Positions 1 through 64,000 of a stretch of DNA of 64,000 nucleotides are shown here, one piece after another (position 1 is the first letter of the stretch; each line of letters starts with the position of its first letter). The notes beneath the pieces are model-generated. The model was not told the origin of the DNA, searched no databases, and worked only from the letters and a program-made list of their open reading frames with translations. A program made the translations under genes and the position numbers. Location of the stretch: positions 310,001 to 374,000 of the forward strand of contig BAAIJX010000002.1 in the NCBI GenBank assembly GCA_054600435.1. The letters are read 5' to 3'. The DNA comes from Neophaeotheca triangularis. Lineage: Eukaryota.

Positions 1-3000
1 TATGTCTCTTCGCTATCACTCGCGGCTGCCAGGTTTGCTCAACGTTTCGCCAGAGCCTACCCGCTGAAATCTAATGAGGTTGTTCGCGCTGTCATACAAA
101 CGGCGCTCATCCACCATGGCCAAACGCCCACCTCTGAAACCGAATGGATCTCCAAAGACACGATCGAGGTCTTCGTACAAGCCGGAATAGTCGAAAATTT
201 GGCCGGTCTGGCCAATACGCAACCTTTGAAACAAGTCTGGCAATCTTCACGAGATGCCTTGTGCTTCGATCGAGCTGTAGGTTTGCTGGTTCGCCGGTGT
301 TTACGGACGTCAACGAAGCTCGATCTGCAAGGTTGGCAGCTATCGCCAGAAGCTAGAGGTATACTGCTAGAATGCCAGTTTGGGCATCTTCCCGCACTGG
401 CTCACAAGGCAAAATACTATGGAATGTTCACCTCGATGCTTGATTCTATCTTGCGAGAACTGTCGGTGGTGTATGCTCCGGATGCGTTCCCTCTACGTCG
501 AACGAGGGTCGCCACAGCCGTCTATCAATTACACACCGAATATCCGACGTTGATGTCGGCCGAGACGCTCGAGCTTTGGCAAAGCTGTCTTCAATTGACA
601 GAGGAAGGCGAACTTGAGCACGACCAGGGGTTGCTACCGTTAATGGACGACATCCGATCTTCATTGGCTATGGTCCGATTGTTGCAGGATCGGCGACCCT
701 CCGCAGTAGACCTAGGCCTTCATCTCCAGTCTTGGAATGCAATCATGACTGAATCGACAACAACCGAGCAATTAGTGACTCGTATCAACGACCCAGACTT
801 GTTAATCTGCCTACTGAGAGCCGCGGCATCGGTTACCAGAATGATGGGAGACGAAAATACAAGCTCGAAGGTCTTGCGGCTCAGGGTCGAAATGCACAAG
901 AGACTTGGGTCGAGGCATTTGTCTCAAGAACACGCTTGTTCCGCTTCGCTTGATTTGGCGGATTGCTACCTCCAACAGGGGTACGCCGAAAGCGCTGAGT
1001 CGGTTCTGGAGGCGGTGAGGGAGTCGTTTGCCGGAAATTTAGATGACGTCCTCCTACGATTGCGCTACGAAATAGCTCGCTCCGATCTACTTCTTTCCAT
1101 TGATCGACCTGAGGCCGCACGTTCAAATCTGGAGCAAACCATGGCTCTTCGCAATGAGCTCCCTGCGAGCAAGGTGCCAAGATCGCAGCGCCGGTCCTAC
1201 GAGCTGGTTCATGCTCGTGGCTGGTTGATGTACTCTCGCTATCTCCTCGCAAGCGGGTCAGCGCATGACGCGGTGATCGCGAGCAAGAGGAGCATGAGAC
1301 TCTTCAACTCGATCTGGAAGCATGTTGATGGGAATGCGGGGACGAAACCTACTGAGAATACTGCAGATGAACCAGAACCAGAACCAGAGCAGGCTGACAT
1401 TGGTCGCCTTGCAAGTGGAATCAAGAAATTACAGCTTACGGACGGCTCTAAGAAAGATGAAAAGTCACAGGAACTCAAAGGAGCCTCCTACTGGCCCATA
1501 CTTCCGAATCTCTGTCAGTCATTTCTGCATCTTTCGGCGCTATACTGTCACTATGGTCAGTACTCGGAGGCCAACTTCTACTGCGAATCTGCGCTTAAAC
1601 TTGCCGAATCGGTGGCCTCCAAGGCAATGTGTTCGAGCATCAGGTCTCGTCGAGCCCAGCTACTCATTCTTGCCGGACGGTTGGAAGAAGCCGAACTTTG
1701 TCTTTCTGCTGTCGGAGACGGTGTGGAGGAGCCATCGATCGTTTCTGTTGACAGACTTCGTGCCGTAGCTGCCTTGAAGCTGAAAGAAGGAGACGCGTAC
1801 GAGGCATCATCTCTACTCCGGCAGGCTGGCGATTTAGTTCAAACACTGGTTTCCAGGTCCCCTGTAAACACGTCAAAAAGTTCTACGAGCAACGATTCTA
1901 AAAGCTCTGCTCAGAAGACGGTCCGAAAATCCACTAAAAGCGCCCCGAGTAGGACGACTTCCAAGCCCGCTCCAAAGACCAGTCGTACACAGCCGGCGGT
2001 AGATCGAGATCGGGGGGCAGCAACTATAACTACTTGTTATTTGCTAGAGAAGCTGGCCGCCAAAATCGAAACGGAACGACTGGCAGCCCTGTTGCAGGCC
2101 GGCAACAGCATCGAATGCTCCAAGAATGCTGGCGTGCAACTCATGTCATGGAGCCAGACTCGCCTACAATATGCGATGGCTTTCAACCAGGCATCGGAAC
2201 TCCTCAACGCAGACTTTTGCTATAACGTTCTACCTGAATCGACAATTTCTCTACCTGCTCTACGCACATCCGAACGACGAGCTCCTGTTACTACAGCGTC
2301 GAAAGCTGCGCCAAAAACGGGACGACGGAACAAGACAACACCTCAGAGCTTCGCCGAACTACTGATCCAGGCACGTGCATGCCTTGTCAATGACTGCGCT
2401 GCCAGGCCTGATTATACTTCTTTCGAGCTACATTCTCGGTACTCCATGCTTGCCAATGCTAGCATGTTACTGTCTGCCGCACCAGCAAATCAGCGCATCG
2501 AAGAGTTGACTTCGAGCGAGCAAGCCTTTGTTTTGGAGTATGCACGAATGCATGCGGAGTTGGGAGAACGTCAATTAGTGAGCCTGGAAAGAAGAACTCC
2601 AGAAGCTGGCGGTTTTGGGTGGTTTGATACTACCGCATGTTCACGGCCAGAGATGGTGAACACTCACGCATTCTCCTCGGACTACCTCGATGTCCTGCCG
2701 AAAACCTGGACGACTGTGTCCATGAGTCTCGATGAGACGTGCACGGAGCTGTATGTTGCACGATATGTCGCTGATCAGGCTCCTTTTGTTGTGCGCTTGC
2801 CTTTTGCACGACATAAACCGGAAAGTGACGAGGAAGAGTCCTTCGACTTCCAAAGCGGCAAAGAAGAGCTTCAAGAGATTATTGAGCTGTCCAACTACAG
2901 CTGTCACAGCACGACTTCGGAGACCAAGAAGAAGACTTGGTGGGCTGAGAGGGAGTCCTTGGACAAGCGATTGCACGAGTTACTCATCAACATTGAAAAT

Positions 3001-4329
3001 GTATGGTTCGGTGGCTTCAAGAGTCTCTTCGCTTTGCAAGCACCTCAACAAGATTTGCTCTCAACCTTCCGCAAGTCCTTCGAAGCCATTTTGGAGCGTC
3101 ACCTACCTTCCAGACGAGCTGCAAAGGCTGCAAAGAAGAATATGGCTCTCGACGACAAGGTGCTCGGGCTTTTTATCGGACTGGGAAGCGATCATGACGG
3201 TGCGGTCGATCTGGACGAGTCGTTGGCAGATCTGCTATACTTCGTGATCGACATACTGCAATTCAATGGCGAGCGCAACGCATACGACGAAGTCGATCTC
3301 GACAGCATGGCCACGGAGACATTAGACGCTCTACGTGCCTACCACGAGGCGGACGATTCAAACCAACCCGAAGACCGTCACCTGATTCTAGTACTAGACA
3401 GACGCTTGCACGTCTTTCCCTGGGAAAGCATGCCTTGTCTCGACGGAGCAAGTGTCAGCAGAGTCGGCAGCATGCAATCACTTAAAGAACGCCTCACCAC
3501 TCTACGAAAAGAGCACTCAGCTACGGACCACCTCACGGTCCCACGAACCCAAGGGACTTACATCCTCAACCCCTCCTCCGACCTTCCCAGCACGGAAGCC
3601 GCCCTCCTGCCCACCCTATCCCAACTCCCCTCCCACTGGACCCCGATCGTCAACCGCGCCCCCAGCGAAGAGACCTTCAGCACCGCCCTCCAAACCTCGC
3701 CCATAACCCTCTACTTCGGCCACGGCGCGGGCTCGCAATACATCCGCCCCCGCACCATCAAAAAGCTCCCAGTCTGCAGCGACGTCGTCTGGCTCATGGG
3801 CTGCTCCTCGGGCGCCGCCACCGAGCACGGCGAGCTAGAACCGCAAGCCGTACCGCTCGCGTACCTGCTAGCGGGAAACTCCGACCCCGCCACCACCCGT
3901 CCCGCCGCTCCACAGAGCAATTGCAAAGCCGTCGCCGCAACCCTCTGGGACGTCACCGACAAAGACATCGACCGCTTCTCGCTCGCCGTGGGCGAGGCTT
4001 GGGGGCTTTGGAACTCCTCTCCCACTACCAACACCACCACCAACAAACCCGCCAAAACTCCCAAGAAGCCCTCCTCCTCCTCCTCCTTCCAGCGCAGTCG
4101 ATCACCAGCAACGCCAAAACGCCCTCCCAAGACGCCCGCGGGCAAGACTCCGAAGCCTTCTGCGCGAACGCCGAGTCGAGGCGACGAGCGAGGGGTGCGG
4201 GCCAAAAGGGGGGTTCCGGGCAGTTTGTCGCGAGCCGTGGCGGAGAGTCGGGAGGTCTGTTATCTACGGTATTTGAACGGCGCCGCGACGGTGGTTTACG
4301 GGGTGCCGGTCTACCTTGATGGGGCCTGA
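1..4329 (+). CDS. ESP1: Separase (Esp1/Cut1/BimB), peptidase C50; 5' end lies outside the window
   Basis: Frame is open from base 1 to TGA at 4327-4329. C-terminal motifs YFGHGAGSQYI, WLMGCSS, LWDVTDKDIDRF and YLNGAATVVYGVP are typical of separases; WWAERESLDKRL and FPWESMP are also present. Confidence 0.95.
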   Translation, partial: YVSSLSLAAARFAQRFARAYPLKSNEVVRAVIQTALIHHGQTPTSETEWISKDTIEVFVQAGIVENLAGLANTQPLKQVWQSSRDALCFDRAVGLLVRRCLRTSTKLDLQGWQLSPEARGILLECQFGHLPALAHKAKYYGMFTSMLDSILRELSVVYAPDAFPLRRTRVATAVYQLHTEYPTLMSAETLELWQSCLQLTEEGELEHDQGLLPLMDDIRSSLAMVRLLQDRRPSAVDLGLHLQSWNAIMTESTTTEQLVTRINDPDLLICLLRAAASVTRMMGDENTSSKVLRLRVEMHKRLGSRHLSQEHACSASLDLADCYLQQGYAESAESVLEAVRESFAGNLDDVLLRLRYEIARSDLLLSIDRPEAARSNLEQTMALRNELPASKVPRSQRRSYELVHARGWLMYSRYLLASGSAHDAVIASKRSMRLFNSIWKHVDGNAGTKPTENTADEPEPEPEQADIGRLASGIKKLQLTDGSKKDEKSQELKGASYWPILPNLCQSFLHLSALYCHYGQYSEANFYCESALKLAESVASKAMCSSIRSRRAQLLILAGRLEEAELCLSAVGDGVEEPSIVSVDRLRAVAALKLKEGDAYEASSLLRQAGDLVQTLVSRSPVNTSKSSTSNDSKSSAQKTVRKSTKSAPSRTTSKPAPKTSRTQPAVDRDRGAATITTCYLLEKLAAKIETERLAALLQAGNSIECSKNAGVQLMSWSQTRLQYAMAFNQASELLNADFCYNVLPESTISLPALRTSERRAPVTTASKAAPKTGRRNKTTPQSFAELLIQARACLVNDCAARPDYTSFELHSRYSMLANASMLLSAAPANQRIEELTSSEQAFVLEYARMHAELGERQLVSLERRTPEAGGFGWFDTTACSRPEMVNTHAFSSDYLDVLPKTWTTVSMSLDETCTELYVARYVADQAPFVVRLPFARHKPESDEEESFDFQSGKEELQEIIELSNYSCHSTTSETKKKTWWAERESLDKRLHELLINIENVWFGGFKSLFALQAPQQDLLSTFRKSFEAILERHLPSRRAAKAAKKNMALDDKVLGLFIGLGSDHDGAVDLDESLADLLYFVIDILQFNGERNAYDEVDLDSMATETLDALRAYHEADDSNQPEDRHLILVLDRRLHVFPWESMPCLDGASVSRVGSMQSLKERLTTLRKEHSATDHLTVPRTQGTYILNPSSDLPSTEAALLPTLSQLPSHWTPIVNRAPSEETFSTALQTSPITLYFGHGAGSQYIRPRTIKKLPVCSDVVWLMGCSSGAATEHGELEPQAVPLAYLLAGNSDPATTRPAAPQSNCKAVAATLWDVTDKDIDRFSLAVGEAWGLWNSSPTTNTTTNKPAKTPKKPSSSSSFQRSRSPATPKRPPKTPAGKTPKPSARTPSRGDERGVRAKRGVPGSLSRAVAESREVCYLRYLNGAATVVYGVPVYLDGA

Positions 4330-5497
4330 AGAGGGGGTTTAGGAAGAGGGTGGGGGAAGACAAGGGGAGGAAGGGTAACTTTGGGGTTTTTGGTTTTAGT
4401 TTCCTCAATGAGAAAGGGAGAGAGAATGTAGAGGGGGGTTTTTTGCTGCGTTTTGAGCGTGTGGCGTTGGGGTTCTTTTTCTGTTTCCCGCTTGTTGTGT
4501 ACAGGTCTACTCCCTTCCTTCTCTCTCTCCCTCTCTCTCTCTCTGAATCTGCTCGTCCAAGTCTCGATCCGGACAAGTAAAGTTCCATCGCCAGCGCCGG
4601 CCGGCCGGCTTGTCAAATCCTCCCTGTTCCCGTGCGCCGCCGATTGTCAAGTAGACGCCGTCCCGTTCTAGGTGTCTTCTCGTGAATTTGAGAGCTCAAG
4701 TGTAGCAGACTGACATTTCCGCCTTTTGCTCGGGGGTTTTAGATATCTTTCATGGTTTTGTGTTCTTGTCGTTGCGTTCTTAGCTGGTATTGACACTTTG
4801 AGTAAGAGGGGGGGAAAGGCGATAACAGACTTTTTCAAAAATTTACCATTCATGGAACATCTGCTCTAGCCGCCTTTTCTTTTTAGAAGACCGGGTTAAC
4901 AAGAAGTGCACCCATTCCCACACCGACGGGAGCGAGATCGGCCCATGACACAAAGAAAAATAAACCGTCGAGATGGACTTGGAGAGTAAAGTTTGAAAGC
5001 TTTGATTTAATCTATCCAGTACATGACCTTTTTACATGATCTAGCTCTAGGAATTGGGCTCACCAGCTCAATCACACGTTCCTCCAATCCTCTTCCACGT
5101 TCGTACTGTGTTTCCTTGTGAAAAAGCGAGGTTTGAGTTTTCGCGTAGACTGGTGGGGAGGCTTTGGGGGCGTGCTGGTTATGTATCGTGGGAGCTCCGC
5201 CGGAATCTTCCCAGTGAATGCCTCGTTGTTCCATGGCGGTGATGCCGTCGCCCTCCGTCGTCGCCCTCCGCCGCCGCCGCCGCTGCTGCAGATCTCCTTG
5301 CTCTTTTGTAATAAGATGCTTTTGCAGAATCTCTCGGCCTTTTCTTCTCAGATGTATCGAGCCTGCGGAGCTCGGGGCTGTAGCTGCTGGACTTCTAGGA
5401 AGAGTGGCGTGAAAGTCACGATGTGATATTCTCCACCTTCCTTCGCCGGCGGGCGGTCTTCAGAGCCTAGTCGCGAGCACCAAAATCCCAAAGAGAC

Positions 5498-6664
5498 TTA
5501 CGCCCAAGGCGCGGGCACAAAGTTCTCGTTCCAAAGCCCCGGGGCCGGTCTGCTCGCTCTCAGCATCTCAACCGTAGCTGGCAGCAGCTCCTCCAAAGGC
5601 TGGCTGATCCTCACACCCTCCCTCGGTGTCTTCCCTAAAGCCAAGTCCGCGTAAAAAGCCTCCTCGCCACGCACGCCGCCCGTGTTGGCAATTCCAATTG
5701 GCATGCCTTGCTCTTTTGCCCGCTTGACTAGCCTCCAGGCGCTATATGTAGCCAGGCTGGAACCTAGGACTAGTATCCGACTGGCCTCGTCTATTGCCTG
5801 CTCAGCGGCGATTTTGACGGGGTTGGGGATGCTCTCGCCAAACATGATGACGGCCGGTTTCAGCACCCCGGCGGTGGAAGTACTGGACCATGCCCCATCG
5901 CTGTCGATTTCCACTTTCTTGTCTTTGGGAGGGTTGGCCAGACACACGGGACAGGCCGGGTAGCGGAAAGTGGTGTACTCGACACCCGGAATGTCGACGT
6001 CGCCGTCTGGGTTGGTTTTGAGACCTTTGCGGCGCCGCTCTTCGGGGTTTTCGGTTGTGAGAGCTCCCGATGCGAGCATTTCGGCTAGGAAGGCGGACCA
6101 TGCTGGGTTCAGGGCGGAGAGGTCTTGTTGAAATTGCGCGCGGTCGTACTCGGTGCGGCAGGAGAGGCAGACGGTGCTGCGGAGGTAGCCGTGGAGTTCG
6201 AGGGTGCGGAGGGAGGGGTGGGCGGCGGGGTGGAAGGAGTCGACGTTTTGGGTGATGACGCTGCTGATGGTGCCGAGTTGGGCGAGGGCGGTGACGGCGT
6301 GGTGGGAGGAGTTGGGCTTGCTGCGGTTGAGGTTCGTCCAGCCTAGATAGCTGCGGGCCCAGTAGCGTTTGCGGGCTTCGTGGTTGGCGCAGAATTCGTG
6401 AAAGTAGATGGGGCGGTAGGTCTTGTTTAGGGTGTAGGTGCCGTTGCTGCCGCGGTAGTCGGCCAGGCCTGAGGCGACGGAGATGCCGGCGCCGGAAAGG
6501 ATGACGGTCTTGGCATTGGCATTCTCATTGTTGGTGGATGCTGCTGGCTTTTGTTTGAGAAAGTCGTGTAGTGAGGTGATTGCGCCTTGAAGGGTGGTGG
6601 CAGAGGGCGGGATGATGGTGGGTTGCGGAAGCGGCGCCGTGTAGGGGATTCGCATCAATGGCAT
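5498..6664 (-). CDS. NAD-dependent sirtuin deacylase, SIRT4-like (class II)
   Basis: 388 aa ORF with GAGISVASGLADYRG, RKRYWARSY, TQNVDSFH, ELHGYL, CxxC zinc ribbon, KPAVIMFGE and LGSSL. Confidence 0.93.
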   Translation of the reverse strand: MPLMRIPYTAPLPQPTIIPPSATTLQGAITSLHDFLKQKPAASTNNENANAKTVILSGAGISVASGLADYRGSNGTYTLNKTYRPIYFHEFCANHEARKRYWARSYLGWTNLNRSKPNSSHHAVTALAQLGTISSVITQNVDSFHPAAHPSLRTLELHGYLRSTVCLSCRTEYDRAQFQQDLSALNPAWSAFLAEMLASGALTTENPEERRRKGLKTNPDGDVDIPGVEYTTFRYPACPVCLANPPKDKKVEIDSDGAWSSTSTAGVLKPAVIMFGESIPNPVKIAAEQAIDEASRILVLGSSLATYSAWRLVKRAKEQGMPIGIANTGGVRGEEAFYADLALGKTPREGVRISQPLEELLPATVEMLRASRPAPGLWNENFVPAPWA

Positions 6665-7640
6665 GGAAGCTGTCTCTGTCTCTGTCTCAGGTCCATTGCA
6701 GGGTGATGTTCATGTCGCTTGCCCTAGGCAGTTGCAGCTAAAGGTGGTAAGATGGGCGTCTCGTCTTTGTGCAATGGAAGTGGATGTCGTCAGTATATGC
6801 CTTACGTAAGGTAGTTAGTATCCGTGGATCTTGGGGCGTTGATCGCCCTGATCGCCCTGCCTTGCCTTGCCTTTTCTTCCACTCTTCCCAGCTACCCGGT
6901 CTCGCCACAATAATTTAATACATACAATCATACATGTTCAATTATTAGATAGGTACTAATAACAAGACTAGAAGCATACCATACCTAGGTAAGGTACAGT
7001 AGAGAGTAGCAAGCAAACGCGGCCATGTTCAGTTCTTTGACCAGTGGGCTTTGCTAATCGCCTCGTCTCGTTTCGTCTCGTCTCGTCCTGTCTCGTCTCG
7101 CCTTGTGTCAGTCTCGTGTTGCAACTTGTTTGTTTGAGAAGAATAACAATAATCATGTTGGAATTATTAATCAGAAATTAATCAGAAATTAATCAACAGG
7201 GCTCGAGCAGGGCTTACCTCGTACCGCCGGCAGGGCTTGACAGGCAACGGTTAGGATGCTGGTGTTTCAGCGCCCTGACCAGACAGCGAACGGCCAACGG
7301 TCCCAAACGGGGGGGGGGGAATACCTAGGTAGGTAAGGTAGTCTGGGAGCAGGCGGAAAAGAAGCGTGGTGTAACCCGGTCCGGCACCTTTCTTCAAACA
7401 CTTTCACTGCTGAGTCTTGCTCCCTTGCAATTACCAACACTCACTGCACGCGGCCATATCCATGTCCATGTCCATGTCCATGTCCATGTACGTAGCTTGT
7501 TGGTCAGATGAACTGACTACCTAGGTATGCCCTGGTCTGTGTTGAGCTGCGTCCATGGTATATTACTACAGAGAGCCAAGTAGGTCTGGTCTGGTCAAGT
7601 TCCAATCCTTCCCTTCCAATCCTTTCGACCATCATCAATC

Positions 7641-9857
7641 ATGTCGTCTGCTCTTCCTCCTCGTTCCCCTCACGCCCGTATGCGGTCGTCGACTCGCATG
7701 GATCTTGTCCAGTCGCTCCTGAGCAGTAGCAAAGCCTCGTCCAACAAGCCCAAGCCCAAGCAACAACAACTCTCCCCCACCTGCGAAGAAATCAACATCA
7801 ACATCGACTCCCCTCGAGACTCGCTTTCACCCGTCAGACAAGACTACAACTACAACGGGAAGAAATTGGCACATGCAAGAAGCGCCGTCGAACTTTGTCA
7901 GCAACACGAAAAGGTGGCGCCTAGGATCAGTGTCGACTTCCGCGATCCTTTTGCAACGACGCGAAACGACGGCGACGACGACGACAAAGCAGTTGCACCC
8001 GCGCCAGCTCCTGCACGAAGCCGATCCGCACAGAGTTTGAGGAAGGCAGCACCATCACCATCACCATCACCATCACCACCTCCACCTCCACCTCCATCCA
8101 CACATCAAAACAGTCCGACCCAGGCAGTCACCAACCTCCCACCTAGCTCAGCCCCCCTGACCCCGACCCAAGCGTGTCCGCCACGTTCTCTCTCCCGAAC
8201 CTATTACCCTTCACCTCTGCATCTCGACAAATCAAACGGTCACACCAAGACCTTACCGCGCACTCTACGGCCATGTATTCGTGATGCCGTTGCATCGAAT
8301 ACCACTCGCACCTCTCGCTCGCCACAACCCAATCCCAAACGGCCAGCATTGAACCGTCTCAGGACGTACTACAAAGCCCCTGCACCACCACCGCCATCCG
8401 TCGCCGACACCATGGGCAACGAAAATTCCAAGCAGGTCCCCGATGGTGCCACGGCAGCCGATGATGCAAGCATGCGTAGTGTAGTGCGAAAACCACTGCA
8501 TGCGCGTCTGCCGCGCAAGAGCTCTATGAACATCTTCAAGCGCATGGACTCGAAGAACCCACTGTCTCCCTCAACCACTGCAACAGTGATTGTAGTACCA
8601 CCGCCTGATGATATGGCCTTGGATGGAGCCCCCCGGGACGTACCAATACCTTGCATACACGCCCGGCGTCATTCGACAAAGTCACCTATCGACCAACCCG
8701 AAGCACAACCTAGACCGAGCACAGCAACCATGACGGAGAGACTAGCTCAACAGCCCCTCAGCGCTTCCAATACCATTACCAACCTTCCAGAAACTTCCAG
8801 GAATACCCCCTCCCACCCATCGTCGAGCAATGACGCAGACAACGAGGCCAGCAGCGATAAAATCGACTCGCAACCGCCCGTTGTACCGCTCCACCGTAGC
8901 TCGGCTCTCTCGCCCACCTTGCCATCGCCCAGCCCACTCCCAGAGGACAGTCCGCACAAGTACGGGCTACGGGATCGAATGGACACACCCGAGATGCCGG
9001 AGCCGGTCCAAAGTGCCCCGGACATCAGCATTGCCAAGGCAAGGCGAAGGAGCAGTGGCCTGGAAATCTTCAATGTGAGGTTCCCCCTACCACCCACCGC
9101 CTTCCTGCCCATGATGCCCACCATGTCTCGACGCGTACCCTCGCACAAGCACACCCGAAACTCCTCCCTCGGCAGATTCCTGCCCATGTTCTGCCGCTAA
9201 CAAGCGGTCGGACGTTTGCAAAAACAGGATGCTAAACAACTTCAATCCGCGTCTTCCTTCCTCAACGGCCTCTCTACCGCCCGTCGCCGCGCCGAATCCC
9301 GCTCAAACTCCCACTCCAACTTTACAACCCGCGCGGCCAGCGCCACAGACTTCACACGCCCGGCTTCCGCGACTTTCTACAACCCTCCCAACAACACCTC
9401 ACAAACCTCCCTCCTCCGCGCCCGCCGCCACAGCACCTCCCAAACCCACCACACCATCTACCCCCCTTCCTCCCAATCCTACTCGCCCCCAACAACCAGG
9501 CATACAGGCCACAATTTCAAGCCCTCGGGCTTTGCATACGCCCACTCCCTCACGCCCCAGCAAAACAACTGCTACACTTCACATTCCAACTTGCGCCTCT
9601 CGGCCAACAAGCACGCGCCCGTCGAGTGCGCTGTCTGCCATATGGACGACGACCGCGAGCACTGGAGTTGCAGCTGGTGCGCGTTGAGGATGTGTGGGTA
9701 TTGTAGAAGGGGTTTCGCCACAGGGGGTCTTGGGGGTTTGAGAGCGAGGGTTAGGGGTGCTGAGTTGGGTGGGGGTGTTGAGGGGACAATTTGGGGTGAA
9801 GGGCTGGGAATGGGCATGGGGAATGCTGGGAGGGGGAGGAGGGCTAGTTTTGTTTGA
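7641..9857 (+). CDS. Hypothetical Ser/Pro-rich protein with C-terminal Cys-rich (Zn-binding-like) domain; two exons
   Basis: Intron 9075-9227 (GTGAGG...GCTAAC...CAG) joins the 7641 and 9216 ORFs in frame (LEIFN|DAKQLQSASSFLNG). C-terminus has ECAVC...WSCSWCALRMCGYC. True start may be the internal MGNENSK at 8412. Confidence 0.7.
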
Positions 9858-10130
9858 TTGCCGGAAGTTTTCTTTTGTTTGGGTTTGGCCGTCGCCGGGG
9901 GGGGAAGGGGTTCTATTTTATCTTATTTCATTCGGCTTTTGCTTTGCGCTTGGGTCTGGTTACCCGGAAAGCTTCTTACAGCTGGTGTTTGGGTCGAATG
10001 AGGGAGGGAAAGGTGAAAGGCGAAAGTCGAAAGGCGAAGAGAAAGTTGCATATACCCCCCCGGGGGGCCTTGTTTGGCACTGCAGGATATTCGCCTGGCA
10101 TGTATAGATACACATATGATTAGACAGACA

Positions 10131-10208
10131 GACAGAGAGAGAGGGAGAGAGAGAGAGAGAGAGAGGGAGGGAGAGAGGGAGAGAGAGGGAGAGAGACAGA
10201 GAGAGAGA
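10131..10208. repeat. GA/GACA microsatellite
   Basis: Imperfect (GA)n purine tract seen directly. Confidence 0.9.
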
Positions 10209-10356
10209 TAATCGTGGAATATCATCGTCTTCAAAGCCCGTAATTGCTACCACTATGCCTCCATCATCTTTACCACCTCGTTCGTAACGCTATTACGGGA
10301 GCAACGTCCTCGAACCCGAGTACCTACCTAGGTAATCTAAGAAGCGCCTTACACTA

Positions 10357-10447
10357 ACTACCTTACCTACCTACCTACCTACCTACCTACCTACCTACCT
10401 ACCTACCTACCTTACCTACCTACCAACCTACCTATCTACCTACCTAC
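10357..10447. repeat. (CTAC)n microsatellite
   Basis: About 20 near-perfect TACC/CTAC units. Confidence 0.92.
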
Positions 10448-10681
10448 ATCCCACAGCAGGAAGAAGCTCCACTAGGCCACATCGTCGACATAGCCAGATA
10501 GCGCGCGTGAGCAATCCCCAGCACTAGGAGAAAAACGACCGAAGCGGTTTGCACCAACTACGACAGAGACCCAATGTTCGATACACACACACACGTAGGG
10601 AGCGCTAGAAGAGAGAAAGGTACAGTAGACTTGAGCATCGTCATCTGCAAGCATCAATCGATACCTGGGCGATCCACCTGG

Positions 10682-10712
10682 CTAGTCTAGTCTAGTCTAG
10701 TCTAGTCTAGTC
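10682..10712. repeat. (CTAGT)n microsatellite
   Basis: Six tandem CTAGT units. Confidence 0.85.
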
Positions 10713-10973
10713 ATGTAGCACTCTCTGCAGAAGCAACGAAAGGTACGGCGGGAGTTTTGTCCAAGCCCAGGTGCAGTGGCCCGAAGCCAAAGGAAAGCAT
10801 CGCTGGTGGCTGGAAAGGCCTCGTTGGGGTGGATGGCTGCATCGACAGTTCCGGGGGTTAGGTTAGAAGAAACGGAAAAACTTCCCAACCTTTCTCTCTG
10901 GAATCCTCCCGTTCCAGTTCGCATAGCCAAAAAGAAAAGAAAAAAAAAAGGAAAAAAAGTACCCCCCCCCCTT

Positions 10974-12476
10974 TTATCCCCCCACTCCCACCCCGGTCCC
11001 CTCCACTCCCGCAACAGCACCGACAAACTCTCTCCAGCGAAAAACCTCGCCCCTCCCTTTCTTCTGCGGACTCCCGACAGTAGCGGCACCGGTAAAAGCC
11101 CTCCTGCCGACAAAAGCCGCCATGGCAGCCTCGACCTCTTCTTCACCGAGGCGGAAATCCTCTTCCCCGACCTCGGGAGCCGTAGTCATGACGGCTTCCC
11201 TCAGAGCTTCGGCGTCGATTTGTCCCGAGTCTTCGAGGTCGAAGGCGCCGAAGGCTGCGCTTAGTTCTTCCGGGGACGAGAGGTTGCTCATTGGGCTGGT
11301 GAGGGAGGTGAGGTATTGGCTTAGGTTTAGAGTTGGGGGGGTCGTGGTTGAATTTGTTGGGGGGAAGAAGTCCGAGGTTGGTGGGAGCGTGGATGGGTCG
11401 AGACCGCTGGAGGCGAGGGCTTTGGTTAGGGAGGCGGGGGTCAGGGCGTTGGCGCTGTCCGTGTCGAGGACTTCGAAGGATTCGCGCAGGCTGTGGAGGA
11501 GAGGTGGCGGAAGGTGGGTGTAGTTTCCGCCGGCTGGAGGGGCGGTTGGAAGGCGTGATGGGGGTTTGGTGGTGGGAGCATGGTGGGGTTTGGGTGCTAG
11601 GGAGGCAGGGGAGGCGGGTTCGGTGGTGTTGAAGTTTGGTTGGCGGAGAGTGGTGGTTGTTGAGGAGGTGACTGTGCGCTGGGCTGTAGGGCGGAGGTTC
11701 ACCTTTTGGGCCGAGGGGGATTCGAAGAGGTTTGGTCTTGAGCTGGTGCGGGCGCCGTCGAAAGGAGAGTCCAAAGTCGGCGGTGCTGGCGAATGAGGGG
11801 CGGGTGAGGCGTGTGCGCCATCGTAGGGAGAGGGCGAGTCTGGAGTGATGCTGGATTTGCGTTCTGCTCCCGAAGGCAGGCTTCTCGGCGCTGGGTTTGT
11901 CTCGGTCTTTTGGGCCTCTGTAGTCTCAGATAAAGTAGGCGATGGCTCCGGTTCTGGTGTAGGTTCTGGAGCTAAGCTGTTCTGGCGACTGAAGGATAGA
12001 CTGCCTCTGCTCTCTTCTCTATTGAAGATGACACTGCCACGCTTCTCCCGGTCCATGCCACTGCTCGCTCTGCTGGGACTTCTGCTGGGGCTTCCTGGTA
12101 TTTCTAACGCGCTGTTCGACCTGGCGAAAGGACTTGCTGGTCTACTAGTCGAAGCCTGACTGTTCTGACTAGGCCGACGGACGAAAGGGCTCGCCTTCTC
12201 AGGGCTGAGCGATCCATTCTTAGTCGGTGAGACGGATTGGGACAAACTGGAAGAGGCGCGGTGGAAGGATGGGGGAGGTGTCTCGCGTGTGGGAGTCGAT
12301 CCTCGTAGGGAATTGCTCGAGGTTTCGCGGGTTGGAGTCGAGCCCCGGATCGCAGTGCTGTTCTGACGCTTGAAAGGGGATTCTCGGCCAGAGTTGAACA
12401 GGGGGCGTGTGGGAGTAGACTACACTGGTGTTAGTAGGACTCTCTTAATTTCTATATGAGCAGCAAGCCATACCAT
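10974..12476 (-). CDS. EF-hand protein (myosin regulatory light chain/calmodulin-like C-terminus) with long Ser/Pro-rich N-terminus
   Basis: ATG at 12476-12474 is followed by a 54-nt intron 12473-12420 (GTATGG...CTAAC...TAG), in frame with the 423 aa ORF. LRESFEVLDTDS and LSAAFGAFDLEDSGQIDAEALRE are EF-hand-like. Confidence 0.82.
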
Positions 12477-12677
12477 GTTTCTGTCTACCTTTAGACGTAT
12501 ATGAGATGGGTTATCTCTTGGTGTCGCTCGTTGCGTTGCGTACCTAGGTAAGTAGCGTTTGTTGATGACGGACGTAAACACTACCCGCGCTCCAAAGCAA
12601 CCTACCGTACCGAACGATAAGCGCGATAGACTACTCACACGTGCCAAGGTCCGGGCAAGCTTGGCACTTTAAAATTC

Positions 12678-12754
12678 GAGAGGCCGTCGCATTTTGAGAG
12701 GTCGTCGCACTTCCGAGTCGAGAGGTCGTAGTTGCATTTCAAGAGGTTGTAGTT
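12678..12754 (+). repeat. Left subterminal direct repeats, consensus GAGAGGTCGT(C/A)G
   Basis: Four copies starting at 12678, 12696, 12720 and 12741, just inside the GTGCCAAG/CTTGGCAC hairpin (12641-12667). Confidence 0.75.
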
Positions 12755-12999
12755 AAGCTATTGTAGGTAATAGAAGTTTTGGCCGTAGCTTACGACTTCA
12801 TCACGACAACATGGTGGGTATTGATTGCGATACTATGATTACGAGACCTAGGTTAGATTGTGCTACGACGTTATGAACATTTATTTCTTCACTCTAATTT
12901 AGCTTTACTCCAATTTAGCTTTAAATAAGGACATTCTTAGTACTTAGAACTTTCGCAGGACACGACGTACTCTAACTATAAGTGTAGACAGGTAGTAGC

Positions 13000-15900
13000 A
13001 TGTTACTTATACCTACTCCGAGACCTGAAATGCTTTCCATAAGATCCCCGCTAACACATATACCGAAAGGACTCGTGTATAACGGCTACATGTTCTCTTA
13101 TATAGTGAACCTCCTTGAATTCTTATGTATAGTTGCTATAGGAGTACGGGATACATTAAGCGTCGTGTTTTTTTTTATGCTCCTATAGAGCTTTAGTAGT
13201 CGTATAGGCTTTACTGTAATCTAAACATAGTAGCTTCTCGCCGTCATAGAAGCACTTTATATAGTCTACCGTCTACTACTTTATTATAAAGGTCATCCCG
13301 TAACTCCTTAGACACGGTAGCCGTTTTCGGATTCGCTTAATATTAGTGCGGTAGTGTCTCGCCTCGTGTTCATCGCGCCTAATCCTTTCAGAAAACTACT
13401 CTATACAACTCGGGAACTAATAGAGCTATCTACTACCGGTATCCTTTCGTTAGACTCTTCGTAAGTACTCGGCTAGGCTTAATTGGGTTTTAAAGCCCTC
13501 GCCGTAGTCCGGACAGTTAGCGCTATACCTCTTAGTTATTATATAGCCCTCGTCGCCGTTAGCGTTATAGCGATATCGAAGCGTAACATCGGTAGAGCTA
13601 CCCTTAAGCTATTTAGCGCTATCTGTCTACCTATAAGTCTCGTACTCTTACTCTACTTTAGTTAGTAGTCTAATTGTGTTACGGTAAGTTTATATCGCGC
13701 TACTATATTAGAGACTATAATCTATTATATCGGGGTCCGTACTATTAAAGATACTTGCGTCGAGCTTCTAATAAGATAGTAAAGTTAAGTATACTATAAA
13801 CTATTCATGTATATAGGCTTACCCGCTTATGTTAATACTACTAATAGAATCGTACATGTTCGCTAGTCTTTTAACTAAGAAGGAATTCTACCGTAGGCTC
13901 TAACTTGTATCCTCTTAGTAGGCTATGATTAAAGGGGTATAGACGGACTAGGAGATACATAATAGGTAGATGTCTAAGAACTCGTACCTATCCGCGAGTA
14001 TTGCCTATGTCTTATTATTAGTAGTAAGGCTGTCTAGTCCGTTAAAGATGATCACCATTTTAATCTTTCGGCCTCTATTAGGTTAAGCCCGTCTATAGAC
14101 GTTAATAGCTTAGAATTACTAATGAATCTTGTCCCCGTTAGTTACGTAATACTCTAGAAAGAGTGTATTACTAGTTCCTAGCTTATAGATATAGGGTATG
14201 TGGATTCGCTCTTGTTTCTATAACGCTATCGTTAGTTACATTACGGTTATAATAGTCTATAGGCGTCTAGCGACGGGCGAGAAGTAAGAGTGATACGTGT
14301 CTATTAACTATTCACATCGAGCTTCTATTATATAGATTCGCTTTAAACTCGTAATCCGGTCACTTACCCTAACTACCGTCATAAAGACTTAAAAGTTACT
14401 ATTAAAGTCGTCTTCTTACTCGGTACCTTTAAGGTAGCTAGCTAGAGAACAAGTCTATTAGTACCGAGGTGCTTACGTTCCTACTAAATCCCTACTATAT
14501 TACCTAGTAAGTTGAGTCGTATCCGGTTCGTAGCGCTTCCTTAAACATAGCTAGGGGTATTCTAGTATTTATCAATATAGTTTCGACTCGAGAGAGTAGG
14601 ACATCTAGCATTTCCTAGTTAAATACCTACGAAAGACCCTTAGCTATCTCGTCGCTTATAGTAGGTTCTTTACGAGCTTCGAGAAAGTCATATATAGCTA
14701 TATAATAACTAATGGCATATTCATTCTAGAGAGCCCCTACTTCTACTTTGCCTTTAGAAAGGTCGTCATCATTATCTACTAGAGTAGCTCTAGCGTCAAA
14801 TATGATTTCGCTCTTATCTACTACTATAAAAGAGGCGTTAGTATTAGTTATAAACAGATGAATCCTTAACCGCTAGAGACTTACTCTCGACCCTAAGGAG
14901 TTTAGATAGGGATATAGGTATAGTAAAGTAGGTACTTACGGTTTATAGGACGGCCTTTCAGGATCCTATCGAAAGCTTTACGGATAATAGTAGCGCTATA
15001 GCCTTATCCTTTGTAACGTTACTCGTAGATCTCGGTAAAGGGTAAAGGTAGGGCTACTAAAGTGTTCGCTTTACATATCGGATTATCATTTGCTACTATA
15101 GTAGTAGCTTTTTGTACGGTATAGTTTTATAAAAAGCCTAGGCCGCTATTCTCTATAGAAGCTAGTAGGTCCGAGCGATCCTTGTCGGTAATAGCTATAA
15201 TAGCCTCTTAACGTCTACTAGTAGATCTAGATATAGGTAGAATGTTAGTGTTCTTAGTAGACTAGCTTATACTATTAGGATTCGGCCTAGATGTCTTTAA
15301 GGCTCTAGACTAGTCCGTAGGATAGTCGAGTACGTATCTACATAAGTCCTCGTAGAGTTCGGAAAGGTATTACTATCTTAACTTATAGCCTAGGCTATAA
15401 GTAGGCTCGGCCTACTCGAGTTACTCTCTAGGAGTAGCTAGCTAACAGTACGTCTTAAAGGCTATCTAATCGTAATCCGAGCTATTAGACTAAGTGAGAC
15501 TAGGAATTAGCTTGTAGTACTAATTTACATTAGCCTATCTAGTCTTAATATGCGTGACTATAGTAATGGCTTTCGCGAGACGAGAGAGTTAATCTAAGTT
15601 AGGCTTATATAGAGAGTCGGGCTCGCTTAGAGAGTTATGTAAGTCAATATAACCCTACTTCTAGCTAAGCATTACTATTATCTATATGTGAATCTAATAG
15701 TTATTCGTCGGGTTAAAGACTACATGAAGATTTGTCATATTATTAGGTAGGTCCGCTAATACTTATGCCTAGAATTTCTTGTCGCTAAATTGTAAAAAGG
15801 AGTTATACTCGATTTGCTTTTTCATCTCCTTAAGGGACTTGTTTTTCAAGCTATAGGCGGTATTGTGTTGAACTAGTTCTAATAGCCTAGTCCTAAGTGC

Positions 15901-16353
15901 TAAGTTAATAACGGTCGGTAATGTAAAGACGCCGTGTCCTAGTACTAGGGCCTTTAATGCTAATAACCTTACTAACCGACTTAATAATATAGAGTCCGTT
16001 ACCTAATCGTCGAATTTGTTCTCGTAGTATACCGGTAAGATCTTGAGGATGTCCTTAGTAGTTAGTAGAGCCCTACTAGAGGTAGCTACCTCTAATTTCG
16101 TTTAGAGCGGAGAGAGAGTAGCCCTATAGTAAAGCGTATCCTCGTTAAGTCGTTACTAATAAATCATTAAAACTTTATAGTATACATACCTAAGCATAGT
16201 TACCTTTAGGTTAAGGCCTTTATCCTTATCATGATTACTTATCGAAGAAATGGTTGTCCGGAGATACTTTACATACTAGAATGCTCTTTTAACGGTATAT
16301 CTATACTCTAGCATAATAGGATGTAACGTTTTAAATGTTATCGACATAGGCAT
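13000..16353 (-). pseudogene. RIP-mutated multidomain gene: Ulp1/peptidase C48-like protease, unknown middle region, ~5 C2H2 zinc fingers
   Basis: Read through TAA/TAG with apparent introns. Protease motifs: DD[W]VTDSIL, VFNPTNN[H][W]I (~15696), LH[D]SL, T[Q]SNSSD[C] (~15480). C-terminal fingers: CPD[C]GEGFKTQLSLAE[H], [C]xFPSCxExF...HEARH, C[P]RS[C]GMTF, C[P]D[C][G]KAY...EHKKKH, P[C]S.S.[C]T[Q]EF...EHVAVIH. Brackets mark de-RIPed residues. Confidence 0.72.
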
Positions 16354-17013
16354 TAGACGATTAAGTATAGTAGTATTTTGATCCGCATTTAACTACGCGG
16401 GTTATTTCGGTAGTAGTTATTACTTCGATTACTAAGTTACTATATAGTAGCTACTCTTATTATTAAAAGAACTATCGGAAGAACTATCGTTAGTAATAAT
16501 AATAGGGTCGTGTAACGGACCTTACCTAATAACCTCTTCTACTACTAAGTCGTCTTATTAAACGAATAGCGTTAAAGATTCTTCTTAATCGTCTACTAGG
16601 GACGTCTAGAAAACCCTTTATCCGCGTCCCCTACGTCTAGTACGTTAGCCGTGTTAGGACAGTAATAGCCACGTCTTATCGAGGGGCTTCGTATCCCGCT
16701 ATATTTATATATGTCCTACTACTTCTATTCGAGTCTCGTAAAATATGAGTACGTCGCTTCGCTTCCTACTTATCATATCTTAGGGTTTTACTCGTCATAT
16801 ATAGTTACTACCTATCCTATAGCCTACTATAGCTCCTCTCTAGTTAGAGTCCAAACCTAATACTATACTAGGCTATAGTATAGTCTATGATCCGGGTTAT
16901 GATTTGGGTCACGATTCGGGTCATGATTCGGTTTATGATTCGGGTCCTGATTCGGTTTATGATTTAGGCACTAGTTAGGGCTTTTAAGTAGTAATTATTC
17001 TCTATTAGGAAAT

Positions 17014-18033
17014 AATGGGTAGCCTTAGTATACTTATATAGCATTACGCTCTACTATTCGTAGTTTAGTCCTACTACTTATAACCTTATAAACAAACACT
17101 ATTTAACCTATACACTTCTAATACTTAAAGGATCGAGTAAAGTAGTAAGGTTTACCTTTACCTATAAGCTATATAGACTAGTGCCTAATTAGCGACAAGT
17201 CCTTACTATAGCCGTTAATATACCTACTACTACCTTTATATACTAAAGCTAATATATACCTCGTCCCTTAAGGGCCCTATCGCTCTTCGATAGGTTCATC
17301 TTATGATCTACTAACCTTCGACATAGAGACGTAATATAGTTAGTTCATGTAATAAGACCTAGCTAAAGTAGCTCTCTAAAGGGATTACTAGCGCTTTATA
17401 GAAGAAGAGAGAAGGCCTACTACATAGTGGCATCGCACTATACTATAAGAGTTATTTAAGGAAGAGCTATAAGAGGTAGTTCTATGTATATAACCGTACG
17501 AAAGGCTATAGCCGCTAGAATAGACACCTAATCTAATAATAGTAGAGCCTCTAGTTATAGTACCCATAACTAGACATACTATATACTCCTACTATAACGA
17601 CGAGGCTTTTACATTATCTTAATGGTAGCTAAAGAACATGTCGCCTATTATAAAGCCGAAATATTCCCTTACCTAGGTCACGACCTACAATACTACTATT
17701 ATATTTACCTAGACATACGAGTTCGACGACGATGTACTAGAGGTATCGGAGATGATTTACGACGCCCTTCTTATAGTAGAGGAGCATGTAAAGTATACTA
17801 GGAAGGCTTACTAGGAGGTCGCTCGTGATGCTATTATGTTAGTATCTTCTATACGACACTTAGGCCTCTATAAGTAGCTAGATTTCAAGAACAGCTCTTA
17901 CTAGTCTAAGAACATCTACCCTTTAGCTAACCGTTATAGTTAGAGAGACCCTAACTATGTAGTTACTATAGAGGTTATATAGGCCTTTTCAAATTATGAG
18001 GATAGTGTTATACCTAATACCCCCTAGTACTAA
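17014..18033 (+). pseudogene. RIP-mutated hypothetical gene
   Basis: One frame from ~17281 reads as ~250 codons of protein-like sequence broken only by TAA/TAG. No domain recognised; 5' end uncertain. Confidence 0.45.
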
Positions 18034-18060
18034 TACTATCCCTAACGCTAATACACTCTC

Positions 18061-21000
18061 TTAGCCTATTCTTTTCCGCTTCGCTAGACGTGTCCTACTA
18101 TTCCCCTTTTATATCTCTATCTCGCTAGGTCTAGACTACCTTAATCTTCGCTCTTTTACATTATAGGTATCCTATACCTCCTTCACTTCCTAGTTAGTAT
18201 TCTATAGTATGTTGTATGTCTTGAAGTCAGCTATATTATTAATGTACATATCCCTACCCCTAACCTTATTCTCATCGACTAGTACTATGTGTATACTATA
18301 GTATATACTAGTTAGCCCATATATCTAACGGCCTCTTAGTTTACTAGCCTATAGGGAACTCGGTACTAGTATAATTAATGTCATGCTATAGGTGTCGTTA
18401 GCGAGACCTCTTAGATCCTTTAGTTAGTATAGATTAACGAAAGTACCTGTATATATAGGACGGTCTTTCATACTACTATCGAATAGTTACTACCCTTATT
18501 ATGTTATTAGAACATCTTTAACTAATAGTACTAGGTATAGCTATACTAGTAGCCTACTATTAAACGCGATGTCATCTTCCGCTCGTTCCAATATATTAGT
18601 AGTATACTCTTATACCTATAACTAGTCGTACCTTGTATTCCTAATCGTCCCTTACTAGTTAGGATTATAGCGTATAACATCTAGTTCCTCTACATTAGGG
18701 TTTATTAGGTTACTACCGCTTCTTTTCTAATACTATAAGGAAGCATAAAATTTTACCTAGAGATCTAGTACCTATTAGTCTACTACGATGAGACGATCTA
18801 GATCCGCTTCCTACTTATATGTATTCACCGGATCGTTCACTAGATCATTCGCCGGATCATTTACTAGATTATGGACCGGATCATGGACTAGATCATAGAC
18901 TAGATCGGTACTCGAGTCGTTAACTAGATCGGTACTCGAATCATTAACCGGATTAGGATACGAATCGTTTACTAAACTAGTTACCAATTCGTATCCTGGT
19001 CTAGTTACCGGTTCGCTCGTCATTCTAGCGACATCTATATAAGTAGATGTTCTTTATTCATGTATGAATACTATAATTACCTTATATAGGTAAGTGCCTA
19101 TTAGTTTACCTATTAGGCCTTACACTTTATGTATAGTCCTCTACCTATTCTAAGCTCTTACCCCCTTCGATTAAGTAGGCTATCTAAAGAACCTATAGAC
19201 TTCTACTAACTCTATTAGCTGTACTAGCTAGCTAGTGTCCTTAGCGAGCTCCGTAGTACTCCTAGCTCTTCCTATTAGGCTAAGATCGAACTACGCTTAT
19301 AGATAGAATAATCTAGTTATGTATTCGAATATTTGAGTCTTCTAGCTAGAGCACTTATTCGTGATCTTAAACAAGTCTTTAATGAAATCAATGTGCTTAT
19401 ACTCGAAATGGCTACTGTTAAGGTCTAGGGCATTCCTATATATTCGAATCATATCTAGGTAATACACTATAATATGCTATTTAGGGAAATTAAAGTGACC
19501 TTTACTAGTGTCGACTCCCTACTATATAGTAATGTAGTACTTCCTAAATACTTCCTTAAACTAGTTTATTCGAAATAGTACTAGGGTTATGAAACCTAGA
19601 GTGTCCTTATCGTGGCTCTAGTACATCGCTAGTAATACGAAGTCTATTACCGCCTATAAGAAACGTACTATATCGTGTTCTCCTACTTCTAATAGTAATG
19701 GGGTTAGTACTAGTAGTAGCTATTAGAGGATACTCTTATTCTCTTTCCCTATCTACTACTTTATAGATGAAAGGTAGCGGAATACCTTTAATCCTAGGTA
19801 AGGAGGCACTACTATAAAACATTTGTCTACTACTTTGGTTATCTTTGTTTTAGAAATAGGACCTGTTTTCTTATAGTAGCCTTAATATGCATTTAGGGCA
19901 CGTTGTTATGTCGTCTCTTAGGGTATAGCATTCTTAGACATCTTGTCTTCTAATAGAGTTATGGCCTATTATAATATATGTATTATAACCCCTTTTAAGA
20001 GTTAGTAGAGGATATCGACTATCATGGTTTTATAGATGTTAATGTGCTTATGTCCGAAAGCGAAACAGTCGATGTTATGTACCTATAAGTCATCTTCCTT
20101 TTTAATTGCCCCTATTCATTATTATTAGTACTGTTCTTAGCTCTAGGCATATAAGCGCTATAGCATAGTGGCTTCGAGGTCTTCTCTATTACCCGGTTCG
20201 ATTATGTATATTATATAATGCTAGTTAGCTTTAACCCCTATGATTTTGACTTGTTCTTTGTAGTCGATAGCTATTATAGCTAATATCAGGAAACATTGTC
20301 TAGTCTAACTATCTACGTACTCTACTTTAAAGCTACTATCGTTAACGTAGTCTCTTATAGGGTTAAATAGTATCTAGAGACATTCATAGAATAGTCTCGT
20401 TCGGTCCTCTAGATTATCTTCCTTAACTATTAGTAGTATTACTAACAATATACTCCCTACTCGCTTATTCATATTCTATATACTAGTATCGAGGTTACTA
20501 ATTATGAGGTATACTACATAGGTAGCTAGGTCGCCTAAGTGATTCATAACTTAAGTCTTATCGCTTACTACTATTAATAGTACTACCGTTACTCTATCTA
20601 TGTTGATTCTACGTTACATGTTCTACTACTAATCTCTAGATGCTATATCAGTATATATTCGTTTAGGTAGTTGTCCTATTATAAATATGTGGTAGGGCTT
20701 ATAGGTTAGCTCTATATCGAATCCTTTATAGCCTATAAAGAAGTGTATACTGTCTAGGACGTTCCTATGTCAGAGTGTATACTTCGTCTTTCTTATATCG
20801 CTTTAAGGGGAGTCTACTTCTACTTCTCTTATAAACTAGTTAGAGGCTTTAGTTACCGGCTTAGTGCCTATAGTCCTTATATGTGCCTTAAGCTTATCGC
20901 TTATCTTCTAACTAAGTAGATCTCGAAGGGAGCCTACATTTAGGTTACTAAGTAGGCACATAATCGCCCTCCCTAATATATTTTCCTCTATTATCTAATG

Positions 21001-22080
21001 TATGAAACTTAGATCGAACGCGCTCTTAAATACTCTATAAGCACTATCTTTATCTGTAATATTGTCCTCCTTATAAGGGCTCGATCCCCTTAACTAGGAT
21101 TTCGCTACTAGATTAGGTCTCGAATTAGGTCCTGAATTAGGTCCTAGATTAGGTCTCGAATTAGGTCTCGATTTAGGTCCTAGATTAGTGACTAGTATCG
21201 GTTCGGTTTTGTTCCTTAACGATACTAGTTATTATGTCTAATACTATATTATAGTAACATCTTACTTACCTATATAAACGTTGTCTAGCTTTCTACCTAG
21301 TTTGAACAGAATACTACTTATGTTTATAACTACTAGCATTTATCGAGGACGAAAGGCGCCTATTACTAATTAGTATAGAACTAGTACTTAGGTTTAGACC
21401 GTTACTATCGTCTTGTTTAACATCCCCCTCTTCGTTTAGTAACACTAGTTGTTCTACTTAGTCCTCTATATACATAGTAGACTCTATTTCCGATTCGTCT
21501 ATTACCCTATATATATCATCGAATATACCTAATGCGTCTATCTTATAGGTATGTAATATAGTCTTTATAGAGGTAGAATAGTCTTTCTAGGTTTTACTCT
21601 CTACTAAAGGAAGGGTAGCGTTCGAACGAGATTCGTTTATGATTGCTATATCTACCTTAGGGCTAGAGTTATAGGGCTATATACTTAGTATATAACTGTT
21701 ATTGTTCATATAATGGTCCCTATCAATCGAAAATGTAGGGTCTATAGCGCCGGCTTCATTAACTACCTCGAGTTAGTATCCCCCTTATTCGTTATGTGTT
21801 AATGCTAGTTATATACTCGAGTAGTAAAACTTACCTTCAACTTCGTTATTATAGCCCCTTTAGTCTTCGAGTTCTCTTAGGTATAGTATGTCTATATAGG
21901 ACGATACTAGTTCGCGCTATCGTATATAGCCCTATATATATTGTTTTAGGCCTTCCCTCCTTTTAAAGTTCGACTTACTACATAAAGAGTAAGCTCCTAA
22001 TGTTATTATCTTTAGTGTTCGGTATAGGTATGCTCGGTATAGTAGAATCTATTCATAGTAGTGTAGATTTACTATGTATC
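18061..22080 (-). pseudogene. Plavaka-family transposase, RIP-inactivated, with N-terminal C2H2 finger and introns
   Basis: Motifs in the expected order: VVSDKT[Q]...GDLA.YVVYL.I[G]NL (~20560), [C]VD[G].TRQCF, AIDYKEQ..I.GVKA..H[C]..[C] (~20260), VDIL[H][Q]LLKGV (~20000), HFNFPK[W]H...[H]Y.D.IR.Y[G] (~19480), HFE[H]KHIDFIK..FK.TNK (~19400), R[C]NPN[W]...R.D[W]..V and YINN.ADF..YN.L near the C-terminus. Confidence 0.88.
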
Positions 22081-22299
22081 TGTCCTTAACTATACTAGAT
22101 ATGCCTATGTATTTACGGGGAAGTCGTCACTACTAAACTAGTTATATAGATCCCGAACCGGATCCTGAATTAGTTCCTAGTTCAGGTCTTAAATGACTAG
22201 TTTAGGAATAACACCTATGTTTCGGGAATAACACTATTAGTTCATCAACCTAACTTATAGTATAAGTTTCCCTCTTCAATATCGTATTTCTTATGTTAT

Positions 22300-25200
22300 T
22301 ATTATATATATCGATTAGGTTACTACCCTTTATATTCGAGTACCTCCTAGACTATATACTAGTCTAGTAACTAGTTCGTTTATATTTCATGAACTAGGAC
22401 ACCTTTTAACCTTATAGTACACTTAATTCGTAGATATCGAACGGTTTAATGATTATGCCTCTATCTCTTTACTAGATATATATATCGATTAGGTTATATA
22501 TCTTTATATTCGAGCACCTCCTAGACTTTATACTAGTCTAGGAACTAGTTCGTTTATATTTCATGAACTAGGATACCTTTTAACATTATAGTACACTTAA
22601 TTTATAGATATCGAATAGTTTAATGATTATACCTCTATCTCTTTACTAGCTAATAATGCTGTCTATAGTCTACGTAATAGGTAGCTACTACTCTACCGTA
22701 GCCCCTAACCCGCCTTATGTATCCGTTATAGTAGTATCCTCGTTTCCCTTATCTATATCCCTCTATACCCTCATTTTAAGCGCTATAGCTTCGATACCTT
22801 TATAGATGTCTACTATGTTCATATAGCATTTCGCTAAGTCGACACTAAGGCTATAGTAAGACGAGTACGAGATAAGGTGATAACTTTCAGTATGCTTTAC
22901 TATTTGTACTGCCTTATTATACCTAACTCGACTAGTTAACTAGGTATCCGCTTCTAGTAACCATAACCTATCGAGTAATACGATAACATTAGCTAGTAGT
23001 AAGGACACTCCCATGTTAATCTTCAAGACTACTATAGCTATAATATAGGGACTATCTTCGTATCCTTCCGCTTTATTCTATGTAGTCTAGAACGCAATGA
23101 TCTTCGACCGGTTATTAGCGCTACCTAACCACGATTCGATAAGGGTAATGTTCTCGAGGTTACAAATGTAGGGGTAATCCCTCTTAGCTAACTAGTAGAG
23201 GTATACATATATAATCGCTATGTTTAGCGGTTTATGTGCTACGAAAACGATCTTCTTTAGGTAATTGAGCTCGTTCTTCTAGTTTCATATACTAGTTATT
23301 AACATCTTAATGTAGTATATAGTATTAGTTATGTTGAGTTCCTCTATGTACTTCTATAATATACTATTCTTTCTAGTATTAATAATCCTTTTTGTAGTGC
23401 TATTGTCCTATAAACCTATCTCTTTAGCTAATTCCGTATCATCCTAGGCTAACTAGTAGAGGGCTAGGTATATAGTAAAGACATGAAAGTAGTTAATGTA
23501 ACTAAAGAAGCTTTCCTCTAGTAAGGATTCCTCCTAGTGTGCCTTTAGTCTACTAGTATACTTCTCGTCTATAGGAACCATTATGTCGAATGTAGTATAT
23601 AGTAGAATGTTAATAGTAGGCATCCCCCTCTTAGTAGGATTAGGTTACTACTAAAGGTTAGGTTCGAATTTAATTATTTATAGCTCGATCTATTTAGTAA
23701 ATTCGGCAATTATATTGTTATATGCTGCCTTTACTATAGCGTCATCTACTCTAGCTAGCCCTTTCGCGAATATTAGCTAGATAGTATGTTTGTCGATAAC
23801 CTTAGTAATTAGGTCTATATCCTAGTAGCTAAGTTAGTTAATAACTTCAATTTGTTCCTTATTTAGACCTTTAACTATATAGGTATAGATACTAGTAGAG
23901 AAATCAGACGCTTTATACTTAAGGTTATTAGGTACGTTCGTTAGGTTAAAAGGGGCGAAGTTCTTTACCATACTGTTAAAGTACTTCGTAAATATAGTGA
24001 TAGAGATAGTCGCTATGTTCGTAGTATGTGTGAATAGAGTTACGCTAAGTACTAGTATAGGTAGGTCGCCTCTTATGTTTCCTACTATCGAGAATAGATA
24101 GGACTTAAATGCCCTAGTAGTATAGAACTCATCGACTAGTACGATCGACTACACTATATCGATAGGCTTTTTATTAGTCGCTTTAGTGTAAATAACATTA
24201 CCGATGTTAGACTAGTTTATTAATACCTACTAGTTACGATTCTACGAGTAGGCCTTATCCCCTTAGGTATAAAGTAAGTAGTCTTATACTAGTATACTAC
24301 CTTCTCTCTTATATGTCTACATTTATTCTTCTTCGAATACCTCTATAAGTTCGTCGTATAGGGCTAGTATACTCTTTAGGACCTACTACATGTAGTGGAC
24401 ATATCCTATATACTTTAGTATTATAGAACCCGTGTTTTCGAAGTTAGACTTTTTATATATAGCTTTATAGGTAATAACGATATAGGGTAGGCTACTCTTT
24501 TCGATAAACTTGAACTACTCACTAGCCTATTAGTTAAGCATGTTAATAGGGGTAATGATAAGGGCTAGGCCCCTCTTTATCTTTACTATAGTATTAGTAA
24601 GGCGAGTCAGCATCCTTTAGTTAAATACTCTAGGGTCGTATATCTCTAACTTAGGTATAGGTATGTATTTTAGGAAGCCGTCCCCTATAGATAGGCCTAG
24701 TATATCGTTATAGGGTTCCTCTTCGTTATACTATACCCTTCGTAAAATCTCTATAATAGCGAGGCTCGTTAGTGTTTTACTAAGGCCTATAGCTATTAAG
24801 TTAATGACGAGATTATGTCCTATAGTAATCTGTTTCATAAGAAATGTAGTAGCGAAAAACTAGTATGCTTTCAATATATACTGTTTATTCTAGCCTAGCT
24901 AATAGACTATACTCCTAGAGTTATATTTATTAGGATTAAAGCCGAAAAATTAGTAGGTATATCTCTAAGCTTTAGGCGAAAAGTGAGATGACTAAATGTA
25001 CTTACTAATGACATCATCATCCTTATCTATGACTTCGACTACATACGCGTTAGAGTTATTATTATTCCTACCTAGTATATTATTATCGATAGGAACTCAA
25101 GCCTTAAGTTCTATAGATGTACTTAATAGCTAGTCTACTAGATTGTATTCGAATTCGCCTTTGAAATCGATAGATAGTTCGTTATAACGCTTCGCTTTCT

Positions 25201-25816
25201 ACATTATAGTAGTAGCTAGGTCAATTCTAATTATGTAAGGAAAGTCTTTCGATAGCTCTTTAGTAGAAGTAATAGTAGACATCTAGGGAATAGCCTTAAC
25301 TAGAGTACTAGTAGGACTAGATGACTAAGTGCCTCCTAATTCAGCCGCGTCTTATTACTTCATCGCATTTTCCTAGTTTATAAGTTCGAGCTCCTAAATC
25401 ATGAACTCATTTTCCTAGATCATGAACTGTTCGACCTAGTTTGCGAACTCATTCTCCTAGATTATGAACTATTCGACCTAGTTCATGAACTCATTTTCCT
25501 AGATCGTGAACTGTTCGACCTAGTTCGCGAACTTACTTTACTAGATCGCGAAGGTAGTATCTATAGTATCTATGTCACTTTCTTAGCTCTCGACCTTATT
25601 CATGTAGTTATCGAGGTTCTTCTAAACATTCTTAAGGTCCTAATCCTATGTCTCGAGCTCTACTAACTTCTTGTTTAACTCTTCCTCCTATATAGCGAGA
25701 GTTTTAGAAGTAGCTAGCTCTATACTAGCTATACTAGTAGGTAGGACATCGTCTAACGACGATTTCGATATCGTTTTAGTATTAGCTTCTATATTCCTCG
25801 ATAGGACTATAAACAT
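22300..25816 (-). pseudogene. SNF2-family (SF2) ATPase/helicase with N-terminal heptad-repeat coiled coil, RIP-inactivated
   Basis: LKAY[Q]F (Q motif), [M]GL[G]KTLTSLA (~24785), [W]SIVLVDEF[H] (~24130), LVLS[A]T[P]F, and C-terminal NMGVSL..ANVIVLLD..W..EADT[Q]..[G]RV. 21-bp repeats at 25390-25550 encode QENEF/NQVEQF heptads. Confidence 0.85.
22302..22649. repeat. 174-bp tandem duplication (2 copies), possibly an in-frame 58-aa repeat at the SNF2 C-terminus
   Basis: TCGATTAGGTT at 22311 and 22485; copies differ mostly by transitions. Confidence 0.85.
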
Positions 25817-25869
25817 AGTTAGTAATAGGAAGAGGTAGTATATATATATAGTTAATATCGACTTATATT

Positions 25870-26908
25870 AGAGTCTAGTAGGTAGTAGATATAGTAGTAG
25901 TAGTACTATAGTAATGAAAACATCTATACTCCTATCCGAGTCGGAGTAGCTTATATTAGCATGTTTCTATAATAAGGCAATCGAGGCTTTTAGGGTAGGG
26001 CTACTAGCTATAATCTAAGGCATACTTTTACCTAGCTTGAAAGTGTAGATAGTCTCGCTAGTTATGTAGTACTCGGTAGTAAAGGCCTTAAAGTTAATGT
26101 AGTTATTAGCGCTAAGTAAGTCCTTATAGAGTACATCTTGATAATTTAAGGTAATAGAATCCCTACTATTAGAAACAATAGTAACGAAAACGGAGATGTC
26201 GTTAAGGGGTAGCTTAGTAGGAGCTAGCGTTTAGTCGATATCTATAGGCTCTACCCCCTACCCTATAGAAATGCCTTCAAACTATCTATATAAATTCGAA
26301 ACTACCGAAACCTAAGAAGTATTAGACCTACTACATAGGCGGGACGGCATGTTACTACTACTAGAGGTAATACTCGTGTTTCTTGACCTCTATATGTCTT
26401 CCTTTTTCGCCTCTATGTTATCCCTATACCTTATATAAGCCTATGAATATGCTATTAAAGCCTATCTAATAGTAGTATAGTTAAAACCTGCTTCGTACCT
26501 TTCTTCGTCTAGACTAGGTAGAGAGTAGTAGTGTCTCTCTATATCCTTATACTACTAAGTAGGCGCTTTAGTACTATTCCTTACCTAGATAGGCTTAAGT
26601 GAAGAAGCGATTATAGAGGTATATAGTTTATTCTCGATATAACGCCTTATCTTATAACCCTTAGTATCTATATAGGGAAGTCGTATACTACAGCTTTAGA
26701 ATTATTTAGCTATAGTATTACTAATGTAATTATATATCTAATTTACGTGATTTTAGTCCTAACCCTAAACTGCCTTCACGAAGGTACTAACATTATTAGG
26801 AAGAGAACCTAAGTAGGATATGACTTAGCCTTAGGTCTACTTAGATAAGGTCGATCCTATATAGGTATGTTTTTGCCTAGTAGGTAGAGTAAGAGGTTAT
26901 GACGTCAT
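25870..26908 (-). pseudogene. RIP-mutated hypothetical gene
   Basis: Single frame of ~345 codons from ATG ~26908 interrupted only by TAA/TAG. Confidence 0.5.
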
Positions 26909-27248
26909 CTTTCCTAGAAAGACATTACTATAAGGTAGGTTTCCTAGTGAAGAAAGAAGGTTGTAGTATATAGCTAAAGTAGGCATGTGAAACTAATAGA
27001 TAGTGGTAGGAGTAGTGTTAGTAGTAGTGTAATGAAGAAGGTGTATTTAGTAGAGGTAGTAGGTTATAAAAGAAGCGTGTATTGTTTATAGGTGTTATTT
27101 ATAGTATAGAATATGAATATACGGCTATAAGGGGTAACATAGTATGTGCTAACTAACTTAGTAAAGTACTAAGCTAGTAGGAATAGAAGGCGTAGTAATA
27201 AAGAGTATAAAGGGCGATGACACTAAACCGGTAAACAATCTAGTAACC

Positions 27249-27427
27249 GAACTAGGAACCGATTTAGGGACTAATTTAGGATCCGATTTAGATGTACGGT
27301 ATAGGTAAGTGAAACCTTCGAGAGTAGTAGATATAACAAACTAGGAACTAATTCAGGTACTAATTCAGGATCCGATTCAGATGTAGAGTATAGATAAGTA
27401 AATCCTTCGAGAGTAGTAGATATAATA
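27249..27427. repeat. 89-bp tandem duplication containing 12-bp motif units
   Basis: ACTAGGAAC...CCTTCGAGAGTAGTAGATATAA starting at 27251 and 27340. Confidence 0.8.
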
Positions 27428-27471
27428 AGAGAGGGTAATTAGACAGGTAACTAGTAACTTACATCCTACTA

Positions 27472-27960
27472 TTCCTTCGACTACTACTAGACCCTACCTT
27501 AGCCATAAATGCCTTAAGATAGTAGTAGCTACTACTAGTACTACTACCCCTTCGACTACTACTAGGCCCTACCCCTACTATACTACTACTAAGGAACGCG
27601 ATGATCTCGTAAAGGTGTTAGAGGCTAAGCCTACTAAGCTTATTACTTTAATGTAGTAGTAACTACTACTAGTACTACTACCCCTTCGACTACTACTAGG
27701 CCCTACCCCTACTATACTACTACTAAGGAACGCGATGATCTCGTAAAGGGGTTAGAGGCTAAGCCTATCGAGCTTATCGCCTTAATGTAGTAGTAGCTAC
27801 TACTAGTACTACTACCCCTTCGACTACTACTAGGCCCTACCCCTACTATATTACTACTAAGGAACGCGATGATCTCGTAAAGGGGTTAGAGGCTAAGCCT
27901 ACTAAGCTTGTCGTCTTAATATAGTAGTAGCTACTACTAGTACTATTACCCCTTTAACTA
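27472..27960. repeat. 134-bp tandem repeat, ~3.5 copies
   Basis: CCCCTTCGACTAC anchor at 27547, 27681 and 27815, with a degenerate copy at 27949 (period 134). Confidence 0.92.
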
Positions 27961-28738
27961 TCGGTAGAAACTACCTCGATCGCGAAGGCTCCCTATCTTT
28001 ATGCTTCTTGAATTCAGTTAAAGATAGCGTTAGTCGTATCTAGTATCTACTTGTCTCCTTCTCTTATCTAGGTAAGGTTAGCGAGTATAAGGATAGGTAC
28101 CTATAATATTTCGAATAATCATTAGTAAAGTCGGCATTAATAAAGGTAGTGAATACTATACCTCTCAAATGACCGGATTAGTTAATATATTCCCTAGTTC
28201 GGATACCGGTTTAGGAACCGATTTAGTGACTAGTTTAGTGACCACTATATCTTAAATCTAGTAGGTATCCGGGCAGTGTAGAGTCGTTATTAAAAGACAG
28301 CGATAATAATCTAGAAGATAGGGTAATAGTAGTAGTACGAACTTTCATACATTCCTCGCTAGACGGTTAGACATGATAAAATGACGACAGTCGATCCCAT
28401 ATATGAACATTTTCTCGAAAATAGCTATAGTATAATGGTAGGTATTAAAGTTATGTATCATGGCATATACTAGCTAGTAATTCTATAGGAAATCCTGTCA
28501 TCTCGTCTTAGAAGAGGTAACGTTGAATTCGCGCTAAGGATTACATGCTACTAGTAATCACTAGTAAGCCTATAGGTACTAATGATATACGACTATATAT
28601 ACTAGTACTTCAGTTTTCTACCTATATAACTTACGTATATTAGACACTATACCGGTTCTCGACTACCTCTTTAAAAGAGCTCTAACTATTATACTAATAA
28701 CACTACTACCTATATCCTCTATACTAAGTAAACCTAAT

Positions 28739-29569
28739 ATGAAACCGACTCGAAAACCCTAACACTAAACATACGACAAGCTGACTCGAACTAATATAAA
28801 CATCCCTACCCTATTACTAGTATTAGGCTCAATAAATGACATTTAGAGAGGCTTAGATCTTACTAAAACAGTATATAAGGGGTTTTATACGAGGCTAGAA
28901 GACACTATAACATAGTAAGGTTAGATTGGCTATACTTTTCGCTCTATCATATAGAGGTAGACGATAAGGGTAGAGTTAATAGCATTAGTTTTAAACATAT
29001 AGGCGATAGTAGCCTAGTTTCTATAACTAGTAGCTAGGCTTTATATAAGCGAAGGCAAGATAGCATTCTATAAACTTATGTATAGAATATACTCTAACTA
29101 CTAGTAGCGAGTTCGACATTAGGGTAGTAACTAATAGGATTCGAAAATGGTAAAGGCTATAATGACTAGTAATAGTTCTAATACTACTAGGGTCGGAACT
29201 CTAGCGACATAATTACCTATAAGAGATATACTATAGCTAAGCCCTATAGTTAACGAGTTCCTATAGCGAATAATTACCCTTATACGTAAGGATAGGGAAT
29301 ATAAGGCACTTTGTAGACTTTATGAGATAATAGACGATAGGCCTATACCTAGTACAGTATAGGATGTCGACAACCTCGATTTCGAATGCTTCTTAACGAT
29401 CCTTTAAGACGACTATAACTTCGATAGGAATACGGATATATTAGTTTAGTAGGACGAAGTTTTAAAAGACCCGTTAAAGGTATCTACTATTGACAACTAC
29501 CGCTAATAGAGGGCCGTAATAGCATATATACTATATAATACATTACCTATAATGTTTAGCATTAGATAA
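28739..29569 (+). pseudogene. RIP-mutated hypothetical gene (~276 codons)
   Basis: Continuous frame from ATG 28739 with only TAA/TAG stops. C-terminal segment DVDNLDFECFLTIL[Q]DD.NFD...ID..R[Q][W]RAV. Confidence 0.55.
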
Positions 29570-30083
29570 TAATAGCTATGATTTTTAAGAGGTATCCGAG
29601 CTATACTATAGAACCGAAGTTGCTTCGAACCTATACCCTCTATATAACTCTAGAACGACACTAGATACCATACTGAATCGAGCCCTACTATAGCGATAAA
29701 CGCCCGGGCTATAACGATTCTATATAAACCGTGTCCTAGTTCGGTTCCTAGTTCGGTTCCTAGTTCGGTTCCTAGTTAAGGGGGGGGGAGGGGGGTCTTA
29801 TTACTACTACTATATACGCTTTAGTGTAAGCCGATATACTGTATAGATAGGTGTCTAGGTAGTATATTCGAGGGAAGTCTAGGGACATTTGTAACTACTA
29901 TCGTAAAACTAATACTAGTTATATCCGTTCTAGTAGTAATAGAAGGATTAGTAATAATAGTGACGACTATAAGACTAAGACTATAACACCTAGTACTTCA
30001 CGGCGCGACGAGGTTAATACATAATAGGGGTCATAATAGTAATAGTCCTTTTATATAGAAACTATTTAAAGGTAGATAGGAGG

Positions 30084-30501
30084 TGTTACGATCCTATAAG
30101 GTAGTCTTATGGGTAGAGCTCGTAGTAGAAGAGGAGAGATATCGTAGAAGGCTAGTAAGGGTGTTCCTTTGTTATAAGGATTTCAAAGATACGTGAAGTG
30201 TCGCTATAGACCTTTTAGTAAGATTATAACATGAGTTAAACATAAATCTCTACCTAGGAAATATCGCTAGCTATATACATAGGAGATTCGTACTAGATCA
30301 GTTCTTGACTAATCTATCGTGCTCAGGATTAGACTAATCCTAAGTGTCCTAGCTTAGACTCAGTCTAAGTCTAAGCGAGTATGCTTAGTTAAAGTCTAAG
30401 CGAATGTCTTAGCTAGTTCTAAGATCACATGTCTAGTAAGCTTTAGGGTTAGACCCTAGCTTAGACTAGGGATTCTAGCTCTACTTAGCTTAGCCATAAC
30501 A
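30084..30501 (-). repeat. 3' LTR
   Basis: Direct repeat of 36806-37223, adjacent to the polypurine tract. Confidence 0.95.
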
Positions 30502-30585
30502 CTATCCCCCTTTCAGTCTAGCTTCGTCCTCGAAGCCTAATAAAGTTCTGTTATTCCCTACATCGTTTTATCATCAAGTTTCGCG

Positions 30586-31185
30586 ATGTCTTCTACCCTA
30601 TCCTATAAATAGTAACGTCTCAATCTTTTAGCCGAAATCAAGAAGTCTAGAACAACTAACATAGTACCCTATTCAGCCTACTAATCTACGAGGAAATCGC
30701 CTTCGGCCGAACTAGTACGATGTGTAATTAGTGCTCGATCTAGTCGGTGTTCGGAATGTATACATAAAGGGTATACTAAGTGCGATATAAAGCTTAGTCG
30801 TCCTAAGTAGGAAAAATGGAGAGATTCACATAACAAACTATAACGGCAGTTAGAGGAGTATAAGGAGGAGGAGCTCGAGCTTTTGTAAAAACTATATAAG
30901 CGTTATTCAAAAAAGTTGTAGTTATAGAAACAGCTTCATTATGCTAAGGGTTATATAGAAACCGTAGTATCTAGAGAGTTAGAGGATTTAGAGTAAGTAG
31001 ATCGGTTAGAGGAAGATCTCTTAGGTCCGGTTAACACTAGGGTTAAGGTTATGTAGCGTCTAGGCTTTATTAGCATTCTAGAGATGTCGACATAGGACTA
31101 AAGTACTATCGACGGCTTGGATCTTCCTTCTAAGTTTTAGGATTTCGGTCCTAATAATATTGTTATAAGGCCTTCCGGTAGTTAA
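30586..31185 (+). pseudogene. Antisense accessory ORF of the retrotransposon: Zn2Cys6-like cluster plus coiled coil
   Basis: 200-codon frame: P[C]SA[C]...RCVI...S.RCSEC..KG.TKCD, followed by a Glu/Lys/Leu-rich helical stretch. Confidence 0.7.
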
Positions 31186-31189
31186 GTAG

Positions 31190-34100
31190 GTTATCCTTAG
31201 GTTCCTAAGTGTTTTCGCTTATATAGTAACCTTTCTATTTTACGAGGTAGTTCTAACCGTCCTTATCTAGAATCTTTTCGACCTCATACTCGGCTTCTTC
31301 CTCTAGTAGATTATAGTGAAAGGTGTCTTAGATTAGTGTTTCGGGGTCTACTAGTTCGAGTAAGGATATATAGAAGACTAGGTAGATTCTGGCATCTTTT
31401 AGGAGTTAGAGGAGGTAGTTGACTTTTCCTCTTTATTCTTTAACTAGAAACGGTCTAACTTTGATATCGTCTAGTTTTCGTGTTCGTCTCCTTATCTTTA
31501 GGTTTTTCGTGAGTAGGTATACCTTATCCCCCTTCTTAAGCTAAGGCGCCGTTTTGGAGTCCTTATGTCTTTATGACTCGAGTCGCTACTATAACTATGT
31601 GATTTTTTCTTTCGCCTATTTGTATGCTTCCTATAGCTACGAAGACGTTTGTAGGGCCTTTTCTATAAGTAGTCCTAGTTTTAGTTCTATAAACATATTT
31701 AGATCTTTTCCGAAATTTGTATAGAACGGAGTTATGCCTATCGTTTCTAAGGTATTGTTATTAAGTGCGAGTTGTGCTATAAGTAAGAGTACTACCTAAT
31801 TGTCCTAAGCGTAATTAACGTAATATCGTAAGTACGTTTCGAGGGATTAGTTTGAGCATTCTATTTGTCTATCGGTTTCTAGGTGAAATGCTGTTAATAG
31901 CTTGTGTTTCACTCCGATTGCTGAAATCAAGGTCTTCTAGTAGTTAGATGTAAAGAGCTTATCTCTATCCGTAATTAGAACTGTAGGAATACCGTAGTAT
32001 CGTACTAATCTGTCGAGAATAAGGTATCTAAGTTCTTCTATAGTAATTATCTCATTATAGGGAACGAAATGTGAATACTTTGTGAGTCTGTCGACCATAA
32101 CTAGAATTGAATTATAGTCCTTACTTGTTAATAGGTCCTTAGATCTTAGTAACTTAACGATAAAATCTATTATGACCTCGTTCTATAGTAGATCCGGTAG
32201 CTCCTAGAATTGTAGGTTTCCATATTTAGCATATCTCGAAGCTTTATTTTGTTAGCAGCTCGTACACTTCTTGACGTACTCTAAGACCTTCTATCTCATT
32301 CCGGGGAACACGAAGTTACGTCTAATGTGTTCTACTATTCTAGCGATTCCTAGATGTCCGTTAGTAGGTCTATTGTAGTGGTCCTAGATGTACTAGCGTT
32401 CCTTTTCATTTAGAACCCTAAACTTCCTATGTTCGATAGGGAATTCCTTAGTGTCATCCTATAGTACTCGTAGTACTAAGTTAAATTCCTAAGGGTTAGC
32501 ACTTAGGCTTCCGTCCTTATTAACTTTTAGTATACGGTGTTACTATAGAAGGTGTCCTTCTATATAGTCGCTTCTTCTACTTAGCGCGTCGGCACGCCTA
32601 TTGTCTTTTCTAGGAGTGTAGACTATATCGAACTTATATTGTCCGAGTAGCTCTAACTATCTACATTGTTAGCATGATAGTTCCTTAGTAGTTGTGAAAT
32701 ATTGTAGGTTCTTATAATCCGAATAAATAGTTAGTCCGGTTACTCCTTCACAGTACACTCTCTAGTATCGCAATGCTATAACAATTACGAGCAGTTCTTT
32801 ATCGTAGATCTCGTAGTTCTATTCTACTAGTGACATCTTCCTTAAGAAGTAAGCAATAGGGTGTCGTTTGCTTTTAACCTCCTATATAAGGTAAGCTCCT
32901 ATTACTCTATTAGATGCATCGGTTTCGATTTAGATAGGTCTCTTAGGGTTAAACATCCTAAGTATAGGGGTAGTCGTGTATAACTCCTTAAGCTTATCGA
33001 AGGATTGTTGTTAAATTTTTCCCTATACGAATGGTGTGTCCTTCTTTATAAGGTTAGTTAGAGGTATAGCGAGCCTTGAATAATCCTACATAAATTTCCG
33101 ATTGTAGTTAGCTAATCCGAGGAATACTTAAATGTCCTTAACTAACTTAGGTGTCAGCTATTCCTCGATCGATTAAGTTTTCTTTAGGTTTATTTAGATC
33201 CTAGTAGTACTAATCATAAAACCTAGAAAGTCGACTTCCTTCTTATAGAACTCGCATTTCTCTAGTACTATTCTAAAGTCTACTTTGTCGAGTCGTTCGA
33301 ATACTGCGTATACATCCTTAGTATACTATTCTCGTGATCCTTTTATGAAGACTAGTATGTCGTCGATGTAGGCAATAATAGTGATATCAAGTAGGTCTCG
33401 TAGGATGTCATTAACGAGTTACTAATAGGTTACTAGGGCATTTGTAAGTCCTATAGGTATAACCTGGAATTCGTAAAGTCCGTAGCGTGTTCAAAAAGCT
33501 GTTTTCTACTCTTCCCCCCTTACTATTCTAACTAAATAGAATACATCTTAGAGATCGATTTTAGTAAACTAGTATGAACCGGTAAGTCGATCTCTCATCT
33601 CGTCGATGTTAGGCAGTAGATAACGGTTTTTGGTAGTAATCGCATTAAGTCGTCTAAAATCGATAACTATTCGTAATTTTCCTCCTTTCTTCAGAACGAA
33701 AAACGGTGGTGAAGCGGCTAATAAAGTAGAGGGTCGAATCCATCCTTTCTTCATTTTTTCATCTAGTTATCGTCGTTACTCTTCGAGCTCTTTTTCGGAT
33801 AGCGCGTAAAGTAGCCCCTATAGTATTTTCGCACTAGGCTGAATGTCGATTTAGTAGTCCTATAGTTAATGTCTAGGTAGAGTAGCTACTCCTTCCTCTT
33901 CCTAGAAAAGGCGCTTCTATTTTCTGAATTCTCTAGGGATATCTAAAGGTACATGACTTCCTTCCTTAACTCTTACTTATTAGTCTGTTTAGGCTAGTTC
34001 GGTACCTATAGAGTCCGATCTAATTCATATTAGTATTATGGTCGATTGGCGATATGTTTCGTTAATCTGCCTTTTCTCATCTACCGTCGATCGCTGCTAC

Positions 34101-36770
34101 CGTATAGAGTAGGTTGTAGTAACGTAACTATACCTATCGAATGTGAGTACTCGTTTTCTCTAATCCACTATAGGATTATGTCGTTCTAACTAAGGAGTGC
34201 CTAGAACGATGTCATATCTAGCTATAGGCATAACGTCTAGGACAATTCGCTCGTGATACTTTTAGAAGACAAGTAGTAGCGGTACTGTTTCGCTATCCAT
34301 ATCGGGTAGTAATAAGCCGTCTATAGCTATTAGTTCGTACCCGCTATCTGTTTTCTTCTAGGTAGCTAGCCTATGCTAACATACGAACGTTTCTAAGATA
34401 AAGTTTCCGCTAGCTCTAGAATCTATTATAGTAAAGGTTTCGTATCTATCGATAGTACATATTTTTCGGAAGACCGTCCCTAATACTATTTCGTGTTGAG
34501 TATTTATATTGTTTAGTTCCTAACGCTCGCTCTTAGCGACAGGTCCTATTCGTTTTTTGAGAAGTAGGTAGATAAATCCGCTGTTTCGAGAGAGACTTCC
34601 TAGTAAAGGGGTCTATCCTAAGGTCTAATCGTGACTTTTCCTTAGATTGCATATATAGTAATAAGTCCTCATATAGTTGCTTTAATATGTCCGAGAATCA
34701 TCTTTCGGTCGACTAGTAGTAGAAATTTTTCATGTAGTACTATCGTCTATTAGTCCAAGGAATCCTGTACTTATTTCTTCATTTCTTGAAGCGTGATTTC
34801 TTCTTCTTTCTACTACTCCTAGATAAGCTAGAATTCTCTATAACGATTCTTGACTGTCTTAACTCGTTGTCTTATTATGTATAGGATTCGTATCCTATCT
34901 AGTATAATGTAGCCGTTTTCTCTATAGAAAGTGCTTCCTATTAGTAGCCTATCCTAGATAAAGGTAGTAGCGTTATACTCGACAGCGACCTTTTAGTAGT
35001 CCTAGAACATTACTCGTAATCGTATAAGTATAGCTTCGAATTAATTAGGTTCTAAGCGTCATTTGCCTTAGATTACTAGGAACACTTCTTTATATAACCG
35101 TATAATGTAGATAACCATTTCCTTGATTAGGCCTAGTCCGTACACAATAAACTCTACTATGTCGTTATCATCTAGTTCGTTATCGTTAGTATAGTCATAT
35201 TCAGAGTCGTCTTCGGAGTCTATTACTGTCGTGTCTTCTTATGATTCTAGAATTTCTAGAGGCATCGATAGTCTTAAGGGGCTAATCTCTAGTATTAGTA
35301 TAATCGTAGTAAGTTCTAGTATCTAAGATATTTCTTCGTTATCTAAGTCAGGTGTTAGTAGTGCTATTATTAGTAATAGTGCTTGGTTTTCTTATAGTTT
35401 GTCGTCCTCCTATATAAATAGAGGTAGGGACCTTCCTTAGGCTACGTTGCTATCGTCCCTTAACTACTATAGTGGTTAGCGTCTTAACATTATGTTAAGT
35501 TCCTTCTAAGGCTTACGTAGTTACTTAGATTCTTCGTCTATTGTGGCCTTAATCCTGTCATTAAGATCTGCTATCTGATTAGCTACTTAGATCATGAGGT
35601 TGAAGTATTCTTTAGTCTACTCCTTATAACTAACTAAGTTATCATGAAACTCCCTAAGCTTCTAGTATTACTCGATTAGCGCGTCCGTTCCGGACTTTAG
35701 GGTAACTCATTTAATAACGTTTACTTCCTTCTAAGGTCTAATAGGTATTCTATTAGTTACTAGTCCCTAACTTTTGTGCACTAAATAGTAATCCCTCTTA
35801 TAAAACCTCTAGTAAAGTTCGTCGTAGTCTAGTTCTTCGTAGGTTCTAGTAATGTCGTAAGCTCCGCGGCTCTTATCGATAGGAGAGTCGTTATCCTATT
35901 AGGTCAAAATCGTATTGACCTCCTGTCGTGGGCGTATCTATTTCCCGTAGTAGTCTCATATATAGTACCCTATCTTATAGTAGTTATAGCATTCCGGTCC
36001 GTTCCATTTCTTGCCTAGGGCGTTCTGTTTACCCTATCCTCTATCCCTACCCTTCCTAGGACGCTATTACGTAGAGTCGAGTTCTATCGTATTAGGATCG
36101 CGATGTTACTAACCGATAGGCTAGCTACCGGTAGTATAGCTAGTTCGTCCGCGAAATTGTCTAGTGTAGCGTTTTTCCATAAACCGTTCATAGAGTATGT
36201 CGTCAACTTCGATCGCCGATTTAATCATTCTAGGGAGAGTTAACTAATCGCCTCCGTAGCGCATGAGTTCGTCCTTCACGTTGTCCTTAAGTCCTCGGTA
36301 GTATATAGTTATGAGAGCGTTATCATCCTAGTTAGTCTTAGCTAAGTACTCCTAAAACTTAGCAGTATACTAAGAGGTAGATGTTTTCTACGTAAGGTAC
36401 TGAACTATTTAGATAGTAACTTGTCGATTATTACTTAATCTATAGACATTACGGATAACCTTAATAAAAGACTTCTAGTTCGAGAACAGTCCTTTAGGGT
36501 TAATTCGTTCTATAAGGAAATCTATAAGCTTAGGGCGGATCTAGTGTTAAGCTTCTCCTCGAAGGAAAGAAGTAGTAGTAAGAGGTTGCTTCTACTTACT
36601 AACGCTTTCCATGAGAAAGAATATCATTATCTAGTTAACCTAGTTGTCTAGCTTATTACATTCGCTATAGAAGTAGTCTAGTTTGGTAACCTTACTAGTT
36701 ATTATAGTCGATACTCCTCGTTAAGTACTGGCGACGCTTACGTCTCGGTTATTAGATAAGGACATACTTA
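31190..36770 (-). pseudogene. gag-pol: CCHC knuckle, aspartic protease, reverse transcriptase, RNase H, integrase, chromodomain
   Basis: ECYN[C].K.G[H]...D[C] (~35970), IDS[G]ASGNFI (~34415), GWIRPS...SPPFFV.KKGGKLRIVIDFRRLN, AYIDDILV (~33360), ETDAS (~32920), YEVEKILD...YLVK.KGY..SENT.EP chromodomain (~31250). Confidence 0.93.
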
Positions 36771-36805
36771 CCTATTAATCTCTCTTTCCTAGAGGGTATT
36801 CAAAG

Positions 36806-37223
36806 TGTTATAATCCTATAAGGTAGTCTTATAGGTAGAGCTTATAGTAGAAGAGGAGAGATATCGTAGAAGGCTAGTAAGGGTGTTCCTTTATCGTAAG
36901 GATTTCAAAGATATATGAAGTGTCGCTATAGACCTTTTAGTAAGATTGTAACATGAGTTAAACACAAATCTCTACCTAGGAAATATCGCTAGCTATATAT
37001 ATAGGAGATTTATGCTAGATTAGTTCTTAACTGATCTATCGTGCTTAGGATTAGACTAATCCTAAGTGTCCTAGCTTAGACTTAGTCTAAGTCTAAGCGA
37101 GCATGCTTAGTTAAAGTCTAAGCGAACATCTTAGCTAGTTCTAAGATCACGTGTCTAGTAAGCTTCAGGGTTAGACCCTAGCTTAGACTAGGGATTCTAG
37201 CTCTACTTAGCTTAGCCGTAATA
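36806..37223 (-). repeat. 5' LTR
   Basis: Direct repeat of 30084-30501; the differences inspected are C/T or G/A transitions. Confidence 0.95.
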
Positions 37224-38199
37224 GGAGGCTTAGAGGTTAGCCTTCTCATATACTCTTCGTAGTAATTACGACATTCCCGAACTCGCTACCTATACTCTAA
37301 CTATGTCCTATAGACGCTACTATCATGACATGGACATTCTTATAGGCTAGTAGGAGTTAACGAAAGCCCGATCTAGGATATTATTACCTGAACTAGTTAC
37401 TAGTTCGGTTACCGGTTTATAGAGCTCCCTTATCTCGTTAATAAAAGCCCGATCCATAATACTCTTACCCGAACTAGTTACTAGTTCAGTCCCTAGTTCG
37501 TAAAGCTCCCTCATCTCGTCGATAAGGGAGGGTATAAGGCTAGAAACGAAACTATACCTCGAACTATATTATTAGGTAGCATTATAGCTATCTACCTATT
37601 ACACCCCTAATTATATGTATATGAAGCTAGCGGATGTCGCGATATATGTCTTCGACTTCTCTACGATATTAGTTAGCTATTATCTCTAACATCGCTAACT
37701 ACATCCTTAACCCTCGAAGTTTATGTATAGATAGTTAGTCCTTAGGTTATTCGATAATAATGAAGCTATCTAAACTAGGAAGGGTAGGGCCTATGTCGAG
37801 GGCAGGGCGAAATGTAGATCGTTCTAGTTACTCTAGACGATATAGAGGCTAGGGTAGTGGTCGTAGTAGTAGTAATCATAGTGGTAGTGATCGTAGTAGT
37901 AGTAATCGTAGTAGTAGTAGTAATAAGGGTAGAATTGAAGATCATTATAGTTATATTAGAGGCGACGAAGGGGGTAGAGACTCTATAGAGGACCTATCGT
38001 TGAAATGAACTAGTAAAGACTCTAGAACCTCCTTAGGTAAGTGTACTACCCCCTAGCGATCGCTTACTAGCGATTACTACGAATTAGGTCTAACCCTAGG
38101 TGCTTTAGACATAATAAATACTATTACTATTAGGATGTATTAAAGCTCGGGTTTCTCGGAATACTACATGTAAAGTATAGGTGTTTAATAAAGGTATAA

Positions 38200-40440
38200 A
38201 AGAGAGTATAAGGCGAAAGGTTAGATAAAGCGTAAGGTATCGTCAGATCGTAAAAAGAAGAGAAATTAACTAATGTATTTCGTATAATCCTAGTACTTTA
38301 TAGATAATGAACGTGTGATAAAGGGTAATCGACTGATAGCGTTTATTAGCATATGTATTCTGTAGTAAGATACGGGTCTTGATAAAACAAACTTATAACT
38401 AACCTAATCTACGTACTCCTAAACACGGCTACTAAGAGAGTTAGTAGTATGTCTACTAGAGTAGGGAGGGGAGACTATTAAACTTTAATTAATAGGTAGC
38501 TGCGCTCCTTTTTAAAATCGAACTTATAGGAACGCACCTAAAAACTAACGACTACTAGTGTCCTATGTTAACAGAACGACATCAAGACGGAAGCGCATAT
38601 AGATGCCTATAGTAAATTAACTATGCCTTAAAGAAGGTCTACCCTACCCCGTAACGAGTCTAATAGTGATAGCGAATATGAGTAAGATACTATATATAAG
38701 GGTAAAGGATTATATAGTATGTAGAAGAAGGGAAGGGACGAGAGAGACGAGTGAGTCTATTACCTTATACTACAGCTCAGTATGCTACTTTAACAACTAT
38801 AGTTCTAAAACCCCTCTACCTTTGAAAAGATAAAAGGGTTAATTGCTATAAAAGGACTCTAGTAGATAATTAAGTAATAGGAACTAACACTACGACGATA
38901 TATCGCTTAGGATAGGGAAGTATAATGCCGATTAGGTTGAACTAATAGGATAACGGACGATGTATAAGTGAACGAAGTAGCTTTTAAATACTAGAGCAGT
39001 AGTAGGAGCGGCCTTATATAACACTATATTCCTAACCGAATCATAGGATAGATAGGTATATGCTTAGGCTAACATTACTTGGTCTAATATCTAATAAGAG
39101 CTCTCCCCTAAAGAGAGAGAAACTATACCCTATTAACTAGCTATAGCTAGGCTGTAGAAGGTTAGCTTATCTACTCTTATTCATGCCATATTGCTAATAG
39201 AACTAGATAAGGGAGTCTGTTCGACATTACTATAATAACATTATGCGAAGAATTCGAGAGGATTTGACGAACATTATTAGGAAACATGTCTCTACTAAAG
39301 ATGCCCGCGAATAGGCGATAGAGTGTCTATATAATAACATCTTCAAATGTAAGAACGACGTGCCTATAAGTATATATACCTAGGGTACTACTTAATCCGT
39401 CTTAGGTCTAATAATACCCTTTAGGGTAGGTAAAACATTATCTAGGGAAAATAGTACTAGATAGTCTTTAGACATCGCTCTTTAGGCATAACTTGATAGG
39501 GATATAGCTATACACGAAGCACTTGTTTACTAATATAAGCGCTTTCTTACTTATTAGTATAGTGACTACTATTTATTACGTTCTATTAGCTATTAAGAAC
39601 ATATAGCTAGAGAACCTAAAAGCGATAAGACTAAACATATTCGAGGTTACTTAAATATTTGAGGGGAAGATAAAGCTATAGATAGCGTAGAGCGTAGAAC
39701 GATAGGGGAGAATACTCGAGATCATGAGTACATCCTTATACGACATAGTAGTATAGGAACTAGTGGGCTATAACCTTAGCCTCGAGACAATATAAGCAAT
39801 ATTTAACGAGAGTCTAGAAGGGCTTGAATCTACTAATAAAGAAGACATACCTAATAACATAGTAAGCTCGACACTACTATATAAGATAGGGTCGCGATAA
39901 AGTAATGTGGCTACACTTACCTATAAGTTCCTATATATAGCCTAATAGTAAGATAAATCGCTAATCGAGTAGATAGAGCTATAACCCTAAGGGGATGAAT
40001 ACTTCCTAACATCGCTACTACATGTTAGTAAAGTCTCCTAAGTCTCCCTATTCGTGTCCTAGACTAGGAGGTCGAATCACTAGACTAGTACAAAATGTCT
40101 AATTCGAACCGAAACACGAACCGAAACATGAACCGGGTCCTAGATTAGGAATTAGATAGCCCGATCTAGGACATAAACTAGGAGGTCATATTATAGGACT
40201 AGTATACGGTGTCTAACTCGAACTAAGATACGAACTAGGTCCTAGATCGTGAATTAGACAGCCTAATCTAGGACATAAACTAGGAGGTCACATTATAGGA
40301 CTAGTACATAGTGTCTAACTCGAACCGAAACACGAACTATGTCCTAGATTAGGAAGTAGACAGCCTAGTCTAGGACATGAACTAGGAAACGGTAGATTAC
40401 CTAATTCCTAATTCAAGCCTTATACCTAACCCTAGATGAT
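38200..40440 (+). pseudogene. RIP-mutated intron-containing gene, possibly DUF6532-like, with 102/114-bp C-terminal repeats
   Basis: Exon-like frames separated by GTGAGT/GTTAGC/GTAAGA...AG introns. Helical segment SLFRH...LF..ISAFLL..IVTTIYYVL. Repeats anchored at ACTAGGAGG 40063, 40177 and 40279, plus a partial copy at 40381. Confidence 0.45.
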
Positions 40441-40459
40441 TACTAAGCCTAGACTTCAG

Positions 40460-42121
40460 CTCATAGTATGTAGCGAACACTTAGTAGACAGACTCTACTA
40501 TAAAAGGAACGACTACTTTCTAAGGTTATTAGGATTTCTCTAAGCATAATCTAGGGATATAGATATCGATAGAAATGCGATTAAATAACGCTATAGGCCT
40601 AGAAGAAGGGGGATATCTATAGCATTATGTAGTAAAGGATAGGAAGGGAATAAACGAGAGGAAGGAAGCTACTTTTAACGAGGATTCGCTATAGTCGATT
40701 AAGAACTCTTAGGCTAAAGGCGGTGTAGTAAAGGGTAGGAAACTAAGGGTATACTAGGTAGATATAGATGATAAACTATCTGAAGAGTAAATACTATACT
40801 GTACATTCGGATCTGATTTTAGTAATGCTTAGGAATAATGTATTACCTCTCTATAAGTAGCGTAGGCCTTATATAAGCGGAATAATGATAAATCCACGAA
40901 ATGAAAAGGTAGTTTCGAAGTCGAACACCCTATAAACCGGAAATTTCACTAGTTCACGAACTAGTACCTAACTCGTGAACTGATTCGGGTTCTAGTTTAG
41001 TAACTAGTTCACGAGGAATTACTAACTTATATTAAGAGGAGTAAGGGAAAAATATTAGGTACTAATAAGTTCGAAGAGTTCCTAGAAGTATCTACGCTAT
41101 TAGGGTTTTCTAGACAGATATGAAGTCATTAGGTATTAGCTCTACTTCGACTATAGCGGATCGAGGCTTACTAGCCGTCCTAGTATCGACTTCCTTACTA
41201 TCCGAGAAAGACCTATTAATAGAAGACTCGTTATTAGCCGTTATAAAGGTACTGTCTTTAGAGCTATCCTCTTTAATAGACCCTCGCCCCATAAAATCGT
41301 CGCTATCTCGCTTAGGGATCGAACTAGCTCGCTTAATCGTAAGAGTCTAGTCTATCGTATTAGTACTATCGCTAGCGTCGCTACGTATATATACTTCTCT
41401 TAGTATAGCTACTATATTAAGGCGTAGTGCCTTATGTAGAGGGCTTACCTAGCGAGCCGGTAGGCTATAGTTAGCCTTAAGTAGTACCTTTACAAGTAGA
41501 TTTGCTACTACTGCTAGCTAGAGGTCGAGTATACAGGTATCGCTTAAAACTATTATAGGAGGAGTAGGAAGTAATAGCTTTCTAAGTAGTACTATGTCGT
41601 CGTTATCGTTAGTAGACGTTATCGATATATTTGTATACTCTATAAAATCAGGATCTAATAACATCTTATCGTCGCTATAATCGCCGTTATCTATACTAGG
41701 CGAAGTAGTAAAGACCGAGCCGAATAGTAGTAGCTTCCGTAGAGGGCTTATCTAGCGAGCCGGCGGGTTAGGAATAGTAGACGACTATAAGAAAGATACC
41801 GTAGCCGCTATTATCGCTCGTTTCCTTAGATCTTATAATAGATTGTATACACTTATTTCTTCTAAGTTCGTACCTAGCGAGTCCTAAGCCTAAGCCCAAG
41901 CTACTTATTCGAGCTCTCTATACTTCTTCTCTTTTTAGATTACCTAAGAGATAGCTAACCATTTGCCGTTTTCCTTAGGAAAGGGGGGGTTATAGGGGTA
42001 GATCTAGAGAGGGATCTACCGCCTAGTAACTAGGTCTTTACTTAAGCCCTATATAGAACCGAATAGATTAACTCTAGGAGGCGCTTACCTATAGGGCAAC
42101 TTAAATAGTAGTCGGCGACAT
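40460..42121 (-). pseudogene. RIP-mutated hypothetical gene with Pro/Ser-rich N-terminus
   Basis: Single frame of ~550 codons from ATG 42121 with only TAA/TAG internal stops. Includes the 41110-41292 ORF fragment and an in-frame 12-bp repeat cluster at 40935-41012. Confidence 0.5.
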
Positions 42122-42259
42122 AACCCTCTATTAATCGTATACTTTTCGTCCGAGACACTTAGTAGGACTATATTAGAAGCTAAAAGCAATACTTAATAAA
42201 GAGGTACTAAGAGATAAGAAAGGGAGGGGGAAAGAGGGGGAAAAGGGGAGCTTATTAAA

Positions 42260-44643
42260 GGTACTAGGCATAACCTGAGTAGGACGAACAACTAGTTAAG
42301 GCGTTCGAGCTAAGATAGAAGAAAGAGGAGAAGGGGGAGAGGAGGAGTTTGTTTAAGGTACTAGGCATAACCCGAGTAGGACGAATAACTAGTTAAGGTG
42401 TTCGATAAGAGATAATAGCGCTAAATAACGAGGCTTATGCTTAAGGAGATAAAGGAGGGTAGTATATAGATTAACTAAGCATAACTCGAGTTAAGGTAAG
42501 GAATAGCGAGCCGAAGTAAGCGTTCGCCTACCGTTTTACGAACACTAAACAATCGACCTAAAGGCCTCTTAACGGGTTCTATAGGAGATACCTAGAAAGG
42601 TAAACCCTAAGTAGAGAACGAGGAAATAAGAATTTCCTAAACGAAGGAAGTAGACACTAACGACATATAGAAAGTAGCTACTTTAGTGTTAGTGTTAGTA
42701 GTAGTAGTGGTTATGTTCCTAGAACTATAGGATGTAGTCGTGAGGTAAAATGAGACGGATTAGGATTAGTGGCTCTAAAGTACGCCTTCTATCTAAACAT
42801 ACTTAGTCGTTAGCTCTACATGTTACCTGTCTCGCTCGCTCTTACTAGAATATTTATAGATAGAGCGAGAAATTGTTTTAGACTAGACTTAATATTCAAG
42901 TATCTAATCCGCTAGCTTAGCTCGACTCCCTATTTCCGTAGCTAGCCATTCTACTATGATACTAGCACATAATATATTCCCTATCTAGCGGCGCTAAGAG
43001 TAATGTATTCTATAATAGGTAGCTTTAAAATTACCTATCTTATGTATACACTAAAGTAGCTACTCTATAGAATGCTTTTAAGCCCTAACCTAGTCGTACT
43101 AACCCTAACTACACTATATAAGCTTTTGATCCCTAAAGCTAATTCGTTCGCTAGAGGTAAGTAGTTAGCCTACGACGATATATTAGCTTGACTCGAGTCG
43201 CTAGAGTACCTATGAGATAATACATAGATAATAGTACGATCATACCTCGAGGACATATTAGAGGAGATGTCGTGTATCGCTTTAGTATATAGTTAGTAAG
43301 CTTATAAAGCGTAGTAAGCTAAGCTCGCTATCGCTTACCCATATCGTATTAGTACACGTTCCTAGCTTTAGACGACATGTCTCTTTATGAAGCGCGATAC
43401 GTACTATGTCTCGTACTTTCCTCCGACTAATATCTACTTATATCTACTATACTATAGTGAATTAGGGACGGGTAGTCTCGCCGACTTAGTCTCCTATCTC
43501 GATACGGTTTACGGTACTCTTTACTTAAAGAGAAGAAAGTAAAGTCATGTCGCTATTAGTAGGTAGTATCGTAGTTTGTTAGAATAGGTTCGTGTCTCTA
43601 AAAGAAGCCTATAGGTAACATAATATACTACCTCTCTATCATTTACCTATAGCGAACGCTTTCCTAGTTATACGAGGTAGAGTAGACGAATAGAGCTAAG
43701 TAGATAGGTATATATTATCTAGCTCTCTTACATTCCTTATGTTTAGTCCTATTATCTTCTCAGTACTCTTTTATATCGTTCATATCGTATCGTAAGTAAC
43801 CTAGCTTCTATCTTTCCTCTACCCTCCTAACTAAAGCCGACGTTTAAGCTAACTATAAGTAGAGAATGAGTATATAGGCGGCTCTATGTAGCGGTAGATA
43901 CGATTTCGTCTAGCGCGAGTTTAGTCGGTCGAAACGATAGAGTAGTAGTAGTGTAAGAGAGAGACCGGAGTCTCTACACGTTATTATCGGAAGCCTTAGA
44001 GATCGATTGTATTGATATAGAGATGTAGAAGAAAGAAAATAGTCGCCTCGGTTAGTAGTTTCTTTTAATATTAGAAAGGTCTACTACATTATATTACATT
44101 GTCTCGCGGACGGCCTTTTAGAAGAAGCCTTTATGAGGTAGGTAAGATCGAGCTCTAAGAGTTAAAGTCTTAGTATCTCCGTCCCGTAACACCACACTAC
44201 TTTTATATTCTATAAGTCCTTCCGCTATATTATTCCTCTCTTTCTCTCTCTCTTCTCTCTATAACCTCTATTACTACTACTACCTTCTCTCTCGCCTATT
44301 TCTTTTACGGGTCATTAACATCATTATTATTATTATTAACGTCTTTTAGCGTTTACGCCTTATTTTACGTGCCTTCTAGACGTATCCTTTACTAGCTAGA
44401 ACGCTACTTTCGAGTAGTAGTTTAGCTCTCTACTAGAACGCTTACTTCTAGCTCGCTATTCAGTGTATTAGCTCGGGTTATGTCTAGCTAATCAAAAAAC
44501 CTCTCGTTCCCCCCCTCTCTTTCTTTCCTTTTATGCGCGCCTTCTAGCTATTACGTTCTTTATTTCTTACATACTTTTACAAGCTATACATTTTTCGAAC
44601 ACCTTAACTAGTTATTCGTCCTACTTAGGTTATGCCTAGCACT
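42260..44643. repeat. Inverted repeat pair bracketing ~1.9 kb
   Basis: A 49-bp unit (42260-42308 and 42357-42405) is found reverse-complemented at 44595-44643. A second block 42470-42525 matches 44436-44493 in inverted orientation. Confidence 0.85.
42820..44055 (+). pseudogene. RIP-mutated hypothetical gene between the inverted repeats
   Basis: Frame from ~43141 to 44055 reads protein-like through mostly TAA/TAG stops. No domain recognised; start uncertain. Confidence 0.35.
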
Positions 44644-44662
44644 AAACACTACTACTACTACT

Positions 44663-47600
44663 ATGTCCTTCTCTAGTAGCTCCTCATCCCTCGCTAGCGC
44701 GCCTTAGCTAACTAGCTTAACACTAAGCGGATCTAGTAAGCCTATCGCTAAGCTAGCTAAAACATAACTAAACGATAATGTTTATAGTATAGATGACGAC
44801 GTAGCACTAGACGACTCGAAAGATAGCTCGATCCTAATACGCGATAACGAAGACGATAGTAATAAAGCTAAGTCTATCGAAGTATCTACTATCGCTTCTT
44901 ACGTTCGTCGACAACTAAGTAATGACTAGCCTAGTAGGGATCGGCTAATATCGGCCTAATAGACGGCTAATACTAAGATTAACGGCAAACAGTTTTCGAC
45001 TATACCTAATAGAAAAATGCCCGCGATTATTATAGCTTCATAATAGCATGAAGATGTTAAGGAGTTTCTATATAGGGGTATTTATAGCGTTAGCGACATT
45101 CGGGATCCTAAAGAAAAGGACTTCATAGTAAGCTTTACGGCTCACTCCTAGCATCCCTCGATGAATATACACATTAGAAGAGGAGGTAGGTTGTAATCTA
45201 ACGTAACTTACTATCTATTTGTCGATTGCCTAGACCGCGAGAAAATTTAGGAAGAGGACGGAGAATATATATTTATACCATGTTAGGATGTATACTAGGG
45301 TATCGATAACATGATTCGCGAAAACATGCCCTAGGCTAGCTACAAACCGGAAAACACTTTAGAAATATCTCTATTTAAATAGTTAGAAGAGAGAAGGAAG
45401 GACAACTCGCTTATGCTTTTCGATATCGATATAGCCTTAGAGGATAGGTTCTAGACTTCTAGTGCCCCCTACGTAAAGCCTGTCTTCGAAGGTATCATGT
45501 ACGAAGAAGTCGAAGTACTATAGGGTCGCTTAATATATAGCGAGGTCCTTAGTCTATAGGAGAGCTTAATCGCGTAGCTATATACTAGTGACATAAGGTT
45601 ACGAGTTTTCCGGTACTAGCCCGATAGAGCCTAAAAGTCGGTATAGAGTTTCCGTGATTAGATATAATACTACTAGAAGGAAGTCGCGTAAACAGGTAGT
45701 AACTAGTAGTATTAATCCGAGCGACTAGAGCTGTCTATTTACTCGCCTAAAGTTAAACATAGGGATATACCTATACCAAAGCACCTTATTTAAGAGTATA
45801 AAACCGATTCCTAGGGCAACCTTATACCGAGTAGGTAGATAAGCTTACTAGCACTATAGATTTACCCTAACTACTACACATTTGCCTTCTACGAACTACT
45901 CGCTATCGATCGTAACTATGTATTCGAAAAGCGAGTACTTAAAGAGTCGTACTTAACTAGTAAGTTTATGAGCTATAAAGGCTATAGACATCTAGATTAG
46001 AAGAACCTTTACCTATTCGAGATGTTATTCGATAATACGTATATGTTAGCGCTAAATAGTGATCCGACTTTAAGACTATCTATAGGTACCTCGATTAGCC
46101 TTATAGTAAGGATAGCCGTAGAGGCTAAGGCTTAAGAGGCCGACTTATTAGCTATAGATGTCGACCCTCTAACTAAATACGTCCTAAGAGGCGTAATCTA
46201 CGACAACATGTTTAGTAATAAAAATGCCGATATCGTTATCTACGTCTAGGGCTAGGATGACATAGCTATTAATAGTAAGCTCGAGTGTAAGCTACGCTTT
46301 ATAGTAGATACTACTCTGTCTACACGACAAAAGTAGGGTATTAAAAGCGTTATAGAGAGTATAGAGTAAGGTAAGGAATATGGGGTCGACATCATAAGCC
46401 TCGTACTTCGTACGCTAGCTAAAGTACGCCGTATAGACATTGCTATAGCCTATCTCGTAAGAATCCTAGACATATATAATGCCTACTAAGCCGCTCTTAC
46501 TAAGTAGAATCTTAACGAAAGGTAATAGGCTGCCGCTAGTCTAGTTTCTACGACAAAGAGTAGTCTTATTACTATCTATAGACCCCCTAGTACTAGTAAA
46601 AGTCTGACTTTAGCCGTGTCTATATATACTTAGTATGTATTAGGCAAATGCCTTCTATAAAATGCTAGACATCATACGGTTCTAGTATATACGCCTATAA
46701 ATGTCGTAGTCGATATACTCATAAGCTCCTTTAATTAGGGACGTAATATAGTCATCTATCTACTTATCGTCATGCGATAGCGAGACGTATTTCTACGTCT
46801 AAAGAGCGATATAGACTAGGATGTCCCGATAAGTAGTGTTCTAAGTATACCTCTTATACTAGAGTAATAGTCTAAGAAAGTAATCTAGGAGATAGCTATA
46901 GTAATAAACCTACTTAAGATAAGCTCGGTAAACGAGTAGTATTCCTTCTATGAGTAACGCCTATATTATATCCGTAAATGGGTAGACCTAGAGATAGCGT
47001 ACCTATTAGCTAATAAAGCCTAGAATTACATGAGGTTATGGACCAAAATGTAGTAAGCTAAGTCTAATAGCGCTACAAGGGCCATAACCCTAGAGATCGA
47101 ACTACTCGAGTTAAAGCTAACAACATACTTTTTAGAGAAGTGTGTTAATGTCGTCTTTTACACAAACAGTTCCGCCGCGCACGATATGTTAGTCGACAGC
47201 TTCTATCCTAATCTGCTCGTAACGGACAAAGCTACTATTAGCTCTATCCTAGACGTCGCGACCCTAATAGGCTTCTTTATACGCGACATCTATACAATTT
47301 TGATAGTAGGCGATTACAAGTAGGGCGAGCTAATAACGCTGTCGACTAGTCGTAATGAGATGGTAGAGTGCCTATAGCGATCTCTCTTTACCTACGTCGT
47401 AGAGGACTCGATGAGGACTCCTTTCATCATTCGACTAGTGGTACAACACCGCATAGACCCTTAAATTGCCGATCTAATCTCGAAAATCATATACGATAGT
47501 ACTCTAGAGAATCACCCCAGTACTAGTAGGATGAATGAGGCATAGGTGACGATGAATGCCCTCCTTAAAGCTAGACTCGGTGGAGCTTTCCGAGCCGACG

Positions 47601-48538
47601 GACATAGCGAACAAGGACCTGTCAGAGGTTAGCATCGTTTGGGCTTCGACATCAGCGCTAGTCGTAGCGAGAAGTTCGGAAACACGACGTCGAGCTATAA
47701 TACCGTAGAAGCTGATGTGGTCGCTTAGGTGATCAAACGGGCCTTACATTTCCCGGCGCTGCCCGGCGGTCGTGCTCTTACCCCTACCGACTTCATGGTT
47801 ATGACGCCCTACACTAGACAAAGGATTCGCATTAGCGAGTTGCTCATTAGAGGAGGTAGTAGTGTTCCTAGCAATCGCGTTCGCCTAGAGATGTTCAGAT
47901 TAGTATAAGGTGCCGAGGCTCCGTTTGTCTTTATCTCGTTGACGAGGAATGTAAGAGACAAACCACTGTCTCTCGGCTTCATCGAAAACCCGAACACATT
48001 GAACGTGGCTATGTCTCGTGCGCAGTTAGGACTATTTGTCCTCGGGAATTTCAAGCCATGGGTGCAAGCATGGGAGGACAGTTTCCACAACTTCTACCAA
48101 AACAAGGCCCGAGCACGTATCTTCGGCGACTTCATCGCGGATTTCTAGAACAAAGGAGACATCATCTCCCACGATAATCTTTTGGATTGGGAGAGAAGCA
48201 CTATACCCGATACAGCCACCTTCGCCGAATCTATCGCTGAGGCATTTTCGATTGGCATTAAACCTAGAAAGTAGAAGAGTCGCAGTGTCGGTAAGGACGG
48301 CAAGATCAGCTCGGCTTTCGCCTGTCGCGAGATTCCGCACTTCGATAAACTGCTAGAACATGCGCCCGGCGAAGAGCCAGCTAAAGATGGCGCGGCGGGT
48401 GACGAGGAGAAAGAGAAGAAGAAGAAGAAGACCCGACACAGTGCAAAGCACGGCAAACAGTCTGCTTTTCCCCAATCGCGAGGCGGCCCAGGTGGCCGCG
48501 GTGGTGGAGGTGGACAAGGTCGAGTTGTTCGCACGTAA
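44663..48538 (+). pseudogene. Upf1/Nam7/DNA2-like superfamily 1B helicase (AAA_11/AAA_12 type), ~1290 codons, RIP-inactivated
   Basis: One frame throughout: I[H][G]PP[G]T[G]KS (46574-46603), LVTD[E]A, IVGD[H]K[Q], SLF, QHR[M], VMTPY..Q, V[Q]GAEAPFVFISLTR, GFIENPNTLNVAMSRA. Lys-rich and RGG-like C-terminal tail. Confidence 0.9.
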
Positions 48539-48767
48539 AAATGGTAGACAAACTGGGTGATGTAGTTCTAGCTGCCTGTAGATGCTAGAATGAACATCCT
48601 TTCTCCCTTTCAAAAACTGGAAACGAAGATGCCAAGCTCTCCCCCGCAAATTTCCCCGACCGCCCAAGTCGATGGCATGTCAATTGAGCCAAGACGCTGC
48701 ACTGGAGGCCACTCACCTTATGAGGTATTGGGTCGAGTGAAAGAGGGAAAAAACGACCCAACCCAAC

Positions 48768-51338
48768 ATGGCCACGGTTCTGCCAACACGGGCGCAAACA
48801 AACTCGACAAGCAGTTCGTCCGGAGCATCGACACACCCCTCCAGTCAGCCCTCCTTCTCTTCATTCCCCTCCCGCAATCGCTCGACATCGCAATCGAGTA
48901 AACAGAGTCTCGCACGCCAACACAACCGCAACGTCTCCTCGTCACAGCATCCTGCTCAAACCACAACGAATAATGGCGCGACACATAGTCGCTTCCCCAA
49001 AGAACCATTGCCAAAACCCACCTATAAACCCGTCAAGTCGCAGTACCCTCGAGGCAGTACCGAGAAACATGTCGAATACATTCTCGTCGCTAGTTTTGAT
49101 ATTGACAGGGGGAGTATTATGGAGCATCAATATCCCGCTCCCGTGGGCGGCGACGAGCATATGCTGGCTGAGTTGATGTTGCCGGACCAAGCGCACGTCA
49201 GGAGTCAAGACTGGACCGTCTTCTTCTTGCACAAGGACGTAAGCGTTGATGACGACGAGGACGAGGACGAGGTGGGGGATAGTGCGAGTCTGCGTAGGCG
49301 AAAGAGGAGGAGAAGGCGGAGACGAGCCCTTGAAGAGGGTGACCAGACGGTGGGCGGTAGCGCAGAGGGGGAAGACCAGGACAGCACTGGAGACCATAGC
49401 GACGAGGGATCCGATAGTGACTTGGAAGAGCAAGACACAGATGGGCCTCCTTTGGTCTACGTCCTGAATCTAGTCAACACCAAGCATGAGAGCAGTGTCA
49501 AACGTGGAGCCATTGTCAAAGCCATGGCCATTTGCACACGGCATAGCTTCCTGCATATTTACAAACCGTTGTTGCTTCTAGCACTGGAACAGTACTTTTC
49601 CCAACCCGTACCGGAGACATTGGCGGCCCTTTACGATGCCGTCAACGGTATGGACCTGTCGCTGATGCCCCACCTCAATCTCTTTGAGCGCTTCATCCTA
49701 CAGAGCAGCGACGCCAAAGACATGTTTGTCGAGAAGTTCGAAGCAATTATTGCCCAACGCATGGCGGAGAAGGAGAGACAAGAGAGCCTTGCATCTGTCG
49801 ACACCACCACGGATCCCGTTTCCCCAACCAGCGGTCCATGCTCACGCTACGGGCTTCCACGAGACACTCACGAATTCGAGTCCGTCATTCGATACACCAA
49901 TGTTCCTGTTCCCGTCAAGATACCCACCGCCCTAGCTGCAGAGACTGTAGGCGACTTTAGCCTCATCAAGCTGATCCAAACCTTTAGCACGCCACATTCG
50001 ACTTCTCCCGTGCCATTCTCACCAACACATCCCCACCTCACCACGAATGGACCGGGGACGCATCCCATCATCGTCCTCCTCAACGCTCTGTTGACGCAAA
50101 AACGTGTCATATTCCTCGGTCACAACCTCCCCTCGTCCTCCGTCGCTGAAGCGGTTTTGGCAGCTTGCAGTCTGGCGTCAGGAGGCTTCTTGAGGGGATT
50201 CACACGGCATGCCTTTCCGTACACAGATTTGACCAAGATCGACGACCTCCTGAAAGTGCCAGGCTTCATTGCAGGAGTTACAAACCCTGCATTTGGACAT
50301 CACGCAGAATGGTGGGATGTGCTTTGCGATCTTTCCGCGGGCCGGATCAAAATATCCGCCAAGATTGAGATGCCTCCCTTGACAGAAGGAGTAGTATTCT
50401 TCCAAAACAACAATGGCGGTGTGCCATCTTCTGCGTCGACAGCAACCAGCCACGCAGCATCCGGACACATGGCAAACTCGGCCTTTTTGACAGGCAACAC
50501 CAGCGGCGATGCCACGGGCGACCAAGCATTCATGGCCCATGTCCTTTCAGCTATCAGCGAACGACAAGGCGAAAATGCCATCCGCAGCAAGTTCCGCCTT
50601 TGGGTGTTGAAATTCACCCGCCTAGCCGCCAGCTTCGAGGAAGCCGTCTACGGCGCCTCAGCCCTGCATATCCAACCCGCGCCTTCCCCTCCCTCGTTGC
50701 ACCCGGAAACCGCCACCAACTCCCCCATCAGCCCCTCCACCCCTGGAACTGCCGCCGACGCAGCCTACCCGCCCGAAACAACTGGCCACGGTTACATCTG
50801 GCCCAGCGCGAGCGCCAAAACGCACGAGCTCGCCGCCAACGCCACGCGCGTCGAAGGCTGGCGCAACACACGCTCCTATTACAACTTCATCCAAGACCTG
50901 GCCGCGCACTTTCCACACCAACCCGTCAAAGACCTCGACCTGCAGCACCTCCACGACAAACTCGCAAAACTACGCCTGCCCGCCTCCTCACCGGCTGCAG
51001 GCGCCGACTCCTCAGCTGAAGGCCTATACCTGACCATCTGCACTACGATACAAACGCCGGCGGAAATCACGCAGCTGCTCTCCGTCATCATCAATTCGAC
51101 TTCCCTGCCTTCGGCGCTTTTGAGCCAGGGCAGCCAGCCCGGCGGCTTGTTTTACTTGGCTTTGGGCTTGTTGCACCCAAAGCGCGAGGTCCGAGAGGCT
51201 GTGGCGGCGTTGTTGGGGCGGGTGCGGGAGCATGAGGCTGGAAGACATTTCTGGACTGGGCTGGGCAGGTTTATGCGCGGGGTCTGGGAGAGGGTCGTTG
51301 CGGGGATGGAGGAGTGGGATGAAGAGGAGGGGAGGTGA
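48768..51338 (+). CDS. AFI1: Afi1/MesA polarity-axis stabilisation protein (Arf3-interacting)
   Basis: 856 aa intact [77 protein letters not shown]. Confidence 0.9.
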
Positions 51339-52867
51339 GGAGAGGTGAGGTGGTTGACGAGGTGGCATTTTGAATAGAAACGTTGGCGGGCTTTCTATTT
51401 TCGCCAAATAACAGGCAAGCATTGCTAATAAGGGGTATCCAGTCCATGCGAAAGCTTCCAATCCTCGTGATTCCCTTCCCTAGTCCCACGCTATGCTATG
51501 CTATGCTGGCGAGAGCCGTGACGGCCGCAAAGAATGTTCCAACGAGCTGCTTCAACCTCCCCTCCATCCCCCCGCCCAATCTATATCTACATGATACCAG
51601 ACCCAACTCCTCCCCTTCCCCACTCCCCCACCCGCCCCCAACACAAACCACCCTCAACCCCCCTTCGCCCCCACCTCCCTCCCAATCAAAACAGCCTGCC
51701 TACCAAACTCCTCCCAAAACCCCCTCCCATTCCCCATAACCGCCCCACCACCCTCCCTACCCTCCCCCTCACCAAGTCTATAAACCCCCACCCTCCCCCC
51801 GGCAACCCCAAAACTCCTCCCCAAAAAAACCTCCTCGGCGCTCGTCCGCCCACCTCCTGCACCATCCCCATTCGCATTCGCATTCGCATTCGCCCCAGCC
51901 GTGGTTTTTTCCCCGCCGCTAGCACCCGTGATGGCACTCGAGCCCGCAGCCCAGACGCCCCGGGCCGGCGGCGCTGGAGCTTGGGTGGTGGTGGTGGCGG
52001 TGGTGGAGGAGGAGGTTTGCGGCGCCGGCGAGGCGGTCGAGGAGCGGGATTGGGCGTTGCGGGGCGTTGGGGGTTTGGTGGGAGGGGCGTTGGACGGGGT
52101 CGGGGGTTTGGAGGGCCCGCGGGATGGGGTGGGTGTGTTGCGGGATCGGGTTTGCCAGGGGTTGTTTACGGGGGGATTGGGACTGGGAGTGGGACTGGGA
52201 AGGGGGAGGGAGGTTAGTTTTTTGGAGGTGGGGTTGGTTTTTGGCTGGGGAGAGGACGTACTTTTGCTTTTGGTGGGGGTTGGGGTTTGAGGACATGGTT
52301 GTGAGGGTTGTTGGTTTAGGGGGGGGGGGGGGGAGTGTGATGGCCTCTTTGGGGGAGGATGGGGTTTCGGGGGCACGGACGGAGGCTTTTGACTTTGCGC
52401 GGATCTGGGGTTGAGTGATGGTATGTGAACTGGACAGATGATATGGAGGAGTGGAAGTACTACTTTACTCGCTTGAGGTGTACGATGGTATTAGATAAGA
52501 TAAGATGGTGGAAACGCAGCCTCGGCAAGCTCCTGCTATGGACAGTTTGCCCCCTTTCTAGGGTTTCCGGCGATCCCCTTCTACATACTGTATGTGTCGA
52601 ACATTGCGAGGCCGTACATTTCCACAATAACACATGCCAGAGATCACGAACCCATGCCGACACGCTCTGATCTAGCCTTAATAGGTAGTGTCGTATCGAA
52701 ATGATGAATGGCTCAGAGGAAAGCGACAGCCGTAACAACAGCGCTATAAAGAAATCGTGAACCTAACATACAGGAAGAACCTCGCGTAGAAAGATCTCGC
52801 ATGTGCTTCCCAATTAAGCCCACCACACCAAACCCTTCAAAAATCCCAAACCAAAGCTATCACTCCG

Positions 52868-54891
52868 TCAACCCCTCTCAATCCCCTTCCTAGCCTTCCC
52901 ATTCAGGCCCTCCCGTCCATCATACAAAACACCCCCACCATCTTTCCACTCCGCCTGCCTCTCACCCTCGCCCTCCCTCTGCAGCACAAACCTCTCCACA
53001 GCCTCAAACCCCTTGGTAGCCTCCCCGTACCGCTCCCACAAACCTTCCTGGTAGCCATCCGCCACCTTCTTGACGAAACTCTCCTCATCCCAGCGTTTGC
53101 CAATCAGCTCCTCGAACTTCTCGCCGGGCGAGCGCTCACAACCCCAGACGGCCTTGTAAGCGGCGCCGAGGCCGCACGCGTTGCCGCCAATGTCGAGTTT
53201 GTAGACGCCTTCGGCCGAGCCCAGGACTTCTGCGCAGAGGCGAGCGATGGCGGGGTTGGCGCTGCCGCCGCCGACGAGGTAGACGCGGCGGGGTTGCGGG
53301 GGCAGCGGTTTGCCAGTGGTGGGGTCAGGGGTGGAGTGGACCAGTTTCTGGCTGCGGAGGCGCAGGGATAGGAATTGCGATTCTACTATGTTGCGGGCGT
53401 CGTCGGGGGTGAAGGTTGTGGGGAGTTCTTTGAGAGCTTGCGGGGAAGTCGAGGAGGCGTTGGCGTCGTAGGCGAAGCGCCAGTGGCCGGCGTGCAAGTT
53501 GGGTACGATTTCGGGGCGCGGGAAGTAGAGGCCAAGACGCATTGGGTCGGTAGGGGAGGTTTGGGAGAGCGGGGGTGTGGAGAGGGCGGTTTCGTTGAAT
53601 TGGGACCAGTCTTTGGTCGGGGTGTTGTCGTTGAGTTCGTCCCGGATGTGCTCGCGGGCTAGACCGCCATTTTTGTAGCATAGCATGAACATGTAGAGGC
53701 CCGGGGTTGTCGGGTGGTTCATGAAGTGGTATGCTGGGTCGGGGATGTATTCGGGCGTGCTCATGAGGAAGGTCGTGCTCGTGCCTAGGGAGACCATGGC
53801 ATCCGAGGCGCGAAGGGGGAGGGCGAGGATGGTAGAGGGGTTGTCACCGGTGAATGGGATGATTTGGCAGTCTTGCGGGAAGCCGTAGCGAGACACAAAG
53901 TAGCTGCTGATGCTTCCAAAGGCATCGCCACCGTCTTCGTAGACTTGTCCGAGCTTTTGGCGGATGTCGCTCGTGTCTTCGCTGCCGGCCGTGAGTTGAA
54001 GCAATTTCTCGTTCCAGTCTCCAGCATGGACGTCCCAGAGGTTCATGCCAGTCACATCGCTAATGTCGATGGGCGCAATCTTGCCCAAGAAGACGGAACA
54101 CAAGAATGACGAAACAAGAGAGATCCTAGTGGTCTTTTCGTAATCCTGAGGGTATTTGGTCCGGTAGCGCAGAATCTGCGGTCCACTAAAGCGCTGAAAA
54201 GCCGGTCAGCTAGGGTCAAGCAAAAATACGACAGGAATACTTACGTGGTGGGCCTTGCTCCCAGTGACGTCTGCCAGAGTCTCCTTACTTCCAAGCTGCG
54301 CATCAAACTCCTCACACTGCTCCTGGGTGCTAGCATCCTGCCAGTTGGGGCTGTTTGGGTGCGCAAAAGCAGTCGGCATCTGCTCCATCAAGGACTTGCT
54401 GCTGTCCAGACGCTGCATGGTGGGCTCGGCGTCGCGAGACCAAAAGACAGTACCGTGCTGCATGCCAGCTCCAGAAACACCGCGGACTTTAGTGAACTCG
54501 AGACCAGCGTTTTTCAGGCGCTGGAGCACCAGATCGACAGCCTCTAGCCACATTGCCGTGGGAGCGTAGACTTCGCCCACGGCCGGGTTCGTGAGGACAC
54601 CCTTCTCGATGCCATACTTGGCCAAGTCGGCGTCGAAATCGACCTTGGCTTCGTGACGGAGTTTCAACTCGGAATCAACGACAAGACCTGGTGGGGGGTA
54701 AATCGTTAGCTAACTAATGCCGGTAGAGCATTGCAGCGATTGGGGTAGCGCGAGATCCTACATTTGAGCTGCTGGGTCGACAGGTCGAAACCCTGCAGAA
54801 AAGTAACCGTCAGCTACTGTAGCCCGAGGCGAGTCCCTCCCCTGTCGGTCGTCAAACTTACCATGTACAAGGCGTCCGGTCCTAGCCCCAT
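52868..54891 (-). CDS. XKS1: Xylulose kinase (FGGY family), four exons
   Basis: Spliced N-terminus [79 protein letters not shown]. Canonical GT-AG introns. Confidence 0.93.
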
Positions 54892-55156
54892 TGTCTTCGC
54901 TTTGCGGACAAGCGTGTCGAAGACCATTGTGAGAAAAAAACCGGCAGCTGGCTCGGGGTGCGGTTATAACTTATAAGGTCGAACGTAGTCTCACCGGACA
55001 AGACCAACTCCTCACGATACAACAGTACAGCGCCAAATACTTGGGTTTGGGCTTTGTGACGTCTTATTAGGCGAGGATGAACAACAGTACACGCGGACGA
55101 CAAGGGATTGGCGGGGAGGAGCTCAAGAAGTGTGACAGATACAAAGTGACGGAGTA

Positions 55157-55184
55157 GGAGGAGGAGGAGGAGGAGGAGGAGGAG
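55157..55184. repeat. (GGA)n microsatellite
   Basis: Nine GGA units. Confidence 0.85.
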
Positions 55185-56194
55185 CAGCTATAGTAGTAGT
55201 AAGTATTTCTTGTTGACTACTGCTACTACTGTACCAACTTATTATACTGTACACCGACATGGCCAACTAACAAGCCATAGACGAAGCTCAACGCGGCCAC
55301 ATCATATCCCCGTAAGTTACTGAGTTATTACAGGTAATTTTAGTAGTAGTTATCGTTTAGCCAGCAGTCGTTGCGGGCTACGTGGGGCTGATGATCCATC
55401 TTTTTTTCGCTGGCCGTCGACTTGCTACGTCGGAAGTCGGCGGGGACTCGACCGATACTACTAGTAGTATGTATTATTGTAGCTTGCTTGCTCCGCTTAA
55501 AGCCCACCGCCCGGTTAATGTCGAAGCCCGGGGTGGGAGACCGGCCATTGGTTGATGCGCCTCTCCGGTCTTCTAGAACCGAGCCATATCATGGATATCG
55601 TGCTGGACAAGATATCATCAGTGCTCAGAGAATTATTAGAAACAAATGGAATGAATGCCTAGTTGGTGACGATGATACAGCTATAGTACATTTGAATTCC
55701 AGCGGTAGCTACTACTCTCAAAGCATTAGGAGCCACGGCTGTCAAGTAGCCATGGCGAGGAGCTCAAACCAGCTTCACGTCTTGACTTTGCGAGACAAGA
55801 GGTCATTCGTGCTCGTGTGGGAGCACAGATGCCGGCCAGAAGACAAGAACTGATGCAACTTCCCCAGCTTTCTATTTTGCGAAGCTCTGCGTAATAGCAC
55901 CAAATCTGCACAACCAAGCGATTACGTAGCCGTGACATTGGCTGCGTCCCTGTGCCAGTCATGCCTAACCGACGTGATCATTATGATAACAAGTTCTCTT
56001 TGCCCTGCAATCACGAGGTCCTAGTCGGTATGTTTGAAGTTCGGGGCCTGGCTGGTCGAACGCCCCCTCGCATCCGGCGACTTCCTGAGTAGATGAGGCC
56101 CATAGAGCGGGAAAGCAATCATCCCCGCCCCTGGCTTCAAAGTTTCCGGTCGGCCATCTTGCTCAAGGCTTTTGATCCGAACTTATTTGAATCC

Positions 56195-57331
56195 TCACTG
56201 AATGCCCAGAATGTTCTTCCTAATCCTGTACCACGCCGTCTCATGCGCCGGAATCTCCTCCGCCACTAGCCTCGCGAGCGCGTTCCCATTGTCCAGCACT
56301 CTCGCACCCTGAAGGTCGAGCTTCCACGTTCCCCTGCCTGCCACGTTCATGTACGCCATACCCTCCCTCCTCGCCACGCGACGCAGATCTCGAAGGAAAG
56401 CCGGTACAACATAAACCAGACTCCTGTTGAACCTCGCAACTTTCTCTTTGAATGTCAAGGGTTTATAGGCAGCCTCCCGGTTGCTCCACGCGACTACATC
56501 GCTGACTGGGATGTCCACGGCTCCAATGCTTGTTGCGACGACTTTCCGATCCAGAGCTACTTCGCTCAGATGCACTTCGAAAGGCTTTTGCTTGTAAAAA
56601 GGTATCATAGCCCTGGCTTGGATCTGCAACACGGGCTCGGTTGTCTCAGTCCCCTGTTCCGAAACTCTCGTTCGAGGTACTACCGTGATCGTTCGGACGA
56701 GCTTGCTAGGTCCGAGCCACAGGAGCGCACCGGCACTTGCAACCAGCGTGCAGACAACCATGGTAGGGACTTTTAAGTAGACCGAAGCCGGCATTGCGAA
56801 TATCATGCTTCCAGAGTTCCAGGCATAGAATTGCATCATAAGGCCGGTCATATAGGAGAGCGTGAAGAAGGTTCCGTGGGAAGGCGCTTCGTAGATCATA
56901 GTCCCCTTGCCATCATTGTAATCCAGCAGACGTAAACCGTATCCCTCCTCGCTGCCATGCGGAGTCCCCGTTACTTTGATCATTCCTTCGGATCTGTATG
57001 GTTTGGTTTCAGGCATGGATGGCGGGATGCGAAAACCTTCTTTCTTCTCGCCGGGACTGTTAGACTTGACCCGCTTCGAGTCCACAAGCTCGATTTTGGG
57101 AGTTTTTGAAGCAGCTGCGGTTGCCTTTTTGAGACTCTTTCTCGGCTTTGAGCCGCTTTGAGTAGTATATCGGGTGCTCGTCCACGTAAAGGGTCGGGTT
57201 TGGAGTCGAGGTTCGGGGAATGGTAGGGAGGAAGCCGGGAGCAGGCCGTTGGCGGACAGGAACGCTCGTTGGCGAAGACATGGAGGAAGGCTGAGGAATG
57301 CGCTTCCAGTGCCGGCCATTTTGCAGGCCAT
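56195..57331 (-). CDS. Hypothetical mitochondrial membrane protein with two transmembrane helices
   Basis: 378 aa ORF with an Arg/Ser-rich presequence-like N-terminus, IYEAPSH followed by two hydrophobic segments, then LVRTITVVP. Confidence 0.7.
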   Translation of the reverse strand: MACKMAGTGSAFLSLPPCLRQRAFLSANGLLPASSLPFPEPRLQTRPFTWTSTRYTTQSGSKPRKSLKKATAAASKTPKIELVDSKRVKSNSPGEKKEGFRIPPSMPETKPYRSEGMIKVTGTPHGSEEGYGLRLLDYNDGKGTMIYEAPSHGTFFTLSYMTGLMMQFYAWNSGSMIFAMPASVYLKVPTMVVCTLVASAGALLWLGPSKLVRTITVVPRTRVSEQGTETTEPVLQIQARAMIPFYKQKPFEVHLSEVALDRKVVATSIGAVDIPVSDVVAWSNREAAYKPLTFKEKVARFNRSLVYVVPAFLRDLRRVARREGMAYMNVAGRGTWKLDLQGARVLDNGNALARLVAEEIPAHETAWYRIRKNILGIQ

Positions 57332-57556
57332 GGGAGCCGGTGTTGTTTTGTCAAGAGCTATCTAGTAGAAAGAAACAGGCGTCTCGATGAATTGAAGGCA
57401 TGAAGTCGGCGTGACTGCGGACAAATCCGGAAGTCCGCTGCTCAACTCAACCGCAGTTGAGGCATTGGGCAAAAGTGATGAAGGCTCGCTGATACCTTCT
57501 TCTTCCTACTCTTTACCTTGTTTCCCCGCCGGCCGTAGAGATATACAGTCAACGAA

Positions 57557-59018
57557 ATGGCGAGCGTGGTCAAGGGAGCGCAGCTGACTGCCCGCCTGTC
57601 GCGCGGCCATGTCGCAACAGCAGTCACTGGCCGTAGAGGTAGGTTGAAGACGGGACATTTCGTGGATGAGACGAAACGCATACTAACCTCTATGGGCAGC
57701 CTTCACCTCATGCTCGAGGCGCGATGCCGCTCAAAACTTCACTATGCCTGCGCTCAGCCCAACAATGACCGAAGGAAACATTTCCGGCTGGAGGGTGAAG
57801 GAGGGAGACTCGTTCAGCGCCGGAGACGTCCTGCTCGAGATTGAGACGGACAAGGCGACCATGGACGTGGAAGCGCAGGACGACGGCATCATGTTCAAGA
57901 TTATGCAAGGCGACGGGACGAAGGCTGTCAAGGTGGGCGATCGCATAGGCGTTACGGCGGAGGAGGGCGACGATCTTGGCAGCATGGAAGTACCGGCCGA
58001 GGACAAGAGCGCGAGTAGTGGACAGCCCGCGCGGAAGGATCGACCGTCACCGCAAGAGGAGACTGAGGGTGGGCTTGATACGACCGAAAGCTCCCCGTCG
58101 TCCGTAGAGTCCCCTCCAAGCTCGAAGCCGAATGCAGACGCTTCAGCTGGCGGAGCTGCAGACACTACCCCCGCGAAGCAAAAAGCTGAGGGCGCACAAA
58201 CGGAGAAGTCACAGGGCGGAAAGCCGCAAAAGCAAAAGTACCCTCTATACCCTGCCGTCCAGCACCTGCTACACCAGAACGGCCTGAGCAACTCCGAGGC
58301 CGAACAGATACCCGCCTCGGGGCCCAGCGGAAGATTACTCAAAGGCGACGTCCTCGCCTACCTCGGAAAGATCGAGAAAGACTACCCGTCCAAATCGCAA
58401 GCCCGCCTTAGCAAACTAGGCCACCTGGACCTCTCCAACATCCAAGTCACGAAACCCGAACCCAAGAAAGAGCAGCAACCCGCCGGCGAAACCCAACCCA
58501 CCGAGCCCGAAGCTCCCAGGGAAACGGAAATCGCCCTCCCCATCTCTCTCACAACCGTCATCGCGACCCAGAAGCGCGTCCAAGACACTCTCGGAATCTT
58601 CCTGCCCCTCTCCACCTTCATCGCCCGCGCCTCGGAACTCGCCAACGACGACCTACCCCTCCCCAAAAACCGCCAACCCAGCTCCGACGACCTCTTCAAC
58701 TCCATCGTCGGCCTCGACAAAGTCTCGCCGCCCAAGACGTCCAGCCGCGGCCACTACGTGCCCCAAGTCACGGGGCTCTCTCCCATGCCCCCGCTCGCTC
58801 CCAAAAAGGCCCAGAAACCCGATATCATCGACATGCTGTCGTCTTCCAAGAAGGCCAAGCAGACACCGCTACCCACCGTCCCCGGGGCTGTGGGCGTCGC
58901 GACCGGCAGCAATGTCTTCTCCGTCAGCGCCACGCAGGGTGAGGAGGGCAGGGCGACTGAGTATTTGGAGCGTCTGAAGCTGGCGCTGGAGCAGGAGCCC
59001 GGTAGGCTGGTTCTGTAG
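57557..59018 (+). CDS. PDX1: Pyruvate dehydrogenase complex protein X (E3-binding protein)
   Basis: Intron 57639-57699. Lipoyl domain MPALSPTMTEGNI...EIETDKATMDVEA and E3-binding motif IPASGPSGRLLKGDVLAYL; no acetyltransferase catalytic domain. Confidence 0.92.
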
Positions 59019-60126
59019 ATTCGGCACGTGATGAGTGGCGTGTTATGTAGGATTCGAGCGCAGGCGTCAAGACGGTCTCAAATTAGATATCCGGTGTATT
59101 TTATATGCCCCCTGAATCACGAGTGCGGACTTTGAGTCTGCGTCTGCTTCCAATTTTGCGTCGGTGTTGAATGTGCGAGACACCTTTCGTTTTCGCCGTA
59201 GAGTAGGTATGACTGCTTATGTGGCAGGAGGTGGGCAAAAGTAGATTACGGCATCTGTACATTACATGCTGGTCAACGACCTAGTCAGCACAGCAGTCAG
59301 TCAGTACATTACAGCAGTGGCTCGACATGTACATTCTGCGTGGCCACGAAGCAGCAACGGTCGAAAGGCCCACAACACCCGAGTCACAAAGGGCAAGTAC
59401 TGATCAATCAATCACTTTTTCATCGCTCAAACGCGGATTACTCGTTCATGGGGTATCTACCGTGCGCAACCAACCAAACAAACAAACCAGCGCAGCGCAG
59501 CGCCAAGCAACCAACCGCCCTCATTCGAACCGCAACCTCGACCCCAAGCAAGTACCGCCACGCCAAAAGGGATTAGTCGAAAACGCCAAAGAGAAGAGCG
59601 AAAAAAGCTCCGGAAAAAGCCCTCGTACTTGCCGCCAGAGAAGCGACAACCTCAAGAGAAAAAGCCCTGGTCGATCGGACTCGACGACAAGAAAGGGAAG
59701 GGAAGAGCGCCCATAGGACGCCACACCCTTGGCCCCCCTTCACGTCGGAGTCCGCGGCAGCCTGAGCCTCTTGTTTTCGGTCGCGCCCTCCGACGGATTC
59801 CCGCCCGGATTATAAACCTCGGACGGGGTTTGATCCACCCGCCAGCTTGCGAGAACCGGTAACATGCGCAGCGGGTTTTGGGAATTATAAACTCAACCAG
59901 AACCGTGCGATGCCCGCCGGTGCAAGGGCGGGGGAAACTTAGGCTTCTCCTTCACTCCCGCTCCGCTCCCGCGCTTCTTCCTTTCCCCCTTTTTGTGGTT
60001 TCCTTGTGGAGTGTCGGCTGGGTCGATCAGGCGGTGGCGCGCGCGCGCGCAGAGAAACCCCCCCAGAAAAAACGCCGTTCCCCCACTCCATCACCCCTCC
60101 CCTCCCTTCCCCCGACCTCGGCCCCC

Positions 60127-63100
60127 TCACAGGCCGAAGCCACTCTCCATCCCCCCCATCACCACATCCTCATCATCCCCCGCCTCCTCCTGCGAGGCCC
60201 TCATGACCCGCTGGCAGGCCTCGATCTCCTGGACCTCCTCCTCGAAGGCCCGCTTCAAGCCCCACATGACTTGATTCCGGTTCCACTCCCCACGACCGGC
60301 CCACAGCGCGCTCATCAGGCTCGCGTTGACCTGTTCCAACTGCTCCACCGATAAACCGGAGGAGCGGAGCGTGAGCTCGTCATGGAACAGGTTGAGGCTG
60401 TTCTGGTCGAGGATGTAGCGGGATGGTGGTGGCATGGCGGAGTTGGCCGCGGTGGTGGTGCCGTTGGCGGTCTCGGCCGGTTCGTTAAGCAGCGCGGAAA
60501 TTGACGATGCGCGGTGCTGCGAGCTGGGCTGCGAGCTTCCTCCGTACTGCGCGGGGTCCTGCGTGTCCGGCAGCTGGCTTCCGCCGCTAGCGGAAGGGAT
60601 GCCCGTGAAGTCGGGCCCGTGGTAGCCGCCGATGCCGTTGGAGTACTGGGTGAACGGCCCGCTAGACCGATCACTCGTCTTCTGGCCCGAGGTCGTCGTC
60701 GAGGCGCTGTTGTGGTAGTCCCCAAGCTGGGAACCTGGCTGCAGCTGCGTGTGCGCCGAGTGTTGAGATCGCTGGCCCTGAGTGCTCTCCTGCTGGAGGC
60801 GGGCGGCGTGGGCCTGGCTGTGGGCAGTGGAGAAGGGATCTTGCTGCGAGTCCATCATCTCCGTATTCTCGCCTTGTGCTCTGGATGGCACTGTAGAGCC
60901 GTTAGTCCCGTGGCTGGCGTCGGTGCCTGCGCCAGTGTTGTTGCTCGTTGAGTTGCTGTGCCCAGAGCGATTTGGCGTGGTAGGAGCCAAGCGAGGCAAT
61001 GCCTCGGGGAACTGCTGTCCCAAAACGATCGGCCCGGAAGACTCTGCTGTCGTTGCGCTGGTACCTGGTGGCGGGACGTTCGAGACGATCTTTGGCGCGC
61101 GTTCGCCAGCAGGCTTCGCTGCGTTGGCTCTGGCAAATTGGTCCCTCTCTCGCTGCAGCTCACGCTCATAGAGCGCTTCGCACTCCTCGAGAAGGGCGGG
61201 GCTCTGTTGCTCGAGAGTCATCATGTCGACTTCGACGTTCGTCTGTAGCTCTGCGGCTTTCAACTCTCTATCGTCGTCGGCCTCCAAGTTCTTTGCATCC
61301 TTGGCAAGACGCTTGATGTCCGCTAAGAAATCCTTAGGGCGCTTGTAGTAACCGTTGCTTAGCCGTTTCTCAATGGTGATGATCTCAAGATTGTAGAAGA
61401 AGCGGCCGCTGAGCACATGCCGCAAGCCAGGCACACCCTTCTCGTCGGTGTCGCGCTCAAACGGTCTGGTCTCCGGATCGCGCTGTCGCAGATCCGTGGT
61501 AAGAACCTCGGGATCATCGTCATCGAACAGGTAGGAGATTGATGCTTCGGGGATCGCGGGCGAGCGGAACTTCCTGTATTTGAGCTTGATCTGGTCCATG
61601 ATGGGCTGCAACGAGATCTTCAACTGGTTGAGCGTGTAATGGTCCGCCTTTCTCTGAGCTTTCTGCTCTTCTTTGCTAGGAGGGATAACCGGCGCCGGCG
61701 GGGGTGGTGGTGCAACAGGCAGCTCTTCCAGCTTACGCTTCTTGCGGTTTTCAGGTGCAGGGAACTCGGAGGGAGCTTTGCGAATATAGTCGACGATGGG
61801 GGTGAAGAAGTCCCTACGAGCGGGCTCCTTGGGTCGTGCAAGTAGGTATTGGCTCTTCCTCGAGTAGCCAAAGAGGTCGCGCAGCATAGCTGGGTCCGGC
61901 TTCTCCAGGTAGTCAAGCTCCAGAACTCCAAGCACGAGGACCGGGTCTGTTGGCGGCAGACTGTTGAGAAGACCGGTAAAGAGCCTAATGGCTGGTTCCG
62001 GCATCGTCCTGTACCAAGCGTTGACGTTCGGGAGGTAGATCACTGAGGGCTTGTTCCTCTGGATCTCCTCAAACTTCTGGACAATCACTGCCTCTGCCGT
62101 TGAGCCTGGCTCGTTGAGGACCGTCGCCAGTTCGAAGCTTTGCACGTGAACACCCTCGAGCTTGCTCAACACTGCCGCTCCGAGGTATTGCTGTCCCATT
62201 CCACGGTGTCCCTTGATGAGCAGTCGCGGCCTGAACATGCGAGACCGCTCAAAGTGACGGAGCATGGTTTCCTTGTCGAAACCATCGTTGTCCGTTGCGT
62301 CTTCGTACATTGCCTCTTCTAGCGCAGTTGCTTTGCGCTTCCTCGGCATGACGTTGTCGACGTGGTCAACCACCTGCTTGAGGGGCTCCCTGAGCAGAGG
62401 ATCCACATCCGTCTTGAGTGGCGCGGCACGAGAAGCTACAGAACGCTCAGCGGTCGGGACCATCTTATTTAGCGAAATTGTGAAGTCCTTTGCCGAAACT
62501 TGGATCTTCTTGCTGTCAATAAGCAGCTTCTGGTTGCTCTTGTAGATCTGCGGGTATGTTCGCTTGACAGCGTTGAGAGCCGCTTCGGTGCAAAGAGCGC
62601 GCAAGTCAGCGCCAGAGTAGCCGCGAGTAAGGTCGGCAAGCTGGTCCTTGAACTCTGGCTGGATCGGTGGCTGCCAGGACTTGGTGTTTATCTCGATGAT
62701 CTCGCGCCTTGCTGGAACATCGGGGAGGGGAAAGTAGAACTCTCTGTCGAACCTTCCCGGACGGCGCAAGGCAGGGTCGACCGAGTCAGGACGGTTGGTA
62801 GCGCCAATGACGATGACTTGGCCTCGACCGTCCATGCCGTCCATAAGGGCGAGTAATGTTGCGACGATGGACGAGTGAATCTGTTCCTGCTTGCTTGAGC
62901 GAACAGGGGCAAGGCCGTCGATTTCGTCGAAGAAGATGATGCTTGGTTGGTTTCTGCGAGCCTCCTCGAACAGAGTCCGAAGTTGCTTCTCTGCCTCTCC
63001 AACCCACTTGCTCAGAGCGTCCGCACCCTTGCGCATGTAGAAAGTGACCTTCTTGCCCTCGGAAGAAACACTGTTGGATAGCGCCCGTGCAAGATGCGTC

Positions 63101-63999
63101 TTACCAGTTCCAGGAGGGCCGTGGAAGAGCACGCCCCTCGGAGGGGTGATGCCTCTCTCGGCAAAGATCTCTGGGTACAGCAATGGCATCATGGCCATTT
63201 CCTTCAGGCTGTCCACGTGACTCTCCAGGCCTCCAACACCAGCGAAACTAACGTTGGCGTCGACACCCAGGGGATCCGCATCGGCCAAGGCCTTCTTGTC
63301 CTTGATTCTACCAAGGGCAGGTGGGCCACCGCCGGCGCCAGTCAGGGGGTTGTTGCCACGGTGGGGCTTTGGAATGCCGCTAGCCGGCGTCATACCAGCA
63401 GAACCTCCCGCGTTCTGCATGCCTCCGCCCTCTTCATCGCTGCTGTCGGAGTCGTCGCCCCCGACAGGTTGAGCGCGGTCTTCCATGCCTCCAAATGGTC
63501 CTGCCGTCGAGAAGAGCGTGCGGCCTTTGGTGCTTCCACGAGTGGGTTGAGAGGCTGTGGGCGCAGCTTGCTCGTCTTCACCTTCAGCATCGGGAACCAG
63601 TCTTATCTGGTAGTTCCGAGCCGGCAGGTTACGGCGACCGCGCTTGGACGCGTAATCAATCTGCTGAGAGTCTTCCATCTCCTCGGCCTTTCTCTTGCCA
63701 CCGCGAGTCGAACGCTGGTTACGGCCAGCGTCCGCGGCCAGCTCGGCGGCCTCGTCGGCAACCTCATCCCGGTCTACTTCGTCGTCATCGGCCTCGTCTT
63801 CCGCTTGCTGGCTTTGGCCGCGCTGCGAGCTTTTCGCGCTCCTTTTCTTCCCGCTGGCAGAGCTGAGCTCGCCGCTGCTCTTCCGTGTGCGTGTTGCGGG
63901 CTTGCCATCTTCGGAATCGTCAGACAGGTCACCCTCACCTGCCTCTGCCGCGTCCTCCCCAGGGTTGTAGTCGGAGCTTTGGTCGACCTCCTTGCGAGC
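60127..63999 (-). CDS. YTA7: Yta7/Abo1/ATAD2-like AAA+ ATPase with bromodomain-like region; 5' end lies outside the window
   Basis: GVLFHGPPGTGKT, FYMRKGADALSKWVGEAEKQL, IIFFDEIDG, LRRPGRFDREFYF, degenerate second AAA domain RPRLLI.G..GMGQQY, IEKRLSNGYY. Frame is open to the window edge. Confidence 0.94.
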   Translation of the reverse strand, partial: ARKEVDQSSDYNPGEDAAEAGEGDLSDDSEDGKPATRTRKSSGELSSASGKKRSAKSSQRGQSQQAEDEADDDEVDRDEVADEAAELAADAGRNQRSTRGGKRKAEEMEDSQQIDYASKRGRRNLPARNYQIRLVPDAEGEDEQAAPTASQPTRGSTKGRTLFSTAGPFGGMEDRAQPVGGDDSDSSDEEGGGMQNAGGSAGMTPASGIPKPHRGNNPLTGAGGGPPALGRIKDKKALADADPLGVDANVSFAGVGGLESHVDSLKEMAMMPLLYPEIFAERGITPPRGVLFHGPPGTGKTHLARALSNSVSSEGKKVTFYMRKGADALSKWVGEAEKQLRTLFEEARRNQPSIIFFDEIDGLAPVRSSKQEQIHSSIVATLLALMDGMDGRGQVIVIGATNRPDSVDPALRRPGRFDREFYFPLPDVPARREIIEINTKSWQPPIQPEFKDQLADLTRGYSGADLRALCTEAALNAVKRTYPQIYKSNQKLLIDSKKIQVSAKDFTISLNKMVPTAERSVASRAAPLKTDVDPLLREPLKQVVDHVDNVMPRKRKATALEEAMYEDATDNDGFDKETMLRHFERSRMFRPRLLIKGHRGMGQQYLGAAVLSKLEGVHVQSFELATVLNEPGSTAEAVIVQKFEEIQRNKPSVIYLPNVNAWYRTMPEPAIRLFTGLLNSLPPTDPVLVLGVLELDYLEKPDPAMLRDLFGYSRKSQYLLARPKEPARRDFFTPIVDYIRKAPSEFPAPENRKKRKLEELPVAPPPPPAPVIPPSKEEQKAQRKADHYTLNQLKISLQPIMDQIKLKYRKFRSPAIPEASISYLFDDDDPEVLTTDLRQRDPETRPFERDTDEKGVPGLRHVLSGRFFYNLEIITIEKRLSNGYYKRPKDFLADIKRLAKDAKNLEADDDRELKAAELQTNVEVDMMTLEQQSPALLEECEALYERELQRERDQFARANAAKPAGERAPKIVSNVPPPGTSATTAESSGPIVLGQQFPEALPRLAPTTPNRSGHSNSTSNNTGAGTDASHGTNGSTVPSRAQGENTEMMDSQQDPFSTAHSQAHAARLQQESTQGQRSQHSAHTQLQPGSQLGDYHNSASTTTSGQKTSDRSSGPFTQYSNGIGGYHGPDFTGIPSASGGSQLPDTQDPAQYGGSSQPSSQHRASSISALLNEPAETANGTTTAANSAMPPPSRYILDQNSLNLFHDELTLRSSGLSVEQLEQVNASLMSALWAGRGEWNRNQVMWGLKRAFEEEVQEIEACQRVMRASQEEAGDDEDVVMGGMESGFGL

Positions 64000-64000
64000 T

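What the first reader, a model, noticed from the sequence alone, without database searches (positions are those of the whole stretch)
13000..16353. Ulp1-type protease fused to a C2H2 zinc-finger array at the element's left end
Seen: His-Trp, D-S-L and Q-x-N-x-x-D-C protease motifs at the N-terminus, a short helix-turn-helix-like segment (AIYDFLEARKEPT.SDEIAKGL, ~14600-14700) and about five C2H2 fingers at the C-terminus. Established: Ulp1/C48 SUMO proteases are carried by several DNA transposon families such as MULEs and Zisupton. Inference: a DNA-targeted deSUMOylase that may bind the element's own repeats.
Basis: partly seen in the sequence, partly recalled or inferred. Interest (0 to 1): 0.7.

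Follow-up and report, generated by a model that had tools for sequence, protein, structure and literature searches.

The report
Dead fungal Ulp1–zinc-finger multidomain gene
This is a mutation-riddled dead copy of a rare, undescribed fungal gene that joins a SUMO-type protease to several DNA-binding modules and to a conserved enzyme-like core of unknown function, probably left behind by a once-repeated selfish element.

Summary
On the minus strand of about 12,990-16,600 lies a stop-riddled relic. Its only relatives among 1.84 billion protein representatives are seven large "hypothetical" proteins; the two named ones come from Dothideomycetes (Elasticomyces, Hortaea). A profile of that family matches the relic collinearly (119.9 bits). 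Of 57 strongly conserved family columns, 31 are identical in the relic, 14 more are restored by reversing RIP, and none by the opposite change. Four of seven intact homologues carry both protease and C2H2 fingers in one protein, so the fusion is real. The "element's left end" claim is not shown. The 34.6-kb AT-rich block is a composite RIPped island that includes a Gypsy retroelement. The gene body has no second copy at 85% identity or more in the probable source run, and no terminal partner was found. No known transposase domain is present. The conserved core gives weak, repeated fold matches to serine-recombinase catalytic domains and has an invariant R-x-S after strand 1, but sequence profiles give no support. 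This is a lead only.

The parts
12678..12752 (+). Four direct copies of GAGAGGYYGT[C/A]G, 240-310 bp beyond the last finger, at the edge of the RIPped DNA. They could be binding sites or subterminal repeats; their function was not tested.
   Evidence: The window holds 11 matches against 3.48 expected, and 0 of 100 shuffles reach 11. Four are clustered here and none lies at the right edge of the block. Other contigs of run X1 differ in this zone (tables 4, 5c, 7).
12990..13520 (-). C-terminal array of four RIP-damaged C2H2-type fingers (starting at 13,422, 13,227, 13,155 and 13,056), plus a degenerate fifth near 13,515.
   Evidence: RIP-aware pattern search. A generic C2H2 protein, P0010, matches here (E 9.2e-5, 5 stretches, E 0.004-0.011). 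Pfam itself finds no finger in the raw translation.
13575..14424 (-). The family's most conserved part: a roughly 350-residue alpha/beta core (DD, R-x-S, HHARFS, EPGSS, GWDGLTT and YGRLD motifs), a long helix and a CExC...RG...LRC zinc ribbon. No known family.
   Evidence: Family profile: 76.2 bits (14,424-13,842) and 14.2 bits (13,815-13,575). tblastn with P0008 gives E 3.9e-7 and with P0006 E 4.9e-6. Pfam finds no family in 7 of 7 members at E<=10 other than noise.
14440..14701 (-). This implies an indel or a small intron on each side.
15330..16086 (-). C48/Ulp1-like cysteine peptidase domain, inactivated by RIP. His is now Tyr (15,699), the Trp and the Gln are now stops (15,696, 15,492), and Cys is now Tyr (15,474).
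   Evidence: Family profile 25.3 bits over 16,086-15,564. P0004 tblastn E 4.7e-5. Codon-level register and spacing. Pfam PF02902 in homologue P0011 scores 27.2 bits against a cut-off of 20.7.
16087..16604 (-). Remainder of the N-terminal acidic/Ser-rich region. The gene may be cut at about 16,604, where DNA repeated elsewhere in the genome begins.
   Evidence: The translation shows 'DDLVVEE...NDSSSDSS', like the acidic/Ser-rich stretch of the homologues. There is no significant score. The repeat boundary comes from a loose end at 16,604 and the end of the single contig at 16,633.

Best explanation
Window 12,990 to about 16,600 (minus strand) is a dead, RIP-mutated copy of a gene from a rare, uncharacterised family of large fungal proteins (647-1,869 aa). 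The two family members with an organism name are Dothideomycetes.

Shown:
- The relic is collinear with the family over four modules: a C48/Ulp1-like protease, a winged helix, a roughly 350-aa conserved alpha/beta core with zinc ribbon, and C-terminal C2H2 fingers.
- Its differences from conserved family residues are strongly biased to RIP-type transitions.
- Intact relatives keep the protease His, Gln and Cys.

Inferred:
- The gene belonged to a DNA segment that was once duplicated (which is why it was RIPped). Most likely this was a selfish or mobile element inserted next to what became a RIPped transposon island.
- In life the protein was tethered to specific DNA by its winged helix and fingers. 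Some relatives add a Zn2Cys6-like cluster or a GATA finger.
- It used the Ulp1-type protease to remove SUMO or another ubiquitin-like modifier from chromatin or repair proteins at that site, as proposed for Ulp1 domains of MULE and Ginger1 transposases.
- The invariant-rich central core, not the protease, is the best candidate for the family's main catalytic activity on DNA.

The copy in this window cannot make any protein.
For: RIP:
- GC is 0.34-0.40 inside the block against 0.49-0.65 outside.
- TpA/ApT is 1.89 and (CpA+TpG)/(ApC+GpT) 0.34 in 12,900-16,400. The flanks give 0.73-0.85 and 1.10-1.16.

Family:
- 8 hits at E<=1e-3 of 1.84e9 representatives; 7 are large proteins, best E 1.0e-7. All are 'hypothetical' or unnamed.
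- The family profile scores 119.9 bits on the minus strand, in three collinear pieces plus the winged-helix piece in a neighbouring frame.
- tblastn is collinear for P0004 and P0011.

Directional test: of 57 columns conserved in >=6 of 7 members, 31 are identical, 14 are restored by T>C/A>G, 0 by C>T/G>A and 2 by a transversion control. That leaves 10 unexplained.

Protease:
- PF02902 scores 27.2 bits in P0011 (cut-off 20.7), 17.7 in P0009 and 16.5 in P0004.
- The family profile touches SENP1 at the QxNxxDCG motif (E 0.14).
- H, Q, N and DCG are invariant in 6 of 6 homologues with the domain.

Fusion: C-terminal C2H2-pattern fingers number 2, 4, 6, 2 and 3 in P0004, P0005, P0007, P0008 and P0009, against shuffle means of 0.05-0.17.

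Ulp1 domains in transposases: passages read in PMC2836005 and PMC3212892.
Against: - No second copy of the gene body at >=85% identity in the probable source run (one contig, depth 122.9, over 13,005-16,273), and none in the window. Past duplication is inferred from RIP alone.
- No transposase, tyrosine-recombinase or other mobility domain in any homologue by Pfam.
- No TIR or partner of the left-end 450 bp in the window, even in purine/pyrimidine space.
- Genomic context of the intact homologues could not be fetched.
- In 4 of 6 homologues, and in the relic, the position usually held by the catalytic Asp is Asn.
- P0004 and P0009 fall below Pfam's C48 cut-off.
- The protease fold itself was not modelled.
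- The family is known from only 7 proteins. Both models rest on 7-9 sequences (pLDDT 61.8 and 71.3).
Confidence: 0.6

Rival explanations
1. First reader's version. The gene is the terminal, accessory (non-transposase) gene of one large multi-gene DNA transposon whose left end lies at about 12.7 kb. Its fingers bind the element's own GAGAGGTCGT and 12-bp repeats. The transposase lies further right.
For: - The gene ends 190-230 bp from the sharp left RIP boundary and 240-310 bp from four clustered GAGAGGYYGT repeats.
- In run X1 both the short left-end zone (12,683-12,887) and the DNA right of about 16,604 have extra, transition-diverged contigs, while the gene body has none. This is the pattern expected if other copies are internal-deletion derivatives.
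- Earlier scan notes describe Plavaka-type elements with a separate Ulp1-like gene (AI notes, not evidence).
Against: - The block holds a Gypsy element, so it is at least nested.
- No inverted or direct partner of the left end exists anywhere in the window.
- No transposase domain was found in seven low-stop frames of the block apart from the Gypsy pol. That covers only 7 of many possible frames, and Pfam is insensitive on RIPped DNA.
- Table 8 was cut (54 rows not shown), so the copy pattern is only glimpsed.
Confidence: 0.2
2. An ordinary host chromatin or transcription regulator (a DNA-targeted Ulp1-type deSUMOylase). It was duplicated or sat beside repeats and was destroyed by RIP or RIP leakage. 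No mobility is involved.
For: - All recognisable modules (Zn2Cys6-like cluster in 4 of 7, winged helix, C2H2, GATA in 1) are typical of fungal transcription factors.
- There is no mobility domain.
- The gene body is single-copy at >=85% in X1.
Against: - RIP is as strong in the gene (composite index 1.55) as anywhere in the block (1.20-1.52) and stays so for 3.7 kb up to a sharp edge. This does not look like leakage that decays with distance.
- The family is very sparse: 7 representatives of 1.84e9, although the query was a damaged sequence.
- The tail domains are swapped between members (C2H2, GATA or none), as in selfish-element proteins.
Confidence: 0.15
3. Chance. The motifs are an artefact of reading AT-rich junk with liberal 'de-RIP' rules.
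For: - Pfam sees nothing in the raw frames.
- The RIP-aware finger pattern also hits 22 other places in the block.
Against: - The unaltered X-masked translation finds the family by phmmer.
- It scores 119.9 bits against the family profile, collinearly and on one strand only.
- The opposite-direction control restores 0 of 26 mismatched columns.
Confidence: 0.02

Closest known systems
Ulp1/C48-bearing transposases: KI-MULE/MuDR with Ulp1, Ginger1, and oomycete CryptonF/CryptonS (PMC2836005 and PMC3212892, passages read)
   Same: A C48/Ulp1-type protease is built into a large protein with DNA-binding modules and sits in repeated, silenced DNA. The proposed role is removal of a ubiquitin-like modifier at the site of DNA transactions.
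   Different: Those proteins have a recognisable DDE transposase or tyrosine recombinase. None is detectable here in 7 homologues. The protease here is N-terminal to the rest, whereas it is C-terminal in Ginger1. The winged helix, the unknown alpha/beta core, the zinc ribbon and the C2H2 array are not part of those architectures as described in the passages read.
Ulp1/SENP SUMO proteases (Pfam PF02902; SENP1 structures 2ckg, 6nnq)
   Same: The H...(D/N)...Q-x-N-x-x-D-C-G order and spacing are the same. Pfam's cut-off is passed in one homologue, and the profile touches SENP1 at the active-site motif.
   Different: The sequence signal is weak (E 0.14 against SENP1, and two homologues are below the Pfam cut-off). 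Asn replaces the triad Asp in 4 of 6. The substrate is unknown. The domain is embedded in a protein of more than 1,000 aa with DNA-binding domains.
Serine recombinases (resolvase/invertase and large serine integrases; Pfam PF00239)
   Same: - Weak BFVD rows recur.
- An invariant R-x-S sits directly after strand 1.
- An acidic residue follows strand 3, then a long helix and a zinc ribbon, as in large serine integrases.
   Different: - No PF00239 hit in 7 of 7 members.
- hhalign against 7 bacterial or phage enzymes aligns only strand 1 plus R-x-S, with P 0.29.
- The D-R-L-x-R arginines (motif recalled, also visible in my alignment) read D-G-L-T-T in the family.

This is a resemblance, not membership.
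Starship giant elements of Pezizomycotina (search listing and abstracts only)
   Same: A large gene at the edge of a big RIP-prone fungal insertion region.
   Different: Starships are defined by a DUF3435 tyrosine-recombinase 'captain'. No such domain is present in the family. The block here is a composite of ordinary repeats.

Membership tests
Peptidase C48 (Ulp1/SENP) | Match to Pfam PF02902 above its gathering score | tested here: inconclusive
   Homologue P0011 scores 27.2 bits (cut-off 20.7). P0009 scores 17.7 and P0004 16.5, both below it. P0005, P0006 and P0007 are not listed at E<=0.01. The window relic itself has no hit at E<=1.
Peptidase C48 (Ulp1/SENP) | Catalytic His, Asp and Cys with the oxyanion Gln, in the order H-D-Q-C | tested here: inconclusive
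   His, Gln and Cys (QxNxxDCG) are invariant in 6 of 6 homologues with the domain. The Asp position is Asp in 2 and Asn in 4. In the relic all four positions are collinear but mutated by RIP-type changes: TAT, AAC, TAG and TAC.
Peptidase C48 (Ulp1/SENP) | Clan CE fold | not tested
P0008, the protein modelled, lacks the protease.
Peptidase C48 (Ulp1/SENP) | Cleaves SUMO or another ubiquitin-like protein | not testable with these tools
   Needs an enzyme assay on an intact homologue.
C2H2 zinc fingers | Tandem C-x2-4-C-x12-H-x3-5-H units | tested here: met
   The homologues have 2-6 C-terminal units, against shuffle means of 0.05-0.17. In the relic 4 units appear only after RIP reversal, about 80-fold over the block's background. 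P0010 matches at E 9.2e-5. The family profile matches HKR3 fingers at E 0.008. Pfam finds no hit on the raw relic.
Winged helix (forkhead / linker-histone type) | Three-helix bundle plus beta wing, by fold | tested here: met
   [not shown]
Serine recombinase (PF00239) | Sequence or profile similarity to the resolvase catalytic domain | tested here: not met
   0 of 7 members hit PF00239 at E<=10. hhalign of A3 against 7 enzymes (PinE, PinR, YbcK, and the TP901-1, A118, Bxb1 and phiC31 integrases) gives P 0.29 locally and 0.83 globally.
Serine recombinase (PF00239) | Resolvase-like fold of the catalytic domain | tested here: inconclusive
   [not shown]
Serine recombinase (PF00239) | Nucleophilic Ser in an R-x-S motif after strand 1, plus the D-R-x-x-R arginines after strand 3 (motifs recalled; seen in the alignment) | tested here: inconclusive
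   R36-x-S38 is invariant and follows strand 30-36. After strand 3 the family has invariant D145, but G and T stand where the arginines would be.
Ulp1-bearing DNA transposons (MULE, Ginger1, P-like, Plavaka/KDZ/Zisupton, Crypton) | A DDE transposase or tyrosine recombinase domain in the same protein or element | tested here: not met
   No such Pfam family at E<=0.01 in 7 homologues, nor at E<=10 in the core. The core's predicted beta-alpha-beta order is not RNase H-like. No DDE enzyme is among the 50 best fold rows.
Ulp1-bearing DNA transposons (MULE, Ginger1, P-like, Plavaka/KDZ/Zisupton, Crypton) | Terminal inverted repeats and target-site duplication | tested here: inconclusive
   No inverted partner of 12,600-13,050 in the window. 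The right end may lie outside what could be compared, and RIP blurs repeats.
RIP-mutated repeat | Excess TpA, deficit of CpA/TpG, and transition-only divergence | tested here: met
   Indices 1.89 and 0.34. 14 of 26 mismatches at conserved columns are reversible by T>C/A>G, against 0 by the opposite change. Diverged contigs in X1 differ by 195 transitions and 2 transversions.

The most novel reading that the evidence does not exclude
The invariant-rich central core (R-x-S after strand 1, acidic residue after strand 3, long helix, zinc ribbon) is a highly diverged serine-recombinase-type catalytic domain. If so, this family would be the recombinase of a new class of fungal mobile element. It would be a eukaryotic serine-recombinase element, unrelated to the IS607-like ones of amoebae and giant viruses, that carries its own Ulp1 protease and sequence-specific DNA-binding array.
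Probability: 0.15. Interest if true: 0.9.

Novelty: new variant of a known kind. Interest (0 to 1): 0.55.

Why it matters
Ulp1-type proteases keep turning up inside eukaryotic transposases, but nobody knows what they do there. This family places one beside a winged helix, a finger array and a conserved core that matches no known transposase.

If the core proves to be the mobility enzyme, it would add a new kind of eukaryotic mobile element. It would also give a tractable protein, taken from the intact Hortaea or Elasticomyces genes, for testing why selfish DNA carries deSUMOylases. If instead the family is a host regulator, it is an example of a protease aimed at specific DNA sites.

The copy in this window is dead. 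It matters only as the pointer to the family.

Tried and rejected
- Whole genome: none is held.
- Word-index homologue searches: three attempts found nothing new. These used the RIPped frame, P0004 residues 430-1200 (itself only), and profile A3 against longer proteins (only P0008 and P0006).
- PDB by sequence with the relic: one wrong frame, then only noise at E 0.09-0.91.
- PDB with the core profile: only noise at E 1.4-2.2.
- ESM Atlas on the core: no usable hit.
- Context of homologues: alignment A1 was too divergent for pattern search. P0007 and P0006 were not found in metagenome contigs. So no copy number, ends or neighbours of intact genes were seen.
- Other copy in the window: none by blastn.
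- Partner of the left end: none.
- Zn2Cys6-like cluster: present in 4 of 7 homologues but not recognisable in the relic even with RIP reversal.
- Six-frame Pfam scan of the whole block: failed because too much would be printed. It was replaced by 7 chosen frames, of which only the Gypsy pol hit. The other six frames gave nothing, which means little on RIPped DNA.
- Sequencing runs: no RNA holder is listed. Only X1, the probable source, holds the stretch. X2 and X3 (same organism label) hold next to none of it and almost none of the flank either, so no empty site could be read.
- Serine-recombinase profile comparison: not significant.
- Earlier scan notes: nothing for this genome or these sequences.
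- F plasmid record for a resolvase: not in the collection.
- No complex prediction was run, because no binding claim is made.
Full report
**Setting.**
The window has GC-normal flanks (0.49-0.65) around an AT-rich block from about 12.8 to 47.5 kb (GC 0.34-0.40). The block carries the signature of repeat-induced point mutation (RIP). TpA/ApT is 1.65-1.89 and (CpA+TpG)/(ApC+GpT) is 0.33-0.44, against 0.73-0.85 and 1.10-1.16 in the flanks. The finding (13,000-16,353) lies at the block's left edge. No whole genome is held for the window.

**The observation.**
All six frames are full of stops. The best is a minus-strand frame with 99 stops in 1,266 codons. Pfam sees nothing in the three minus frames even at E<=1.

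I allowed each T to have been C and each A to have been G, handling these as sets of possible residues inside scripts; no restored sequence was made. A Q-x-N-x-x-D-C match then appears once in the region, at 15,492. At codon level:
- 'NPTNN-Y-*' is TAT TAG at 15,699/15,696, which was His-Trp.
- 'HNSL' follows at 15,639-15,630.
- '*SNSSDYD' at 15,492-15,471 was Q-S-N-S-S-D-C-G.

Four C2H2 units stand in tandem in the same frame at 13,422, 13,227, 13,155 and 13,056. The same liberal pattern gives 26 matches in all six frames of the 34.5-kb block, so about 0.05 would be expected in that 0.45 kb.

**Relatives.**
I searched with phmmer, using the unaltered frame with X at stops, against 1.84 billion representatives. 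It gave 8 proteins at E<=1e-3. One is a generic C2H2 protein that matches the finger region. The other seven are 647-1,869 aa (best E 1.0e-7).

All seven are unnamed or 'hypothetical protein'. Two have NCBI records, from Elasticomyces elasticus and Hortaea werneckii. The three word-index searches added no member.

Aligned, the seven share 28 invariant columns. Their common plan is:
- a disordered N-terminus;
- a C48-like domain (HW ... N/D-S ... Q-x-N-x-D-D-C-G-F), in 6 of 7;
- a Zn2Cys6-like cluster, in 4 of 7;
- a short helical segment;
- a strongly conserved core of about 350 residues;
- a CExC...RG...LRC zinc ribbon;
- variable C-terminal fingers: C2H2-pattern units in 5 of 7 (2, 4, 6, 2 and 3 units, against shuffle means of 0.05-0.17), and a GATA finger in one.

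**Is the relic a family member?**
A profile of the seven scores 119.9 bits on the minus strand and nothing elsewhere in 12,000-20,000. The matches are:
- positions 444-602 to 16,086-15,564 (25.3 bits, the front of the protease);
- positions 859-1050 to 14,424-13,842 (76.2 bits);
- positions 1108-1187 to 13,815-13,575 (14.2 bits);
- positions 767-855 to 14,701-14,440, weakly, in the neighbouring frame.

The relic therefore has a one-base frame change on each side of that last segment, from an indel or an intron.

tblastn with single homologues is collinear. His-to-Cys spacing is 75 residues in the relic and 74-79 in the six homologues.

I also ran a directional test on the 57 columns that are identical in at least 6 of 7 members. 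The relic is identical at 31. It is restored by T>C/A>G at 14, by the opposite transitions at 0, and by a transversion control at 2. Ten remain unexplained. The relic is thus a RIP-destroyed copy of a once-typical member. Chance is excluded.

**The domains.**
*Protease.* PF02902 passes its cut-off in one homologue (27.2 against 20.7 bits) and is sub-threshold in two. The family profile touches SENP1 exactly at the active-site motif, but only at E 0.14. His, Gln and Cys are invariant. The usual Asp is Asn in 4 of 6. I file it as C48-like, probably active in intact members. The fold was not modelled.

*Core.* The core has no Pfam family and no PDB relative by profile. Folded alone (7 sequences, pLDDT 71.3, pTM 0.75) it is a beta-alpha-beta sandwich of five strands, followed by a long helix and a zinc ribbon.
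- Foldseek finds nothing at E<=1e-3 in PDB or BFVD.
- Even so, ranks 1, 3, 4, 5, 6, 7, 10, 11, 13, 19 and 37 of 48,161 chains are catalytic domains of serine recombinases: a large serine integrase, TP901-1, TnpX, Sin, a Streptomyces temperate-phage serine recombinase (4bqq), a resolvase-family recombinase (3guv), gamma-delta, Bxb1, a putative conjugative-transposon recombinase (3g13), Tn3 and IS607 TnpA.
- Weak recombinase and integrase rows recur in BFVD, the best at E 0.083.
- The family's invariant R-x-S lies directly after strand 1, where resolvases have their Arg and nucleophilic Ser. An invariant Asp follows strand 3.

Against this reading:
- A profile-profile comparison with seven bacterial and phage enzymes, taken from public records, aligned only strand 1 plus R-x-S, at P 0.29.
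- The two arginines of the D-R-x-x-R motif are Gly and Thr in the family.

This is a lead, not a membership.

**Is it 'the element's left end'?**
The block is not one element. A minus-strand frame at 31,400-35,299 gives reverse transcriptase (96 bits), RNase H, integrase zinc-binding and core domains. It lies between 300-nt direct repeats at 30,083 and 36,805 that are 93% alike, so it is a RIPped Gypsy element.

I laid the contigs of the one run that holds the stretch (X1, probably the source) on 6,000-20,000:
- The gene body, 13,005-16,273, is covered by a single contig.
- From about 16,604 rightwards there are extra contigs. They differ by 195 transitions and 2 transversions, as expected of RIP-diverged copies.
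- A few extra contigs also touch 12,683-12,887.

That last zone holds four direct GAGAGGYYGT[C/A]G copies (12,678-12,752), just outside the sharp RIP edge and 240-310 bp beyond the last finger.

This pattern would fit an autonomous copy among deletion derivatives, but it is only glimpsed because the table was cut. The left-end 450 bp has no partner anywhere in the window, even when transitions are ignored. The two other runs with the same organism label hold almost nothing, not even the flank, so no empty site could be read. The contexts of intact homologues could not be fetched.

**What it most likely is.**
The relic is a dead copy of a gene for a DNA-tethered Ulp1-type protease with an additional conserved catalytic-looking core. 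RIP is as strong in the gene as in the repeats beside it and stops at a sharp edge. From this I infer that the gene's own DNA was once duplicated.

The sparse family, the swapped tail domains and the precedent of Ulp1 domains in MULE, Ginger1 and Crypton proteins (passages read in PMC2836005 and PMC3212892) favour a selfish element over a host regulator. No mobility enzyme is identified, however. Earlier notes of this scan list other fungal Ulp1-transposase fusions. I tested for their transposase types in this family and found none.

**Verdict.**
- The fusion is confirmed in intact relatives.
- 'MULE/Zisupton-like element end' is not shown.
- The family is an undescribed variant of the known theme of Ulp1 proteases in selfish DNA.
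- One reading remains open at about 15%: that the core is a serine-type recombinase.

I found no paper describing this architecture. This rests on full-text searches only, of which I read listings, abstracts and the cited passages.

Noticed in passing
window 30083-37104 (pol frame 31400-35299, minus strand): RIPped Ty3/Gypsy LTR retrotransposon. Pfam scores are RVT_1 96 bits, RT_RNaseH 80.5, Integrase_H2C2 49.5 and rve 15.9. It lies between 300-nt direct repeats that are 93% alike, at 30083-30382 and 36805-37104.
   Followed up: partly
window 16604-20000: From about 16,604 rightwards, the probable source run holds extra contigs that differ almost only by transitions (195 transitions, 2 transversions). 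This is a separate repeat family, present in several RIP-diverged copies. Its nature is unknown; no Pfam hit in frame 17600-19999.
   Followed up: partly
window 16886-16964, 18823-18948, 21108-21188, 27241-27291, 29734-29777: Arrays of 12-bp units (such as TATGATTCGGGT and ATTAGGTCTCGA) are scattered through the block. Those at 27.2 and 29.7 kb are in inverted orientation. They lie in the separately repeated DNA, not in the C48 gene.
   Followed up: no
window 27511-27954, 22303-22649, 40113-40387: Longer tandem repeats inside the block: 134-bp x 3.3, 174-bp x 2 and 102-bp x 2.7.
   Followed up: no
window 10974-12419, minus strand: A 481-codon open frame in the GC-normal flank encodes a Pro/Ser/Thr-rich protein. 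Its 5' end faces the GAGAGG repeats and the RIP edge. It was not analysed.
   Followed up: no
homologues P0005, P0007, P0008, P0011: A Zn2Cys6-like cluster (C-x2-C-x6-C-x5-6-C-x2-C) lies between protease and winged helix in 4 of 7 family members. Pfam Zn_clus scores 27.1 bits in P0008. It is absent or unrecognisable in the relic.
   Followed up: partly

Follow-up and report, generated by a model that had tools for sequence, protein, structure and literature searches.

Tandem arrays of a 12-bp unit in and around a RIP-mutated Plavaka transposase gene resemble subterminal repeats of CACTA-clade transposons

The window (the whole 64,000-nt stretch of DNA that was analysed) carries clusters of a 12-bp unit that flank and enter a gene for a Plavaka-type transposase. 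These clusters are genuine 12-base repeats related to one another, and the earlier observation of them holds in part; they look like the reiterated end-region motifs usual in cut-and-paste transposons of the CACTA/Plavaka kind and are to that extent mostly ordinary. On balance, we favor the interpretation that they represent a reiterated 12-bp subterminal-repeat motif of Plavaka-type (CACTA-clade) DNA transposons inactivated by RIP. The arrays are read as subterminal cis motifs because, in intact Plavaka relatives, the transposase has mirrored, reiterated motifs to either side. They probably derive from several related elements rather than from one 24-kb element.

The features are as follows (no strand is assigned unless one is given).
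Array A, 16884..16975: a 12-bp repeat (unit close to GATTCGGGTCAT) in about 7.6 copies; it lies within a multi-copy interval, 250-560 nt from the left edge, and downstream of the transposase stop at a distance of about 1.1 kb (TRF, lag test)
Plavaka transposase pseudogene, 18130..21084, minus strand (PF18759, blastp against intact homologues)
Array B/B2, 18822..19015, minus strand: about 16 units in the transposase frame, without stops, read out as DPVN/DLVN (TRF, lag test, Pfam)
Array C, 21108..21208: about 7 units (CYRRATTAGGTC), the last being GATTAGTGAC, 24-124 nt upstream of the predicted transposase start (TRF, lag test)
Cluster H, 22134..22205: about 4 C-type units preceded by CACTACTAAACTAGTT (C matrix, p 0.0013)
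174-bp tandem duplication, 22303..22649: single motif copies at 22344-22356 and 22518-22533, 1.2-1.6 kb upstream of the transposase start (TRF, repeat search, D-matrix matches)
Arrays D and D2, 27221..27427: about 6 and 3 units within an 89-bp tandem duplication, the outermost unit beginning CACTAAACCGGT (TRF, lag test)
Cluster G, 28171..28243: about 4 units, the last two ending TTTAGTGAC (D matrix, p 0.0003)
Array E, 29721..29779: 3.7 perfect units (TCCTAGTTCGGT), then a run of G (TRF, 100% matches)
Nested LTR retrotransposon, 30083..37221, minus strand: LTRs at 30083-30499 and 36805-37221, 93.5% alike over 417 nt
Clusters I and I2, 37356..37517: two 81-bp tandem copies with about 3 motif units each
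Cluster F, 40044..40418: three tandem copies of 102 bp that each start with 12-bp units (CGAACCGAAACA) (TRF)
Cluster J, 40935..41012: a degenerate run of motif-like units (C matrix, p 0.0085)

Period-12 arrays in RIP-mutated DNA

Ten clusters had been proposed by the sequence-only reading. Five of them are solid period-12 tandem arrays (16884-16975, 18822-19015, 21108-21208, 27223-27294 and 29721-29779). The other five (22134-22205, 28171-28243, 37388-37500, 40100-40350 and 40935-41012) are short or weak, consisting of merely 3-4 units or of scattered copies that sit within larger 81-, 102- and 174-bp duplications, but the same motif is present in them. TRF reported period 12 at 16886-16964 (6.6 copies), 18831-18906 (6.3), 21112-21179 (5.7), 27241-27291 (4.2), 27343-27370 (2.3), 29734-29777 (3.7, with 100% matches) and 40105-40135 (2.6).

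A sliding lag test (36-nt window, match of at least 72%) detected five period-12 segments in 12401-30082, none in the LTR element and one in 37105-47800, the latter being a GTA microsatellite. In the host flanks (28.6 kb scanned), five segments were found, all of which coincide with microsatellites of period 3-6 reported by TRF. Among the other periods from 5 to 25, no segment was seen in 12401-30082 except at 21 and 24. Period 24 is twice 12, and the period-21 segment is a separate 21-bp repeat at 25.4 kb.

We also built a RIP-tolerant weight matrix from array D alone and scored the top 0.1% of positions. They form 25 loci, which cover all ten proposed clusters; none falls in the LTR element (7.1 kb, equally RIP-mutated), in 12.4-16.6 kb or in 41.1-47.8 kb, one falls in 22.8-27.2 kb and two in the host flanks. 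The nested LTR element, in which no clusters had been noticed either, is without them by both procedures. In the host flanks the lag segments are only microsatellites, and two D-matrix loci fall within 28.6 kb.

The repeat block bears the marks of RIP. Repeat pairs differ by 107 transitions versus 20 transversions, with the changes in CpG (50), CpA (35), CpT (16) and CpC (6) contexts; 21 CG<->TA double changes are among the differences, and the proposed reading of CTAG as mutated CCGG is sound. Genomic copies differ by 664 transitions versus 19 transversions. The observed/expected ratios of CA and TA are 0.36 and 1.61 in the block, compared to 1.03 and 0.65 in the host. The excess of C-to-T/G-to-A changes, the depletion of CpA and the excess of TpA that characterize RIP-mutated repeats are therefore all observed.

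Such mutation raises the question of whether unrelated sequences were driven to the same TA-rich words (CTAG, TTAG), creating a false common motif. Indeed, the 7-nt core GAWCYRG is not specific: it occurs 1.85 times per kb in the RIPed LTR element versus 2.26 and 1.96 in element DNA, because CTAG-type words fill all RIPed DNA here (13-15 CTAG per kb throughout). RIP-tolerant matrices from arrays A, B and E were likewise unspecific, with 22 of 39, 35 of 48 and 24 of 47 top loci, respectively, in GC-rich host DNA. Against this, the RIPed LTR element, 12.4-16.6 kb and 41.1-47.8 kb have neither a period-12 array nor a D-matrix locus, and the relatedness nulls described below came from the same RIPed DNA. 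The lag test, the tandem null and the D-matrix scan have largely refuted this explanation, and we hold it to be scarcely credible. There is a lesson of method here: once RIP has acted, a short core such as a CTAG-containing 7-mer is of no use for marking a family, and a period-aware, RIP-tolerant matrix still works.

The LTR retrotransposon itself, with TAGGAG repeated on both of its flanks, stands outside the motif system and, having no arrays, provides a RIPed control within the window. It appears to belong to Ty3/gypsy, judging only by reverse transcriptase, integrase and chromodomain-like motifs read in the translation.

Relatedness and orientation of the units

Arrays were compared with each other, the null being 4000 random 12-mers drawn from the same RIPed DNA and repeated in tandem. 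The lowest value was obtained for D-E (p<0.00025), followed by D-G, A-B and A-F (0.0003 each) and C-H and C-D2 (0.0013 each); the D matrix scored 10 of the 12 other arrays at p<=0.05. A motif common to the clusters, as had been suggested, is thus upheld. Two looser subtypes can be distinguished, A/B/F near GWTYCGGKNNRT and C/H/D/G/E/I near CCGRWYYAGGWW.

The units form short head-to-tail arrays in both orientations, which recur in two zones neighboring the transposase gene. Several pairs are mirrored, as can be seen from their direct/inverted scores: 49/86 for A-B, 36/64 for C-D, 24/57 for H-D and 16/68 for D-E. Over 92 ungapped nt, A and inverted B share 57 identical positions and differ by 25 transitions and 10 transversions. 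Cluster F is a mirror image of A (A matrix p 0.0003; opposite orientation 22 versus same orientation -5), with a local alignment of 16848-16972 against 40224-40094. Array E is the mirror image of D, which is also inverted to I/I2, and 27221-27270 mirrors 28240-28191 in cluster G (score 35.5-38.5 versus a control top of 30.5). Conversely, C and H are direct (70 against 35; alignment score 70.5). For A versus C and A versus H, the arrays nearest the transposase, the result is ambiguous (direct/inverted 50/45 and 44/32), with no clear mirroring. I2 scored p 0.0025 by both the D and the E matrix, and the flank of E (29683 onward) resembles the 81-bp unit of I/I2 (direct score 62); before the LTR insertion, I/I2 lay about 470 nt from E. 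D-matrix matches were found at 40953-40992 within cluster J.

The units themselves had been described as quasi-palindromic, and this description fails: self reverse-complement scores were not significant in the 13 arrays (p 0.06-0.44 versus 3000 random tandem 12-mers). A DNA-level constraint on the units or their common origin is supported, since related 12-bp units occur in both orientations, at one coding position and in places where no gene was detected.

The arrays could alternatively be neutral minisatellites, i.e., a slippage-prone 12-bp unit that arose once in the transposon lineage, spread via unequal exchange, gap repair and local duplication, and has no role in transposition. The arrays are strictly tandem, lie within larger tandem duplications of 81, 89, 102 and 174 bp and vary in unit number between copies; the linker that holds array B tolerates changes in length, and the motif is not conserved in relatives. 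All this would fit. However, the ten clusters, all of one motif family, are found only in Plavaka-associated zones, a persistence across zones that is not expected from chance slippage, inverted pairs occur repeatedly, and relatives have mirrored motif zones at equivalent places. We consider neutral minisatellites unlikely, though the most serious of the alternatives.

The transposase gene and its arrays

The transposase matches PF18759 with 104.6 bits (cut-off 26.3; E 7.8e-30; profile positions 29-321 of 325) and is 41% identical to an intact homologue (P0001; E 1.2e-164). Despite many RIP stops, the pseudogene is a single frame collinear with intact homologues, in blastp segments 21069->19051 and 18798->18130. 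From these similarities the element can be assigned to RIP-killed Plavaka (CACTA-clade) transposons. Residue 6 of homologue P0004 corresponds to nt 21069, from which a start codon near 21084 is predicted. An array-bearing transposase intron had been proposed earlier; as the homologues align with one continuous frame from about 21069 to 18130, array C falls upstream of the predicted start, in an upstream leader, and no intron is needed.

Array B, in contrast, is indeed in frame in the transposase, as first noticed. It lies inside the homology-supported gene and is open in exactly that frame, and the other two minus-strand frames have 11 and 12 stops. At this site the window has about 78 amino acids versus 8-24 in the four closest homologues aligned; B is an in-frame insertion within a variable linker of the transposase. 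In another genomic copy there are 24 additional nt, or two units, at 18873. B has expanded within this linker, and the unit number differs between genomic copies; the frame is kept because 12 is a multiple of 3. The repeat of B was found in none of 151 family representative proteins and in none of 124 word-sharing candidates at E<=0.001; it follows that the protein family does not need it.

Arrays had also been reported in frame in other genes with QEPN and RTET read-outs. This part was not sustained: those frames have stops in or beside the arrays, Pfam has no match on either strand of 25701-30082 and 37801-41402, and no gene besides the transposase is recognizable in 12.9-30.1 or 37.8-41.4 kb. 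These results bear on the possibility that the arrays are coding tetrapeptide repeats of a DP-x-x type, selected at the protein level. The period divisible by 3, the openness of B in the transposase frame alone and a by-eye reading of several minus-strand arrays as GAY-CCG in the same codon phase speak for it. On the other hand, such a repeat is missing from the 151 family proteins and 124 candidates, C is upstream of the predicted start, the arrays at D, G, E, I, F and J, where no gene was detected, hold or adjoin stops, and D and D2, being 89 nt apart, can have no common frame. Selection at the protein level is therefore very unlikely in our judgment.

In-frame coding minisatellites with a period that is a multiple of 3, found in disordered linkers, resemble B in the kept frame, the linker of variable length and the changing unit number. 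They differ in that the B unit shares its DNA motif family with the non-coding arrays and mirrors A, 1.9 kb away. The array inside the reading frame, which mirrors the one 1.9 kb downstream, might conceivably be a built-in regulator or an internal pseudo-end, a speculation to which we give little credence. TNPA acts as a transcription roadblock on dSpm insertions; a binding protein on its own gene could do the same, and an internal pseudo-end would give rise to defined deletion derivatives. In either case the device would be self-limiting, and none such is known to have been described in the CACTA clade; only if the in-ORF array proved regulatory would this be a new kind of biology.

Extent of the elements and comparison with known transposons

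Copy depth was estimated from contigs of one sequencing run, probably of the window's own sample and thus not independent. It indicates 2-3 copies of about 16.6-22.9 kb and of 27.4-29.9 kb, and a single copy of 22.8-27.5 kb; D and D2 lie within DNA that is single-copy at 80% likeness. A and H are near the two edges of the first multi-copy interval (250-560 nt and 580-970 nt, respectively). Neither at the edges given by copy depth nor outside A and F/J did searches reveal terminal inverted repeats, TGT..ACA or CATCA..TGATG termini or a target-site duplication; these RIP-tolerant searches did not rise above reversed-sequence controls, and short termini would escape them after RIP. Since termini were not found, the term "subterminal" is based on contig depth and not on mapped ends.

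The clusters had been taken to tie the genes to one element, and an element of about 24 kb, or about 17 kb once the LTR retrotransposon is subtracted, running from A to F/J with the binding motif also internal, would accommodate the shared unit subtype and mirror orientation of A and F. Two Plavaka loci, L004 and L007, span 12-14 kb between mirrored motif zones. Yet 16.6-22.9 kb is present in 2-3 copies versus one of 22.8-27.5 kb, the outer flanks of A and F/J have no similarity beyond the arrays, the transposase is the sole recognizable gene in 12.9-30.1 and 37.8-41.4 kb, and the closest intact relative is compact, with a single ORF and about 4.6 kb between motif zones. A giant element is thus distinctly improbable, and several elements or fragments fit at least as well. 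Most likely, the zones at 16.9-22.6 kb, at 27.2-29.8 plus 37.4-37.5 kb and at 40.0-41.0 kb would represent a single autonomous element, roughly 6 kb long or longer, and non-autonomous relatives or fragments in a transposon graveyard.

In a living element of this Plavaka type, the units would be cis sites for the transposase or an accessory protein, and the protein bound to them would bring the element ends into contact, in the way TNPA acts on the 12-bp subterminal motifs of En/Spm. For maize En/Spm, this TNPA-binding motif was reportedly described by Gierl et al. in 1988 (cited in PMC2613891). With a CpG central in each unit, binding would be methylation-sensitive. Subterminal motif arrays are the cis half of recognition and movement of CACTA-clade transposons.

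Subterminal repeats of CACTA elements extend over several hundred nt, with repeats in direct and inverted orientation, and the Chenopodium element Jozin has a 12-bp motif in 19-23 copies, according to the text of PMC8978399; TNPA binds such repeats, and the motifs differ between families (text of PMC2613891). The window is similar in motif length, in many direct and inverted copies near a CACTA-clade transposase, in a GC-rich, CpG-containing core, in a family-private motif sequence and, for several pairs of arrays, in mirrored repeat zones. It is unlike them in that copies are strictly head to tail with 3-16 units per array, one array is inside the transposase ORF, the host is fungal and the copies are RIP-dead; CACTA termini, a 3-bp duplication or a TNPA-like second protein were not found in the window. 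For cis end sites, a position in or beside an ORF is unusual.

Plavaka is placed in the CACTA/EnSpm-Mirage-Chapaev-Transib clade, and its termini are given as TGT..ACA or CATCA..TGATG with a 2-3 bp target-site duplication, in the text of Kojima 2025 (PMC12730594), where PlavakaA/B are treated and Plavaka families reconstructed from Agaricomycotina. The window shares the transposase family, but the published termini and duplications were not found in it, and by composition it looks like a RIP-active ascomycete. The word "subterminal" occurs 0 times in the main text of PMC12730594, whose supplements with family sequences may show such repeats; in the literature text available to us, arrays are hardly described for Plavaka elements.

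The likeness to CACTA subterminal motifs, proposed at the outset, gains support from the PF18759 transposase and from intact relatives on metagenome contigs, in which mirrored reiterated motifs flank the transposase. Mirrored motifs are present in three of six distinct Plavaka loci. In the intact relative L001, a 17-nt motif, 100% complementary between the two zones, occurs 1.1-1.6 kb upstream (about 6 copies) and 55-460 nt downstream (about 4 copies) of the ORF. In the more distant loci L004 and L007, motif copies are oppositely oriented on the two sides of the transposase match. The motif sequence of the window is not conserved in relatives, and the closest intact one has dispersed copies of a motif with unrelated sequence, as opposed to strictly tandem arrays in the window. 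Together, this locus and L001 offer concrete candidate binding motifs; they also supply a simple marker by which to find non-autonomous members of the family in fungal repeat blocks that RIP has degraded and in which protein searches fail. Tandem arrangement is also seen among relatives, with motif copies as 35-bp tandem arrays in L007 and a 12-bp array of 8.3 copies in L005.

Period-12 arrays in a block marked by RIP

The arrays lie in an AT-rich block (~12.8-47.5 kb, 34-39% GC) between GC-rich flanks of 52-61% GC, and open reading frames of at least 90 codons are almost absent from it. The block shows the signature of repeat-induced point mutation (RIP): the observed/expected ratio is 0.36 for CpA, vs 1.03 in the flanks, and 1.61 for TpA, vs 0.65. 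Aligned internal repeat pairs differed by 107 transitions and 20 transversions; the still-variable transitions lay in CpG (50), CpA (35), CpT (16) and CpC (6) contexts, and 21 double CG<->TA differences were present. In view of these contexts and double differences, the assumption of the sequence-only reading that CTAG is mutated CCGG is sound. Within 12800-47500, the remaining RIP-type differences are commoner at CpG than at CpA; either RIP of this fungus also targets CpG, or deamination of methyl-C adds to RIP. The features referred to below are as follows.

16884-16975: array A
~21084->18130, minus strand: Plavaka transposase pseudogene (Pfam PF18759, E 7.8e-30)
18822-19015: array B
21108-21208: array C
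22134-22205: array H
22303-22649: 174-bp tandem duplication
27221-27427: arrays D and D2
28171-28243: array G
29721-29779: array E
30083-37221: nested LTR retrotransposon, LTRs 93.5% alike over 417 nt, TAGGAG repeated at both flanks
37356-37517: arrays I and I2
40044-40418: array F
40935-41012: array J

Ten clusters of 12-bp units had been proposed from the sequence. TRF reported period-12 arrays at seven of these sites, and a lag-12 autocorrelation test (windows of 36 nt, identity of 72% or more) returned five segments in 12401-30082 (16881-16968, 18854-18910, 21104-21196, 27230-27292 and 29720-29789). Five other clusters (22134-22205, 28171-28243, 37388-37500, 40100-40350 and 40935-41012) are short or weak, with only 3-4 units or scattered copies, and are contained in longer tandem duplications (174, 81 and 102 bp). 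The lag-12 test found no segment in the LTR element. Its single segment in 37105-47800 is a GTA microsatellite, and each of its five segments in the host flanks corresponds to a microsatellite of period 3-6 according to TRF. Because no other period between 5 and 25, except 21 and 24, gave a segment in 12401-30082, period 12 is a specific property of the block DNA in this interval.

A periodic motif common to the arrays

Plain consensus sequences link C, H, D2, D and E, which match at 10-11 of 12 positions (null: 0.44% at 10 or more), and did not place A, B, G and F. Since plain consensus sequences understate likeness because of RIP, and a reconstructed "ancestral" consensus was noisy, relatedness was judged on position weight matrices. 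With two-unit matrices, each built from one array, other arrays outscored almost every one of the ~70,000 block positions used as background. Convergence under RIP is a rival, but very unlikely, explanation of such likeness; the stricter null consisted of 4000 random 12-mers taken from the same RIPed DNA and made tandem. Against it, the links D-E (p < 0.00025), D-G, A-B and A-F (0.0003), C-H and C-D2 (0.0013), D-I2 (0.0025) and C-J (0.0085) were obtained, and the D matrix recognized 10 of the 12 other arrays at p ≤ 0.05.

When the whole window was scanned with a RIP-tolerant D matrix, the top 0.1% of positions formed 25 loci, which take in all ten proposed clusters and both halves of the 174-bp repeat. 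Elsewhere, the LTR element, 12.4-16.6 kb and 41.1-47.8 kb had no locus; a single locus fell in 22.8-27.2 kb, and the host DNA (28.6 kb) had two. RIP-tolerant matrices from A, B and E are GC-biased, with 22 of 39, 35 of 48 and 24 of 47 top loci, respectively, in the host.

The 7-nt core GAWCYRG occurs 2.26 and 1.96 times per kb in element DNA vs 1.85 times per kb in the RIPed LTR element, and CTAG is found at 13-15 per kb throughout. The core is no commoner in the element than in RIPed LTR DNA and is thus refuted by the test proposed with the sequence-only reading (equal frequency in unrelated repeats); the periodic motif is not. The units had also been called quasi-palindromic. Their self-complementarity is not significant (p 0.06-0.44), and the term amounts to no more than the presence of the palindromic tetramers CCGG, CTAG or GATC.

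Transposase gene, genomic copies and element borders

The first search with the RIPed transposase protein returned one relative only. The best intact homologue, P0001 (858 amino acids), is 41% identical. Local blastp against P0001 and three further intact homologues (P0002-P0004) produced two collinear segments in the same frame, ~21069->19045 and ~18810->18130. Residue 6 of P0004 aligns to nucleotide 21069, so the start codon is predicted near 21084. Array B lies between the two segments, in the transposase frame and free of stops; the remaining two minus-strand frames across it contain 11 and 12 stops. At this site, ~78 residues are present in the window vs 8-24 in the four closest homologues. 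Tetrapeptide repeats selected at the protein level would be another, improbable explanation of the arrays. A period-4 peptide repeat was found in none of 151 family representatives (one trivial EG run only), and with the array-B region alone as a query none of 124 word-search candidates reached E ≤ 0.001. Because it is open in the transposase frame, corresponds to a short linker in the homologues and has no counterpart repeat in the family proteins, array B is a private, frame-neutral expansion within a variable linker.

The apparent transposase intron is not needed to account for the homology: array C precedes the predicted start by 24-124 nt and shows no sign of coding. Nor is there support for arrays in frame in other genes, as had been thought, since no gene was detected at D, G, E, I, F or J; the frames proposed there hold or adjoin stops, and D and D2 cannot share a reading frame because they are 89 nt apart. 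Pfam searches, which covered both strands of 12901-17402, 21201-25702, 25701-30082 and 37801-41402 and the minus strand of 17401-21302, revealed nothing besides the Plavaka domain. The nested LTR element looks Ty3/gypsy-like, judged only by RT, integrase and chromodomain-like motifs read in translation.

Sequencing run X1, in which 85% of sampled words from 16500-22500 are present, is probably the source sample of the window. Its contigs were aligned to 12001-30500 at a likeness of at least 80%. One contig spans 12001-16633 without differences and one spans 22779-27549, with single depth in both stretches; coverage rises to 2-3 fold in bins 16320-22489 and 27426-29893 and to very high values in the LTR element. 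The copies differ from each other by 664 transitions and 19 transversions, and in one contig array B is longer by 24 nucleotides (two units), at 18873. In another contig, position 19149 is followed by the start of the LTR family nested at 30083, and yet another joins the other side of this family to 19145, with a 5-nt overlap; a second Plavaka copy thus carries a separate insertion of the same LTR family. From contig breaks and binned depth, among the alignments listed, we infer a repeated unit extending from ~16.3/16.6 to 22.9/23.1 kb, with array A near one edge and H and the 174-bp repeat near the other. X2 and X3, two additional runs from this coded organism, gave one and no contigs matching 12001-30500, an interval that includes 800 nt of host flank. 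The locus may be strain-specific, although such counts do not prove absence.

The mutual layout of the arrays was analyzed by gapped RIP-tolerant alignments, scored in direct/inverted orientation. Mirrored pairs are A-B (49/86), C-D (36/64), H-D (24/57), D-E (16/68) and D-I (27/48), and direct pairs are C-H (70/35), D-D2 (84/22), D-G (52/38), I-I2 (66/36) and A-E (55/34). Array A aligns to the reverse complement of B over 92 nt ungapped; 57 positions are identical, 25 differ by a transition and 10 by a transversion. The matrix test shows F in mirror orientation to A (22 vs -5). The orientation of A relative to C and H, the arrays flanking the transposase, is ambiguous (50/45 and 44/32). Flanks of different arrays showed no homology to one another in self-BLAST; it follows that the clusters do not represent copies of a single larger segment.

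How far the element extends can be read in several ways. We favor a compact element of ~6 kb accompanied by neighboring non-autonomous relatives, which is consistent with contig depth and with the compact relative L001, a metagenome contig. Larger alternatives are an ~11-kb element from A to D and the one giant element of the sequence-only reading, 24 kb from A to F. No terminal inverted repeats above reversed-sequence controls were detected between the depth-defined edges (16250-16700 vs 22700-23200) or between DNA outside A and DNA on the right-hand side of F or J. A candidate small element at 27221-28240 with CACTAAAC ends was rejected, as its flanking sequence has no matching duplication.

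Related loci and interpretation of the arrays

L001 carries the intact P0001 reading frame at 2435-5008 and no 12-bp tandem array. Its best inverted repeats, which include a 17-nt perfect pair (TCGTTCCAACCGTTGTT), all connect 928-1167 upstream with 5062-5472 downstream, and the motif GTTCCAACCGTT occurs ~6 times upstream and, in the opposite orientation, ~4 times downstream; this is the classical CACTA layout. The other loci examined are more distant. In locus L004, an 11-mer is found at four sites before and, in opposite orientation, at three sites after the transposase match. A 475-kb metagenome contig (L007) contains mirrored 35-bp tandem arrays at 3362-3441 and 15646-15736, on either side of the transposase match and separated by 12.3 kb, and is a candidate for an intact large Plavaka element with tandem subterminal arrays. 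In L005, a 12-bp array (8.3 copies) is present on one side, and no 11-mer is repeated four or more times in L003 and L006. Mirrored reiterated motifs are thus present in three of six distinct Plavaka loci. The window matrices did not match the motif sites of L001, and the motif sequences of the relatives differ from those of the window; likewise, motifs differ between plant CACTA families (PMC2613891).

The arrays are best read as subterminal cis motifs that are reiterated in Plavaka-type elements; that they are neutral minisatellites is a less likely alternative. Such cis motifs would have expanded into short tandem arrays, one expansion (array B) being tolerated inside the transposase linker. 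The subterminal motif of maize En/Spm also measures 12 bp. By analogy with TNPA of that system, the transposase or else an accessory protein may bind the motifs. TNPA is described as binding subterminal repeats (PMC2613891) and Jozin as having a 12-bp motif (PMC8978399). Kojima 2025 defined Plavaka termini and target duplications; the word "subterminal" is absent from the main text of that paper, and its supplements may already show such repeats (PMC12730594). We regard the finding as a sound observation of modest surprise, its only unusual feature being an array within the open reading frame, B, that mirrors the downstream array A.

Several other repeats were observed in the block. A 21-bp tandem repeat of ~6-7 copies at 25351-25547 can be read on the minus strand as a heptad-like peptide repeat (ENEF..VEQF..). 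The single-copy AT-rich stretch around it (22.8-27.5 kb) has long minus-strand frames with few stops, but no Pfam family was seen there. Between D2 and G, at 27511-27954, there are 3.3 copies of a 134-bp tandem repeat, 93% alike, for which X1 contigs show length variants (joints 27842/27981 and 27944/27857). Directly after array E, nine G, one A and six G are found at 29780-29797 in heavily RIPed surroundings; the survival of a long G tract there is odd. Finally, inverted repeats at 42207-42525 and 44436-44648, 80-92% alike, enclose a unit of ~2.4 kb, possibly a further small non-autonomous element. The left arm consists of a 97-bp tandem duplication, and the arms carry GAACAACTAGTTAAGG, which loosely resembles the GGAACAACGGTTGGAAC motif of L001.
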